From NCBI RefSeq assembly GCF_052425735.1, contig NC_135758.1, positions 6,820,001 to 6,884,000 on the forward strand: a DNA stretch of 64,000 nucleotides, given 5' to 3'. Shown here one piece after another: positions 1 through 64,000 of this stretch. The notes below the pieces were generated by a model, which worked only from the letters and a program-made list of their open reading frames with translations, searched no databases and was not told the origin of the DNA. This DNA comes from Oculina patagonica. Taxonomy: Eukaryota. The first letter of the stretch is position 1. Each line of letters opens with the position of its first letter. A program made the translations under genes and the position numbers.

Positions 1-1076
1 TATGGCACTGTTTGTCAAGCTGTACAGGCTGTTTTAAGCTATGGTTCTAACTTTTGAGTCTGTGGACAAATTCCTGATGTGTGACCAATCAAATGAATGT
101 AACTGAAAAAACCTTTTTCGAATATACCGGTGTGGCCGACCAGTTCTTGCTAATGAAGGCGCCCTCAGTACCAGCTACATTCTATAGGATTTCTGGAATC
201 GTTTATGTAACAAATAAAGATGACCTATGAATGCGAAGTCCAGGCTGGAGAACTGGTTAATTGGTCAGAAGACTAGACTGCACTTAAATACGGATTACAA
301 TTATAATCCTTAAAATTACCTTTCGCTCCGATCTCAGTTAGAGCGTTCAATTGTAAAATAGAAAAACAGTCCGAAAATTCCAAACTAATCTGCAACAGTT
401 CAGTATCTTTCAACTGAAGAAGTTGTTACACCAACGTCGCCAGAGTTTTATCCAGATTGCAGACGAAAGTCAACATAATAAACAATACTACATAAAAAGA
501 ATTATTTTGTTAGTCAGATTTGTCCTGTCAAATCAGTCAATGCATAAATACTATTCACTGTTGTGATGGATTTGTGGGAACATATCGGGGGGAAATGGGC
601 CATTTCAGATTCAAAACCACCGGACTGGTCGGCCAGAGTTAATTTATTATAATGATGAAAAATAACTTTTTCCCCGTCTAATCATAAAATAATGAATAAA
701 TAGTAATAATAAATTATAAGAACGCATTTCCAAAAATGTCTTTGGCGCTTTTCTATTTTGAGAATAAATCATACGCACATACCATCTAATATCAAAATTA
801 ACTTAACTAAGCTAACAAGGCAAGTTTTTAGTTTTGAAATGTACTATTGATTTAACGTTTATAATTGCAAGCGGTATCTCATAGTTTTGTTAATTTATCT
901 TTCACACAGGAAAACGCCTTGAACATTACCTTATGCGTGAAGAGAGTCTCAGAACCAAGAAGTAACAAACGTCTAGTGCCATTTTTTGTAAATACTTCTT
1001 AGATTTTTCTTACAACCGTACTCGAGAAAGAATCTAAGAAGAGGGACCACAGCCAACTAAAAGCAGATCTGTTAAA

Positions 1077-2123
1077 ATGAACTCTAGCTCTGGTGCATTT
1101 TGGTCGAAGTCTCGTAATACATCTGCTCGTCAAGTCGAGCTGACAATAAACATCATTACCTTTGTTGTATCTGTAATTGGAAATGCATTTGTTATGGCTG
1201 TTGTGAGGCGGAAGGTGAACAAATCCATTCATGATGTCTTCATTGTAAACTTGTCTATATCCGATGTGTTGTTTGTAACTGTGGAGTTGTTACGCAGTCT
1301 TTCACTCGTGTTGCATCCTCCTCCGCTGCTCTACTGCACTGCGATACGAAACCTCCCCACAATGGCGTTTTTCTTGAGCATTTTTACCATCGCTTCCATG
1401 GCCATTTTACGATGTCGCACCTTGTGTCATCCCTTTAAGCCAAAACTGCGAAGAAAAACAGGCTATGTTTGGATTTGTCTTCTCTGGCTGTTGTCAGTCC
1501 TTGTTAGGTTACCACCGATGGTGATTGCCAGGGTTACCGCCAAATACAAATGCAGGGGAAAATGGGCATCACAGACTCACAAAGACGCTTACATCATTGG
1601 TTTACTGCTGTTGAAGTGCGTATTACCGCTGGTCATCATAACGTGTGCGTACGTTAAAATTGGGATTTATCTAGCTCAGAATAAACTTCCACAAACTTGT
1701 TTAGACGAAACACAAGCAGTAAACTTTCGAGTTGTAGCAAGGAAAGAAAACGTCCAAGTTGTAAAGGTGCTGGCCGCAATTGTTTTGCTGTTTGGCTTGT
1801 GCACTTCTCCGCATCAAATCGCGTGGATGATGATCCAGTTTGGTAAGAAAAAAGAAAGGGAAATAGCAAGGGTAATTTTTAAATTTTCTTCAAGTTTGAT
1901 GAACATTCACGCCTGCGCGAATCCTTTTATATACGGAATAATGTCAAAGCAGTTTAGACAAGATTATATGAAGATTCTTGCCTGTTTACTAGACTGTCCG
2001 ATATTGCGTCGATGCTTTGGGAAGAATCGTCCTACCAAGGAACGAAAACGTCAAAAGAACAGGTTCAGAGGAAATGATGGAAGGTTGGAAGACAACGCTT
2101 TTACAGATGAGATAAACATGTAG
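1077..2123 (+). CDS. Class A GPCR, neuropeptide (galanin/allatostatin/RFamide-type) receptor-like, 348 aa, single coding exon
   Basis: Seven hydrophobic segments; GN (TM1), NLSISD (TM2), LRC at the DRY position, CTSP (TM6), NPFIY (TM7). Splice acceptor ttcacacag ending at 909 suggests a 5'UTR intron. Confidence 0.93.
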   Translation: MNSSSGAFWSKSRNTSARQVELTINIITFVVSVIGNAFVMAVVRRKVNKSIHDVFIVNLSISDVLFVTVELLRSLSLVLHPPPLLYCTAIRNLPTMAFFLSIFTIASMAILRCRTLCHPFKPKLRRKTGYVWICLLWLLSVLVRLPPMVIARVTAKYKCRGKWASQTHKDAYIIGLLLLKCVLPLVIITCAYVKIGIYLAQNKLPQTCLDETQAVNFRVVARKENVQVVKVLAAIVLLFGLCTSPHQIAWMMIQFGKKKEREIARVIFKFSSSLMNIHACANPFIYGIMSKQFRQDYMKILACLLDCPILRRCFGKNRPTKERKRQKNRFRGNDGRLEDNAFTDEINM

Positions 2124-3587
2124 CAGATATCAGATCTAGACGGAGTGCACATGTAACTCGGCCATTTTGCGAAATAAAATTTTCCAAAGCGTTTGCTCTC
2201 GTTATAATGAAATGAAACTGTACGCATTCATAACATTAATTACGATATTCTATTCAGTCCGGAGTTATTACGTTTATGCTGCCCTCCTTATCTCGCAACA
2301 TTAATAATATTTGTTGTTTTGCCGAATCTACACTTGCAGGGGCGTAGCCAGCTTTTTGAGGGTTTTTGGGCCGGCCCACCCCTTTTTTGGGGGGGGGGGT
2401 GGGGGGGCCGCCGGGGNNNNNNNNNNNNNNNNNNNNNNNNNNNNNNNNNNNNNNNNNNNNNNNNNNNNNNNNNNNNNNNNNNNNNNNNNNNNNNNNNNNN
2501 NNNNNNNNNNNNNNNNNNNNNNNNNNNNNNNNNNNNNNNNNNNNCGGCCCCCGGGCGTGGTGCCCCCCCCCACTTGTGTTTTGAAACTCAAGAAAATACA
2601 TAGTAATCGTACATGCATTAGCGGATTTTGATTTGTTTGATTATTGTGAGTGTCAGGAAAAAGCATAGATAAAGAAATAAAAAAAAAATTGGAATATTTA
2701 TTTTGGAGTATGCTAACAAATAAAATTTTATCCGGCTGTCCTTTAGAAAATTAAGACCTTATCTTTTTCTATTGTTTTACTGAGTTGTAGCATATGCGTG
2801 ACAGATTTCTGTAGTGACATATGCGTGGCATTTCTTTTTATTTTGGGGACCTCAGATCAAGTACTAAATTGCGTTCCAAAATAATTTGGGCTGTAAAGGG
2901 TTAAGAAAAAGGAATGATTTTTGTACAGAATCGTGCTTTCTGTGGTGGTGCTGTTAATGTGTCTGTGTGGCTTAAAGTACTCTCAGAAATATGCAGCAAA
3001 ATTGAATTCTGAGGACACTAAATTTCAAATTTTCTTGATGAAGCAAGGAAGCTGCAGGAAGCTGTATCCTTCAAACTTGGTGAATAAAAGCTTTTGCCTT
3101 GTATCTTAACTTTACAATTCATAAATTGTCCAGAATTCAATTTTTGTAAAAGATATTTGCCATCGGATTCCCAAACAAACACTGTAATTTCTGCCCGCTT
3201 TTTGCCTACTCGTCAAGATGGCTTCGAAAACCGTGATAAGGCCTATTATGTTTCTCACTATCATTTCTTTGAATACTATTTTTATACTCTTACATTTCGA
3301 TAAATTACATTTTTTAAGACAAATAAATGTTATCACTTTGTGTACATAAAAAATGGCCGACATACGTTCTTTTTTTTTTATTTGGCAGGCAGACCATGGT
3401 GATACAATACAACGCTCGTGTACAATTATTGCAAGTATTTAAAGCAAACTAAGAAGCAATGTTGACATAAGTACTTGTTATAGGGCTGGGGGTGTTTTTT
3501 TTATTTTTTTCTAGTCCGCCTTGTTTAGCCTGGGTTTCCTAAATTAAAAAGGTGATTAAAATATAACTTTATTGAAGCACATCAAAG

Positions 3588-4802
3588 TTATACAGCCGTC
3601 TCTTTCCTCTCTCTGTATATGGTTTTAGAATGAACTCGAAAATATGTTGTTTCTGCGGTTTCAACTGGCACTTTCTCTGCGACGTCCTGTGTATTGCCTG
3701 ATAATAAGTAGTTTAATTTAAGGTTTTGCAGATGTGCCATTGATATTCTTGCTCTTTTCAAAATTTTGCCAGTTTCCTCTCGATTCTTTTTACATTGTAA
3801 GGGTCTACATTGAATCAACGAATTAAACCAGCGCACATATCGAGCCAACCTGGAGCGAAAATGTTTTGTGAGAGTTCCATACGCAATGGGGTTCACGCAG
3901 CTATGAAAGATTGTTAATATCGACGCGTATCGCCGGACCGCTCGTGCAATAAGGACTTGGTCTTCGTCTCCAAACAACATCACTATTGTTGTTAAGCGCA
4001 AGGGCAGCATACAAAGCACAAATAACACCACAATCACAGTTAGAGTTTTAACTACCTTGATATTTTCACGCCTGGCGGTGCATGTCTTTATTTGTCCGTT
4101 CTCATCCAAGTCAAATCTTGGAGCAGGTGACCGCGCTAAGTCTTTAGCAATGCGAAAATAAGCATATGAAATGATAAATAACGGTATTGCAAACCGTGCG
4201 GTGAATAATCCAAGGGTGTATATTTTTTTAATGCTTGGATTCGGCCACTGCTGAATACAACGGTTTGCATACGATGTAGACACCAGGATTTTTGGCACAA
4301 CTAGCCCCATGGATAGAATCCATACCAAAACCAACCAACCCACAATCGAACGTTGCGATATAGTTCCGTGTCTGAATGGGTTTGTGATAACATAGCAGCG
4401 ATGAACCGCCATGACAGTTAGGGTAAAGATACTTGCTCCCAAAGCCACTGTGATCAGAGACGCAATAAACTTGCAGTAGAAAGCAGAAGGGCGAAATTTC
4501 ACCAAGAAGATATAGATTTGAAAAGGAAGATATATTGTTATAAGCAGTAGATCACATATTGCAAGATTAAGGATGAACAACTCATGCGGTCGCCACGTTC
4601 GAGTTTTCTTTCGTCCGATAATGATCAAAACAGTAAGATTTCCTGTAAAACCAAGAACCAGTGTTAAAATATAAAAACCAAAGGTCGTCTTCAACCATAA
4701 AATGGTGTTCTTGTGTTGAACAAGTAGTGAAATTCTGCTTCCTGTCTCAGATGTACTGTTGTTTATGATGTCCTGTATTGTCGCAGATGTGCTGTAATTC
4801 AT
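3588..4802 (-). CDS. Class A GPCR, neuropeptide receptor-like, 404 aa
   Basis: GN, NLAICD, HRC at DRY, CMLP, NPIAY; N-terminal N-glycosylation sequons (NYS, NNS/NST); paralogous to its neighbours. Confidence 0.95.
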   Translation of the reverse strand: MNYSTSATIQDIINNSTSETGSRISLLVQHKNTILWLKTTFGFYILTLVLGFTGNLTVLIIIGRKKTRTWRPHELFILNLAICDLLLITIYLPFQIYIFLVKFRPSAFYCKFIASLITVALGASIFTLTVMAVHRCYVITNPFRHGTISQRSIVGWLVLVWILSMGLVVPKILVSTSYANRCIQQWPNPSIKKIYTLGLFTARFAIPLFIISYAYFRIAKDLARSPAPRFDLDENGQIKTCTARRENIKVVKTLTVIVVLFVLCMLPLRLTTIVMLFGDEDQVLIARAVRRYASILTIFHSCVNPIAYGTLTKHFRSRLARYVRWFNSLIQCRPLQCKKNREETGKILKRARISMAHLQNLKLNYLLSGNTQDVAEKVPVETAETTYFRVHSKTIYRERKETAV

Positions 4803-5586
4803 TATGATCCGAACTGACTCTTGCAGATATAGTGCTATTCAGGAAGGTCAGTAAAAACCGCAATGTCACTGTCAAAATATGTTGTCAGTGCTAGCAATTT
4901 TTTGAAAATAGGAAATTCTAAAAGTCGAGCGTTAATTTCGCTGGCCACCCAAGGAACGCTTTGGTTTTGTTGCATAAAATCCTAAAACTAATGAAATTCT
5001 CACGGCATGACATATTTCAGAACCACAGGAAACTCTTTGCTAGCAACCAATGACATTTCATGAATTTGAAAAAACGACAAGCTGCAGAAATAAGGGTCTT
5101 GCACAATTAAGTTGCAAATAAGGCGGATAATGAAGGGAGGAAATACTAGCCACAATAATCAATTTGAAGAAGCGTCACGAAAGAAAACAAAAAAACAAAT
5201 GATCAATGACTAACGATTTTTTAGGTCTCTTGTGTTTTGCCCGGCTCAATTTAACTACAGGGACAAAGTTAGCTGGCGTTAGCATACGGTCCTGTCAAGC
5301 TCTTCTGTTCTTTTAATTGAATTTTATTAATTTTTTTTTGTAAAAGTAAAAACGAATATATTAATCTATATTAGTTATACTTAGTTTGTTTTTTTCTTAA
5401 ACATTTTTCAGTTTTGGCTTTACAAGAAAGCTCTTTTTTGTTTTTAAGAGAAGTAATATTTGTATAAAAGCAACTAATTAGAGGGTTAGATGGTATTAAC
5501 AATTATAATTGATAGCTAGGAATTGGTTAATTAATTTACTGCTAGTTGAGAAACGACAAGTTTTTTTTAACTGTTAGTTAAGATCA

Positions 5587-5682
5587 AGCCTGGGAAAGCT
5601 GACCTACTTCTGGCTGTCGTTTCTCTCCGCCGAAAAGTAAGAGAGAAACAACAGCCGGAAACACGTCTGCTTTCGCAGGCTA
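5587..5682. mobile_element. Short hairpin MITE (agcctg...caggcta family)
   Basis: Imperfect arms agcctgggaaagctgac..ggctgtcgtttctctc / gagagaaacaacagcc..gtctgctttcgcaggct. Confidence 0.65.
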
Positions 5683-6126
5683 GATGAGATCTAAAACTAG
5701 AAGATTTACTGAAAGAAATGGGTTGAATTTAAACTGACAGCTAAGAAATCGCCGAAGTTTTTCTAATAACTGAGATTCAAACACCCCAATCTAGACACTC
5801 TAAGGATCTTATTAACAATTCTAACCACGTCACTATAAAATGCAAAAACACAAATCAGGAAGAAAAAAAAAACTGTGTAGAGCATGTATGATATGACATA
5901 GAGCACTTGAGTGCCCTGCATCCTGACAGATTTCGTGAACATATACGATCAGTGAAAAAGAGCGAAGACCTCACTGTCGCGAAAAATTCCTCTTCCCCTG
6001 GCCACAGCTAGTGTTAACGACATGTGATTTTCAACAACAAGACCCTGCATCCAAAAGGCGCATCTATCGACTTTCCTTTTTCTGTGACAGTCAGCGCTTA
6101 TGTTGAAGATGCATTTAATTATTTTA

Positions 6127-6481
6127 GGGCGCGTTCGTTTGAGAACATTCTGGGAAAGGGATGTATTCCGGAATATATTCCGGTTATTCTGCTCCTGGAA
6201 GCAAAATAGCCGGAATGGAAATCCAAGTATCCGGAATAGGAAGAGCAGCCAAACGAACGCTAGCTTGCATCATGTCCAATGGGCCATTTTCGATATATTA
6301 ATATTCTTACTTGGCTCCGAGGCTTGGGAGAGAAAAACAAAAGGAATGATTTATTCATCAATCAACCTCGACGTGATATCTTTTGTTTTATTCCCCCAAG
6401 CCTCGGAGCCAAGTTAGAATTATAATATATCGGAAATGGCCTATTATTCTTATTTCGAATTGATCCCAAACGAACGCGCTC
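6127..6481. mobile_element. PIF/Harbinger-like MITE with a second hairpin MITE nested at 6278-6445
   Basis: TIR gggcgcgttcgtttg / caaacgaacgcgctc, TTA on both flanks; inner element aatgggccatttt..cttggctccgaggcttggg / cccaagcctcggagccaag..aaatggcctatt. Confidence 0.8.
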
Positions 6482-7467
6482 TTAATGAACAAGCGCGTAC
6501 TGTCGGTTCACGGCATTTTTAACGCTCATGAAGGAATTGGTCATAATAATGTAGCTGTGTTTAAGTAATTATCTTGTCTATTGTTACATTAATTGTTTTG
6601 AGTACCACGTTAATATCTCCCACAATTATGCTTGGCCTTTCAGTTTTCCCGATAAGAGAGGAAATCAGCAAGGGGTCACAATTACCATAAGACACAAATG
6701 TCGGGTTTTTGTTGATAGAGACTGCATGTGTTTCCATAACGAATAAATAAATAAAGTACCTTAATATTTATTTTTTAACACGGTAGTATTCCTACAAAGC
6801 TTGCGGGGCAGTGTATTCTCGATCGACCCTGATAAACCTGAATTAGGTTACTCTGATTTCAAATCAGAATCAAATCAAACAAGTCATGAATCATTGGTTT
6901 CCATTTTTTTGATTTTAGCATTTATTTCCATATCATTTTTAACAATCAGCTCCTTTTATAAATTAACTATAAATTAGATTTCATTTAAGGTAATTAAAAT
7001 AATTACTTTGCATGCATGCCGTATTTGCTTGGACAAGCGTTCAAAGGACTTTTCAAATTTTACATTTTCTCTTCTAAAGTTCCAAGATTAAATTAGGCTT
7101 TATTTAATACATTTTAAACTAGTGGCAATACTCCCTTCTCTTACTTCATAGATTCATTTGTCTGTTTTTAAGGGCGTGTGGATGGGTGGGTGAGTCTTTA
7201 TTTCCCGTTTCATGATTCTAAAGGGGCTTATTAAAGGTGGGGGGAGGGGGGGGGGTTCTTGATCGAGGAAAAAGGGAGGTTAGATTTAACCTTTTTCTGA
7301 ACGACAAGAACGGTACTTAACTAGCTGATGATGACAGTGATTAGCTGTAAAGATCTGTGCCAAATTAACCGCTGATGTGCTGTAACCAAAATTGTAAACC
7401 TATCGCTTTTTACTCACATCATAAACAAAATTTACAAACAAAATGTGTAAAAAACTCAATATGTGTT

Positions 7468-8388
7468 TCAACATGCTTTGTGGCAACAGAAAACGGACCT
7501 TACATATCTTATGTATTCACGACGAAAATACTTTGTTATAGTTCCATAAACTATGGGATTCACACAGGCGTGCAAATATGCCGCGATATCAGCCACTCTT
7601 AATAACACCATTCCGACTTCCCTATGTTTTTCAGCTCCAAAATCTGCAATTAGCCACGCGACCTGAATTGGCAACATACAGAGGGCGAATAATATTACTA
7701 TCATCCCCATCATCTTGATAATTTGAAAGTCTTCTTTTCGTCTCACTTCTAAGGCAAAGCGGTCCTGCGCGTTGGAGTCGTGTCGCTTCTTGGCTTTCCT
7801 TATTTCAATTCCTATCAGTATATAAGCGCCGGCGATGGTTGTCAGCGGTAGAGCATACTGCAGTGTAAACAGGACAGCGGTGTACACGCGACTCTGGTGT
7901 GATGCCCAGTTTTCTTTACAACCCCCGTTCTCTGCGGTTTCCGCCACGATGATGAGCGGAAGTAGAAGCAGAAATCCGATGATCCAAATAACTGTGATCC
8001 ACATGATGACGTACCTGTGACGCATTTCCGGTTTTAAAGAGTTGATGATAACACGACATCGGTAGACCGCCATAAACGTCAAAGTAAAGACACTGACGTT
8101 AAATGTGGCAGTCATAAGAGGGGCGATTAACTTGCAGAAAACCAATGGAAAGTCAATCCCGCCCAGGAGAAAAGCGTTAACTGGTAATGACAGCAACATG
8201 AGCGTCAAGTCAGACATTGACAAGTTAGAAATAAGAATGTCATTTACTGACTTTCGCTTTTTCGTCCACAAGACAAGAAGAACAAGAACGTTTCCGATTA
8301 CTCCAAGGAGGACTGTTAACACGTATAAACCCAGCTTTATGTGTATTTCTGTCTGAGTGACTGTGGAAAAGTTTGTAGGGTTCCCCAT
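7468..8388 (-). CDS. Class A GPCR, neuropeptide receptor-like, 306 aa, almost no C-tail
   Basis: GN, NLSMSD, YRC at DRY, CMLP, NPIVY, ends FCCHKAC; minus-strand acceptor ttttactcag near 8542. Confidence 0.95.
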   Translation of the reverse strand: MGNPTNFSTVTQTEIHIKLGLYVLTVLLGVIGNVLVLLVLWTKKRKSVNDILISNLSMSDLTLMLLSLPVNAFLLGGIDFPLVFCKLIAPLMTATFNVSVFTLTFMAVYRCRVIINSLKPEMRHRYVIMWITVIWIIGFLLLLPLIIVAETAENGGCKENWASHQSRVYTAVLFTLQYALPLTTIAGAYILIGIEIRKAKKRHDSNAQDRFALEVRRKEDFQIIKMMGMIVILFALCMLPIQVAWLIADFGAEKHREVGMVLLRVADIAAYLHACVNPIVYGTITKYFRREYIRYVRSVFCCHKAC

Positions 8389-11300
8389 TGATGTGGAAGA
8401 TCAATATGTTGAGCTTCAGAAGTTGTCGTCAGGAGGTGGGATATTCAATCAATGGAAGTTCTCTTTTTTATAATTACTTGTGCTCCTTGGCGCTGTTGTA
8501 GGGCAAGTCCTTGCCTTGCAAACAGGTGAATAACGTAGACCCTGAGTAAAATAAAAGAGACAATTGTTACGGTCACCAAGTACGCGGTGTATGTAGTCGA
8601 AGGGAAATGATTCGCCTTGGTCTGCTGCTACTAACGTAATTGTACATTTGAACAGAAAAGCGTTCAACCCATTTTTCAAATACTATGTTGTATTTACGAA
8701 TTTGCCGAGTAATGTTTGTCAGAATTGCTGAAATTAAACGCGTTGTTCCTCATAGCAAATTGTATTATGATTCCCTAATTTTGAAATTGAAGATGTACAA
8801 TCTTTTGCATAGGAAGATCTCAGTGAGATGTTCATTTTAAAGGGGTTTGTAATTAAGCGCGTAGTTGGAATGACGCCAGCTTATGGACAAACTGACAAAA
8901 CTACTTGGAGGGGGGACCTTCCATGAACTGACATCTCGAACAGGGAAGTAGCAATATAGATGTCATGATGCTACGAAAACCGGAAGACCTTCCGGTGGAT
9001 ATGAGCCTCTATGGCTCGAGGGCAGGCTTTACTCTTACCAGATTTCATTGGCATATTCACTATGGAGAATTCTATGATTGATAATATTTTTTAAAGACAA
9101 ATTGAAACAGGAGATCGACATTTAACTTTGTGATTGCAAGGAATGTTTTGACTACTAATGTAATGAAAGTAATTAAAAAATACGATATAAATAAAAAGCT
9201 TGAATATTAATCAGCAAGCGTCGAGGAAGATTAAAATAAAGCAAAAAGAAAATCCTTTACGTTTTCCTTTTTTTTAGGGTAAGGCAGAACTAAAAAATCC
9301 GTCTTTACCATATATGATTAGATGTTGAGTTGGGAGTTGAATTGTTAATGACACCTCACTGATAAAAAAGACCGATTCACTGCTGATTTAATTTGAATGT
9401 TGCGTTAAAAAAGAAAAGCTGTATAAACTCTTTGTTTCGAGAGCAAGATCCTTACCTGAAAAGTTATTAGAAGGCCTAAATACTTCGCTAAATTGGAAGT
9501 GAACCAAAATTTTTATGACTGTTGACATAAGCTCCCAAAATGAACTACAGAAGACAAACATTATTCCAAGAAATAACAAAAGGACACTTCCAAATTAGCA
9601 TTCGAAAAGGAATACTCGCATTTCCTATTTTCAAGCTGAGATGGAAACATAGTTCTGAAATACTAATTCATGTAATTTCGGTCTTTTCCGCAATTATCAG
9701 GTTTCAAGCCTGGAAAAACGTTTGAGCGATACGCATTCTAACTGATTTGAAATTTAGTAGCATTAAAACAAAAAGGCACAAAAGCTCACATTTCTAATGA
9801 AATACAAACAAAGTCCTACATAGAAAAATCGACAAAATTTTCCTTGCTCTGACGCAAAAACTTGTGTAATAAAGTAAAAAAAATTAAAAGCTTCGAGAAG
9901 AAGAAACATTTTCCCCTTGTATCCGCCCTTTGATAATACCTCGTTTGAACTGCGCTGGTTTGCTATTTATTGTTGGACAAAATATGCCACCACCCTGCTA
10001 CTGGTATAGTTTGTTCAGCTTCATTGAATTTAAAATTAAAAAGCAAAAATATCAAAACGCCGAGAGCCAACATTGCGCGACATTTGTTTAAAATAAAATT
10101 TTAGAGTTTTATATACAGTACCTTTAAACTTGTCTAGTTTTCGTGGTCGCCTTGTGGCTTAGAGACTTGGTCAATTGTTGCACTTAGGTGAAATGAAGTA
10201 AAATATTCTTTATACGAATTAAAAGCAAATAAAAAACCTACGCATTTTAGATGACAGTTCTTAGCTCGACCAACTACCGCGAGCGAAGAGTAATTGAGAC
10301 ATTTGCAGAGTCAACACAAGATTTTCCCAATTTAATATGTGTCGCCTAATAATGACAGTGTCCATAAATTGCCTAAGTTATCATGTTTTTTGTTTTGGTC
10401 GCGCGGACAAGAGTATAAAAATATTGTCTTTAAAGTAAAAAAAAAAATGGTTTATTGAAAAGAATCTTAGTATTGAAAATTTTTGATTTGTACCGATTGC
10501 AAACATGATGGCGGGTCTGCGGATGTGATAGTTAAATAGTGCCGTCGGCAAATTAGGGACCTATTGTGCCGCTGAAAGCATAACGAAAGGAAACGATTCG
10601 ATAACTTCACTGTTAATCGTTTTATCTTCCACTTTTATTTCAAAGGGGAGGAAAATGTCTTCGATAGAAAACCGTTGGAGCAAGGGGATTTTGCCAGTTT
10701 CAATAAATAAACACGTTATTAGGTACGAAGAGGATAATTCGATGTAAATAAGAAAAAAATAAATACTACAATGAATTTAGCATTAAATGAAAAATTACCA
10801 GAATGTAATTGTCACTTGCTACAAACCTTGCAAGCTAACAGTTCCATGCACGAAATGAGTAAGACCATGTTTCAAAAAGCTGCCATGTTAGCCGTGTCAT
10901 GTTTTATACTTTTTAAAACGTTGATTCAAACCGTGCTTTTGTAAAATATTAAAATGAAAAATCGCGTGCACGTAGGAAAGACTGTTTTGTCTCCGGAAAT
11001 CCCGGAAAGTCTCTCTAAATGTAGTTCTTTTTATATTCGTGTAGCCTCAGGGATGTGAAAGTAAAAGTGCTTATCTTGGTTTCAACAGAAAGTGTTTCAG
11101 CGAAGAAAGACTTGCGTTATTAAGCGAGAATTGTTCGATACGATACGTGCACGTTAATTTACGTGACATTCAAGAAGTTTCGATTTTCGTGATTTGTCCG
11201 CGATGTTTTTAGAATAGCACGTTATTGTGGCGCCAAAGGAGTTTATTTTTTGATAAGATTACAGTTTTTTTTATAAACGGACATAAATCATTTCTCAAAT

Positions 11301-12699
11301 TGAATGTGTTCGCGTCTGTGCCTTTATCCAATAAGCTAAGTAAATGTCTGATATGGTACCGGTTCTAGTAGATAATAAAAGGAAAGATCTAGGAGCTAAA
11401 ATTGATCAGATAACAAAACATTATAACAAATGTTCTGTAATTATCTTAATTCGGAAGACGAAGTTTACAAAACAAGAAGATCAAAACAAACAAACAGAAA
11501 ACTTACTTCCGTGTTAAAACAAAAAAATAAAATTGTGACATAAACGTAAACCAAATCAGATAAAATCGAATATTCACTTTGTAGAAAGCAAACTGATCAA
11601 GAAGTTGATTTTAAACGCTCGACAATTGTTTCTTTTTCATAATTTGCGATAACACATTTACGGATAAACTATAATGTACTTAACATAGTTGTGGTTTAAA
11701 ATGGCGACTCATAACAATGGCATGCTTTTTGCGGTGAACAGATCACGTCAAAAAGCATTTGTTTACAATCTATTTTGAGGAAAATGGGGAAAGTTTTAAG
11801 TACGTACATATGCACTCACGAACTAATAAAATACGTACAAATATCGTGTGTAAACAAATAGAAAATATCGCCAAAATTGAATTTAAGATGCAAATTATAT
11901 TTTGTACATTTCTCTGACGGTACAGGCACCGAGGTTAACATTTACAATTATAGACTCATCTTTTTAGCATGAGGAGGCTGCCTAATGAGGTATAGAGGGA
12001 AAAAATGTCGTCGAGTGGAGCAAACCAGCGTGGTCTGTGAGAACGAGTTCGTTTTTCTGATTTTATTTTTTCGGATCGCTCCGCGCGCCGTCTTTTTTTC
12101 GCCCTTTACCCCACTAGGGAGCCTGTTCGCAGGCTGCGTTGATTTGTGCTATTACTTTATTATTATGCTAGCTGAAAACAAAGTTGTTACGCAAAAAGTC
12201 GCTTACTCTAAAAACTCTTAATGTTATATTCAACTGTAATGATCGTTTTATGGTTAAGCCCTTACCTTCTGCTCAAACGTTTGCGTGACGGGCCCAAGTC
12301 TGCGTAGGAGGTTTAAATAATTCACGAAAAAAAGGCCGAAAATGCTTCTCTGATGTTTAAAATCTGCAGATCCCCTCAAAGCACTATAAATAGTTACAAA
12401 CAAAGGTAATTCCAGTTCTCTGCATTAATTTAAGATAGTATTGAAAGCTTTTTTCCATGAGATAACTAAAAATATCAAATTAAATCATAGTTTCGATATT
12501 TTTAATCGGAATGTTAAAAAGAAAACGTCCTTAAAAAAGATTAACCGCTGAAAGAAGAGCTCCAGTTAACTTCATTTCAGATCGATTTAAAAACATTTAA
12601 AACAATGAATGAATGTTTTTTTTATATATCAACATTTTTTTCTCGTTTTTGGTCATTTTACTTTTTTTGAATAACGTAAGGATACCAATCATTCAGAGT

Positions 12700-12872
12700 C
12701 AATAGTCGATTCCCTCTATAGCGCGCACCCGCAGGGAATCACGGTAGTTGTATTCATCAAACCCTGCGCGAGACTCAGCAACGTGCATCTTTGCTAAGTC
12801 TCGCGCACGGTTTGATAAATACAACTACCGTGATTCCCTGCAGGCGCGCGATATAGAGGGAGTCGGCTATTG
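12700..12872. repeat. 173-bp near-perfect palindrome (foldback MITE)
   Basis: Arms 12700-12781 and 12791-12872 are reverse complements with few mismatches around a ~9-nt loop. Confidence 0.85.
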
Positions 12873-13227
12873 CCAATCTCTTGTTTTTCAAGTACAAATA
12901 CAAACTTCAACTAAACCTTAGCAGTGATCTGAGAGAGTTGTGCTATTTCCTCGCATTATTAACGTAGTTTAAACCCCCATGTAAATTCGTAAGTAGAGCT
13001 TTTTCCCATATGAACAATTTTTTTAATTATCAGATTAATTGCAATTGGTGCTCACGCGATAGTCAAGATTGAGTGCGATTGGTATATAGAAACAGGCTAA
13101 CAATCGACAGCGGTTTTAGACAACTGTATTGATGTATTTAGCAATTTTCCAAGTATACACGCGCATAGTATAGTTTTGCCGACTTTTTCCCATCTTTGTA
13201 ATGCTTTAAGGGCATATGTTATTTTTA

Positions 13228-13740
13228 GTTCGTTCGTTCGTTTGTTCGTTCGTTCCGGTTCGTTCGTTCGTTCGTTCGTTCAGATCGTTCGTTTNNNNNN
13301 NNNNNNNNNNNNNNNNNNNNNNNNNNNNNNNNNNNNNNNNNNNNNNNNNNNNNNNNNNNNNNNNNNNNNNNNNNNNNNNNNNNNNNNNNNNNNNNNNNNN
13401 NNNNNNNNNNNNNNNNNNNNNNNNNNNNNNNNNNNNNNNNNNNNNNNNNNNNNNNNNNNNTCGTTCGTTCCGGTTCGTTCGTTCGTTCGTTCGTTCGTTC
13501 GTTCGTTCGTTCGTTCGTTCGTTCGTTCGTTCGTTCAGATCGTTCGTTTGTTCGTTCGTTCNNNNNNNNNNNNNNNNNNNNNNNNNNNNNNNNNNNNNNN
13601 NNNNNNNNNNNNNNNNNNNNNNNNNNNNNNNNNNNNNNNNNNNNNNNNNNNNNNNNNNNNNNNNNNNNNNNNNNNNNNNNNNNNNNNNNNNNNNNGTCGT
13701 TCGTTCGTTCGTTCGTCGTTCGTTCGTTCGTTCGTTCGTT
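13228..13740. repeat. (TTCG)n microsatellite spanning two N-gaps
   Basis: Direct reading. Confidence 0.97.
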
Positions 13741-16700
13741 AGTAAAGTTTGTGGGTCAACTACTGATGTGGAACACCTAGGGAAAAAATGAAATAAATAA
13801 ATTCTAGAGATACGACCTTTACTTGTAAATTATATTTAATTTATTTGCTCAGGCCAAAAACTTCTGTGCTTTTGACGACCTGAAACGGGATCAAATCACT
13901 GCACAGTCTGCGCGTGCATGTTCAATATCGCAATATGTTTTTGGTCAATGTATTCAAGATCATCCATGTCTTGAATTTCATCTTCTCCTTAACTCGGCAC
14001 GACTGAGGCGATCAATTTTAACTCAGTCAACCCCCCCCGGAAAGACAGCCGGAGAAAAATCTGAGACCTGCACACCTCATAAAGATCGGCCCGAACCCCG
14101 GAAACAAACCTTGCACGCCTAAACAGCTAGAACGGCGCCACTTTAACTGGCGACTAGGAAACACGCAAGTAGAAATACCCCATCAGAAGCACAAATTTTC
14201 ATAAAATAATGTGGAAACATTTAGAAGGTAAAAACAAAAAAGCACAAGGCTGCAAAGCTGTAAAGCCTAGTATTTTTGTAAAATACAGCATGGATATATA
14301 ACCCTCAATCGGTATTTTTAAATGTTTCGCACGGCATCAGGATCACTTAGAGAGGATTATACGCCGTATGCAACTAGCAATAACAAAAAAGAAAATTTTG
14401 TATATTAAAGCTTCTTACATGTTATACAGAGTAATGTTTAAATTTTATACTTGTAATCTCAGCTTATAGACAAAGCGAAGTTTAACTGAAAGCCCAAACA
14501 GACAAGTAAATTTGGTACTTGTTTTGCATTAGCGTTTATAAATGGCGTCCAGTCAGCCAGATTTAACTTATTGGTTATTCTTTTTTCTTCGCTAGATTTG
14601 AAGATAAAGAAAGAACTAAAGAAACGGCTATTATCAAGAGGCAAGATGCAATTCCTTCTGATTTATCTTAAACATTGAACATTTGCTACGTGGGCATTAA
14701 AATAATTGCGATTACACTTACCGTCGGTTGCCTAATATTGATATTATACAGCACCTCAGTTCTGAAGCCCCAGTTCATGGATCCTTCACGGACAGAGATT
14801 TAAAGATTGCAGTTTGTTTATGTCCATGGAGGACATCAACTGGCTTCCTACTGTAATTAATATGCAGATAATAAAAACCTGTTTGTACTTAAGAAACCAG
14901 TAGTTTTTGCTATGTAAATCTGAGTTTTTCCGGTAAAATGTGAATGATATCATCTCGGCAAAGAACAAAAAGATGCACTTGTCAGTCTAGCAAAGTTCAT
15001 ATTACTAGCATTATTATTGCGAATCTCCTGAGAATACAATCATTTCTCAGGCCCCTACTCCTGTATTACTGTGTCTAGTTTATTTTGAACAAAAAGCGAT
15101 TCTGAAAAGTAGAGGAAATTGCTTTTTTTCCCGTGACGTGTTGACTTATAAAAGCACTCGTCAACGCTCAAGGAAGACCGTCAACCAATGTCCTTTATGC
15201 GCTTTTGTTTTTATCACACGAAAATGTATCCCCCAAATTAGGAGAAAAATGAAACTATTTTCGAATTAAGAAGCAACTGGGTTTTAAAAGCAAGAAGCAC
15301 GCAATTTCATAAAAATGTCTCTTCAAAGATCCGTAATTTTCCGGTGGCCCTTTCAAGATGTGCTAGCCTACAATAAATCACCTCACTAGATTTTATCTTT
15401 GGTCTCCATTTCTAGTTGTATTGCATGAAATTATATGGAATATTCCATTGGCACAACTCCAAGCTTTTAGTAGAATTGAAGCCGTTTACAAAATCTTCAC
15501 AAACCCTAACTCTAACTCTCCCTTTTGTGTGAGAATGTGTGAAAGGCAGATGAAAGGTTAGGAAATAGAACAATACACTGGGGAACTCATGCCGTAAGAG
15601 AAACTTCCATGCGTGGTATACGGAACTAGTTGCAATTGCGAGTTTTCTTTACTATAGTGTGCACATGCTCACCATGTAATGTAAATTAAATTTTAGTTAA
15701 GGTAAAGGATTTACTGGATGTACACAGTCGAAGCTTTTATAACCAAATTTTAAAATTTTATTATGCCAGGCACGACTATAATAAAATCCTCGTAATGACA
15801 AAGTACACATGTCCATCCTTCGAGGTTTACTGACATTGAAAATGCAAATCGTTTTTAAGTTTGCTAATTAAAAAAATGGAAAGTTTAAAAAAGGTGGTTT
15901 CATAACAAATTTCTTCCGTAGTAAGTTTTCTGCTTAATGAGAAAACAAAAATATTTAGTAATAGTACGTTTGTTTGTTGATTTAATTACACTTCTGCACA
16001 GAGGTTACAAACAGAACAAACGAGGTAACAGTAACTTTGTTGAACATTCTTTTTCAACTGAGTACAAATTTACCCCGAGAAAAACGATTATTTTAACAAA
16101 AAGAAACGAGATAGCTTCAACATTGGCTTCACAATTTTTCAATAGATAAAAAGGAAACAGTATTTTTTTCCGGTGATTAATCAACGTAATCATCAAACAC
16201 TGTAGTTACTATGTTACTAATTGAACTATGTATTTCAAACACGAAAAAAAGGTTTTGAATAAAAATAAATTGCAATCTTGTTTTTTAGTCAAGGATAACT
16301 TACTGAACGCTTCATGTGTTTTGATTCCCCTATTTTCCGTCTTTAACATTTTGTTAAATAGTTGTAGTAAATTAAGAAACCTTCAGCAATCAGAGTTTCC
16401 ATTTTAAGGATGGGTGAAAGTTTTCTCTGACTTTTTTCTGCTGTCATTTTTGTAAAAATAATGAAAGTAAATTTCTACCCTAATTCAAATTATGACACAT
16501 TTAATAAACTCCAATTTTCTGCACGACAGTACTCTATTTAAAGAGGAACTATTAATTTACCTATATTTTCTTCGGTCCCCGGTAATTTAAGTATATGCCA
16601 GTCTTCACTAATAGTATTTAAAAATACATCCGGCAAAATGTAAAGAGTCTTTGAAGTTGTGGAAAGTAAGTCAGATTCTTGCAATGCAGATTTCTCTACT

Positions 16701-17103
16701 AATAAAACCATAAAACTAGGACATTTAGTTATTATCAATTATCCCATATCCCATCATTAGCTACCCAGTGCAACTAACTACAAAATTTTGCTTTTTTGAC
16801 GAAAAAGGGACATATGATGGAATCACATGCATTGTTGAACAAATTATTCCATTGTTACGAAAAAAAATAGGTATCTTGATAATTTCAATAATTGCTTAGA
16901 AAGTGCAAAACACCTTTAAGTTATCCGGTGAGAAACGACGTAAACGAAAAGCACCCTTCGTTCTCAGTTTTGTTTTTTCCATATATAATTCATTAAGTTA
17001 AAATTCTACCATGCGAAGGATAGCTTTTCATGTGCCAATTATCTAAAAGAAGAAAGTCATTAATTTAGAAACATTCTACAAGTTGAGTAACCTATCCGGC
17101 ATG

Positions 17104-17723
17104 AGAGGAGGGATTTTGGGGGCGTGCGTGAGCGGGAGGAAAATGGGGGAAGACATTGTTGTACTGTATCCACTTAAGACGTTCTAAGAAAAGTGTGGTG
17201 GAGGCAAGAGATTTCTGGCCTGCTCGGGAGGAAGGGGGGAGAGGCCGGAGGGAGGGGACACCACCAACGTGAGGGAGTAGGTGAGTGTGGGAGCCACAGA
17301 GGGAGGGGAGAATGGGGGACTCGCGGCCCCGAGCGGGGGTGAGGGGCGCAGACGTGAGGCGGGGAGTGACGAGAGGGCCACCGCAGGACCGACGGGGGGG
17401 GACATGGAGGGCCGAAGCCTGAACCAGCGAGCGACGGAAGAACCACGACCGACCCGCAGAGAAGACTGGCACGGGACGAGAGGGAGAGCGAAGGAGGGAC
17501 GACCCTCGCCCGGAACGACAGAGTATGTAGACTGTAGCGTACGGTCCGAGATCCAGCGGGGCGACAGTCGCCAGTCCGGGACAAAGCCAAGTGACAGAAC
17601 GGCACGCGACACAAAGATGGGGAAGAAGGAACACAGCTACACGAGGAAGGCGTGAAATATCGAAGCAGACCCGCGTGCGCACTAGCCCAATCGACGCATG
17701 CGCACGCAAAATGCCCTCCTGCT
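17104..17723. mobile_element. 620-bp GC-rich insertion with 9-bp TSD (Mutator-like non-autonomous element)
   Basis: tccggcatg at 17095-17103 and 17724-17732; the site is single in copy 2 (~37129-37137); imperfect TIR agaggagggatttt..gcgtgcg / cgcacgcaaaatgccctcctgct. Confidence 0.75.
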
Positions 17724-18284
17724 TCCGGCATGGCTAACGTAGTTTCGACATATTTACTTCTTTAGAAACCTGGCAAAATTTTCTTACTTAAAAAACAACT
17801 TGCATTTGTTGTCAATTAACTACACTGTCATCGCTTCTTCCGACACAAAAACGTATGACTAATTTTCATCTGTCATATATCAACAGTGCAATGTTAATCG
17901 CGCCCACGGTAATTTTTGTGCAAACTGAAGTTCCTAAAAGCAGTGAAACTGGTTTGGGTTTCAAACACCTATTTTGATTCATAGCTTACTTTTTGAGTAT
18001 GCGAGGATTCAGTTTTCCTTCTTAAAAGTTGACTTAAGGTGACTTACGATATAAGTGCTGTTGATTGTATATGGTTTATCAGATCTCGGTTCCTTCCTTA
18101 TTTAAAGTGGCTTACTTCCAACCATTCTTAACTATATGTGCCTATAAGAAAAAATCCTTGAGTTGAGAACAGAGGTATTCGTGGGCTTTGTTGCTGCCAC
18201 CCGCAGCCGTTGATAACTGCATACTTACAAGCAGCAAGGGAGACCAGAAGTAATACAAAACGTTTTCAGAGGAATAACAGCAAA

Positions 18285-19634
18285 ATGTCGCGAATGGCTT
18301 GCTTAGAGCAGTCATCCAAGGTGATGGACAAATCTGTTGACAACTCTTCCAGAAACAATCAGACTGAAGAAGGAACTACAAGTTTCAGCGAAGCTGAGCG
18401 TAACTTTAAGATTGTGTTCTACTGCTGTCTGTTCATTCTTGGTTCCTTGGGAAACCTCATGGTAATTGTAGTTGTAAAAGGAAAACGTAAACGAACTATA
18501 AATGATTATTTCATTTTAAACTTGGCGGTCTCAGACTTGACATTCGTGTGGTTTTCTATTCCTTTCTACACATATGAGCTTTTCCAGACATTCTACAAGA
18601 ACGTATTTTACTGTAAAATAATTTGGCCTATGATGTCAGTTACTCTTTCTGTCAGCGTTTTCACCTTAAAATCTATGGCAATTGAACGGTGTCGAGGAAT
18701 CATAAATCCATTACAACCGAGAGTCAAGCTGAAAGCCACCTTGGTTTGGATTCTATTTATATGGATCTGCGCTTTCGTCACGATGATTCCGCTGATAGTC
18801 GTAGCGCGGCCGGATAGTGTGCTGTGCTATGAAAAATGGCCGAAGACGCAATACCGGAAAGCCTATACCGCAGTGTTATTCGCACTTCAATATGCCAGCC
18901 CCTTGCTTGTCATCGCCATAGCATATTTTCGAATCGCCATTTGTCTCATTACATCTCGGCTACCAATGCTTACTTCACAAAACTCTCGCGGACAAGTTAT
19001 CAGACATAAGACAAGAAGTGAAAATGTTCAGATCATAAGAACATTAGCTGTTATTGTGATTCTCTTTATGGCCTGTATGTTACCCAATCAAATCGCTTGG
19101 ATGCTGTTTGATTTTGGTGGCGATTCACACAAAGAGCTTTCCCGCGCATTTTGGACCGGCGCGGAAGCGCTAATATATCTTCACGCATGCGTGAATCCTA
19201 TTGTATACGGATCTTTAACTCGTCAGTTTCGTCGAGGATATCTTCTATATTTCCGGTACGTATTCTGCTGCAGAAAAACCAGCATAAACTACTCTACCGG
19301 AACTTCGGAAAACCTTGCTAGTGCAAGAAAATCTCGATCAAAGCGAAGTGCAGTGGTACTTCATGGTTCTCTTAAGTTCAGGAGTTTAAGTGAAAAAAGT
19401 AGAACTACGCGCCTTGAAATGCAGTCTTCACCAGTTATGTCTACAAGTGGAGAGAGTAATCAGTTTGGAAGCCCTTCGCCTGGCGCCTCCCCTATCCCAG
19501 GATCAACCAGTGTGGAGATGCTGTTAAGAACATTCAAAAGACAAGAAACGAAAACACTTTTGAACTTGTCTTTCACTAACTCAGGTTTGGACGTTTCTGA
19601 TGACGAACAAAGTGTTCAAGACACAAAACTGTAA
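18285..19634 (+). CDS. Class A GPCR, neuropeptide receptor-like, 449 aa (cassette copy 1)
   Basis: First ATG at 18285 (the ORF track starts at an upstream TTG); GN, NLAVSD, ERC, CMLP, NPIVY; long Ser/Thr-rich C-tail. Confidence 0.95.
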   Translation: MSRMACLEQSSKVMDKSVDNSSRNNQTEEGTTSFSEAERNFKIVFYCCLFILGSLGNLMVIVVVKGKRKRTINDYFILNLAVSDLTFVWFSIPFYTYELFQTFYKNVFYCKIIWPMMSVTLSVSVFTLKSMAIERCRGIINPLQPRVKLKATLVWILFIWICAFVTMIPLIVVARPDSVLCYEKWPKTQYRKAYTAVLFALQYASPLLVIAIAYFRIAICLITSRLPMLTSQNSRGQVIRHKTRSENVQIIRTLAVIVILFMACMLPNQIAWMLFDFGGDSHKELSRAFWTGAEALIYLHACVNPIVYGSLTRQFRRGYLLYFRYVFCCRKTSINYSTGTSENLASARKSRSKRSAVVLHGSLKFRSLSEKSRTTRLEMQSSPVMSTSGESNQFGSPSPGASPIPGSTSVEMLLRTFKRQETKTLLNLSFTNSGLDVSDDEQSVQDTKL

Positions 19635-20980
19635 TTTACACATATGGCTCTAGGCGATTCGAACTTTGACCAAGCGAAAGTCGTTACACGATACCCGTTG
19701 CCTAACTTTTTCGTGTCTAGTGTCATATAAGGATAATCAACCGAAACTATAGGTCACAGAAAGTAACTTTCGCATGATTTTTCTTGGTGGGTAGTTGCAT
19801 TTGTAGGACCTCATTTAAAGCTGATTTCCAGTCCGTACTGCGAAGTCTCGGGGTTTGTTTCCATTTTTGTTTTGAATTCGTTGATACTTTACACTTCGGT
19901 AATAGCACACATGACATTCTTTAGTCCGCCATTACGAATTTGTTTCGCCCAGGAATGCTCGATGAGCTGAAAAGTCGGTTTGGAATAGCGTCGAGGACCT
20001 TTTACTCGTTATTATTGTTTTGCAAGGATATCTGGTGCTAATAATGAAGAAAAAGGTAAGTTTGTACCGGAATTTTGTATTTTTGCTAGTAAACATTCCT
20101 TTGTGTGAGATTGCGCAGTATAGACTGGAAATCATCTTTTAGTGGAGACAAGTCAAACTTATTCTTGTTGATTTTAACTAAAATAAAATTGTTTCTAATA
20201 TGAGAAAATTGGCAAATTGACATTTTGATTGTAGCCTGTGTCCCGCTCCGCTCAATGTTTTTTAATGGAGCGGGAGGGTTAACGTTGTACATAGGCTATT
20301 TGATTGTAAATAAAATATTACCTGTTACATGCATCTTAAGTTTTTCGTTGCTGTGTATCAGGGAAATGATATACAATGATGAAACAACGACGTTGCAAGG
20401 GTTTACACTTAATTGACCTTAATTGATCAAAATTTGCTAGGCGTGCACGTGGTCAGCGTTGCAATTGCTTCAGTCCGCTCGAAATCTAGACACCAAAACG
20501 ATTCTGCAAACGAAAAAGCATAATATAGGACCAAACCTGGGAGCGGGAGACTTTTTTAATAGCTCAAAAGCAAAACAAGGGAAAAAAAGACCGCGAAAAA
20601 AAAAACAGAAAACATTAAACATGGAAGTGTTACAGTTGATTCAGTTTAATACCCTAAATGTCACAATCATTTCCTTATTTATGTTTTTTTATCGTCCATA
20701 AATTTTCACTTCAGCTGGCTAAAGGGACAGGGTTAAGTACTTGACTTTTAAATTAATCCATGTGACATGTCTATATCTCGGGATTTTTCTTCTTAGTTAA
20801 AAAATACACATTAGTGATCTACAAATATTTTCGAGTCAACGAAACTTTAAAAGTCTGGATTGTTATTTGTACTACTGCTCATTTATCTTGTAAAATGTAA
20901 ATTTGTATTCTTGACCTCTATGGCACTACAGCTTCAAAGCATAGAAATAAATGATTTCAAACCACAGTTCATTTGCGTCT

Positions 20981-23900
20981 TTACTGACTAGCGGGGGAAA
21001 GTTTAATTCCAAGGATGCCACGCCAGTACTCGGTCACAAACACTTGGTCAGGATCCATCTCTTGCCGCAACTTCAACCAATCATTCATCTTTGGGTACAC
21101 GCCCTTCAGATAGTCTGGGTTGAACTTTGTGTTCCCGCATTGCTGATCCGGCAGGGGAAGGTACTTTCCCCAGTGCAGGCGGGTTCCAGGGATATCCAGC
21201 AACACATCCCAGTAGTATGAGAAGAACACCCTGAGATCGCCCTTGTTGTGAGCCCACCAGTAAGGATCAACTCGCACCATATCCTGTCCATATGACATGC
21301 TCAACCAGAATGGAGACTTCTTGGCGCCATAGATCTCTGTGGCAAAGTTGTTGGCGGCTTTCTGATTCTTGAACAGCTCCTGGAGTTTGTCCATGACGGT
21401 TTGACATTGGTTGAGTGGGATCCAAATCTCAGTGAAATCGACCCTGATGATAAAGTCGGTGTGAGCCTCGTCATCCATGGGAAGAGTCTCGTACCATACA
21501 TCGCGGAACATGACTGGTTTCTTATTAAGGGGCACAAATTGACGCAAAATGACGCCGATTATTTCGTAATCAATCTCTGTTGGTTCTGGCTTTTGCAGGA
21601 GAAAATTGCAGATAGCCAAGGCGATGGCTGCCATACCGGCCGCAAAGATGTTTTCTAAGATGGAATTGTAAGGCACAACGTCTCCAACAGCAAAAGACTG
21701 CTTTCCAACCCACTCCTGAACTCGCATCACTTCCTTCTGCGGGAACCAGTTCACTCGCATGTACTCGTGCTTTTCAAGGCTCTCCTTCAGTTTGCTCTCT
21801 CCTTTCTCGTTGGGTCCAAGCATAGAATCGGCAAACTCGTGATTTGACTCAGAACCTTCAACAAACTTCATTTCAGGAAGGCGGAATGTCACGTGGGTTA
21901 TGACGCCAAACAGCCCCATAGAAACACCGACTGCACACCAGAGGTCAGTCCCAGGCTTTGCCGTCTGAAGACGACCATTACCATCCACGAACTCGATCTC
22001 CTGTATTACGTCACCAAAGCTGTGCTGTAAGCTTCCCCCGGCAGAGCCTGTGGAGATAAAGCCGCCAATGGTCTGATGGATGATACCTCCTAGCTCGGGA
22101 AAGCCGAATCCATTGGCATTAACCTGATAACAAGCTGAGTCCTGTATGTCAGATGTTGGATCCATGGGATTATTACCCAGGTAGCAACCTGCGCCGATGC
22201 GACAGTACAGCCATTTCTTTCCACCAGCCTCTTCTATTTTTTGAATGTCTACTTTACGCAGATCCTTTGTCAACAGCAGGGTAACGCCACCCTTGGGAAA
22301 AATGGCATCTTTTACAGAATGCTCCGATCCAGCGACGCGAAGGGCTTTCTTTTCGTTTTTGGCTTTAAGAATGGCTTCTGTGACTTCCTCCACGGTCGAA
22401 ACAGGCGTAAGGTCGCGTTCTGCTGGCATAACTGGGGGTCCATGAGCCTCTTTCTTTTTCATCTCATCTTTTATCAGGTGAACCATAAGCGACTCCAACA
22501 GTTTGGCATCAGAAGCTTCGTCAATGAAAGGAGAGATTACTCTGTCAAAGAATGCTTTGGCCTCGGTCTCTCTTCCTGCCTGTGGAACTGCCTGAGGAGC
22601 TAAACAAAAATGATAACAAAAAATAATGAGACAAGGCGCAATGTTCTTCGCTTTTCAAGTTTAAATAGTAAGAAGCACGGCCTTCGTCTAAGACTTACCA
22701 TTATATTTAATTACTGCTTTTTTTAAAAACAATAAAAAGTGCCGGATCCGATTTTGTAAACTGAATTAAACCGCATCACATCAAAATTAAAATTGATGCG
22801 GCGCGCTTTCAAAAATCAGAAAAAATGGAACCTTTGGACGCCTTAGTAGATATACAACAGCATTTATGGTAAAGAGAGGGAGAGGTAATACCAATGACAA
22901 ACGTATTATACATCCACAAACGCATGGAATAGCTTGAGTTACTTAAGGGGCAGCATACGTTCGCAACCATCCCTGTGGCTCATTGAAATTAAAAAATACT
23001 AGCTAACAGGCAACTAAATCTCAGCACAGTGAAACCAGTGCTAAAGAAAAAGGATTTATAGATGCAGGCTCCTGATAGATGATGTTCTCAGTGTGACCTT
23101 ATCTGAGAAAGACATTATCACCCTTTTTTATCGCGAATTTCGCAAATTCATCCAACACGATCATCCATTTTTTAGTAAATGTAAATGTAAACGTTGTTTA
23201 TAGTGGTCATGCAGTTAGCTTTATATCACATCGAGACAGCTAGTTTACAGGCATGCCACTGAAACAGAAGAAACAAATATTTGCTTAACCAAAGCTTAAG
23301 CGAACCTTAACCGAGCTAAACCGAAGTTCATTTGTTCATTTTTCAGAACGAATCTAAAAAAAATATCACCGCTGTTTCCAGCAGGCCACTTCAAATCTTG
23401 AAAAGATTCCAATAAAACGCATCTTATTCTCGTCTGGTAAACAAACACTCTCGATAAAACATCATAACAACCACTCAAGTGTTGCATGTGGGAAGGAAAA
23501 TCCTGCAGAAGGCGTTTAAGTCAGAGTAAAACTGAATTCGTTGACTTTACAAGTGAATGTCTTCGTCCATTCTTTCAGCTTGGATATAATGTGTTTTGTC
23601 ATTCACATTTGTCAATTAAAGTTTCATTTCAAGAGCCAATATATCCCTGGTAGCTATATTAATTAATAAAATTATAAACGATATGGCAACGCAATTTCGA
23701 TATACTTATTTTTACATACTAATGTGATTTTGTTCACTTTGCTTTAAAGAGTATGACGTGTGTTTTGTAATATGCCATAATAATCTCTCTGGGTTTTGTA
23801 CTGGAGATAAGACCAGAATTAAAATATCCACCTTTTGAATTTTTTGCACCTTTGTTTCTTGTTCACTTTGATATCCGCTTTAGCTATCAGTTGTCAGCTA

Positions 23901-26632
23901 TATTTGGGGGATATATCTGTTTGTTTTATTAGAACTGGAACAGCACATTACTAGTGATCAGCAAAACACAAGCCACAAGGCAGATCACATATGCCATTTT
24001 CAAACAAGAGAGTATTTTTGCAAATAACGAAAGTCGTCACACGCTCTGTTTTAGTCATGTAATTAACAAAAGGAATCCGTCCTCTTTTAATTTGGATACA
24101 AAACGGTTTCTTGCTTTTGAGCAACTGTTGAAATACTGCTTTCATCATTTTCTAAGACGACCAATATGCAACTTACAGTCCAATATCCCCTAAGTTGCAG
24201 ACAAAACGGTTTTCTGCCCCAGGGCATCTATTTAAGTATCACTGTGGCCATAAAAACGGCAAATAGCCCACGATGCGACGATATTTTTATTCATGCCCTT
24301 TTCGCTAGCTTTGTTATGACAGACATTTTAGTCTGCACCGATCAGTTTTTAGGCGCTCTTGATAAATTAAAGCTCCATCGTGTCCTACTGTGTCAGGTAG
24401 CGTGGACAAAGACGTTTGCCGAAAAGTCTTCATTTCTTGACTTAGACCTGAGTTTTCGATTTGTAATTTTTCGATCGCAATGGATAGTATATGCTAATTA
24501 GTATGCATTTGAATGTCTGGATTTAAACGCTACGCTCTTACACTGAAACAACACAGGGCGTAACATGCCGATCGAAATCGATCATTGAAAACGTAGTCGA
24601 CAAGTCGATAGTACTCGATTTTTGTCGATAATTGTCAATCGAAAAGATTTGAAACTGAATATCGATATTTATCTACAAAAATGGAGTCGATTCTCAATCA
24701 GCTGCGAAATTAACAAACCAATAAGCTCAATCAATAGCTCAAACGGTATTTTATGGGAGAGTAAACAGCTCTAAGAAAAGTCAATCTATCCGAAGGACAA
24801 ACTCACGACATTCCAGTCTAGATGTGTAGTTTACAGAGTTCACTGCCTTGACAGCCTTGACTGCAGTTTTGCCTATTATGGACAAACGGACAGAGCAATA
24901 GCTACTCGAATTAAGGACGTTCGCGCGAAAATCTTCCAACATTGCAATTTTTCTTAAAATTTCACCAGAGCTAGTTTATCAGTTACTTTTATCAGAAATG
25001 TAAAAAAAATGGGGGTCACCGACTTCGTTCCCGAGATACGATAAGCGAAAGAGGGCGCGTATTTGGATAAATTTCACTTCGTCACTCGATATGACCTCAG
25101 CGGCTTCGGGCGACAAAATATTTTAAATGAATTGATGTAGGCTAACGTTCTTTGCCTAAATTTATTTCAGTGGGTCTATTGTACAAATATATTTCGCTTT
25201 TGAAGTCCCTTAGGGAAAATCTTGCCTTAAATAATTGGATTTGCGAAAACTCGAGGCTGGAAAATGTGACTGATTTGGTCGCGCGCGAGGGGAGAAAATG
25301 AAAAAATAACAAACTTCCAACATTGGAATTTCGCTCATTTTTTGTCAATCAGTAGAGATGTATCAGTAAAGGTGGTATATCCCGAAAAAAGTGGGGGTCA
25401 CCGACCGTTTAAGAGAGGAAACTGCAAGCGAAGTTAACGCAACGGCTATCCACCTTATATGTGTTTGGAAAGTTTTCTCAGCGCGCGCGCTCATGCATGA
25501 CGTGGCATTGACGTGCTCAGTAAGGATGCGCATAAACAATTAGCGCGAACGTCCTTAAGGAACATCAGAGAGCCGGCTCCGTGGTTGCGACGAAAACTCT
25601 AAGATCGCGCAACACGCGAACAAGTTTGGCCATGATATGGATTTCAATCATGCCGCTGTGGTGGACAGGTCAAGCGATTACCACAAGAGTCGTTTCCTAG
25701 AAGCGTGGCATTCGCAGAGGGACCGGAATGCGGGAAATGAACACATAAACATCACTGATATATATAAATCACTTACATAATGTTCCTAGTCTAGCGCAGC
25801 GCTCGCGTGTACTTGTTGTATTAGTCACTCGCGCGCGTACAAATGTGTAACCAATAAAAAAGCCGTTGCTTTTTTGGCATATTAAAAACCGAAGAAGACC
25901 GAAGGTTCTCGGTCCAAACGCCCGTGAAAAAGTACATTATGAGCGTTGTTTTACGTTCAACTAAGTCAGCGTCAGAATTTTTAAAGAGCATTTAAAGTCA
26001 ATCTGTTTGGGAATAAAGATAAATAAAAACTGAGCAACCATGCAAGTGGTTTGTTATAAGTGCTGCTGTTATTCAACGTAGAATAGGATGCTTATAACTT
26101 GGAGAAATGGTTAACATTTGTTTCTCTCAGCTGAGCTATTACAATTGTTCGACCGCGCCAGATCATGCCCGGTTTCTTTCCCTTCTAAAGACAACATATA
26201 TCTGAGAGTTTTTCGGAGATTTGATCTGAAAAGATTTATTTTGCTGCTCCTCGTGTTTATTTGAGCTTCTAATAAAGTGTACTGAATCTGGGTTAAACGA
26301 AGTCTTGAATTGCTAAAGTCGATCGGCTCCCGCTTCGTTTGTCCGCGTTCGACTGCAGTCTCTTTTTCGTATTTGATATTTGTCCATTGAAATAGATAGA
26401 TGGAAATCGTGTTGTAACATTGAAAATCGATCAAAGTCGACAATCACAGGAAATCTTATGATCAATTTTGATCGATTTCTGTTCAGTATTTGTCGATTAA
26501 TTTGTGTCGAATTCGATCGCCAACGATCGATTTTTATCGACTTTCGAAATTATTGATATGTTACGCCCTAAATAACAACAACTCACAGATATGGGCATGA
26601 ATGCAAAGAAGCTTACCTGATTCTTCGGCCAT
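20981..26632 (-). CDS. FAD-linked oxidase, FAD_binding_4 + ALO-type C-terminus (L-gulonolactone oxidase-like), copy 1; exons 26632-26617 and 22599-20981; 544 aa
   Basis: RVAGSEHS flavinylation-type motif, QTIGGFISTGS, GLFGVITHVTF, C-terminal RLHWGK and DPDQVF. Exon 1 ATGGCCGAAGAATCAG|gtaagc joins in phase 1 to ttttgtttag|CTCCTCAG, giving MAEESAPQAVPQAGRETEAK in frame with the ORF. Confidence 0.9.
24915..25554. mobile_element. Kolobok-like MITE (TTAA TSD)
   Basis: TTAA|ggacgttcgcgc ... gcgcgaacgtcc|TTAA; empty site at ~28486-28489; a related terminus (gcgaacgtccttaa) occurs at ~49105-49118. Confidence 0.85.
25889..25920 (+). ncRNA. Degenerate minimal hammerhead ribozyme-like motif at the Penelope 3' end
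   Basis: ccgaagaa + 6-bp stem gaccga/tcggtc + caaacg (CUGANGA and GAAAC expected). Confidence 0.45.
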
Positions 26633-27017
26633 GTTTGCTTGATATACGTTTCTTGCTAATTTAAATTGAAACCAAAGTCGACTTTCAAGGACACGCAGCT
26701 TTATTGAGTGCCAGCAGTAAAGAAATCGATCAGACACTCCCTAGAATTTTGTAGCCTCTGGATGATTGATGGGGCCGATGATAAACCTGTTTTTCCAGTA
26801 TTTTCAACTACAGCTACTTCGCATGGTCGACTAACCGAGCAGAATATGATTGAGACAGGAAAAGGAAGTAGTTAGTCATAACAGTTGACAGGGTCATAAC
26901 AGTTCAAGGACTGGTATGGTAATACGAAATTAAAGATTGTAATCAACCACATAATTTCCTTGCTCGGTGATCAAGACCGGGCGTCATATAATGTAACCGT
27001 CAAAAATGTAAGCGATA

Positions 27018-27537
27018 TACCTTATCACATGAAATTTTCGCGACACGTCAATTTCGCGAATTTCGCGATTCCAAAAAAATCGCGAACTGTAAAGTGACGC
27101 GAACAAAAAGTGTCGCGAATATAACATGACGCTAAAATTAAGTGACTCACATTATGTCAACACTGGAGGAAGGAATTTTCAATGTAAATGGATGTTGTCG
27201 TTATAATTGACACAAGAACAATAACTCATGCACGTACGAGGATGACCTACTTGTAGACATTCTGAGAACTGCTCTGTTGTTGCTCTCGCCCTTGCGTTTT
27301 TGTTAATTTTATCGCCCCCCCCCCTATTGTTCCTTTGACGAAGTCGTCTTATTTAATTCAAGGGCATGTTAAATAATATTGCCAAGGAAATGTAAATTGT
27401 GTTTTTCCCAAAAACGCGAAATTATAGTGATTTAATATATACAATTTTCGCAAAATCGCGAAATTTAAGTGTCGCGAAATATGCGCACCTCAAAATCGCG
27501 AAATAAACGTGTCGCGAAAATTTCATATAATAAGGTA
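27018..27537. mobile_element. Non-autonomous DNA transposon with tttcgcg subterminal repeats
   Basis: TIR taccttatcacatgaaattttcgcgacacgt / acgtgtcgcgaaaatttcatataataaggta; superfamily not assigned. Confidence 0.85.
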
Positions 27538-27562
27538 GTTAACAAACTATTTCGTCCAGTCA

Positions 27563-28513
27563 ATATGCCATTTTCAAACAAGAGAGTATTGTTGGAAATA
27601 ATGCCCAAGTCGTCACACACTTTGTATTAGAGCCAAACAATTTACAAAAGGAATCCGTCCTCTTTTAATTTGGATACAAAACGGTTTCCTGCTTTTGAGC
27701 AACTGTTGAAATACTGCTTTCATCATTTTCTAAGACGACCAATTTGCAACTCACAGTCCAATATCCCCTAAGTTGCAGACAAAACGGTTTTCTGCCCCAG
27801 GATATCTATTTAAGTATCACTGTGGCCATAAAAACGGCAAATAGCCCACAATGCGACGATATTTATATTCATGCCCTTTTTGCTAGCTCCGTTATGACAG
27901 GCATTTGAGTCTGCACCGATCAGTTTTAAGGCGCTCTTTATAAATTAAAGCTCCGTCGTGTCGTACTGTGTCAGGTAGCGTCGACAAAGACGTTTGCCGA
28001 AAAGTCTTCATTCCTTGACTTAGACCTGAGTTTTCGATTTGTAATGTTTCGATCGCAATGGATAGTATATGCTAATTAGTATGCATTTGAATGTCTGGAT
28101 TTAAACGCTACATTCTTACACTCAAACAACACAGGGCGTAATAATTTTATGTCCATCGAATTCGATCATTGAAAACGTAGTCGATAAGTCGATAGTACTC
28201 GATTTTTGTCGATAATTGTCAATCGAAAAGATTTTAAACTGAATATCGATATTTATCTACAAAAATGGAGTCGATTCTCAATCAGCTGCGAAATTAACAA
28301 ACCAATAAGCTCAATCAATAGCTCGAACGGTATTTTATGGGAGCGTAAACAGCTCTAAGTAAAGTCAATCTATCCGAAGGACAAACTCACAACATTCCAG
28401 TCTAGATGTGTAGTTTACAGAGTTCACTGCCTTGACTGCAGTTTTGCCTATTATGGACAAACGGACAGAGCGATAGCTACTCGAGTTAAGGAACATCAGA
28501 GAGCAGTCCGTGT
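27563..28513. repeat. Third partial copy of oxidase intron 1 (duplicate of ~23989-24914 plus 25559-25575)
   Basis: Highly similar by eye to 23989-24914; carries the empty TTAA site of the element at 24915-25554. Confidence 0.9.
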
Positions 28514-31287
28514 TTAATCGACCTCCTTCGAGCAGCTACGAAAAACCAGCTTTTCCAGTTTGACGGCGCCTTATACGAACAGACGGATGGAGTCGTTATG
28601 GGCTCTCCTCTTGGCCCGTTGCTGGCTAACGTCTTCATGTGCTCGATTGAGGAAAACCTCGAACAACAAGGTCAACTTCCGCGGTATTACCGGAGGTACG
28701 TCGATGACACCCTGACCGTGATGCCCAATACGGTGACCGCTGGCCAGTTTCTAGACACCCTTTACTCTACCCATCCCTCCCTAAAGTTTACCATGGAGGT
28801 TGAACGGGAAGGTTCCCTTCCCTTTCTAGGAACTGAACTGCTAAACCGTGCACCTAAGATTGAGAGCAAAGTCTACATCAAAAGAACCAACACGGGTCTC
28901 CTTCTGCATTTCCAGAGACACGTCGACATTAAGTATAAGCGCAGCCTAATCAACACCATGGTGGTCGCGCTTATCGATTATCTTCTAACTGGTCATTCTT
29001 CTCCAAGGAATGTGACCGCCTTAGGGTTTTTTTTTTCATAACTTGAAATACCCAAACCACTGGTTTAAACTACAATCAAATGGTGCGCTGAGAGAAGGGT
29101 CTCAATTCAAGAGCCCTGCCCACCACCAGATGTACCATCGGAAACTGTGAGAGTAGTGCTACCCTTTAAGGACCAGTGTTCAGCTAATTATGTTAAACAA
29201 CAACTGAACAATCTAAGTTCGAAACTGAACGTAACTGTCCAACCAGTGTTTGTAAGCCCTAAGCTCGAGCAACAACTTAAGCGACACGAAATTAAGCCCC
29301 CTATTGTTAACCAACAATGTATCGTCTACCAATTCCAATGTAACCTGTGTGATGCAGGATATGTGGGGTATACACGTGGCCACTTACACGAGCGCGTAGA
29401 AGGGCACACCAGAAAGGCATCATCAATTTACAAACATTACAACCTGCAACACAATTGCGAAATACCTGAACGCTTCATCAAACAATTTTGCGTCACAAAA
29501 TGTAGCGGCAAATTTGATTGCCTCGTGAAAAGAAATGTTGTACATTCGCATGCGTAAGCCAACACTTAAGAGCGAATTTTTTTGTAGACCGCGTGAAAAC
29601 AAAAATATGCGGTACAAACTTCCAAAGTCATCTACCTTCATTTTTGGCTCAGAGATACCTTATGGTAAGTCGATAAACGTGGTGTATTTTTTTTCGTTTA
29701 AATCTATTTTAATTTTCGAGAAAATATTCAGACACTGTAACGAGTGCCCGGCGACATAAAATGGCCGAAACAAGAGCGACGAACATGGTCACAAGAACTT
29801 AGCTCATCAAAAGCGTAAATTGAAGATGACCTTTCTCAAGTTTGTATATTTGTACAGGAGACATTGACGAATGTTATGAGTCTAAAATAAGGATAATCAA
29901 CTGAACTATGAAATCCAGGCAGGCGTTTAAAAATCGCCATTTTCTCATAGTTTACAGATTTCATTTTGGAGACGTTTTTCACGAAGTACTTTTCCTATGC
30001 GGTATAACTTGGATTCGCCTGAAACTTTGGCTTTGATAAGTAGAAATGATGTACTTTTTAATTATATAACAATTTGCTCTGGGCTTTTGATTTTATCCAA
30101 GAAATAGACCGTCCTACTTCGAAGAAATCGCTCGACAGTGACTTATGTAAACAAAGCAAATAATCGAATTACGCAGTACACTTTCTCTTAATATAGCCAA
30201 AATTCGAACACAATCTTATCATCTAGCTACACACGAGTTTATTTATTAATATTTTACTCTTACCTTGCAAAAGCAGTGGTAAAACATTGTTTTTCCCCAT
30301 TCTTGACATTCTTTTGTCGGCAAATTGCACGGGCAAGCGGCTATGTTGCTTATGATACAATCAGTCGCTATTAGCAAAGGCCCTCGTAAACATGGTATTT
30401 CTTGACAATTTTAACCACATTTCAGGTTCCATACAGCCATTCGTGCAAGGGACTTGATAACACGATGAACAGATTCACTTAACGACGTTTTAAGTCTCAA
30501 ATGAGATGTTGTGAAATTCAAAGAACGGTTACATGTCATTGCTCGTGAACCCTCGTATTTGTCACGCAATGAGTCACGAACTCCCGGGGGGTGGGTGGGT
30601 ACTTTACAGGGGGCTCCCTACAAAGTCTGCATTTTTCAACTGCCATTTTTAATTTAGATACATTCGACTCCCGATAACTCGAATTCACGTTTTAAAAGTT
30701 TTCTCATGCTCTCTTGTTCGTCCACATGTGCAACCTCTCACTCGGTCATAAAAAAGCCGCTGTTTGAACTCCATTTTCCCTTTTATTTATTCAATACAAA
30801 ATAATCAAGATGTACAGACTTGAAAAAGCACTGCATCTAGCATCAACAGTACGGTAATTTGTACAGGCTTTTTTTTCCTGTTAAAATTATTATACTATTA
30901 TACGGAACCCCATCTGGGCGTGGTAAAAGCTTTTTAATTTGACCCAGGAGCCGGATACCATTTCTATGTCTTATCAATGATCTGAAGACTGCCAACAAAT
31001 CACGAGAGTATGTTTTACTTTAAGTGCAGCTCAAAACGGAACCTTTTTGGTTAAACTGACAGGCAGCCTGCCACGTCCTAAACACCCTATATGTGTGACC
31101 AAAATCCGTAACTAAACCATAATATGGGAGTTCACCCTTCCCGCTTCCAATACACAGAGGAGTCTGTCATAAACGTTTTTACTTTCATTCATTTTACTTT
31201 GGGGGGTGATCAACTTATCAGTACGAGATCACTAGGAACGTCCCGCACACTTTTAACGGGATCGCGATAATGTTCGACTGCATTCAC

Positions 31288-31436
31288 ATAGGCCTGCATA
31301 GCAGGCGTCGGAAAGGGGGGGAGGGGGAGCTGGGAAGAGGGAGAGAAAGAGGGAAAAAACGTAGGGGGTTCTTAAGGCAGGCGTTCCCTCTTCCCCGTCT
31401 TTTTCCCTCCCCTTTTTACGCCTGCCGCGCAGGCTA
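31288..31436. mobile_element. MITE (tagcctgc..gcaggcta family) with 8-bp TSD, nested in the Sola3-like element
   Basis: gcattcac at 31280-31287 and 31437-31444; TIR gcctgcatagcaggcgt / acgcctgccgcgcaggc. Confidence 0.75.
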
Positions 31437-32031
31437 GCATTCACTCGAATGCGGTGCTTCTGTTTCAGCATATTATTACGTCAGGAAAACGTTACATAAT
31501 CGACATTTGTTATCAGACGGCGCTAAGCTCGATTTTATATATATCCGTCACCACCGTTGCCAGAATTTATCAGACTAAAACAGAGAAAAAGAACAAATCA
31601 CACTGTGTTAGGTACCTCCTTTTTAAACTTAATCATATCGCATTTTATATAACCACAATATTAAACGGACTGAGAACTGACTTACAATAAACCCCTTCTA
31701 GCTCGAATTCGATGACGATAACGCTTATTCATGAACATAGCGCACTCGAGGCGTCACAGTTTCTATCCTTCGAAGCTTCACTTATTGGGTAATTTACGAT
31801 TCCGATTATAATTACATAGTTTCTGGAGGAAGAAAGTGGCATTTAAATTTTGAAAGAGTTTGGTCTTGAATATAATATTCATGAAAAATTGGAATTCCAG
31901 ACAATCGGAAATCTGGATAATCGAGGTTCGACTGTACTTTCTATAGAAAATTAACAAAAATCGCAAAGACTTACCAGACCCAGCAGGGACAAATATGCCC
32001 GTACGTCGTTCTCAAAAGCGCTTTGTTGATT

Positions 32032-32322
32032 CCCGGGGGGGGGGGGGGGGGGGGGACTCGCATATGAAAGTGACGGGGGTATAAATTTTTGATATTTGGT
32101 CGCACTTAGGGTCTTCCGCGAAAAAATAGCAATATTTTCAGCCTAAATGGTCTTGTTAAGAGTATACACGCAGAAATATACAAATAGCAATTCTATTTTT
32201 AGTTTTTTGGAGGCGTCTAGGGGTCAAGAAAAGCTAGAACCTCACCCAGATTGTTCTCTTTTAGGGGTTCTTTTCAAAATTTCTGACGAGCATCCCCGTC
32301 CGTTTCATACAGTCCCCCCGGG
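32032..32322. mobile_element. hAT-like cccggg MITE, 8-bp TSD
   Basis: TSD tgttgatt at 32024-32031 and 32323-32330; cccggg(G)n / (C)ncggg ends; internal gacgagcatccccgtc. Confidence 0.88.
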
Positions 32323-34375
32323 TGTTGATTCCGCGGTCAGACTTGCGTGATTTCCCTTCTTTGGCATGCCTCAATAATTCTGCGGGAACGCGGCACCGTT
32401 GCGAACCTCTTCTCCATCCATTGCCCAGAGAAAACCGATGAGCTGGGCAGATAGTAATGTCCGAAATATTCAAAGGTACATTGAAGATTGATGCCGCGCT
32501 AAAATGATATGAACGCAGGGGGAGTATAACAGAACTTCTTTCCGCAGCTCGACTTCGCTTATCTTGGCAGCAGTATCCCCCAACTAATCTTTGAAAAGAG
32601 TAATTGATTTCCATTCTATACTCTGTAAAATTCTCTACTCATTAAAAGCACGGATCAACAAAATAAATTATCAGTTCTTGTTTGCTTTGGAAACTATGGC
32701 GCGACGCTCATTGTATTGTTAGAGCTGCACCTAATCTAGTTTATTTTTCCTTTCTGATTTGTAAATAGAATCTCTGATATTTAAAAATGTTATTTCCACT
32801 TTGTTAAAACAAAAAAATATGTGACCCCTTTCTTTAATCCGTGCCAGACCTTGACGTTAAAACCCTCCCCAAAATAAAACCAAAAAATAAAAAAATAAAA
32901 GTTACTTCGAAAAAACAAAACAACCAAAAATACAGCTGCAGTAGTCCGTTAAAAATGCAACAACAACGGCAACAGTTACTCAGTGACCTTCCCCGTTTCA
33001 GGTTTAATAATTTTTTTTTCTATAGTATCTTTATGTGTTTTTTTTAACGTGAAAACGTACTTACATCTACATATGCCGTGACTTTTTTGAAAGGGTTTTT
33101 AGACTTTTTATTACCCCGTTTATGTGCCGTTACGTTTATATTAAGCCCCACCAAAACCACTTACGAAGTTGTATAAATCCAAGGATTATAACCGGAAGTT
33201 TACGGTATTCCTCAAAGTACATAGCCCACCAAATTTAATTCAATGGGTAACCTCCCCTCAAGTGACATATCATTGCGTGACAGATGTCAAGCCGCCATTT
33301 TCGCTCTAGTTGATCTTCTGCAAAAACAACGGCCAAAACGCGGTTTTTGAACTGTGAAGCAAGTTTCTTCTATGAATTGGCCGTTTTCACTAAATGAGGT
33401 TGGAACTGTGAAGACCGGAATGCGGTGTTTTTTTTTTTTCAAGGACCTTCTGGCAAAGTTATTGCTGATTTGAAATTCTCGGGAATTCTGAAGAATACTG
33501 TGATTTGGTAAACACCGTTCGAGTGCTGGTAACGTATTTGAAACAAAAGTAGGATACAAAGCAATCTTCAACGAATTGTTACGCCAGGTAAGCTAAATAT
33601 TGAGTTTTGGATCAAATAGGGTGTTTACTAATAAGATTTTGTCGGAATTTTGGCTTTGAGAAGGGAAAGCGTAATTCGAGCCTTATTCGATTATTTGCGG
33701 TTGTTGACAAGTCGGTGTTGTGATTTCGTCCAAATTAAAAGGGGAAGTTCTTCGTAGCAATTAAAAGCCCTAGGCTGATTTTTATACTATTAAAAAGAAC
33801 ATCATTTCCGCTTATTAAAACCCAAGTCTTAAGTGATTCTGAGTTATACCGCATAGGAAAAGAGTTCTTTTAAAAAATGCTCCAAAATGAGATTTTTAAG
33901 CAATCAAATTTTTGTAATTTTTAAACAGGCTCTAAATATTCAAATCGATCTTTGCAATACTGTTCTTAGACTCAAATCATTTGTAAATGCCTCCTTAACA
34001 AATACACAAAATCGAGAGAAGTCTGCTTTATTTTGCGCTTGTGAGCAGCATCATTCGTATGCTCTTAATCGTGGTATGAAATTCGACCATTTCATGGCAG
34101 TCGGCGGGCGTGACAGTTTTTATTTTTTTTCTGCCAAACAAAGATAGCTCTTAAAGAAAAAATCATAGCACGTTGATCGACTCACCATAAGGTATCTCTG
34201 AAAAAAAAATTGAGGGTAGGCTTGTTTAAAATTTTGTACCACCTCTCACTCGGTCACGGGAAAAATTCGCTCTTAACGTGCAAACGGATTCCATCCGCTC
34301 TAAGGTGTTCATTTAGGCTGTTCATTGTTTTATGCTTATTTTGTAGCGTTCCTTATTTGCATACTGTACAAGTCT

Positions 34376-34410
34376 CTTGATAATGGAGTCAAGATGACTC
34401 CAAAACGTCG
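34376..34410 (+). ncRNA. Degenerate minimal hammerhead ribozyme-like motif at the Penelope 3' end
   Basis: cttgataat + 7-bp stem ggagtca/tgactcc + aaaacgtc (GAAAC expected). Confidence 0.45.
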
Positions 34411-35101
34411 AGCAGTATTAAATCTTTCTTGGTTCTTCTTATATTCATTGTATTGATATTAGTATTAGTCTAGTTTTTTTAGTTTTTAGCAGTGTCCCCT
34501 AATTAGCATGGTGTATTATTCCCAGGCTATAAGGTTATGACACTTTAATAAAGTTCTCACTTACTCACTCACACTCAATTATTGCAAACATTCACTCATA
34601 ATTCACCCATTTACTCATAATATTTAAAGTGTGTTAGACTCTTTCATTCACAACTGCAAAAGTGATAATATTATACTTCCAGGGTTACATGCATGCGTTA
34701 CTAAATACATTTAGTAAATCAATCATACTTTCAATGTTCTCCACCCCTGGATGAAACCACTGGCAAGTTAAGCCATGAGTGAGATTTGCGGTTTCACTAC
34801 AAAATTATGGAAATTCAGACTTATAGCCCTCTTTCTCCCAGGTCTTAAAAGGTCTGGTAAATTTAAATCAAACAATATTTTAATCAAATTGAATCAATAC
34901 TTCATTTGAAATTTTGCTTGATCATCAAACACCGAGCATAGTCAATTGATAAACAGGTAGTTGACAAAAATCAATGAAGCAATAAAATTATTATGAGTTC
35001 AATTGCTTTTTATTGCTAAAAGAAAATCATAAGGCAGGGATAAAGTTTAAAGCTGGGAGCTTGGTAGATTAGAATACTGACTTGTTTGTTGCATGAATCT
35101 T

Positions 35102-35290
35102 AAGGTCTCCGCACACGTGGGGACATGTCGCAGGGACACTTCGTAGCGACATGTAGAAGTGACAAAATCATGCGTTGCGCACGCTGAGGAGATGTGGAAC
35201 GGTGACATGTAGCAGCAACAATATCACAATGTGTACACATGCAAGAAAATGTAGCGGAGACATGTTCCAGGGACATGTCGCAGTGAAATG
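35102..35290. mobile_element. Truncated Harbinger-like MITE next to the copy 2 breakpoint
   Basis: taa|ggtctccgcacacg start followed by repeated gggacatgtcgcag/gcgacatgt motifs; second end not found. Confidence 0.5.
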
Positions 35291-37682
35291 TCGATGAAAG
35301 GCTATAAAGTGCACGCATTTGTTTGTGAGCAAAATTGATTGCTAACATTGTTGCGAATCTTCTGAGAATACAATCATTTCTCAGGCCCCTACTTCTGTAT
35401 TAGTGTCTCTAGTTTATTTTGAACAAGAAGGGAGTCTGAAAAGTAGAGAAAAAATTTTTTTTCCGTGACGTGCCAACTTATAAAACGCTCTACAACGCTT
35501 AAGGAAAACCATCAACCAATGTCCTTTGCAGTTTTCTGTTTTTATCACACGAAAATATATCTCCCAAATGACTGGACAAAAATGAAACTATTTTCAAATT
35601 TAAGGGCCACTGGCGATGCACGTAATTTGATAAAAATTGTGAAAAAATGGAGAACTCTTGCTGTATATGGAAATTCTTGCTTTTTTATTTACTGTCCGGT
35701 ACATGCCCACCATTTAATGTGAATTGACTTTTTTAGTGGATGTAAAGGATAAACTGCATGTACACAGGCGACGCTTTCATAACCAAACTTTAAAATTTTA
35801 TTTTGCCAGGCACGACTATGATAAGACCCTCCTTATCACAAAGTACACATTGTTAGAGGCTTACTGAGATTGAAATTACAAATCGTTTAAGTTTGCCAAT
35901 TAAAAAATGGAAATTTAAAAAAGGTGGTTTCACAACAAATTTCTTCTGTAGTTAGTTTTCTGCTTAATGAGAAAACAAAAGTATTTAGTCATAGTACGTT
36001 TGTTTGTTGATTTAATTACACTTCTGCACAGAGGTTACAAACAGAATGAACGAGCGGTAACAGTAACTCTGTTGAACATTCTTTTTCAACTGAGTACAAA
36101 TTTACCCCGAGAAAAACGATTATTTTAACAAAAAGAAACGAGATAGCTTCAACATTGGCTTCACAATTTTTCAATAGATAAAAAGGAAACAGTATTTTTT
36201 CCGGTGATTAATCAACGTAATCATCAAACACTGTAGTTACTAGTTACTAATTGAACTATGTATTTCAAACACGAAAAAAAGGTTTTGAATAAAAATAAAT
36301 TGCAATCTTGTTTTTTAGTCAAGGATAACTTACTGAACGCTTCACGTGTTTTGATTCCCCTATTTTCCGTCTTTTACATTTTGTTAAATAGTTGTAGTAA
36401 ATTAAGAAACCTTCAGCAATTAGAGTTTCCATTTTAAGGATGCATGAGTGAAAGTTTTCTCTGACTTTTTTTCTGCTGTCATTTTTGTAAAAATAATGAA
36501 AGTAAATTTCTACCCTAATACAAATTATGACACATTTAATAAACTCCAATTTTTTGCACGATAGTGCTCTATTTAAAGAGAAACTATTAATTTACCTATA
36601 TTTTCTACGGTCCCCGGTAATTTAAGTATATGCCAGTCTTCACTAATAGTATTTGAAAATACATCCGGCAAAATGAAAAGAGTCTTTGAAGTTGTGGAAA
36701 GTTAGTCAGATTCTTGCAATGCAATTGTCTCTACTAATAAAACTATAAAACTAGGACATTTAGTTATTATCAATTATTCCATATCCCATCATTAGCTACC
36801 CAGTGCAACTAACTACAAAATTTCGCTTTTTTGACGAAAAAGGGACATATGATGGAATCACATTCATTGTTGAACAAATTATTCTATTGTTACGAAAAAA
36901 ATAGGTATCTTGATAATTTCAATAATTACTTAGAAAGTACAAAACACCTTTAAGTTATCCGGTGAGAAACGACGTAAACGAAAAGCACCCTTCGTTCTCA
37001 GTTTTGTTTTTTCCATATATAATTCATTAAGTTAAAATTCTACCATGCAAAGGATAGCTATTCATGTGCCCATTATTCAAAAGAAGGAAGTCATTAATTT
37101 AGAAACATTCTACAAGTTGAGCAACCTATCCGGCATGGCTAACGTAGTCTCGACATATTTACTTCTTTAGAAACCTGGCAAAATTTTCTTACTTAAAAAA
37201 CAACTTACATTTGTTGTCAATTAACTACGCTGTCATCGCTTCTTCCGACGCTAAAATGTATGACTAATTTTCATTTGTCTTATATCAACAGTACAATGTT
37301 TATCGCCCCCACGGTCAAAGTTCCTAAATGCAGTAAAACTGGTTTGTGTTTTAAACACTTATTTTGATTCATAGATTACTTTTTAAGTCAGCAAGGCGTC
37401 AGTTTTTCTTCTTCAAACTTGACTTAAGGTGGTTTACGATGTAAGTGCTGTTGAACGTATATGGTCTATCAGAGCATCTCAGTTCCTTTTTTTCAGTATT
37501 TAAAGTGGCTTACTTCCGACCGTTCTTAACTATACGTGCCTATAAGAAAAAAACCTTGGGAAGAGAACAGAAGTTGTCGTTGGCGTTATTGCTGCCACCC
37601 GCAGCTGTTGAAAGCTGCACGCGTCCTAGAAGCTATAGAACCCAGAAGTGACACACAACGTTTACGGGGGAATAACAGCAAA

Positions 37683-39032
37683 ATGTCGCGAATGGCTTGC
37701 TTAGAGCAGTCATCCCAGGTGATGGACAAATCTGTTGACAACTCGTCCAGCAACAATCAGACTGAAGAAGGAACAACAGGTTTGAGCGAAGCTGAGCGTA
37801 ACTTTAAGATTGTGTTCTACTGCTGTCTTTTCATTCTTGGTTCCTTGGGAAACCTCATGGTAATTGTAGTTGTAAAAGGAAAACGTAAACGAACTATAAA
37901 TGATTATTTCATTTCAAACTTGGCGGTCTCGGACTTAACGTTTTTGTGGTTTTCTATTCCTTTCTACACATATGAGCTTTTCCAGACATTCTACAAGAAC
38001 GTATTTTACTGCAAAATTATCTGGCCTATGATGTCAGTTACTCTTTCTGTCAGTGTTTTCACTTTAACGTCTATGGCAATTGAACGTTGTCGAGGAATCA
38101 TAAATCCCTTACAACCGCGAATCAAGTTGAAAGCCACCTTGGTTTGGATTCTACTTATATGGATCTGCGCTTTCGTCACGATGATTCCGCTGATGGTCGT
38201 AGCGCAGCCAGATAACGTGTTATGCTATGAAAAATGGCCGAAGGCTCAATACCGTCAAGCCTACACCGCAGTGTTATTCGCACTGCAATATGGCAGCCCT
38301 TTGCTTGTCATCGCCATAGCCTATTTAAGAATCGCTATTTGTCTCGTTACATCTCGGCTACCAATGCTTACTTCACAGAACTCTCGCGGACAAGTTATCA
38401 GGCATAAGACAAGAAGTGAAAATATTCAGATCATAAGAACATTAGCTGTTATTGTGATTCTCTTTATGGGCTGTATGTTACCCAATCAAATTGCTTGGAT
38501 GCTGTTTGATTTTGGTGGCGATTCACACAAAGAGCTTTCCCGCGCATTTTGGACTGGCGCGGAAGCGCTAATATATCTTCACGCATGCGTGAACCCAATA
38601 GTATACGGATCTTTAACTCGACAGTTTCGTCGAGGATATCTTCTATATTTCCGGTACGTATTCTGCTGCAGAAAAACAAGCATAAACTACTCTACCGGTA
38701 CTTCGGAAAACCTTGCTAGTGCAAGAAAATCTCGATCAAAGCGAAGTGCAGTGGTACTTCATGGTTCCCTTAAGTTCAGGAGTTTAAGTGAAAAAAGTAG
38801 AATTACGCGCCTGGAAATGCAGTCTTCACCAGTTATGTCTACAAGTGGAGAGAGTAATCAGTTTGGAAGCCCTTCGCCTGGCACCTCCCCTATCCCGGGA
38901 TCGACAAGTGTAGAAATGCTGTTTAGAACATTCAAAAGACAAGAAACGAAAACACTTTTAAACTTGTCTTTTACTAACTCAGGTTTTGAAATCTCTGATG
39001 ATGAACAAAGTGTTCAAGACACAAAACTGTAG
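37683..39032 (+). CDS. Class A GPCR, neuropeptide receptor-like, 449 aa (cassette copy 2)
   Basis: ATG at 37683, same 1350-nt length as and colinear with 18285-19634; same motifs. Confidence 0.95.
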   Translation: MSRMACLEQSSQVMDKSVDNSSSNNQTEEGTTGLSEAERNFKIVFYCCLFILGSLGNLMVIVVVKGKRKRTINDYFISNLAVSDLTFLWFSIPFYTYELFQTFYKNVFYCKIIWPMMSVTLSVSVFTLTSMAIERCRGIINPLQPRIKLKATLVWILLIWICAFVTMIPLMVVAQPDNVLCYEKWPKAQYRQAYTAVLFALQYGSPLLVIAIAYLRIAICLVTSRLPMLTSQNSRGQVIRHKTRSENIQIIRTLAVIVILFMGCMLPNQIAWMLFDFGGDSHKELSRAFWTGAEALIYLHACVNPIVYGSLTRQFRRGYLLYFRYVFCCRKTSINYSTGTSENLASARKSRSKRSAVVLHGSLKFRSLSEKSRITRLEMQSSPVMSTSGESNQFGSPSPGTSPIPGSTSVEMLFRTFKRQETKTLLNLSFTNSGFEISDDEQSVQDTKL

Positions 39033-40345
39033 TTTACACATATAGCTCCAGGCTAGGCGAACTTTGACGAGGCAAAACTGTTATTTGTTACTTGTTGCCA
39101 ATCTTTTACGTAACCAGAGTCACATTAGGCCAGGGTCACAAAAGGTAGCATTCGCGTGCCTCTTCTTGGCCGTTAGTTGTAATTAAAGTGGTAGGGATCG
39201 AAGTCAGCCGTACTTTTGTTTATTTCAGTGCAAAATGAAAATGTCTCTAGTGTGAGTAATATGGCAAATTGACATGTTGATTGCAAATAAAAGATTATCG
39301 GTCACATTGCATCTTAGGTCTTGTGTTCCTATGTAGAAAGAAAATGAAATGAACGACGTTGTGAGGACCTTCAACTCGCAAGCTATTGAGGAGGAAAAAA
39401 TTAAACGAAAAAGCTAAAAATTTGCTAATTTATTTTTGTAATCATACAGAAAGTAATCGGAATTTGCTGGGAGTGGTCTCTCTCTTAGCGTTGCAACCTT
39501 CCATTCTGCTCGGAAGCTACAATGGAGGTAAAAAATATTTGGTGCACTTGCGATAAGGAGCATTGGGTAGGGAACGAGATACTCCTAGGAATGAGACCGT
39601 GGATTCTGTACGCTCCGAAGTCCCCAATTCCCCTCTCCCAAGCCGTCCCTCTCCCCCGGTCCCCAAGTTATGTTGAAAAACATATATGTCGAGATCTTGG
39701 TATGCGAGATGGTCAATTCTCAACATTGCTTGGGGGAGGGGGCTAGCAGTCATTTAATTAGCCCACAATAATCCATGTGTCTCAACATCATGACACCAAG
39801 GACTCTGCAATCGAAAACGCTTAAACACAGAACCAAATTTGGGAGATTTTTTGTGTAGCTCAACAACACAAAATAGAATCAAGACCAAGAAAAGAGACAC
39901 GAAACAATAAAAAAGAAGCAGGTATTACAGTTGATTCAGTTTAATAGCCTGACGCTTAAATGCCACAATCACATAAAAAACTTAATTGAAATGCTGGCTG
40001 GCACTACGGCAAGGGCACTTTGAATGAACCATATCCCAATGTTCAATCATGAGCAATCACGTCCTAACGTTTTTTATATTGTCCATATTTTTCTCTCTTC
40101 AGCTAGGCTGGATAAAGGAGAAGGGTCAAGTACTGGGCTTAGAAGCTAAGCCTTGTGACAGATTATGATTATATCTCAAGACATTCCTTATTAGTTGATA
40201 ATAATACATCAGTGATCTGCAAAATTTTGTGTTTAAAAATATGCAACTACGAGCGTTTGATTGTTATTTGCGCTAATCATTTCTCATAAAATTGCAAGTT
40301 TGGATTCTTGACCTCCATTAAATAAATGAGTTCTGTCCACTTAGT

Positions 40346-43300
40346 TCACTTGCTTTCCTCTTCACTACTAGTAGGAGCAGGAGTGGGAGGTTCAATGCCG
40401 AGGATGCCACGCCAGTACTCGGTCACAAACACTTGGTCAGGATCCATCTCTTGCCGCAACTTCAACCAATCATTCATCTTGGGGTACACGCCCTTTAGAT
40501 AATCTGGGTTGAACTTTGTGTTCCCACATTGCTGATCCGGCAGGGGAAGGTATTTACCCCAGTGCAGGCGGGTTCCAGGGATATCCAGCAACACATCCCA
40601 GAAGTACGAGAAGAACACCCTGGGGTCACCCTTGTTGTAAGCCCACCAGTAGGGATCAACTCGCACCATATCCTGTTCATATGACATGCTCAACCAGAAT
40701 GGAGACTTCTTGGCGCCATAGATCTCAGTAGCAAAGTTGTTGGCGGCCTTCTGATTCTTGAAAAGCTCCTGGAGTTTGTCCATGACGGTTTGACATTGGC
40801 TGAGTGGGATCCAAATCTCAGTGAAATCTACCTTGATGATAGAGTCGGTGTGAGCCTCGTTGTCCATGGGAAGAGTCTCGTACCATACGTCGCGGAAGAT
40901 GACTGGTTTCTTTTTGAGGGGCACAAATGGACGCAAAATGCCGCCGATGATGTCGTAGTCAATCTCTGTTGGTTCTGGCTTTTGTAGAAGAAAATTGCAG
41001 ATAGCCAGTGCGATGGCTGCCATACCGGCCGCAAAGATGTTTGATAGGATGGAGTTGTAAGGCACTACCTTTCCAACAGCAACAGACTGCTTTCCAACCC
41101 ACTCCTGAACACGCATGACTTCCTTCTGCGGGAACCAGTTAACACGAATGTACTCGTGCTTCTCAAGACTTTCCTTCAGTTTGCTTTCTCCTTTCTGGTT
41201 GGGTCCAAGCATAGAATCGGCGAACGTGTGATCTGATTCGGAGCCTTCAACAAACTTCATTTCAGGAAGGCGGAACGTCACGCGGGTTATGACGCCAAAC
41301 AGACCCATAGAAACACCAACTGCACACCAGAGGTCTGTTCCAGGCTTCGCCGTCTGAAGACGACCATTACCATCCACGAACTCGATCTCCTGGATTACGT
41401 CACCAAAGCTGTGCTGCAAGCTTCCCCCGGCGGAACCTGTGGAGATAAAGCCGCCAATGGACTGCTGGATGATACCTCCTAGCTCGGGAAAGCCGAATCC
41501 ATTGACAGCAACCTGATAACAAGCGGAGTCCTGTATGTCAGATGTTGGATCCAGCGGATTCTTACCCAGGTAGCAACCTGCGCCGATGCGACAGTACAGG
41601 AATTTCTTTCCACGCCAGCCAGTCTTTTCTGTCTTCAGTATTTCTACTTTGCGTAGATCCTTTGTTAACAGCAGAGTAACGCCATCATTGGGAAATATGG
41701 CATCTTTTACAGAGTGCTCCGATCCAGCGACACGAATGACTTTCTTTTCCTTTTTGGCTTTGAGAATGGCTTCTGTGACTTCTTCCACGGTCGAAACCGG
41801 CGTAAGGACGCGTTCTGCTGGCAAAACTGGGGGTCCATGAGCCTCTTTCTTTTTCATCTCATCTTTTATCAGATGAACCATAAGCGACTCCAATAGTTTA
41901 GCATCAGATGCCTCGTCAATAAAAGGAGAGATTACTCTGTCAAAGAATGCTTTGGCTTCGGTCTCTCTTCCTGCCTGCGAAACTTCCTTTGGAGCTAAAC
42001 AAAAATTATAAAAAAATAATGAGACAAGACGCAATGTTCTTCGCTTCTCAATTCTTTATAGGAAAAAGCACGGCCTTCGTCTAAGACGAGGTCTTAGCTT
42101 AGTAGATATGCAACAGTATTTATGGTAGATCATTTGGGAAAGTTTTAACCCTATTCAGACCGGGGCGGGGGGGGGGGGGGGGCTATTGAGGCCCGCGCTG
42201 ACTTTGAACTCTTATCTGACTGTTTTAAGATTTAACCAAACGCTGTCAAACTGTCTGAGTTTTCCTAAAATTTATCTAGCAATAATTTGGTAGGGTTGGA
42301 TGATGTGTCGGGAACTTGACATCGCCATGGCAACCACATTTTGGCAGGCATTTTTTTCCCAAATTTGTAATTTTGCGTGTTTCTTTTAATAAAAGTTAAC
42401 TGAAATGGAACTATTTTTACATTTTTACGGGTTTAAAGCACATTTTTACTGATTTTGAATACTTTGCAGTCATTTTGGGTTGTTTTTTTGGCATTTTGGA
42501 AAAATTTTGAAATCCAGGATGGCGGCTGTTTTGACATCATGATGTAATTGCCACGTGATGTGACGTCACCATCCCACGTGACGTATACCAAAAGAAAGAT
42601 GTTCAAACATACAATGCATCCTATAAGTTTTCCTATAAGTTTTATTGTGATTGCTCCCCCCCGGTCAGACAAGCCCGGTCTGAATAGGGTTAACTGAGAG
42701 AGGTTTACTAATGAAAAACATGTTATCCACAAACCCACAGAATCACAGTTACTTAAGGGGCAGCATACGTTCGCAACCATCCCTGTGTCTCATTTAAACA
42801 AAACAAAAACATCGACAAGCAAATTTATCTCAGCAATGCGAAACCAGTGCTTTAGAAAATGAATTGATAGGTGAGTGTTTCCATGTGAGCCTTTCGTGAA
42901 TTTCGCAAATTCATTCGACGCATGGAATCTAATTAGAAAAGACTGTTTTTTTTAAATTAAATTTTCAAAGTTTTAGTGGAAGCAAAAAATTAATACACAA
43001 ACACATTTCAAACAAACAGGAAATTTTCGTCAAACAAACATTTCTTCAAGAAGGCAAGACATCGTTTATCCCTTAGGGAGGCTTGATGTAGTTTTTTTAG
43101 CCGAAGGGTGGTTGTTTTGAAAATTAAAATTATCTAGGAAGCCAATGTTCGATTTTTGGCAAAATACACCATAATGATCAAATATGACCAAATTTTAATT
43201 TTTGACCCGTCACTTAGTCACAAAGGTTACCATAGCAACGATTGACGATTTCTTTTGTTCTCAAACAAGCTTGATTTTCTCGAAATCTAGATTGACACTT

Positions 43301-45874
43301 GGTGTTTATTTTTTGATATGTTAAAGTTTAGTAGATTGACTAACTGTTGACGAAATTTTGGAAAAATCTGTAAGAGCGTTTTCAAGTAAATCACGAATGA
43401 AATTTTCAGAAAAACACCATTTTAATATAAAATAGGCGCTTTAAAATTGTTTCGTATTATTTGAGCACAGTTACTCTCATTGAAATATAAATACTTACAC
43501 CACCAAAGACCATTAACTAAGCGAAAGACTGCTTGCTTTAATTTGTTAAAATATATCGACTGCCGATTGTAGGAAATTATAAGAGAATACCAAAAACTTC
43601 ATTCTTGATTTACTCTAAAACGCTCTTACAAATTTTCCTTAAAATTTTGTGCACAGGTGGTCAATCTACTATACTTGAACATATCAAAAAATGAACACCA
43701 AGAGTCAATCTAGATTTCGAGAAAATCAAGCTTGTTTGAGAACAAAAGAAAACGTCAATGGTTGCTATGGTAACCTTTGTGACACAGTGACGGATAAAAA
43801 ATTAAAATTTGGTCGTATTTGATCATTATGGTGTATTTTGGCAGAAAACTAACATTGGCTTCCCAGATAATTCTAATTTTCAAAACAACCACCCTTCGGC
43901 TAAAAAAAAAACTACATCGAGCCTCCTTAAAAGCTCGAACAAGGGAACGTCTTCTTACTTAAACCCTTAGCCAAAGTTCATTTGATAATTTTTAGAACGA
44001 CTCTAAACAAATAATACCGCGGTTTTCAGGCCACTCCAAATCTTGAAAAGATTCAAATAAAACGCATCTTATTACTCGTCTGTCAAACCGGAAAAACTTT
44101 CAGTAAAACATTAAATAACAGCCACTCAAGTGTTGCACGTGAGAAGACAAATTCTGCAGAAGGCGTTTTAGTCAGAGTAAAATTGAATTCGTTGAATTAA
44201 TTTACAAGTAAATGTCTGCTTTTGGATGTCATATGTTTTGTTATTCAAATTTGTCAAATACAGTTTCATTTTAAGAGCCAATATATCCCTAGTAGCTATA
44301 TTTAATGATAAAATTATAAACGATATGGCAACGCAATTTCCATATACTTTTACATAATAATTTGATTTTGATCACCTCGTTTAAAAAGTATCCGGCCTCA
44401 AGAGTCCTCATGGGCTCGATGAGGATGAGTGAGTGAGTGAGTGTTTAAAAAGTATGACATGTGTTCTGTAACATATCATCATTTTCTCTACGGTTTTGTA
44501 CTGGAGATAAGCCCAAATTTTAGATATCTGGCACCTGTGATTCTTGTTCGCTTTGATATCCGCTTAATAAATAAGCTATCAGTTGTCAGCTATATTTGAA
44601 GGACAGCGTGTTTATTTATTAGAACTAAGACAGCATGCTACTAGTGATCAGCATATTACACAAGCCACAAGCCAGATCACATAAGCCTTTAGAACGTTTA
44701 GGGAATCGAAAATAATAATGTGCAAATTAGCGTTTGGACTATTTAAAACTGTTAATATTATCTTGTTGATTAAAACCCTTATAAATTAATCCCGATTTGA
44801 GTAAGTGTAGTCATAACAGTTCTCGAATAGTACAATATCTTCTGTCTGGAGAATGCAGAAGCTATTTGATATAATAACAAACAGATCGTGCTTGCACGCA
44901 AAGTTGTTTTGCTCATCAAGAAAGACGAGGAACATTTTCAAACAAGAGAGTATTGTTGCAAATGATCAAAGTAATCACACACTCTGTTTTAAAGCCATCC
45001 AAATTACATAAAGGAGTCCCTCCTCTTTTAAATAGCATGCAAAACGGTTTCCACCTTGTAGGCAACTGTTGAAATACTGCTTTCATAATTTTCTAAGTCG
45101 TTCAATTTGCAACAGTCCCCCGGGGGGGGGGGGACTCCCATATTAAAGGGACGGGGATGCTCGTCGGAAATTTTGAAAAGAACCCCTAAAAGAGACCAAT
45201 CTGGGCGTGGCTCAAGCTATTTTGGACCCCTAAAAGATACCAAAATTCTTAAAAGAGGATTTATATTTGTAAATTTCTTCGTGTGTAACCCTAAACAAGA
45301 CCATTGTGCCTAAAAATATTGGCGTTTTGCCTGGAACACCCAAAGCGAGACCAAAAATCCGAAATTTACACCCCTAAGCGAGACGACGAGCATCCCCGTC
45401 ACTTTCAAAAGCGAGTCCCCCCCCCCCCCCCCGGGAACAGTCCAAAGCTCCTCTAAATTGCAGACAAAACGGTTTTCTGCCCCAGGGTATATATTTCAAA
45501 GTATCGCTGAGGTCATAAAAGCGAAACATGCCCTTGATGCTAGCTCCGTTATGACAAACATTCATGACAGTCTGCACCGATTAGTTCAAAAGCGCGTTTT
45601 AAATCTCCTTCGTGTACTGTTTCAGGTAGAGTCGACAAAGGTGTTTGCCGCGAGGTCTTCATTCCTTGACTCAAACCTGACTCAAACCTGAGTTTTCGAT
45701 TTCTGATGTTTCGAGTGCAATTGATTTCTGATGTTTCGAGTGCAATTGATGGTGTACACTAATTAATAAGCATTTGAATGGCTGGATTTAAACGCTGACT
45801 GTTACACTGAAACAATAACAAAACTCCGAGATATGTGTGTGAATGCAAAGAGGCTTACCTGCTTCTTCGGCCAT
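40346..45874 (-). CDS. FAD-linked oxidase, FAD_binding_4 + ALO-type, copy 2; exons 45874-45859 and 41994-40346; 554 aa
   Basis: Same motifs; exon 1 ATGGCCGAAGAAGCAG|gtaagc and acceptor ttttgtttag at 41995-41996 are conserved with copy 1. Confidence 0.9.
42149..42689. mobile_element. piggyBac-like MITE in oxidase copy 2 intron
   Basis: TTAA|ccctattcagaccggg ... cccggtctgaataggg|TTAA. Confidence 0.9.
43077..43926. mobile_element. 850-bp foldback element with ~330-bp TIRs, TTAA-type target (Kolobok- or Sola3-like)
   Basis: ttag|ggaggcttgatgtag ... ctacatcgagcctcc|ttaa; arms ~43077-43405 and ~43595-43926 are reverse complements. Confidence 0.85.
44392..44442 (+). mobile_element. 51-bp 3' stub of a LINE (RTE-like) with (TGAG)n tail
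   Basis: 13-bp TSD gtttaaaaagtat at 44379-44391 and 44443-44455; absent from copy 1 (~23742-23755). Confidence 0.75.
44700..45665 (-). pseudogene. Possible degenerate ankyrin-repeat gene inside oxidase intron 1
   Basis: Fragments LPETVHEGDLKRAFELIGAD.., and in the paralogous copy LIGAD*NVCHNKASEKGMNKNIV, resemble ankyrin consensus; many stops and frameshifts. Confidence 0.3.
45119..45435. mobile_element. hAT-like cccggg MITE, 8-bp TSD
   Basis: TSD aacagtcc at 45111-45118 and 45436-45443; absent from the other two copies of this intron segment. Confidence 0.9.
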
Positions 45875-47846
45875 TTTTTGTTGGATGCACGTTTCTTGCT
45901 AATTGAAATTCAAACCGAAGACGACTTTTACAAACACGCAGTTATACTAAGTGCCGCTGGCGGTAAAGTAATCGATCAGACACTCCCTAGCATTTTATAG
46001 CCTCTGGATGATTGGTGGGGCTGACGATAAACCTGTTTTTCCAGTATTTTCAGCTACAGCTACTTTGCATGATCGACTAACCGAGGAGGAGATGATTAAT
46101 TAGGACAGAAAAGCGAAGCAATTGGTCATAACAGTTGACAGGGTTATCAGGTCGAGGGCTCTTGGAGTAATACGAAAGTTTGCAATCAACCACATAATTT
46201 CCATGCTCGGTGATCAAAAGCAGACGTCAATATTATTCGGAACGAACTCGGATGTTTACGTTTGGACAACAAATGTTGGAGGTGTATGTTTTAAGAAGTA
46301 CAACATTTGCAAAGATTGTACAATAAGGCAATTATACTGCTAAGTGTTTCTGTATGGTCACATCACCCAGCTGTGTTTACCCCCAGGCATTGTACTCTTG
46401 AAAATGAAATTACCCGACGGCAAAGGAAACGTTTAGCAACGCACGTAAATAGAGGGTAAATAGCGCTGAGAAGCCGTGAGATTCTTCGAGCCTCAGCGCG
46501 TATTATCGAGTTTTCGTCTAAAACGTTAATATGCAAATGCTTAACCAGAGCTTTCCATCTCATTTAGCTGGAAAAAAAAAGGTTTCAAACAGAATCTCGA
46601 AACAGAAAAACATTCACATCTGGTTACCATCGGTTGTTTGAGCCCCGCCGAACATACGAATATTACTTATTGCTCAAATACACTTGATAGGTCTTGATAC
46701 TTACTTGATCCATGTTATTTTGAATTCTCGTGATTCCATATGGGTGACCCCAAATTCAATTCAGTGCTAAATGGTTACAAATCGTGCCTAGACTCATGAA
46801 TCATTCCCCGCTCTTAAAAGTGAATGCAAATTTGTTTATATGCTTGGGAAACATTCCATTGTTTCAATTTGGAACGACTCTATCAGTAGCTTTTACCAAT
46901 TGATCTTGCTTAGCAGATATCAGTAAACCAACCTAATCGAAACATTAACCTCTTTGTAACAGAACTGAAACAATTGCAGAACCTCAGTAAGAGTTGAAAT
47001 ATTGATACACATCTGGAATATCTTCAGGGCACCACAAAACGCCTTTATCTGTTATACGTTGATTGGTTAACAGGCGATGGTATATGAGTTCATATAAACC
47101 ATGGACCACAAATATAGTGGGTGTACGCGTCAACGAGAACAGCTGGGGAGCTCAAATATTGCAATTCTTTAGGTGTTCATAAAACAATTATTCCACTCGC
47201 GCTTGTTGGATATAAGATAGTTATACCCATTTCGGCGCTACGCGCCTTGTTGACTATCTACCATAATTGTCAAATATGACCCCAGTCAGTTTGGTCATGA
47301 AAGTATTAAGGGCCCGCGCGCTTCAAGTTTCCTTCTCCCCAATCTCCCTACGCTTTATTGAAAGCGCAACCTCGTACCCAGGGCCATCTCCGCTTCGCAC
47401 GAAGGAAACACTGCGTGGGACAGAGCTGATAAAAAGGCACACTGAGGTGTAGTGTCCTGTAATTTTTCATGTACTTTTTCCAAAACTTGAGGAAGTGTTT
47501 CATCAGGGCATCCAAATATTGAGAAAGAAACGAAAGGGGAGGGCGTAGGCAACAACAACGTCCTTCGAGATATTTGGAAACCGAAAAATGTGGAAGATGA
47601 GAAAAAAAGTGTAGATAATGCTGTGCCGAAATCAACAGCTTATAAAACCAAATTGTCGTGTAAATTGTTCGAGAATCGGAAACTGAATCGATTAGTGATC
47701 AAGTGCTGTACTTTGAACTGATTTTTGTCAGAAAATCAAAGCCGAGAAGTTAATGTTTTATACTGACCCGATGACAAAGGACGGTTAATAAAGTTTTGTG
47801 GGCAGCGGTGGAGCAATTTATTCAGACCCACTGTTCATTTAGAATT

Positions 47847-48160
47847 TTCGTTCGTTCGTTCGTTTGTCCGTTGGTCCGTCCGTTTGTTTATCCGTTAGTT
47901 TGGTCGGTCGGTCGGTCGGGCTGGCGATCTGACTGGTGAACGACCAGTTGGTCCGGTCAGTCAGTCAGTTGTTCAATTCGTTCGTTTGTTTTCGTTCGTT
48001 CGTTCGTTCGTTCGTTTGTTCTTCCGTTCGTTCGTTCGATCGTTCGATCGTTCGATCGTTCGATCGTTCGATCGTTCGATCGTTCGTTCGATCGTTCGTT
48101 CGTTCGTTCCTTCGCTCGATCGTTAGTTCGTTCGTTCGTTCGTTCGTTCGTTCGTCCGTT
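47847..48160. repeat. Degenerate (TTCG/GTCG/ATCG)n microsatellite
   Basis: Direct reading; a shorter tract lies at ~51640-51722. Confidence 0.95.
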
Positions 48161-49859
48161 GACTTTAGTACGATCAAGCAGAATTCATATTGTCAGAAGT
48201 TTTATTTGGGTTACAATATTGTGCACTTTTCATCATTTTGGGAATTTTATTTATTGAAAACGTTGGATCGAGTATGGAGGATCCCCGAGCCAGTTATATA
48301 CAACGCTATAGTCGATTGAATCAAGGGCGAGCAGTCTAATTGTTTTTGCATTACCCAGCGGCAGGTCTGTAAAACGATGACAACCAACAAGCGGCAAAAA
48401 TTTAACGAACAACAGCGCTGGAAAGTATACTTCCCAACCTAGATTCTAATCTCGTATTGCTGATCAAAGGGAGGGTCTTATGTAATTATTTCCAGAAGCT
48501 AAGAAGATCACAATAATTTAAAAGTGAAAATATATATATATATTTCATGTCACCAGTTATGTACACAAAGTAGTAACGCCTTCAGCTACAGCTGATTAGA
48601 ATGTGTGATTCCCTTATCAAATTATTACAGAGACAACAGTATTGGATATGAGATAAAAAGTAACTGTTCACTTTAATACTACTTCAGTATTGAATGAAGC
48701 GACAAGAAGTATTAGTACCTGCCCACCGTTGGTAAGCCATCTACAGTTTTACAGGTTGCACAGACACTTCGACATCTACTCACTTGTATTCTTGGTGGAG
48801 AGGGGCACTCTAAGAGAAACGTTACAAAACACAATTTCTCGCTTCGGAGTCCTAACTGCAAATTGCGCAAACTGTATCAGGCCACCGCTCCAGTAGAAAT
48901 AAAGGGTACATGTTTATTTTTATAGAAAAACCGTAGGCGGGGGGGGGGGGGGGGGGTTAGCGGAGGAAGAATACTTTTTGTAAATTTTGGTTAGGTGTGA
49001 ATTCTGAAACGAGAAAAAAGTGATCCCCACTTTTTTTCCCCTTCATAAGTCATTATCCGACTACAGTAACATTTTTTAAAAAAATCTACTGACTAGAACA
49101 TCGTGCGAACGTCCTTAACCTCTCTTTTCAGAGTGTTCGTTTCTATTCTTTTTTTAATAAGGATGCTTCAACGACGACGGCAATGCTAACGACAACGTCA
49201 CCAAACAAAAGAATACACTGCAGGTGAGTTATATTCAGTCTTGGTACATTTCTTTGACGTCCTCGGCAAAACGTCAACGTGAAATGAACAAGTTCTGCGG
49301 ATATTTGAGAACGTGCACCCCGACGTCTAGTTTGGTTTGAACGCTTAGCTCCTCAGCTAAAGCTAGATAAATGCTAGATTCTTAAATAAAAGGAAAATTA
49401 GTTTATTTTTTGGCTAGGCGTTGTCCTTAATAAGCTTTTCTCACCCGAAAATAAGTCCCCACAATCTCAAACACAAATATCCTTTCTTAAACAAGCCCTC
49501 CCGAACATAAGCCTTCCGACTTAACAGTTTAGTTTCAGCTCTTTAAATAACTATAAAATAACAAATTTGTATCTCCAATTAATTATATACATGTATAGCA
49601 TCCCTTGTTGTTGTAGGCAGAGTCTATTTTCCCTTGGATTTGATCATAGTCTGCCAGTTTCGATCAATAGTTTATGATTACCTTTTCTAAGTTTTGCTAA
49701 TTCTTTCCCTTTTGTTTGGTTTACTTGTAAGATCTTAATAACAGGAGGGCGTATATTCGTCCTTAAAAGTGTTATAGAATTCTAATTTCTCAGAGTTTCG
49801 AATAGTATGTTGCCAGTGTAAAATATAATATTCCTTAGAATATCGGTATATCAGTGAGT

Positions 49860-51080
49860 TCAAAACGCACAAAAATCGCGTTTCTGTTCTTCTGCCTGCC
49901 ACGCTAGCTTTATATTACTAAACAGTACCGGTCTCTGTACAGTATTCTGCTGTGCTGTCTTTGCTTCGTCCCGGCTTCTGCCGTTCACGTTCCTAGGGCG
50001 CGCCGTGTTTCTACGTCTTGAGAGTCTGTAGGCTTTGACGCGATTTGCAAACGTTGAGAACCACCTCATCTTTAAGTCCATTCCGATTATTGAAGAGACG
50101 ATCGGAAGCGTCACGAGGTAGCTACGAATGGCTCTCGCCCATACTCGGCTCTTCGCCGCGTATATAATCGGCTTGACTATGCAGTGACACCACATGATCC
50201 ATTTGGTGGCTGTTTCGAGATCGTGAGGAATGGGACCGACACGTAGCCCGTCTAAGAGCAGAATGAAACAAGCGGGAAAAACTTGGAGTAAACTTGTTCC
50301 GATCACGACCTTCGACGTTGATGCCGATTTCGCGTAAACATTAATGGCCAACTTCTGCGCGTTTGAGAGCGAGACAGGAGACACTCTATGCCGATTTAAA
50401 TTAATAACCTTGTTAATTTGGTAGTAGCAATAAAAAATTAGAAATAGTGGAGATACCGCAAAGATAGCTATAGTTACAACAACAGAAAACCATTCCAAAC
50501 CGTCCATAGTGTCATGTAGGTATTGATGTGCACACACGTAAAAGCCTGGAAAGAACACGACATCTACACGATTGGTGAGCAACGGTAGCCATGGAAACGA
50601 TCCGAGGAAACTTACACACCAAGCTATTGCAGTCAGTTTCACGGCATCCTTTATATCGATCGCACGCCGTGATGGTTTCACGATCACCTGATATCGATCA
50701 AACGCGATTATAACCAGTTGCAAAACAGTTATCTGTGTAAAGTACAAGTTAAAGAACCCGTTTGCAGCGCAGAATTTATCTCCAAAGATCCACCCGTCGT
50801 ATCCTACAGAAATCAGCGCGAAGGGAATCACAAGCACACTTGTGCCAAGATCTACGATACTTTGACTGACGATGAGAATGTTAGTTGCTGTTTGCATGCG
50901 TACGTCAGCGTAAACCGCATGTACGACAATGGAATTGCCGGCTATTGACGCGAGCATCACTATGGCCAGAGGTATTATTTTGAAGACTTTCGAAGCCGTC
51001 GAGGTCATCATCACATCAGAAGCCAAGAGTAGCGTTTCTTCATCAGAATAATTGCCTCCCGTGGCATTTAGGAGGGCCAT
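49860..51080 (-). CDS. Class A GPCR, orphan (GPR161/aminergic-like), 406 aa
   Basis: First ATG at 51080 (MALLNATGGNYS); GN, WIFGDKFC in ECL1, DRY, KPIIY in TM7; acceptor ttcatttcatag at ~51180 upstream. Confidence 0.9.
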   Translation of the reverse strand: MALLNATGGNYSDEETLLLASDVMMTSTASKVFKIIPLAIVMLASIAGNSIVVHAVYADVRMQTATNILIVSQSIVDLGTSVLVIPFALISVGYDGWIFGDKFCAANGFFNLYFTQITVLQLVIIAFDRYQVIVKPSRRAIDIKDAVKLTAIAWCVSFLGSFPWLPLLTNRVDVVFFPGFYVCAHQYLHDTMDGLEWFSVVVTIAIFAVSPLFLIFYCYYQINKVINLNRHRVSPVSLSNAQKLAINVYAKSASTSKVVIGTSLLQVFPACFILLLDGLRVGPIPHDLETATKWIMWCHCIVKPIIYAAKSRVWARAIRSYLVTLPIVSSIIGMDLKMRWFSTFANRVKAYRLSRRRNTARPRNVNGRSRDEAKTAQQNTVQRPVLFSNIKLAWQAEEQKRDFCAF

Positions 51081-52595
51081 TGTCCTAGTAAAAGGAAGCA
51101 CGCCCTTTGCACCTGTGTTGATCGCGGCTGTTTGGAATCTCACAATTTTGTCTTCAGCTATTCAAATCCACTACCCCACCTATGAAATGAAAGTTATTTC
51201 AGTCATTTCACAGCTATTTTTATTACGTAAGCGGCTTAGTTCCTAACGAATAATGGCCGTCTTGATCTAATAATGGCCATATTGAGAGGAATACTAATTT
51301 GCCAGAGATTAACTATTGGTCTGAAAGGAATTGTTCACCTAATCGGCAGAGTAGATAAATAAGATAACAAGAAACGAATATTTCGTCTTAGACAAATTAT
51401 ACCATAAAACAAATGGGAGCTTATGACACCTTTTTTTTGTCGTTGCTGGATGGTAGTGAATTTGCGTGAAACATTAACTGAAACAGAAAACAATAACAAA
51501 ACAAGGAGAAGCTTATCCTCCTAAATAAATGCCTTACGTTCCTGAGATCACGCATTTATTTTCTTATATTTAAACATTCGAGGATATCAAGAAAGTGTTC
51601 GGGACTTAAAAGGAAACACCAGAGCATTGGCATGCGTTTTGTTCGTTCGTTCGTCCATTCCAACGTTAGTTCATTTGTTCGTTCGTTCATTCGTTCGTTC
51701 GTACGTTTAAGCGTTTGTTCGTTTATAGTTTAGCTCGCTATGGGAGGCAAGTCTGAGACACTATCTTTATTTATCATATTTTTCTTTTTTTGACCCTAAG
51801 AGCTAAGAACCAACATTGTTATTGTCATTAAAGCATCACATTTGTTTATTTGGATTTTTCATGATCGTTGGCTAATAGCAAAATAAAATGATTCGTTTCC
51901 CGTTTGCAGTGAGCCTGAGCGTTTTATTCGATTTTTCTGTTTTAATTTTTTAGGCATTACCAGCTGCCTTTTTGGCGCTGTAAAATGTGTGTCCTGAGTA
52001 AGAAAGATTAAGCATGACGTTTGTTTTGCCCGGGATCGGGAAAACCATTTTTATGGGCTTCTGTTTGCCTTTTCTTTCTTAGAAGATAGAAAAGTTTAGT
52101 GTTTGTCCGTGAACGACTGAAACATTTTTTAATTTTTTTTTCTGATTTTTTTTTTTTAAAAAAATTACAGAGGACATGCAGTTGTAAGTCTGACAATTGC
52201 TCAGTGCGGTTAAAAAGTTTGGTGTTTAATCTCTTAATTTCTTTTAATCAGACGCCGGTAGAGCTAAGGATTAGTCATTTATCGGATATGAGATCCACAC
52301 TCTCAATGTTCGTGTTAATTGCCTACCTCTATTTTTATCAAGCCTAACCCTGAATATTCTAGATCTGCTCAGGTTGCTTAGGTTGCTTTGCGTTTTGTTC
52401 CAACATCTGCGGATATGCTACACTTATATAGTAATCGTTGAATCTGGCAATGGGAAATATTCATAATATTGCCTACAAAATGGCATTTCTCGTGTTATCG
52501 AAACATGTTTAAAAATGAAACTTTGCCAGTCTAGGAAATAATACACGCGGCTTACGTCACGAGTTTAAGCGCGCATCATTTCTTTAGCATTTTAT

Positions 52596-52797
52596 AAAAG
52601 AAATAAAAAAAACTTCTCCTCGTGCATTGTTGAGTTATACAACTGACTTGGGAATTTTTAATTAAGAACACTCGAGAACTGCGAAAAGCACTCGGCTGCG
52701 CCTCGTACTTCTCTACGCACTTCTCTCGTGTTCTTAAAAATTCCCGCTTGCTTATATATCTCAGCAATGCATTCGGGTGTGTTTGTTATTTCTTTAA
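52596..52797. mobile_element. Hairpin repeat of the Crypton-associated type
   Basis: Arms aaagaaataa..tgcattgttgagttata..gggaattttta..agaacac / gtgttcttaaaaattccc..tatatctcagcaatgca..ttatttcttt; central cactcggctgcgcctcgt resembles the loop at ~61579-61599. Confidence 0.6.
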
Positions 52798-54009
52798 TAA
52801 TTTCGAACTGGAGCTTTTGTGCAAAACTAAATAGCCTTCACTCAAAATTAAACGCTTTTCGTGCGGTTGACGGATATTCTGTAGCCCGTAATTATGTCCC
52901 AGTTATGCCCCAAATGTTAAAAGCCGTTAGATATTTTCCGTAAATTTTACTGAATGCGATCATCTTTGGCCCGGTTTTTTATATTGTTCTGTTCTGTTTT
53001 TTCTTCTTCATTTTACACACAAAAGGGCAAAAAAGCATTAAATCATAATGTTTTGTCGGCAACTAAAGGAAATAAAAAAAGAGTTAGTTATGCATTATTC
53101 TGAAATATTTCGGTATCTCTCCCCTGACGTATGTTAGCAAAATAGGCAATTAGTTCCCTTTGTTATCAATTTTTCGGTAAAAAGTTCATCTGCTTCCTTA
53201 GATCTTCTCTGGGAGAATAGGGCCTGCAATTGCAATGCCGCACTTGATGTAAAGTTACATCTGAGTAAAGTGCACATATTTAGACCGAACGTTAAAAAAA
53301 ATTCAAGTAAATGCCCTGATCTAATCAATAAAACAGAAACTCTACGTTTTCGTTGCCACAACAGCCTAATGGTTCAGTATTTATATATTGTTTTTACTGC
53401 TAATGATTTTAAAGGATCAACCATCGTGTTTATACTTTCTGGAATTGTTCGTTTGTTTTCGTTTAAGGTTGGACAGGTGCATTTCCAAGTGCAGTTGTTT
53501 TTCATTCAATTTAATTCTTTTTCGCGAGGGTGTACGGTATTCAAAACGACAAGTAGAATTTGACAAGCCGAAGCTGAATACGCCCTCGCGAAAATTAAAT
53601 TTCGTTTCCCGTCCAGCAATTGAAAGAAACAATTGTTTAAAATTTCGCTTCAATTTTCGCGATTTTACTTCACATTGTGGAAAAGATCAAAGATTCCAAC
53701 CAAAAAAGCGAGTTAGAAAAAAAAAGGGAAGAAACAAGACCGTATTTATGATTGTTTAAAATAAGTGACACGGTGTAAGGCATGAAGAGTTTGATAATTG
53801 TTTGAGCTGCCAGGAAAACTTTCTTGTTTATTTTTCTTGATCAGTGTTACAACATTTAACTTTGCGCGTAAACCGTTATTTGTATCAACAGGATCTTTAA
53901 ATTTAACCGCTTATAAAACTTGTAAAAAAAACACACAAAAAAATCCTATTAATTTTTTTTTTTTTTAAAAAATATTATTTTTTTTTTTTTGTTTTGCGCT
54001 TTTTCCCCC

Positions 54010-54247
54010 GTTTTTTGTCGCGCAACTCAATGCAATTTTTGTCTCGCCGAAATTGCATGAAGTTCCCTGCGATATCGCGACGATAAAATCGCCATAAAAT
54101 CGCCGCGAGTTTGCACGCGAGTAACAAGGGGCCATAAAATCGCTGCGATATCGCAGGGGTCTCGAACCTGTTCGAAACTTGATGTAACTTCGACAAAAAG
54201 TTGCATTGAGTTGCGCGACAAAAATCGCCTGTGTAAACGGACCTTTA
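54010..54247. mobile_element. Harbinger-like MITE, one end damaged
   Basis: Inverted tttttgtcgcgcaactcaatgcaa / ttgcattgagttgcgcgacaaaaa; terminus cctgtgtaaacggacct|tta. Confidence 0.7.
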
Positions 54248-54997
54248 AGCTGATCACAAATATGTATGTTTTCTCGCTACGTGTAATCGTGAAAATAAAT
54301 TGATTTTGAGGACATTTAATTTAGAATACGATTTCGGTTAGATAAAAATGACTAAAATATAACCACCATCACACATTTCACACAACCTCGAGCAAACCTT
54401 TTTATGTTATCAGCTTATCACCTCAGTTTAATAATTTTCCACGAACTAACGTTTTAAATTTTACTCAGAGTTTAAATAATTCATTTTAATTTCGGGGTTC
54501 AGTTCTGTGTTTTCGATTTGAAAGGATTTTTAAACTTGACAGATACTCTAGACTTTTGAAAAATTATCATATTATCAATTTGTATAATATTTCTTAGTTT
54601 ATGACAGGTAAAATAGTTTGTATGTGTAATTATCTTGTGCTCGTAAATTCATAGGTCAATACAAATATAAAACAACCTAGCATTGAAGAAATGTCCCTGT
54701 TTTTGTTGTTTTAGTCTGAATCGAGCTTAAGTAAAATGAAAAATAATTTGCTTTTAGTATTACGTTATAATAATATTTTGCACTTTCAAGAACACACAAG
54801 CTTTCAACAAAAGTTATGGAAAAAGTTGGTCGGTTAACATTCAGAGGGCGTAAGGCAGTTCGTGCTGCAGGAGTTTCGAAATGGCAACATTAGTTCGGGC
54901 GACAATATTGCACGTTTTGAATACGGTTTAAAAACTAAAACTGCGCGCCGAGCGTGCAGCGACAATTTTTTCGTATTTTTGGGTGCTGTGTCAAATG

Positions 54998-55329
54998 ATG
55001 ATATATGTTGTTTCATAACGTCAGAGTTTTGCGTTCAGATTCTCGCAACAAGATGAAATGCAGGTTTAGAAGATGGGCTTATAAAATAGCTTCGCGCAGC
55101 GTGGTGCAGCGCAAAATTTGGCGTATTTTTGCGCTTAAAGTTAGCAAAATTTTGCGTCTTTTTGGCGCGTTAAGTTAAAAACTATCGATATAAATTGTCA
55201 AATGTCAAACTACAGATATATATTGTTTCATAACGCCAGAATTCTGCGTTGAAATTCTTGCAACAAGATGAATTGCATGGTTTATAGAAGACGGGCGTAT
55301 AAATAACTTTTGCGCAGCGTGGTGCAGCA
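54998..55329. repeat. Two diverged direct copies of a ~110-bp unit (~55000-55110, ~55217-55329)
   Basis: ttgtttcataacg.caga.tt.tgcgtt.a.attct.gcaacaagatgaa.tgca ... gcgcagcgtggtgcagc present twice. Confidence 0.85.
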
Positions 55330-58300
55330 TGTTAAACTAGCGATATTATTTGTTTTATGGGGTCTCAACTTGCGTTAAAATTCTAGCTTATCGTTAAAAA
55401 ATCGCCTCGCGTTACATCGCCTTCAGTAGTGTTTAACTTAATATCAAGATATATAATATTTTACCTTGTTTAGGTCATTTTTTACACTCGCTCCGCTCCT
55501 GACTGTTCGGAAATCTTGAACTGAGTCGAAGGATGTTTTTTATTCCAATTTTTTCCTTTTTCTTATTTTTGAGCTGACGTCACAAGGAAGTCGTAGGGGA
55601 CAAAAAACAAAAGAAACTCAGTATCGAGGACAGCTGCAATCACCTTAACTCTATTCAAAACATGTTCTTCTTGACCAAAACAACGTTTTTCTGGTGATGT
55701 TTCGATGTGTGTATGTTGGGATCAGTTGAATACAGTTTTTAGGACCTGAAATCCCTGGCATATAAACTAAATTAAGTGACATTAGCTTTGCAGTTTTGCG
55801 TTCCCACTACAAGATTTCAAAATGTTGAATTTATTCTTTTATCATCCAGCAATCTTAAAACACGAGTTATCTCCGGCCTTCGAGATTGGTCATTGTTGCC
55901 TTTTCGTAAAAATATAAAAAAAGTTCACGAATCTTTGATGTTTTTGAAGTGTATTACAAAGTTACTTATATTTATTTGCATTTGGCCTGGTATATTATGA
56001 ACTTGAAGATTTATCAGAAACTGTGTCACAAACGCATTGTGCAGACCGCAATTAAGGTTGCATTCTTGGTGAATTCCGTAAACAAATAACAATAGCGTTA
56101 AAAAAGGTGAAAATTGCGATCGTTCGTTTCTTCCTTTTCATTGTGCGATAAGATCTGAGGAAACGTTTATCTTGAGCTAGTTAGCACGAAAAAGAACAAT
56201 TGAGAAAATCACCCAAATTTCCATGCTCAATGATAAATAAACCGATGATAAATTGAAAATGAGTAACATTAAAAATGAATAAAATATTTTAAAACGTTAT
56301 TTTGCCCCGGTGAGTTAAGCGGTTCATCGTTATTTTAAAATTAGTTATATTGCCACTAAAAGCGCTTCTCAGGGAGTTGTCAATAAAGTATGTATTGTAT
56401 TGTGCTGGGCCGCTTGCTAAAACACGGCTGTTTTGATGGCAAATAGACCTACAGGCAGAACGGATTATTTAGGAAATTGCAATTCTGAGAGCATACTGTC
56501 TAACTTTCTAGATCAATCTACAGCTGGTAGCTTTAGGCGAAAATACACTAGATATTACTTTTACTGTAATATTTCAATTCTGTATTCATGTGGATGTTTA
56601 TACCATATGGCTCTGAAAGTGAATATATGAAATGCCCTATATTAAAAAAAAATAACTGAAAGGCTGTTTAAGACTTAGATCGAATTCGCACAATGTGATC
56701 TCAGACCATAACGATCACGACAAATTAAGCTGATACAATTCGAGCCCAGTGAACATTTAGCTTATTAGCAATTTGTTTTATTTATTCTTCGATCAGGAAA
56801 CTGTATTTAAGTTTTCGACTTCGAATGTCGCTGAAAAGCCCGTCTCTTGACCGATGCTTGAGAAAAAACATTGATTGTTTCAGTTTAGGCATGGCGCGCA
56901 TGGCCTTGTATTGGAAATTGAAATGTGCGTAATTTTCAAAATTGAAAAATAATTTTGATGATGGGGACCAAAGGTTTTCGCAGCTCTTCGCGCTGTGTCG
57001 ACGTGTTAACCAAACTGTTCGAAATTTTGTATGTAAACTCACTGTAGCTTTTCAGTTGAGCCGAGAAACACGCCAGTATTTCAGTCACCATAGCCTCCCA
57101 CCATGTATGGTCCTTAATTATGTCATAAGGCTATCGAAAAATAGGTCTGTTTTCTACTTATAGCCTTATTTTTTATACGGTTTGTGGTCTTTTACTTTGA
57201 GGAAAGAGTAGATAGAAAAGCGAACGACCACAGAACAATTAAAAACTTAGATTACCTTTCTGAATTCCGAAGCTTGCGTGTTGTGAAGACAAAACATCAT
57301 TCCTCTCAAAAAGTGAAACGTCGTATATTCCACTCGAATAATTAGTTGTTCCCTGGCGCGGCGGATAAAACCTAGAAACGACCAATCAGAGACAACATGG
57401 GCCTCTTTTATTAGCCATCAGTATGGAAATTTGCAGCTTGAATTAATTGATACTGTATGTTTTTCTCGAGAGGGATTGGATGAGTTCACGACGTCAGACG
57501 CCTATGTCATATCTTTTTTTAGTCTGCGAACAGGCGAATTTTGTTCGAGCTCCTAGCTACTTGCTCTTAGGCCCGGATTAAACGCTGTACTTCTCATAAA
57601 TTTAACCCAATGTAAATGAAAAAAAAAAAAAATAGCATTTGCTCATTAGTTTTTTGTTAAGCTCAAGAAAAGTACTGCGTTTAACCGAGGCGTTAGTCTT
57701 TAAGTGGTCGCGCGAATTCGAGTGTTTCATTGATAACAGAAGTGTTTCAGCTCTTATATCATAGTGCGTAGCTGAAAAAAATAATATTTTCAACAAATTT
57801 ATCGTCTTTTGAAAAGTATTGTTCCTTCACAATTATAAAGCTCTTTGTTTTGAGTGTAGGGATTAAAATCAATAGAATATTAATGTAATTTCTTCTTATA
57901 TTTTAGTATTTCTTAACAGCGCCGTTGCTGATAATATTCGTCCGTAATGTAAAATGTGATTCAAACATTTACACAACATTGAAAAAAGCTTGATTATTTT
58001 TTTAAAAGAGTGTCAGGTCTTTTGCCAAAAAGAGCGCCGTCATTTCTGAAAAAAAAGTAGGAAATGAATCTTCATTTCCGTCAGCTGTGCTTGTTATGGT
58101 AAAAATTACATCGACAAACAAAAATTTCAGTGATCTACTGCAAACCGACGACAAAAAAAGTTTTAATGCTCCAAAACTTGAGAAATGGAAACCTGAATTT
58201 GCTAATAAAAATTGATACGCAAGATAAAAAAAAAACAGTCATAAAAACGTTTTCTGTTGAAACATTTTTCGCCTGGTTATAATAAATTAAGGTAGATTTT

Positions 58301-58385
58301 ACACGACACTAATCGATCACCAATCTCGTACCCAGTTTTTAGCGGCAAAAAAAAAAAAAAAAAATTAAAATGTAACTACAAATGT

Positions 58386-58590
58386 CCCGGGTGGGGACTC
58401 GCATATGAAAGGGTTGGGATGCTCGTCGTTTCGCTAAGGGGTACCTATCTATAAAAAGAATATATTCTTAGTTTTTTGGTATCTTTCAGGTTAAGAAAGC
58501 TTAAGTCACACAGAGATTGGTCTCTTATAGGGGTTCTCTACAAAATTTCCGACAAGCATCCCCGCCATTTCATATAGGAGTACCCCCGGG
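58386..58590. mobile_element. hAT-like cccggg MITE
   Basis: TSD acaaatgt / acaaatga; same termini as 32032 and 45119. Confidence 0.8.
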
Positions 58591-60274
58591 ACAAATGAAG
58601 CCCAAGCCAAAAAGAGAATTATTTTATGCTTGCGTCGTTGGCTATATATTGACAGACATTATAGGTAGTAACGGCGCCTTTTATCTGTATCCACAGAGAT
58701 GCATAACTTTGTATATTTTCAGCTTAGTGTATTTAAATTTGTAATTTGCTTAACGACTCCAATGATGCTGTGTGTAGGCTTAATAACCTCATACTTTTAT
58801 TTGCCTTTTTCATTCATTCAGGCTTTCAACAACCATTATTCTTTTTCTGTAATGACGGTTGAATAATAAGCGAGCAAAACGAGAAAGCAAACAGACATAC
58901 AAACTATTGACAAGTTCAGCAAAAATATATAGCACTTAGCACTGTGAAGAACGGCTTTTTACCCCAACCCCCCCCCCCCGTGGAGGGTTTGTCTTAACTT
59001 TTATGACTACCTTTGAATTACTGAGGGGGCTTTAGCAATCACGAAAAAGAGACTGAGGACATTGCTCTAGATCGCTATTTTTAGGAAGTCTATCAAAACT
59101 ATTCACAACAAAAATGCTTAAAGCAGCGTCACATTGCTAATAGAAGACGAACACATTGTGTTCAAGTGTCAAAATACTGAAATGTTTTAAATGCCGGCAG
59201 GGACCAAGGAGCATTTTTCAAAATGAGGGGGGTGGGAATTATAGCCCCCCTCCCTCGCAGCTCCCCCGGCTCCGCTGTTCCTGATGCGTCCATTCTCAAA
59301 TGGAAGCATTTGTCTAGTTTTATGTGCAGTCGTAAACTATAATCAAGCAAAGAGTAAATACGATCTGTCCGAGGGAGAACACGGTACAAGAAATATAAAG
59401 GCGATTATAATGTTTGTTTTTCTCTATCATAGGAATCCTCCGTTGGAATGGCAAGCTACTGAAATATGACGAGGAACACTAAAACCTTGTTTCAGCGCCA
59501 CTAGGCTGCAAAAGAAAAGAAACAAAGGACGTATTAGAATTAAACAAAAAAAAAAAGACCAAACCGAGAGACATACTGTACAAGTTTATTCTGCCGAAAC
59601 CTCGCCCACCAAGAAGGTGATACAGCTTTGTAAAGCCACGGCCATTTCCACTACGACCACGGAACCTTTCTCACTTTTTTTCAAAATTAAATTTTGAGAT
59701 TTATCGACGGAATGTGAAACCTACTACAGAGGCCATTTTGTAATAAGTCGCCAAAACTCGTTAAAACTGGCCAATCATGTGTCTTTCTTAACATAGCCGC
59801 GAAGTATGGCCACGAGCTTAAAATAGATACAAGAAAGTTATCACTGAAGAACACATGTATGGGGGATGTGTTCTCTTCGTTCATTCTCATTCTCTTACAC
59901 CTAATCAATAGTTATCTTTAACCTCATAGAGAAGGTAAAACCTTTGAAACCTTGGATGTACAATTAGTTACAATTAGGGGAATATTCTGTTTTCTGTCTC
60001 CTACTTTTTTTTGACAGTTTGCCAGTGCCGTCAGGGATTAAAAGCTTAAAGGAACTGATTTTCTACATATAGGTTGAAGTGGAATTAAGTTCTGGCAGTA
60101 CGGTGCGGTTCTCTTTGTGCAAAAGCTATAATTGCTGAATCTGATATACCGTAAAAGCTGTATTATTGCCTGAAAAGGCCCCGCTTTTCCCACCATGGCA
60201 TCCCCATTTCCTTTGTCAGGAAGCCATGGTCAGTTTGTGAACAAAAATAAAAAAATAAGCTCTTTATGAGATAC

Positions 60275-61669
60275 ATACATTTATACTATGCCATAGAAAA
60301 TACAGCCAATCAGAATACAGGAAAGCCGTTGTATATTCGACGGTATTCAACTCAACCTTCCCATCGTGCGTTGCGTATCTTATTCCCGCCCAAATTTCGA
60401 AAAGCAGCGCCACTTTCAGTTTCTTTCAAATGTTGTTTAGAGCAGTTTAAGCAATGTCAGAGCCGACATTTTCCCTTAACTTGAATTTTGAGGTGGAGTA
60501 CTTAACAGAAAATGAAGATTTAAACAACAAAACAACGAAGATGTTCGCTTCGGGAGAGGAAAACTGTCCGGTTGAAACCTACCGAGTTTATCGGCAGCGC
60601 CGTCCAGAGCCTATGCTCGACAAAAATTCACCCTTTTACCTTCAACCGATTGTGAATCCCAAAGGAGAAATTTGGTACAAAAACCAAAGACTTGGCATCA
60701 ATAGCCTCGGTAAGCTGTTAAAGGAAATAGGAAAGAAAGCTGGTTTAAACGAAAAGAAAAATATAAGAAATCACAGCGCTCGAAAAACTATGCTGAATGA
60801 CTTGTGCGAAGCAAACGTGCCAAGCTATCGGATAATCCAGCTGTCTGGACATAAACGAGTGGACTCCATCGAAGATTATCACAAGGTTGCAAGCATTAAA
60901 AACCAAGAAGAAATGTCCCGAATTTTAAGCGACAATACTAGCGGCACTTCAAGTCCATCCACTTCAGACACAAGCATAAACAAGGCGAACACTGTCTCGC
61001 AACAACAAATTCAAAGCTCCGTGACCTCAACCACAACTGCGGTTCTTCCCCAAAAATCACAGCTGTTTGGCGCACATACGACAATAACTGGAGGAACTTT
61101 CAACATTAACTTTTTAACGGGATACCAGTCAATAAGTCCAAAACGAGAATTCAAAAGAGTTCGTCGCATTATTGACAGCGATAGCAGCCAAGAGTAGGTT
61201 TTCTTGACTTGCTTTATTTGCATTTTCTACACTTTTAGGAGGTTTGAAATTTTCGCGGTACTTTTGAGATTCAAACTCAGTAGGAATTTTACAAGCATTT
61301 GAATATAATAACTTTATTTGACATGCACTCTTGTATTTTGTGCAATAAATTTTTATATATATATATATTTTAAAAGTATTTTACGCGGCAGTGTTTAGAA
61401 AACGTCAGCATCGGTTGAAAGCCAGTTGAAAGCCATTCAAAATAAAGTCTGCGCGTATGTCACACTGATTGTGTTGCCCATTGTATTTTCTATGGCATGG
61501 TATAAAATAGTTATCCAACGATTTCTCGTGGTATACCATGGAATATCCCACTTGTCACTTGTATTTTCTCGGTATACACACTCGGCTAAAGCCTCGTGTG
61601 TATACCGAGAAAATACAAGTGACGCGTGGGATATTCCATAGTATACCACTCGAAAGCGTTGCATAACTA
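60275..61669 (+). mobile_element. Crypton-type (tyrosine recombinase) element, internally deleted
   Basis: ORF 60454-61197 flanked by inverted repeat tttatactatgccatagaaaataca (60280-60304) / tgtattttctatggcatggtataaa (61482-61506) and a 162-bp terminal hairpin 61508-61669. Confidence 0.8.
60454..61197 (+). CDS. Truncated Crypton/DUF3504-type tyrosine recombinase (C-terminal catalytic half), 247 aa
   Basis: CPV..Y..RRP, PFYL, WYKNQRLGINSL, NHSARKT (HxxR), SGH..DSIEDY (catalytic His and Tyr). Confidence 0.8.
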   Translation: MSEPTFSLNLNFEVEYLTENEDLNNKTTKMFASGEENCPVETYRVYRQRRPEPMLDKNSPFYLQPIVNPKGEIWYKNQRLGINSLGKLLKEIGKKAGLNEKKNIRNHSARKTMLNDLCEANVPSYRIIQLSGHKRVDSIEDYHKVASIKNQEEMSRILSDNTSGTSSPSTSDTSINKANTVSQQQIQSSVTSTTTAVLPQKSQLFGAHTTITGGTFNINFLTGYQSISPKREFKRVRRIIDSDSSQE

Positions 61670-61879
61670 GTATGTATATGTAATATTTAGTTATCCATTC
61701 CCTGCTTTCTGCTTTCTATTGAAGCCTATATAATGATTTATGATTGATTTCAGGAGCCCATGACCATGGGCTCCTGTTGATTTGTAATAATTCTCCTCCT
61801 CCATCTATAATAATTCCCCTCTCCCAAAAAATTATTTTCAGCCCCGCTCTCCTCTTCACCAAGCGTCTAGCTAACTCAT

Positions 61880-63564
61880 TCATTTTGATAGCGCGTTAGC
61901 AAAGTCTTCAGGAATAACAAAAAACCCGCTCACCTCCTCTCGGTGAATATGAACATCTGGTACGTTCGCGTTTGAATGCTCTGGTTCAATCACTTGTAGT
62001 TTGTTTTCTTCTCCAATGTACTCCTGTGGATGGCTGTCATCGCCATTACGATTTCGTTTCATTCGACTCCTGATCAGGGACTAAAAAATAAACAAAGAAA
62101 TAAATAAAAAAATAAATAAAGGAGGAGGAGGAGAAGGAGTAAAGGCTGGATGACGAAGCGGAAGAATAGAGAGGAAGGTGATGGTGGTGGAAAAGGNNNN
62201 NNNNNNNNNNNNNNNNNNNNNNNNNNNNNNNNNNNNNNNNNNNNNNNNNNNNNNNNNNNNNNNNNNNNNNNNNNNNNNNNNNNNNNNNNNNNNNNNNNNN
62301 NNNNNNNNNNNNNNNNNNNNNNNNNNNNNNNNNNNNNNNNNNNNNNNNNNNNNNNNNNNNNNNNNNNNNCAGGTGAAGGAGGACGAGCACGAGTTGAAGG
62401 AGAAAGGGGGAGAAGGAGGAGAAGGAGGAGGATGAGGAGGAGGATGAGGAGGAGGATGAGGAGGAGGAAGAGAGCAGGTGGGGCACGAGTTGAAGGAGAA
62501 AGGGGAGAAGGAGGAGAAGGAGGAGGAGGAGGAGGAGGAGGAGGAGGAGAAGGAGGAGGAGGAAGAGAGCAGGTGAGACACGAGTTGAAGGAGAAAGGGG
62601 AGAAGGAGGAGAAGGAGGAGAAGGAGGAGGAGGATGAGGAGGAGAAGGAGGAGGAGGAGGAAGAGAGCAGGTGGGGCACGAGTTGAAGGAGAAAGGGGGA
62701 GAAGGAGGAGAAGGAGGAGGAGGAGGAGGAGGAGGAGGAGGAGGAGAAGGAGGAGGAGGAGGAGGAAGAGAGCAGGTGGGGCACGAGTTGAAGGAGAAAG
62801 GGGGAGAAGGAGGAGAAGGAGGAGGAGGAGGAGGAGGAGGAGGAGGAGGAGGAGGAGGTGGTGACAACAACACACATTTGCACTTACCACCACAATCAAA
62901 ATGCTGACAATGATGAGCAAGATGCCGACTGCAATTCCGATGGCGATATAGGTTCTTTCCATTTCTGTAAAGCCAGTGGGTTTAGGTGGCGCGTCCTCGC
63001 CTTTTGCTGCCACTTTTTCGATCTGTGAATAAATTACATGTTACGCAGTGGTTACCACGTTAAAAATAAAGAAGAATGACCTATAATACGCTTTAAATTC
63101 TTTTTTTATGGAAAAGCTAACGGAGTACCACTACCATGACTTTTCAAAGTATTTGTGAGGCTTACATTACAATTTTACCATGTTAAAATAAAACTGAGTT
63201 CAAAATCTCTACAACCTTACCTTCAGTTCAAAAATTGGTCCAAAAAGTCCTCCGAGTTTATTTTCAACCAAGTAATGAAGAACGTTGTACGCATGTTTAG
63301 TCATGTCTTTATCTACATCTTGGAACGTGCCGCCAGGTTTAATGATGTAAAATAACAGCGACGCTTTGTCCACGTTGTTCTTCGCTGGGCAGTTTTCGTC
63401 AAAATTATTGAGGTACACCTCTGTCGTGTTAATAGGTACGCCGTTGTCCTGAATGAGTATTTCGGCGAGTTTTGCCTTGAAATATGTTTCCATAAGGCAA
63501 AACTCCGACCAGGTGAATTTGAAATCAATTTGAATGTACACTGAAGGCAAAGGTTTAGCGGCTT
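61880..63564 (-). CDS. 3' part of a single-pass type I membrane protein; exons 63564-63221, 63022-62888, 62080-61880; 5' end not identified, probably outside the window
   Basis: Canonical GT-AG junctions with consistent phases (ELK|IEK, IVV|SLI); TM helix YIAIGIAVGILLIIVSILIVVSLI followed by basic RSRMKRNR; ~115-aa ectodomain exon, possibly SEA-like. Confidence 0.8.
62120..62862. repeat. Intronic purine-rich minisatellite: (GAG)n interleaved with gaagagagcaggtggggcacgagttgaaggagaaagggg; includes an N-gap
   Basis: Direct reading; lies between donor 62887 and acceptor 62081 of the membrane-protein gene. Confidence 0.93.
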
Positions 63565-64000
63565 CTGCAATGGATAAATCACGAAAAATGGAGTCAGCTA
63601 TAGATATTACTTAGGTCAAATTCATTTTTTCTCAATGAGCCAATGACTGGCAATCGATCATTCCAGAGTGTAGCTGCTCTCGTAGGCTTGTAAGTTTGTA
63701 AGTAAGAAATTTATTTAATGCCCATAAAACGGGGAGTGTTTGCGCTTGAGAGACTCATGTTAAAAGTGAGTAAGAGTATTTAAGAAATTAAGAGTAAGCT
63801 AAATAATAAAATTCTTCTACTCCTCTTGTGTAGGAGTTGCTTCTGTTTTTTTTTTTTGGGGGGGGGGGGGGGTTGGGGGGTTTTTTTTTTTTTTTTTTTT
63901 TTTTCTCTGGAAGGGTAGCGAGCCATTCTTATGAGACCTTGCCGATCTATCAAGGAAGTGTTTTTTTGTTGTTGTTCACGGTACCGTTTTGAATCCCGAG

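Follow-up and report, generated by a model that had tools for sequence, protein, structure and literature searches.

Tandem duplicates make up about 30% of the genes in long-read coral assemblies, and the rhodopsin-like GPCR is the domain most commonly amplified among them (Noel et al. 2023, Genome Biol 24:123; PMC10236652). For one receptor group of this class, the closest described members are those of the sea anemone Nematostella. In the tree files of a screen of 64 peptides and 161 receptors, Nv_GPR25 groups with GPR21 (HIRamide) and GPR26 (FLRNamide), and it carries no 'deorphanized' tag in the supplementary files, though it was among the candidate receptors (Thiel et al. 2024, eLife 12:RP90674). 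Here we describe a 64,000-nucleotide stretch of contig NC_135758.1 of the stony coral Oculina patagonica (hereafter the window), in which a GPCR gene and a flavin oxidase gene were duplicated together. Like the tandem clusters described in corals (PMC10236652), the Oculina copies lie on the same strand within a rhodopsin-like GPCR array, are genus- or species-specific in age and have been retained. Unlike those clusters, the Oculina unit consists of two unrelated convergent genes, whose pairing is much older than the duplication. The word 'oxidase' has 0 occurrences in the main text of PMC10236652, and our search of the coral literature for this oxidase found nothing usable.

The blastn self-comparison of the window yielded collinear, same-strand blocks between copy A (11,974 bp) and copy B (10,883 bp), with identities of 67-93% and a spacing of 19.4-20.0 kb. 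The features of the two copies are as follows, in window coordinates.

15013-26986, no strand assigned: duplicated unit, copy A, in collinear blastn blocks with 35347-46229
15891-17103, no strand assigned: block upstream of GPCR A, 96-100% identical among A, B (partner 35921-37137) and the unplaced contig C1675
17104-17723, no strand assigned: A-specific insertion of 620 bp upstream of GPCR A, seen as a gap between collinear blocks, with no counterpart in B or C1675
18285-19634, plus strand: GPCR A, single-exon CDS, 449 aa (database protein P0121), Pfam 7tm_1 with E 7e-41
19635-20629, no strand assigned: spacer from the GPCR A stop to the oxidase A poly(A) site, with a high-copy repeat at 19670-20260
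20630-20980, minus strand: 3' UTR of oxidase A, 351 nt, with an ATTAAA signal some 15 nt ahead of the poly(A) site (~20630)
20981-22599, minus strand: exon 2 of oxidase A, the CDS except its first 16 nt, with coverage in RNA-derived contigs (runs X7 and X13)
22600-26616, minus strand: intron of oxidase A, 4017 nt, GT..AG, with a high-copy repeat (23019-23412) and about 2 kb of A-only inserted sequence
26617-26632, minus strand: coding part of exon 1 of oxidase A (MAEES plus one base), with the 5' UTR extending upstream to at least 26648
26987-35346, no strand assigned: inter-unit spacer, with a 0.9-kb secondary duplicate and retroelement remnants
35347-46229, no strand assigned: duplicated unit, copy B, in collinear blastn blocks with copy A
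37683-39032, plus strand: GPCR B CDS, 449 aa, 94% identical to GPCR A, Pfam 7tm_1 with E about 1e-41
40346-41994, minus strand: exon 2 of oxidase B, retaining all 85 family-invariant or near-invariant residues
45859-45874, minus strand: coding part of exon 1 of oxidase B (MAEEA plus one base), followed by GTAAGC

Collinear, on the same strand and with the same gene set on one contig, the two units constitute a tandem segmental duplication. They lie at the margin of an array of class-A GPCRs, represented by four further 7tm_1 ORFs in the window and by more directly upstream on the chromosome. An earlier sequence-only reading of the window had described such an array and, beside it, a co-duplicated convergent cassette with four intact genes and intact oxidase splice sites, and this description holds: the collinear blocks contain two 449-aa GPCRs and two oxidases of 544 and 554 aa, the oxidase A intron is bounded by GT..AG, and the oxidase B model has no internal stop. 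The facing stop codons, put at ~1.3 kb apart, are separated by 1346 bp in A and 1313 bp in B. The same reading had the unit running from ~3 kb upstream of the GPCR to ~350 bp upstream of the oxidase. The latter limit is accurate (354 bp in A and 355 bp in B, counted from the ATG), but the former applies to A alone, in which the unit starts 3.27 kb upstream of the GPCR ATG, the 620-bp insertion included; the start in B is at 2.34 kb. As for the many TE insertions reported in introns and spacers, we found copy-specific insertions, including a second A-only insertion at 24552-26570 and a B-only insertion of about 1.1 kb at 42874-43970, together with the two high-copy repeats of copy A, but most of them are not classed as particular TEs. 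Between the units, 27563-28492 is a copy of 23989-24917 (93% identical), and retroelement remnants comprise RVT_1 (28598-29041) and a weak GIY-YIG match (29147-29557).

By domain and motifs, the receptor is a full-length class-A (rhodopsin-like) GPCR. The 7tm_1 match spans profile positions 1-260 of 260, and the motifs ERC, CMLP and NPIVY, the first two being variants of the E/DRY and CWxP consensus and the third of NPxxY type, are present in all three copies (A, B and that on C1675). The sea-anemone branch of the coral GPCR clade includes EDO40106, which is Nv_GPR25 (57% identity over 64% of the query). We accordingly place the coral GPCR, by its sequence, as an orthologue of Nv_GPR25 within the HIRamide/FLRNamide/LRWamide receptor group, in agreement with its earlier description as neuropeptide-receptor-like. 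The corals differ from Nematostella in having three sub-clades of this receptor, a single one of which is linked to the oxidase. The characterised relatives, GPR21 and GPR26, bind amidated peptides; the coral GPCR is an orphan that resembles such receptors.

Both oxidases carry Pfam FAD_binding_4 (PF01565) followed by ALO (PF04030), with scores above the cut-offs. The AF2 model (pLDDT 87.5) matches the folds of AldO, GalDH and DprE1, and we assign the protein on these grounds to the alditol-oxidase/aldonolactone-oxidoreductase/DprE1 branch of the VAO/PCMH superfamily. The His-flavin type proposed from the letters alone is supported by H99, the His of the GxxHS motif, which does not vary among 39 homologues and is kept in both A and B, the covalent bond to FAD being putative. 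The HWGK motif (H481-K484) is likewise invariant. Among solved structures, AldO of Streptomyces coelicolor (PDB 2vfr/2vfs) is the best match (sequence E 2e-10; Foldseek E 4e-22, TM 0.80 over the target). The coral oxidase shares H99, E427 and K484 (of HWGK) with AldO, but is only 18% identical to it and exceeds it in length by about 120 aa; its N-terminus is disordered and helical, and a hydrophobic helix occupies 323-340. In the alignment, the Arg of the AldO E-x-R is replaced by Tyr429. The Glu-x-Arg pair binds substrate in sugar 1,4-lactone oxidases, and the roles of the AldO-aligned residues (the His, Glu, Arg or Tyr and HWGK Lys) in the coral oxidase are putative.

The coral oxidase resembles GULO, ALO and plant GalDH in its FAD_binding_4 and ALO domains, it carries HWGK, and the fold matches extend to the GalDH structures 8qnb and 7sml. 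We nevertheless rejected a canonical GULO identity (TIGR01678 75.2 bits against a curated cut-off of 396.8); better candidates for it exist among further ALO-domain loci of the genome, which are multi-exon. Outside the corals, the nearest relatives are proteins of sea cucumbers, glomeromycete fungi and myxobacteria (42-48% identity). No Acropora, Montipora, Porites or anemone name appeared among the best 120 oxidase matches, although the GPCR search did return such names, which suggests that the oxidase may be missing outside the robust corals. We failed to find a signal peptide at the oxidase N-terminus, and the protein is probably intracellular.

Public RNA data bear mainly on oxidase A. Its spliced translation is identical to the annotated 544-aa protein P0001, for which a protein of Oculina patagonica is a 100% match, and a contig of run X13 confirms the junction of exons 1 and 2 (overhang 26619-26648) and carries a 15-T overhang before 20630, which is the poly(A) tail. 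The oxidase A mRNA is hence spliced and polyadenylated. Oxidase B has an intron of 3864 nt and encodes 554 aa with zero internal stops; a contig with B-type bases in another run, which is a mixed contig, hints at expression of copy B. The GPCR is represented by small low-depth contigs only among the contigs of public runs, and a literature search for an Oculina single-cell atlas found nothing usable. As each 11-12 kb unit contains the upstream DNA of both genes, each copy can be expressed independently.

Divergence between the copies was measured as dS 0.186 and dN 0.024 for the GPCR (omega 0.13), and dS about 0.26-0.27 and dN 0.042 for the oxidase (omega 0.16), giving the dN/dS comparison that had been proposed as a check on the cassette. 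Zero family-invariant oxidase residues differ between A and B. All four genes are intact and under purifying selection. In both gene trees, the nearest other species is sister to a single clade made up of A, B and C1675, and the duplication appears specific to the Oculina lineage. The A-B dS of the oxidase (0.26) compares with 0.30 to the nearest other species, and that of the GPCR (0.19) with 0.40.

The two units could in principle be uncollapsed haplotypes, or a mis-join, of one cassette. C1675 (9.2 kb) lends this some weight: it carries a further GPCR-oxidase cassette, 96-97% identical to B in the flanks and the oxidase, which may be a third paralogue or a divergent, uncollapsed haplotype of B. 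A and B themselves, however, stand in tandem on one 49-Mb contig, and their dS (0.19-0.27), the 23-33% difference in the spacer and their distinct insertions argue that they are not alleles; even a dS of 0.19-0.26 is far above the allelic level, and we rejected A and B as haplotypes, a reading held out earlier as fatal to the cassette. Furthermore, one RNA-derived contig has the A-specific 5' UTR and exon 1, the contig of another run has B-type bases, and comparable tandem arrangements exist in independent assemblies of other corals. We regard an assembly artefact as very improbable.

C1675 is informative in another respect. Site patterns group B with C1675 against A in the spacer and the oxidase (217, 59 and 53 sites), group A with C1675 against B in the proximal promoter of the GPCR (58 sites), and take a star-like form across the GPCR CDS and 15891-17103. 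Such mosaic similarity points to gene conversion, mainly in the GPCR half. The aligned sites show that unequal exchange or gene conversion partly homogenised this half and made the mosaic copy C1675. The 15891-17103 block would be either recently homogenised or strongly constrained.

The pairing is not confined to this species; such confinement would have counted against the earlier reading. Among the coral assemblies surveyed, tail-to-tail GPCR-oxidase adjacency was found in Oculina, Pocillopora, Stylophora, L018 and L024, and possibly in one more. The order is Ox, Ox, GPCR, pseudo-Ox, GPCR in Pocillopora meandrina, and Ox', TE, GPCR, Ox, PPTA in Stylophora pistillata. The genes of L024 branch deepest in both gene trees. 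In Pocillopora, the dS between GPCR1 and GPCR2 (0.32) is well below that to Oculina (about 1.3-1.5), so the cassette was duplicated independently there. PPTA adjoins the oxidase in both pocilloporids; we rejected it as a third gene of the conserved block, given its absence from the Oculina window, with the nearest matches >1 Mb away.

One explanation for this persistence is a receptor-enzyme module, in which the oxidase would supply the GPCR with a small diffusible ligand or modulator (or local H2O2), or would break it down, and selection keeps the genes linked and co-duplicates them. Convergent adjacency in at least five coral genomes, including the deep-branching L024, duplication of the cassette as a unit at least twice independently (Oculina and Pocillopora), purifying selection on all four Oculina genes and the survival of the pair beyond its PPTA flank are all consistent with such a module. 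If it is real, Nv_GPR25 could be without a deorphanised tag after the 64-peptide, 161-receptor screen because its ligand is non-peptide. Nevertheless, the oxidase has no N-terminal signal peptide, and the substrates of its structural relatives are polyols, sugar lactones or ribose, whereas the nearest characterised relatives of the receptor bind amidated peptides. The two genes also part company: in Pocillopora the oxidase was also copied on its own, as seems to be the case in the P0046 assembly; one Pocillopora cassette kept its GPCR while the oxidase decayed; and in two other assemblies the 10 kb to either side of the oxidase contain no GPCR. The sister GPCR clade lacks an adjacent oxidase of this family, as the sea-anemone orthologues probably do, and coral genomes commonly carry tandem copies of segments that contain GPCRs (PMC10236652). 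We consider the module unlikely. The same holds for its more specific form, a scleractinian signalling module in which a cytosolic or membrane-associated AldO-like oxidase would make or remove a small non-peptide ligand, or local H2O2, acting on a receptor descended from peptide receptors, with co-duplication diversifying matched pairs; we find it doubtful. The sequence-only reading had offered module and hitch-hiking without choosing; its structural part stands, and our observations do not establish the module.

Alternatively, the tie could lie in transcription, with a shared 3' region (overlapping 3' UTRs, a terminator or enhancer, or antisense interference) coupling two genes whose products are biochemically unrelated. 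The orientation is convergent in every genome seen with the pair, and stop-to-stop distances run from 292 bp (L024) through 0.94-0.97 kb (Stylophora, Pocillopora) to 1.3 kb (Oculina), where the oxidase A 3' UTR alone fills 351 nt of the gap. On the other hand, the gap widens to 2.2 kb in L018, and 5.5 kb separate the oxidase from the nearest 7tm gene in the P0046 assembly. The GPCR-oxidase spacer is moreover the least conserved portion of the Oculina unit (67-77% identity between A and B) and bears a high-copy repeat, which argues against a conserved shared element. Coupling of this kind seems to us improbable.

We favour an old tandem segmental duplication, specific to the Oculina lineage, of two genes that are ancient and closely packed neighbours and for which no biochemical link is needed, and give this reading a probability of roughly 0.7. 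The pairing would have been inherited from early scleractinians and would have persisted through packing so tight (0.3-2.2 kb between stops) that few rearrangements separate the genes undamaged. Long ago in the Oculina lineage, the ancestral tail-to-tail pair would then have been copied in tandem as an ordinary segmental duplication, the tight packing carrying the oxidase along with the GPCR as a neighbour. Tight packing may suffice to hold the pair together. Two observations sit less comfortably with plain neighbourhood: (i) the adjacency has outlived the flanking synteny (PPTA) across robust-coral families and a deep lineage, which also fits selection for linkage, and (ii) that both oxidase copies were kept while a dS of about 0.26 accumulated cannot be taken for granted.

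As a duplication, the locus is nothing unusual for a coral genome. The lead is that an orphan branch of the cnidarian peptide-receptor family keeps the same uncharacterised flavin oxidase tail-to-tail across distantly related stony corals, and that the two have repeatedly been copied together. Were selection not behind the linkage, the locus would still be a clean case of concerted evolution in one half of a duplicated unit and not in the other. If it is selected, the locus would be an animal example of a receptor-enzyme gene cluster, and the substrates or products of the enzyme would form a rational ligand shortlist for a receptor that peptide screening has yet to deorphanise.

The window self-comparison resolved a tandem, same-strand duplication of two units, copies A and B, which are aligned in collinear blocks of 67-93% identity. 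Each unit comprises a GPCR gene on the + strand and a convergent gene for a flavin oxidase with FAD_binding_4/ALO domains, encoded by two exons. The window (G000:C1:6820001-6884000; 38% GC, in a 529 Mb assembly) contains four short N runs, all of which lie outside the duplicated units. The features are as follows.

15013-26986, copy A of the duplicated unit (self-comparison)
35347-46229, copy B of the duplicated unit (self-comparison)
18285-19634, + strand, GPCR A CDS; single exon, 449 aa, class A, 7tm_1 E ~1e-41
37683-39032, + strand, GPCR B CDS; single exon, 449 aa, class A, 7tm_1 E ~1e-41
26632-26617, - strand, oxidase A exon 1 (16 nt coding), followed by a GT..AG intron of 4017 nt
22599-20981, - strand, oxidase A exon 2
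45874-45859, - strand, oxidase B exon 1, followed by an intron of 3864 nt
41994-40346, - strand, oxidase B exon 2

The joined oxidase A model is 100% identical to an annotated 544-aa protein of Oculina patagonica (P0001), which places the source among stony corals of the robust clade, and the oxidase B model encodes 554 aa with no internal stop. The facing stop codons are separated by 1346 bp in A and 1313 bp in B, and the units end 354 bp (A) and 355 bp (B) upstream of the oxidase ATG. Every structural statement that the sequence-only reading had made on this cassette was borne out by the self-comparison and gene models. The GPCR array it described is also real, as four other 7tm_1 ORFs are found in the window and more related ones just upstream on the chromosome. 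A 0.9-kb segment of the oxidase A intron (23989-24917) recurs directly at 27563-28492, just past the end of unit A, with 93% identity; the segment is single in copy B. Between the units, weak RVT_1 and GIY-YIG ORFs within 28598-29557 represent mobile-element remnants, possibly Penelope-like, and a DUF3504 plus tyrosine-recombinase ORF downstream of the units (60454-61197) is possibly Crypton- or DIRS-like.

Divergence between the copies was estimated by the Nei-Gojobori method. The dN/dS comparison proposed in the sequence-only reading gave omega values of 0.13 for the GPCR (dS 0.186, dN 0.024) and 0.16 for the oxidase (dS about 0.26-0.27, dN 0.042). The intergenic spacers are only 67-77% identical, and the copies bear different insertions. 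This divergence is far above the allelic level, so the copies are not haplotypes and the duplication is old. An assembly artefact, in which A and B would be uncollapsed haplotypes as the sequence-only reading had considered, is essentially excluded by the dS values (0.186 and 0.27), the spacer identity and the differing insertions. No sign of decay or runaway of either copy was seen in residues, motifs or relative rates: both oxidases keep 35/35 invariant and 50/50 near-invariant family residues, the ERC, CMLP and NPIVY motifs are retained in every GPCR copy, and the rates of A and B are symmetric relative to the nearest other species.

Only three oxidase matches were detected genome-wide, namely A, B and one on C1675 (G000:C1675:1-9236), an unplaced 9.2-kb contig of the same assembly, which also bears a GPCR and thus carries a third cassette. 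The contig matches B at 96-97% identity across the left flank, spacer and oxidase (oxidase B-C1675 dS 0.085). Its GPCR is equidistant from the two copies (dS 0.158 to B and 0.170 to A), and its GPCR promoter is A-like. We counted positions at which two of A, B and C1675 agree against the third, and the patterns shift abruptly along the unit. B and C1675 agree against A at 15643-15890 (38 sites vs 1), and this pattern also dominates the spacer, with 217 sites, and the oxidase, with 59 and 53. In the proximal promoter of the GPCR, it is A and C1675 that agree against B (58 sites vs 13 and 10). Star-like patterns were found over 15891-17103, where very few differences exist among the three, and in the GPCR CDS. 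Oxidase dS between A and B amounts to 87% of that to the nearest other species (0.26 vs 0.30), but the corresponding figure for the GPCR is only 46% (0.19 vs 0.40). The simplest reading is that the unit was duplicated once, long ago, and that gene conversion or unequal exchange then acted repeatedly on the GPCR half and on the DNA upstream of it. C1675 is either a third tandem paralogue or a haplotype of B that has diverged strongly and been reshaped by gene conversion.

Oxidase A is transcribed and spliced as modelled. In X13, a public sequencing run behaving as RNA, one contig joins exon 2 of oxidase A to an overhang exactly matching the exon 1 and 5' UTR specific to A (26619-26648), so the predicted splice is used. 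A second X13 contig stops at ~20630 in a run of 15 T on the + strand, which on the oxidase strand reads as a poly(A) tail; the poly(A) site lies 15 nt past an ATTAAA signal, giving a 3' UTR of 351 nt. GPCR A was represented by only two small low-depth contigs (18888-19204); expression levels cannot be ranked from contigs. A 1466-nt contig of a second run, X7, labelled as another individual or species, is A-type over 21620-22477 and has the base of copy B at 23 of the 33 listed variant sites over 21092-21619; this contig represents either a recombinant allele or A and B transcripts merged by the assembler.

Among solved proteins, the one closest in sequence to the oxidase is alditol oxidase (AldO; E 2e-10), which is also closest to the AF2 model (pLDDT 87.5; TM 0.80 over the target), followed by L-galactono-1,4-lactone dehydrogenase and then DprE1. 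H99 (in GxxHS), E427 and H481-W482-G483-K484 are invariant in the family. Tyr429 of the coral oxidase aligns with the Arg of the Glu-x-Arg of AldO; we take the roles of these positions to be those described for AldO and GalDH. Canonical gulonolactone oxidase was rejected as an identity, as the scores fall far under the curated cut-offs of sugar-lactone oxidase families and the genome has further multi-exon loci with an ALO domain (G000:C4:53793673-53796158, C9:724175, C6:13970973 and C5:6490823), which are candidates for the canonical enzyme. The hydrophilic, disordered N-terminus shows no signal peptide on inspection, and the model places a hydrophobic helix at 323-340; the enzyme is probably intracellular and perhaps membrane-associated. 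The only intron of the gene interrupts the CDS after 16 nt. The family is patchy, its closest non-coral relatives (42-48% identity) being in sea cucumbers, glomeromycete fungi and myxobacteria, which may reflect either ancient patchy loss or horizontal transfer.

The sea-anemone branch of the coral GPCR clade includes Nematostella EDO40106/XP_001632169, which is Nv_GPR25 in Thiel et al. 2024 (PMC11087051). The cloned Nv_GPR25 is listed there among candidate receptors without a 'deorphanized' tag, and in the trees of that study it clusters with the HIRamide receptor GPR21 and the FLRNamide receptor GPR26. The GPCR is thus an orphan within a peptide-receptor family.

Linkage confined to Oculina or its close relatives, which the sequence-only reading held to speak against a receptor-enzyme module, is not what we found, as the adjacency is shared by Pocillopora, Stylophora and the assemblies L018 and L024. 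A, B and C1675 group together as a single clade in both trees, sister to the database proteins P0002 and P0018 in the oxidase tree and to the GPCR adjoining P0002 in the GPCR tree. The gene orders are as follows.

L018: oxidase then GPCR, convergent, 2.2 kb between ORF ends
Stylophora pistillata: GPCR then oxidase, convergent, 0.94 kb apart; PPTA past the oxidase and, upstream past a retroelement, a second oxidase-like stretch
Pocillopora meandrina: PPTA, oxidase, oxidase, GPCR1, oxidase remnant with stop codons, GPCR2
Pocillopora meandrina GPCR pair: L017:12550-19249 (CALNXJ010000032.1), decayed oxidase with stop codons at 15694-16161
L024: oxidase P0043 and GPCR P0155, convergent, 292 bp between ORFs

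In their respective trees, P0043 and P0155 are the deepest-branching coral sequences, and P0004 with P0127, which lie on contigs of equal length, suggests one more case of adjacency. The pairing is much older than the Oculina duplication, dating probably from early scleractinians. The annotated 707-aa 7tm_1 receptor of P. meandrina is a fusion of two separate intact GPCR ORFs; as GPCR1-GPCR2 dS is 0.32 vs 1.3-1.5 to Oculina, the cassette was apparently duplicated independently in Pocillopora, with one oxidase then lost. PPTA adjoins the oxidase in both pocilloporids and is absent from the Oculina window, the nearest PPTA-repeat matches on the chromosome being 1.1-1.3 Mb away. In the L025 and P0066 assemblies the oxidase has no GPCR within 10 kb, and no oxidase was found near the GPCRs of a sister clade, among them the Oculina paralogue at C1:3.645 Mb as well as Desmophyllum P0140 and Stylophora P0153. 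That paralogue (G000:C1:3645422-3646750, L007) is a fourth GPCR of this family; it has 73% identity and lies 3.2 Mb away without an oxidase. None of the best 120 oxidase matches is named from Acropora, Montipora, Porites or anemones, where the GPCR has named relatives.

Retention of both pairs could reflect a functional receptor-enzyme module, as the sequence-only reading proposed beside hitch-hiking. We consider such a module unlikely. The two genes need not stay paired, as is shown by the decayed oxidase of Pocillopora, by oxidases duplicated on their own and by lineages in which the genes are unlinked. A purely regulatory coupling via convergent transcription would be a third option, and is about as unlikely. 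Corals abound in tandem duplications and the GPCR is the most amplified domain (PMC10236652), so the Oculina duplication is ordinary in kind. Tight packing would be a sufficient neutral reason for linkage and co-duplication. Most likely, the duplicated unit just happened to take in the oxidase, probably the tail-to-tail neighbour of the receptor since early scleractinians.
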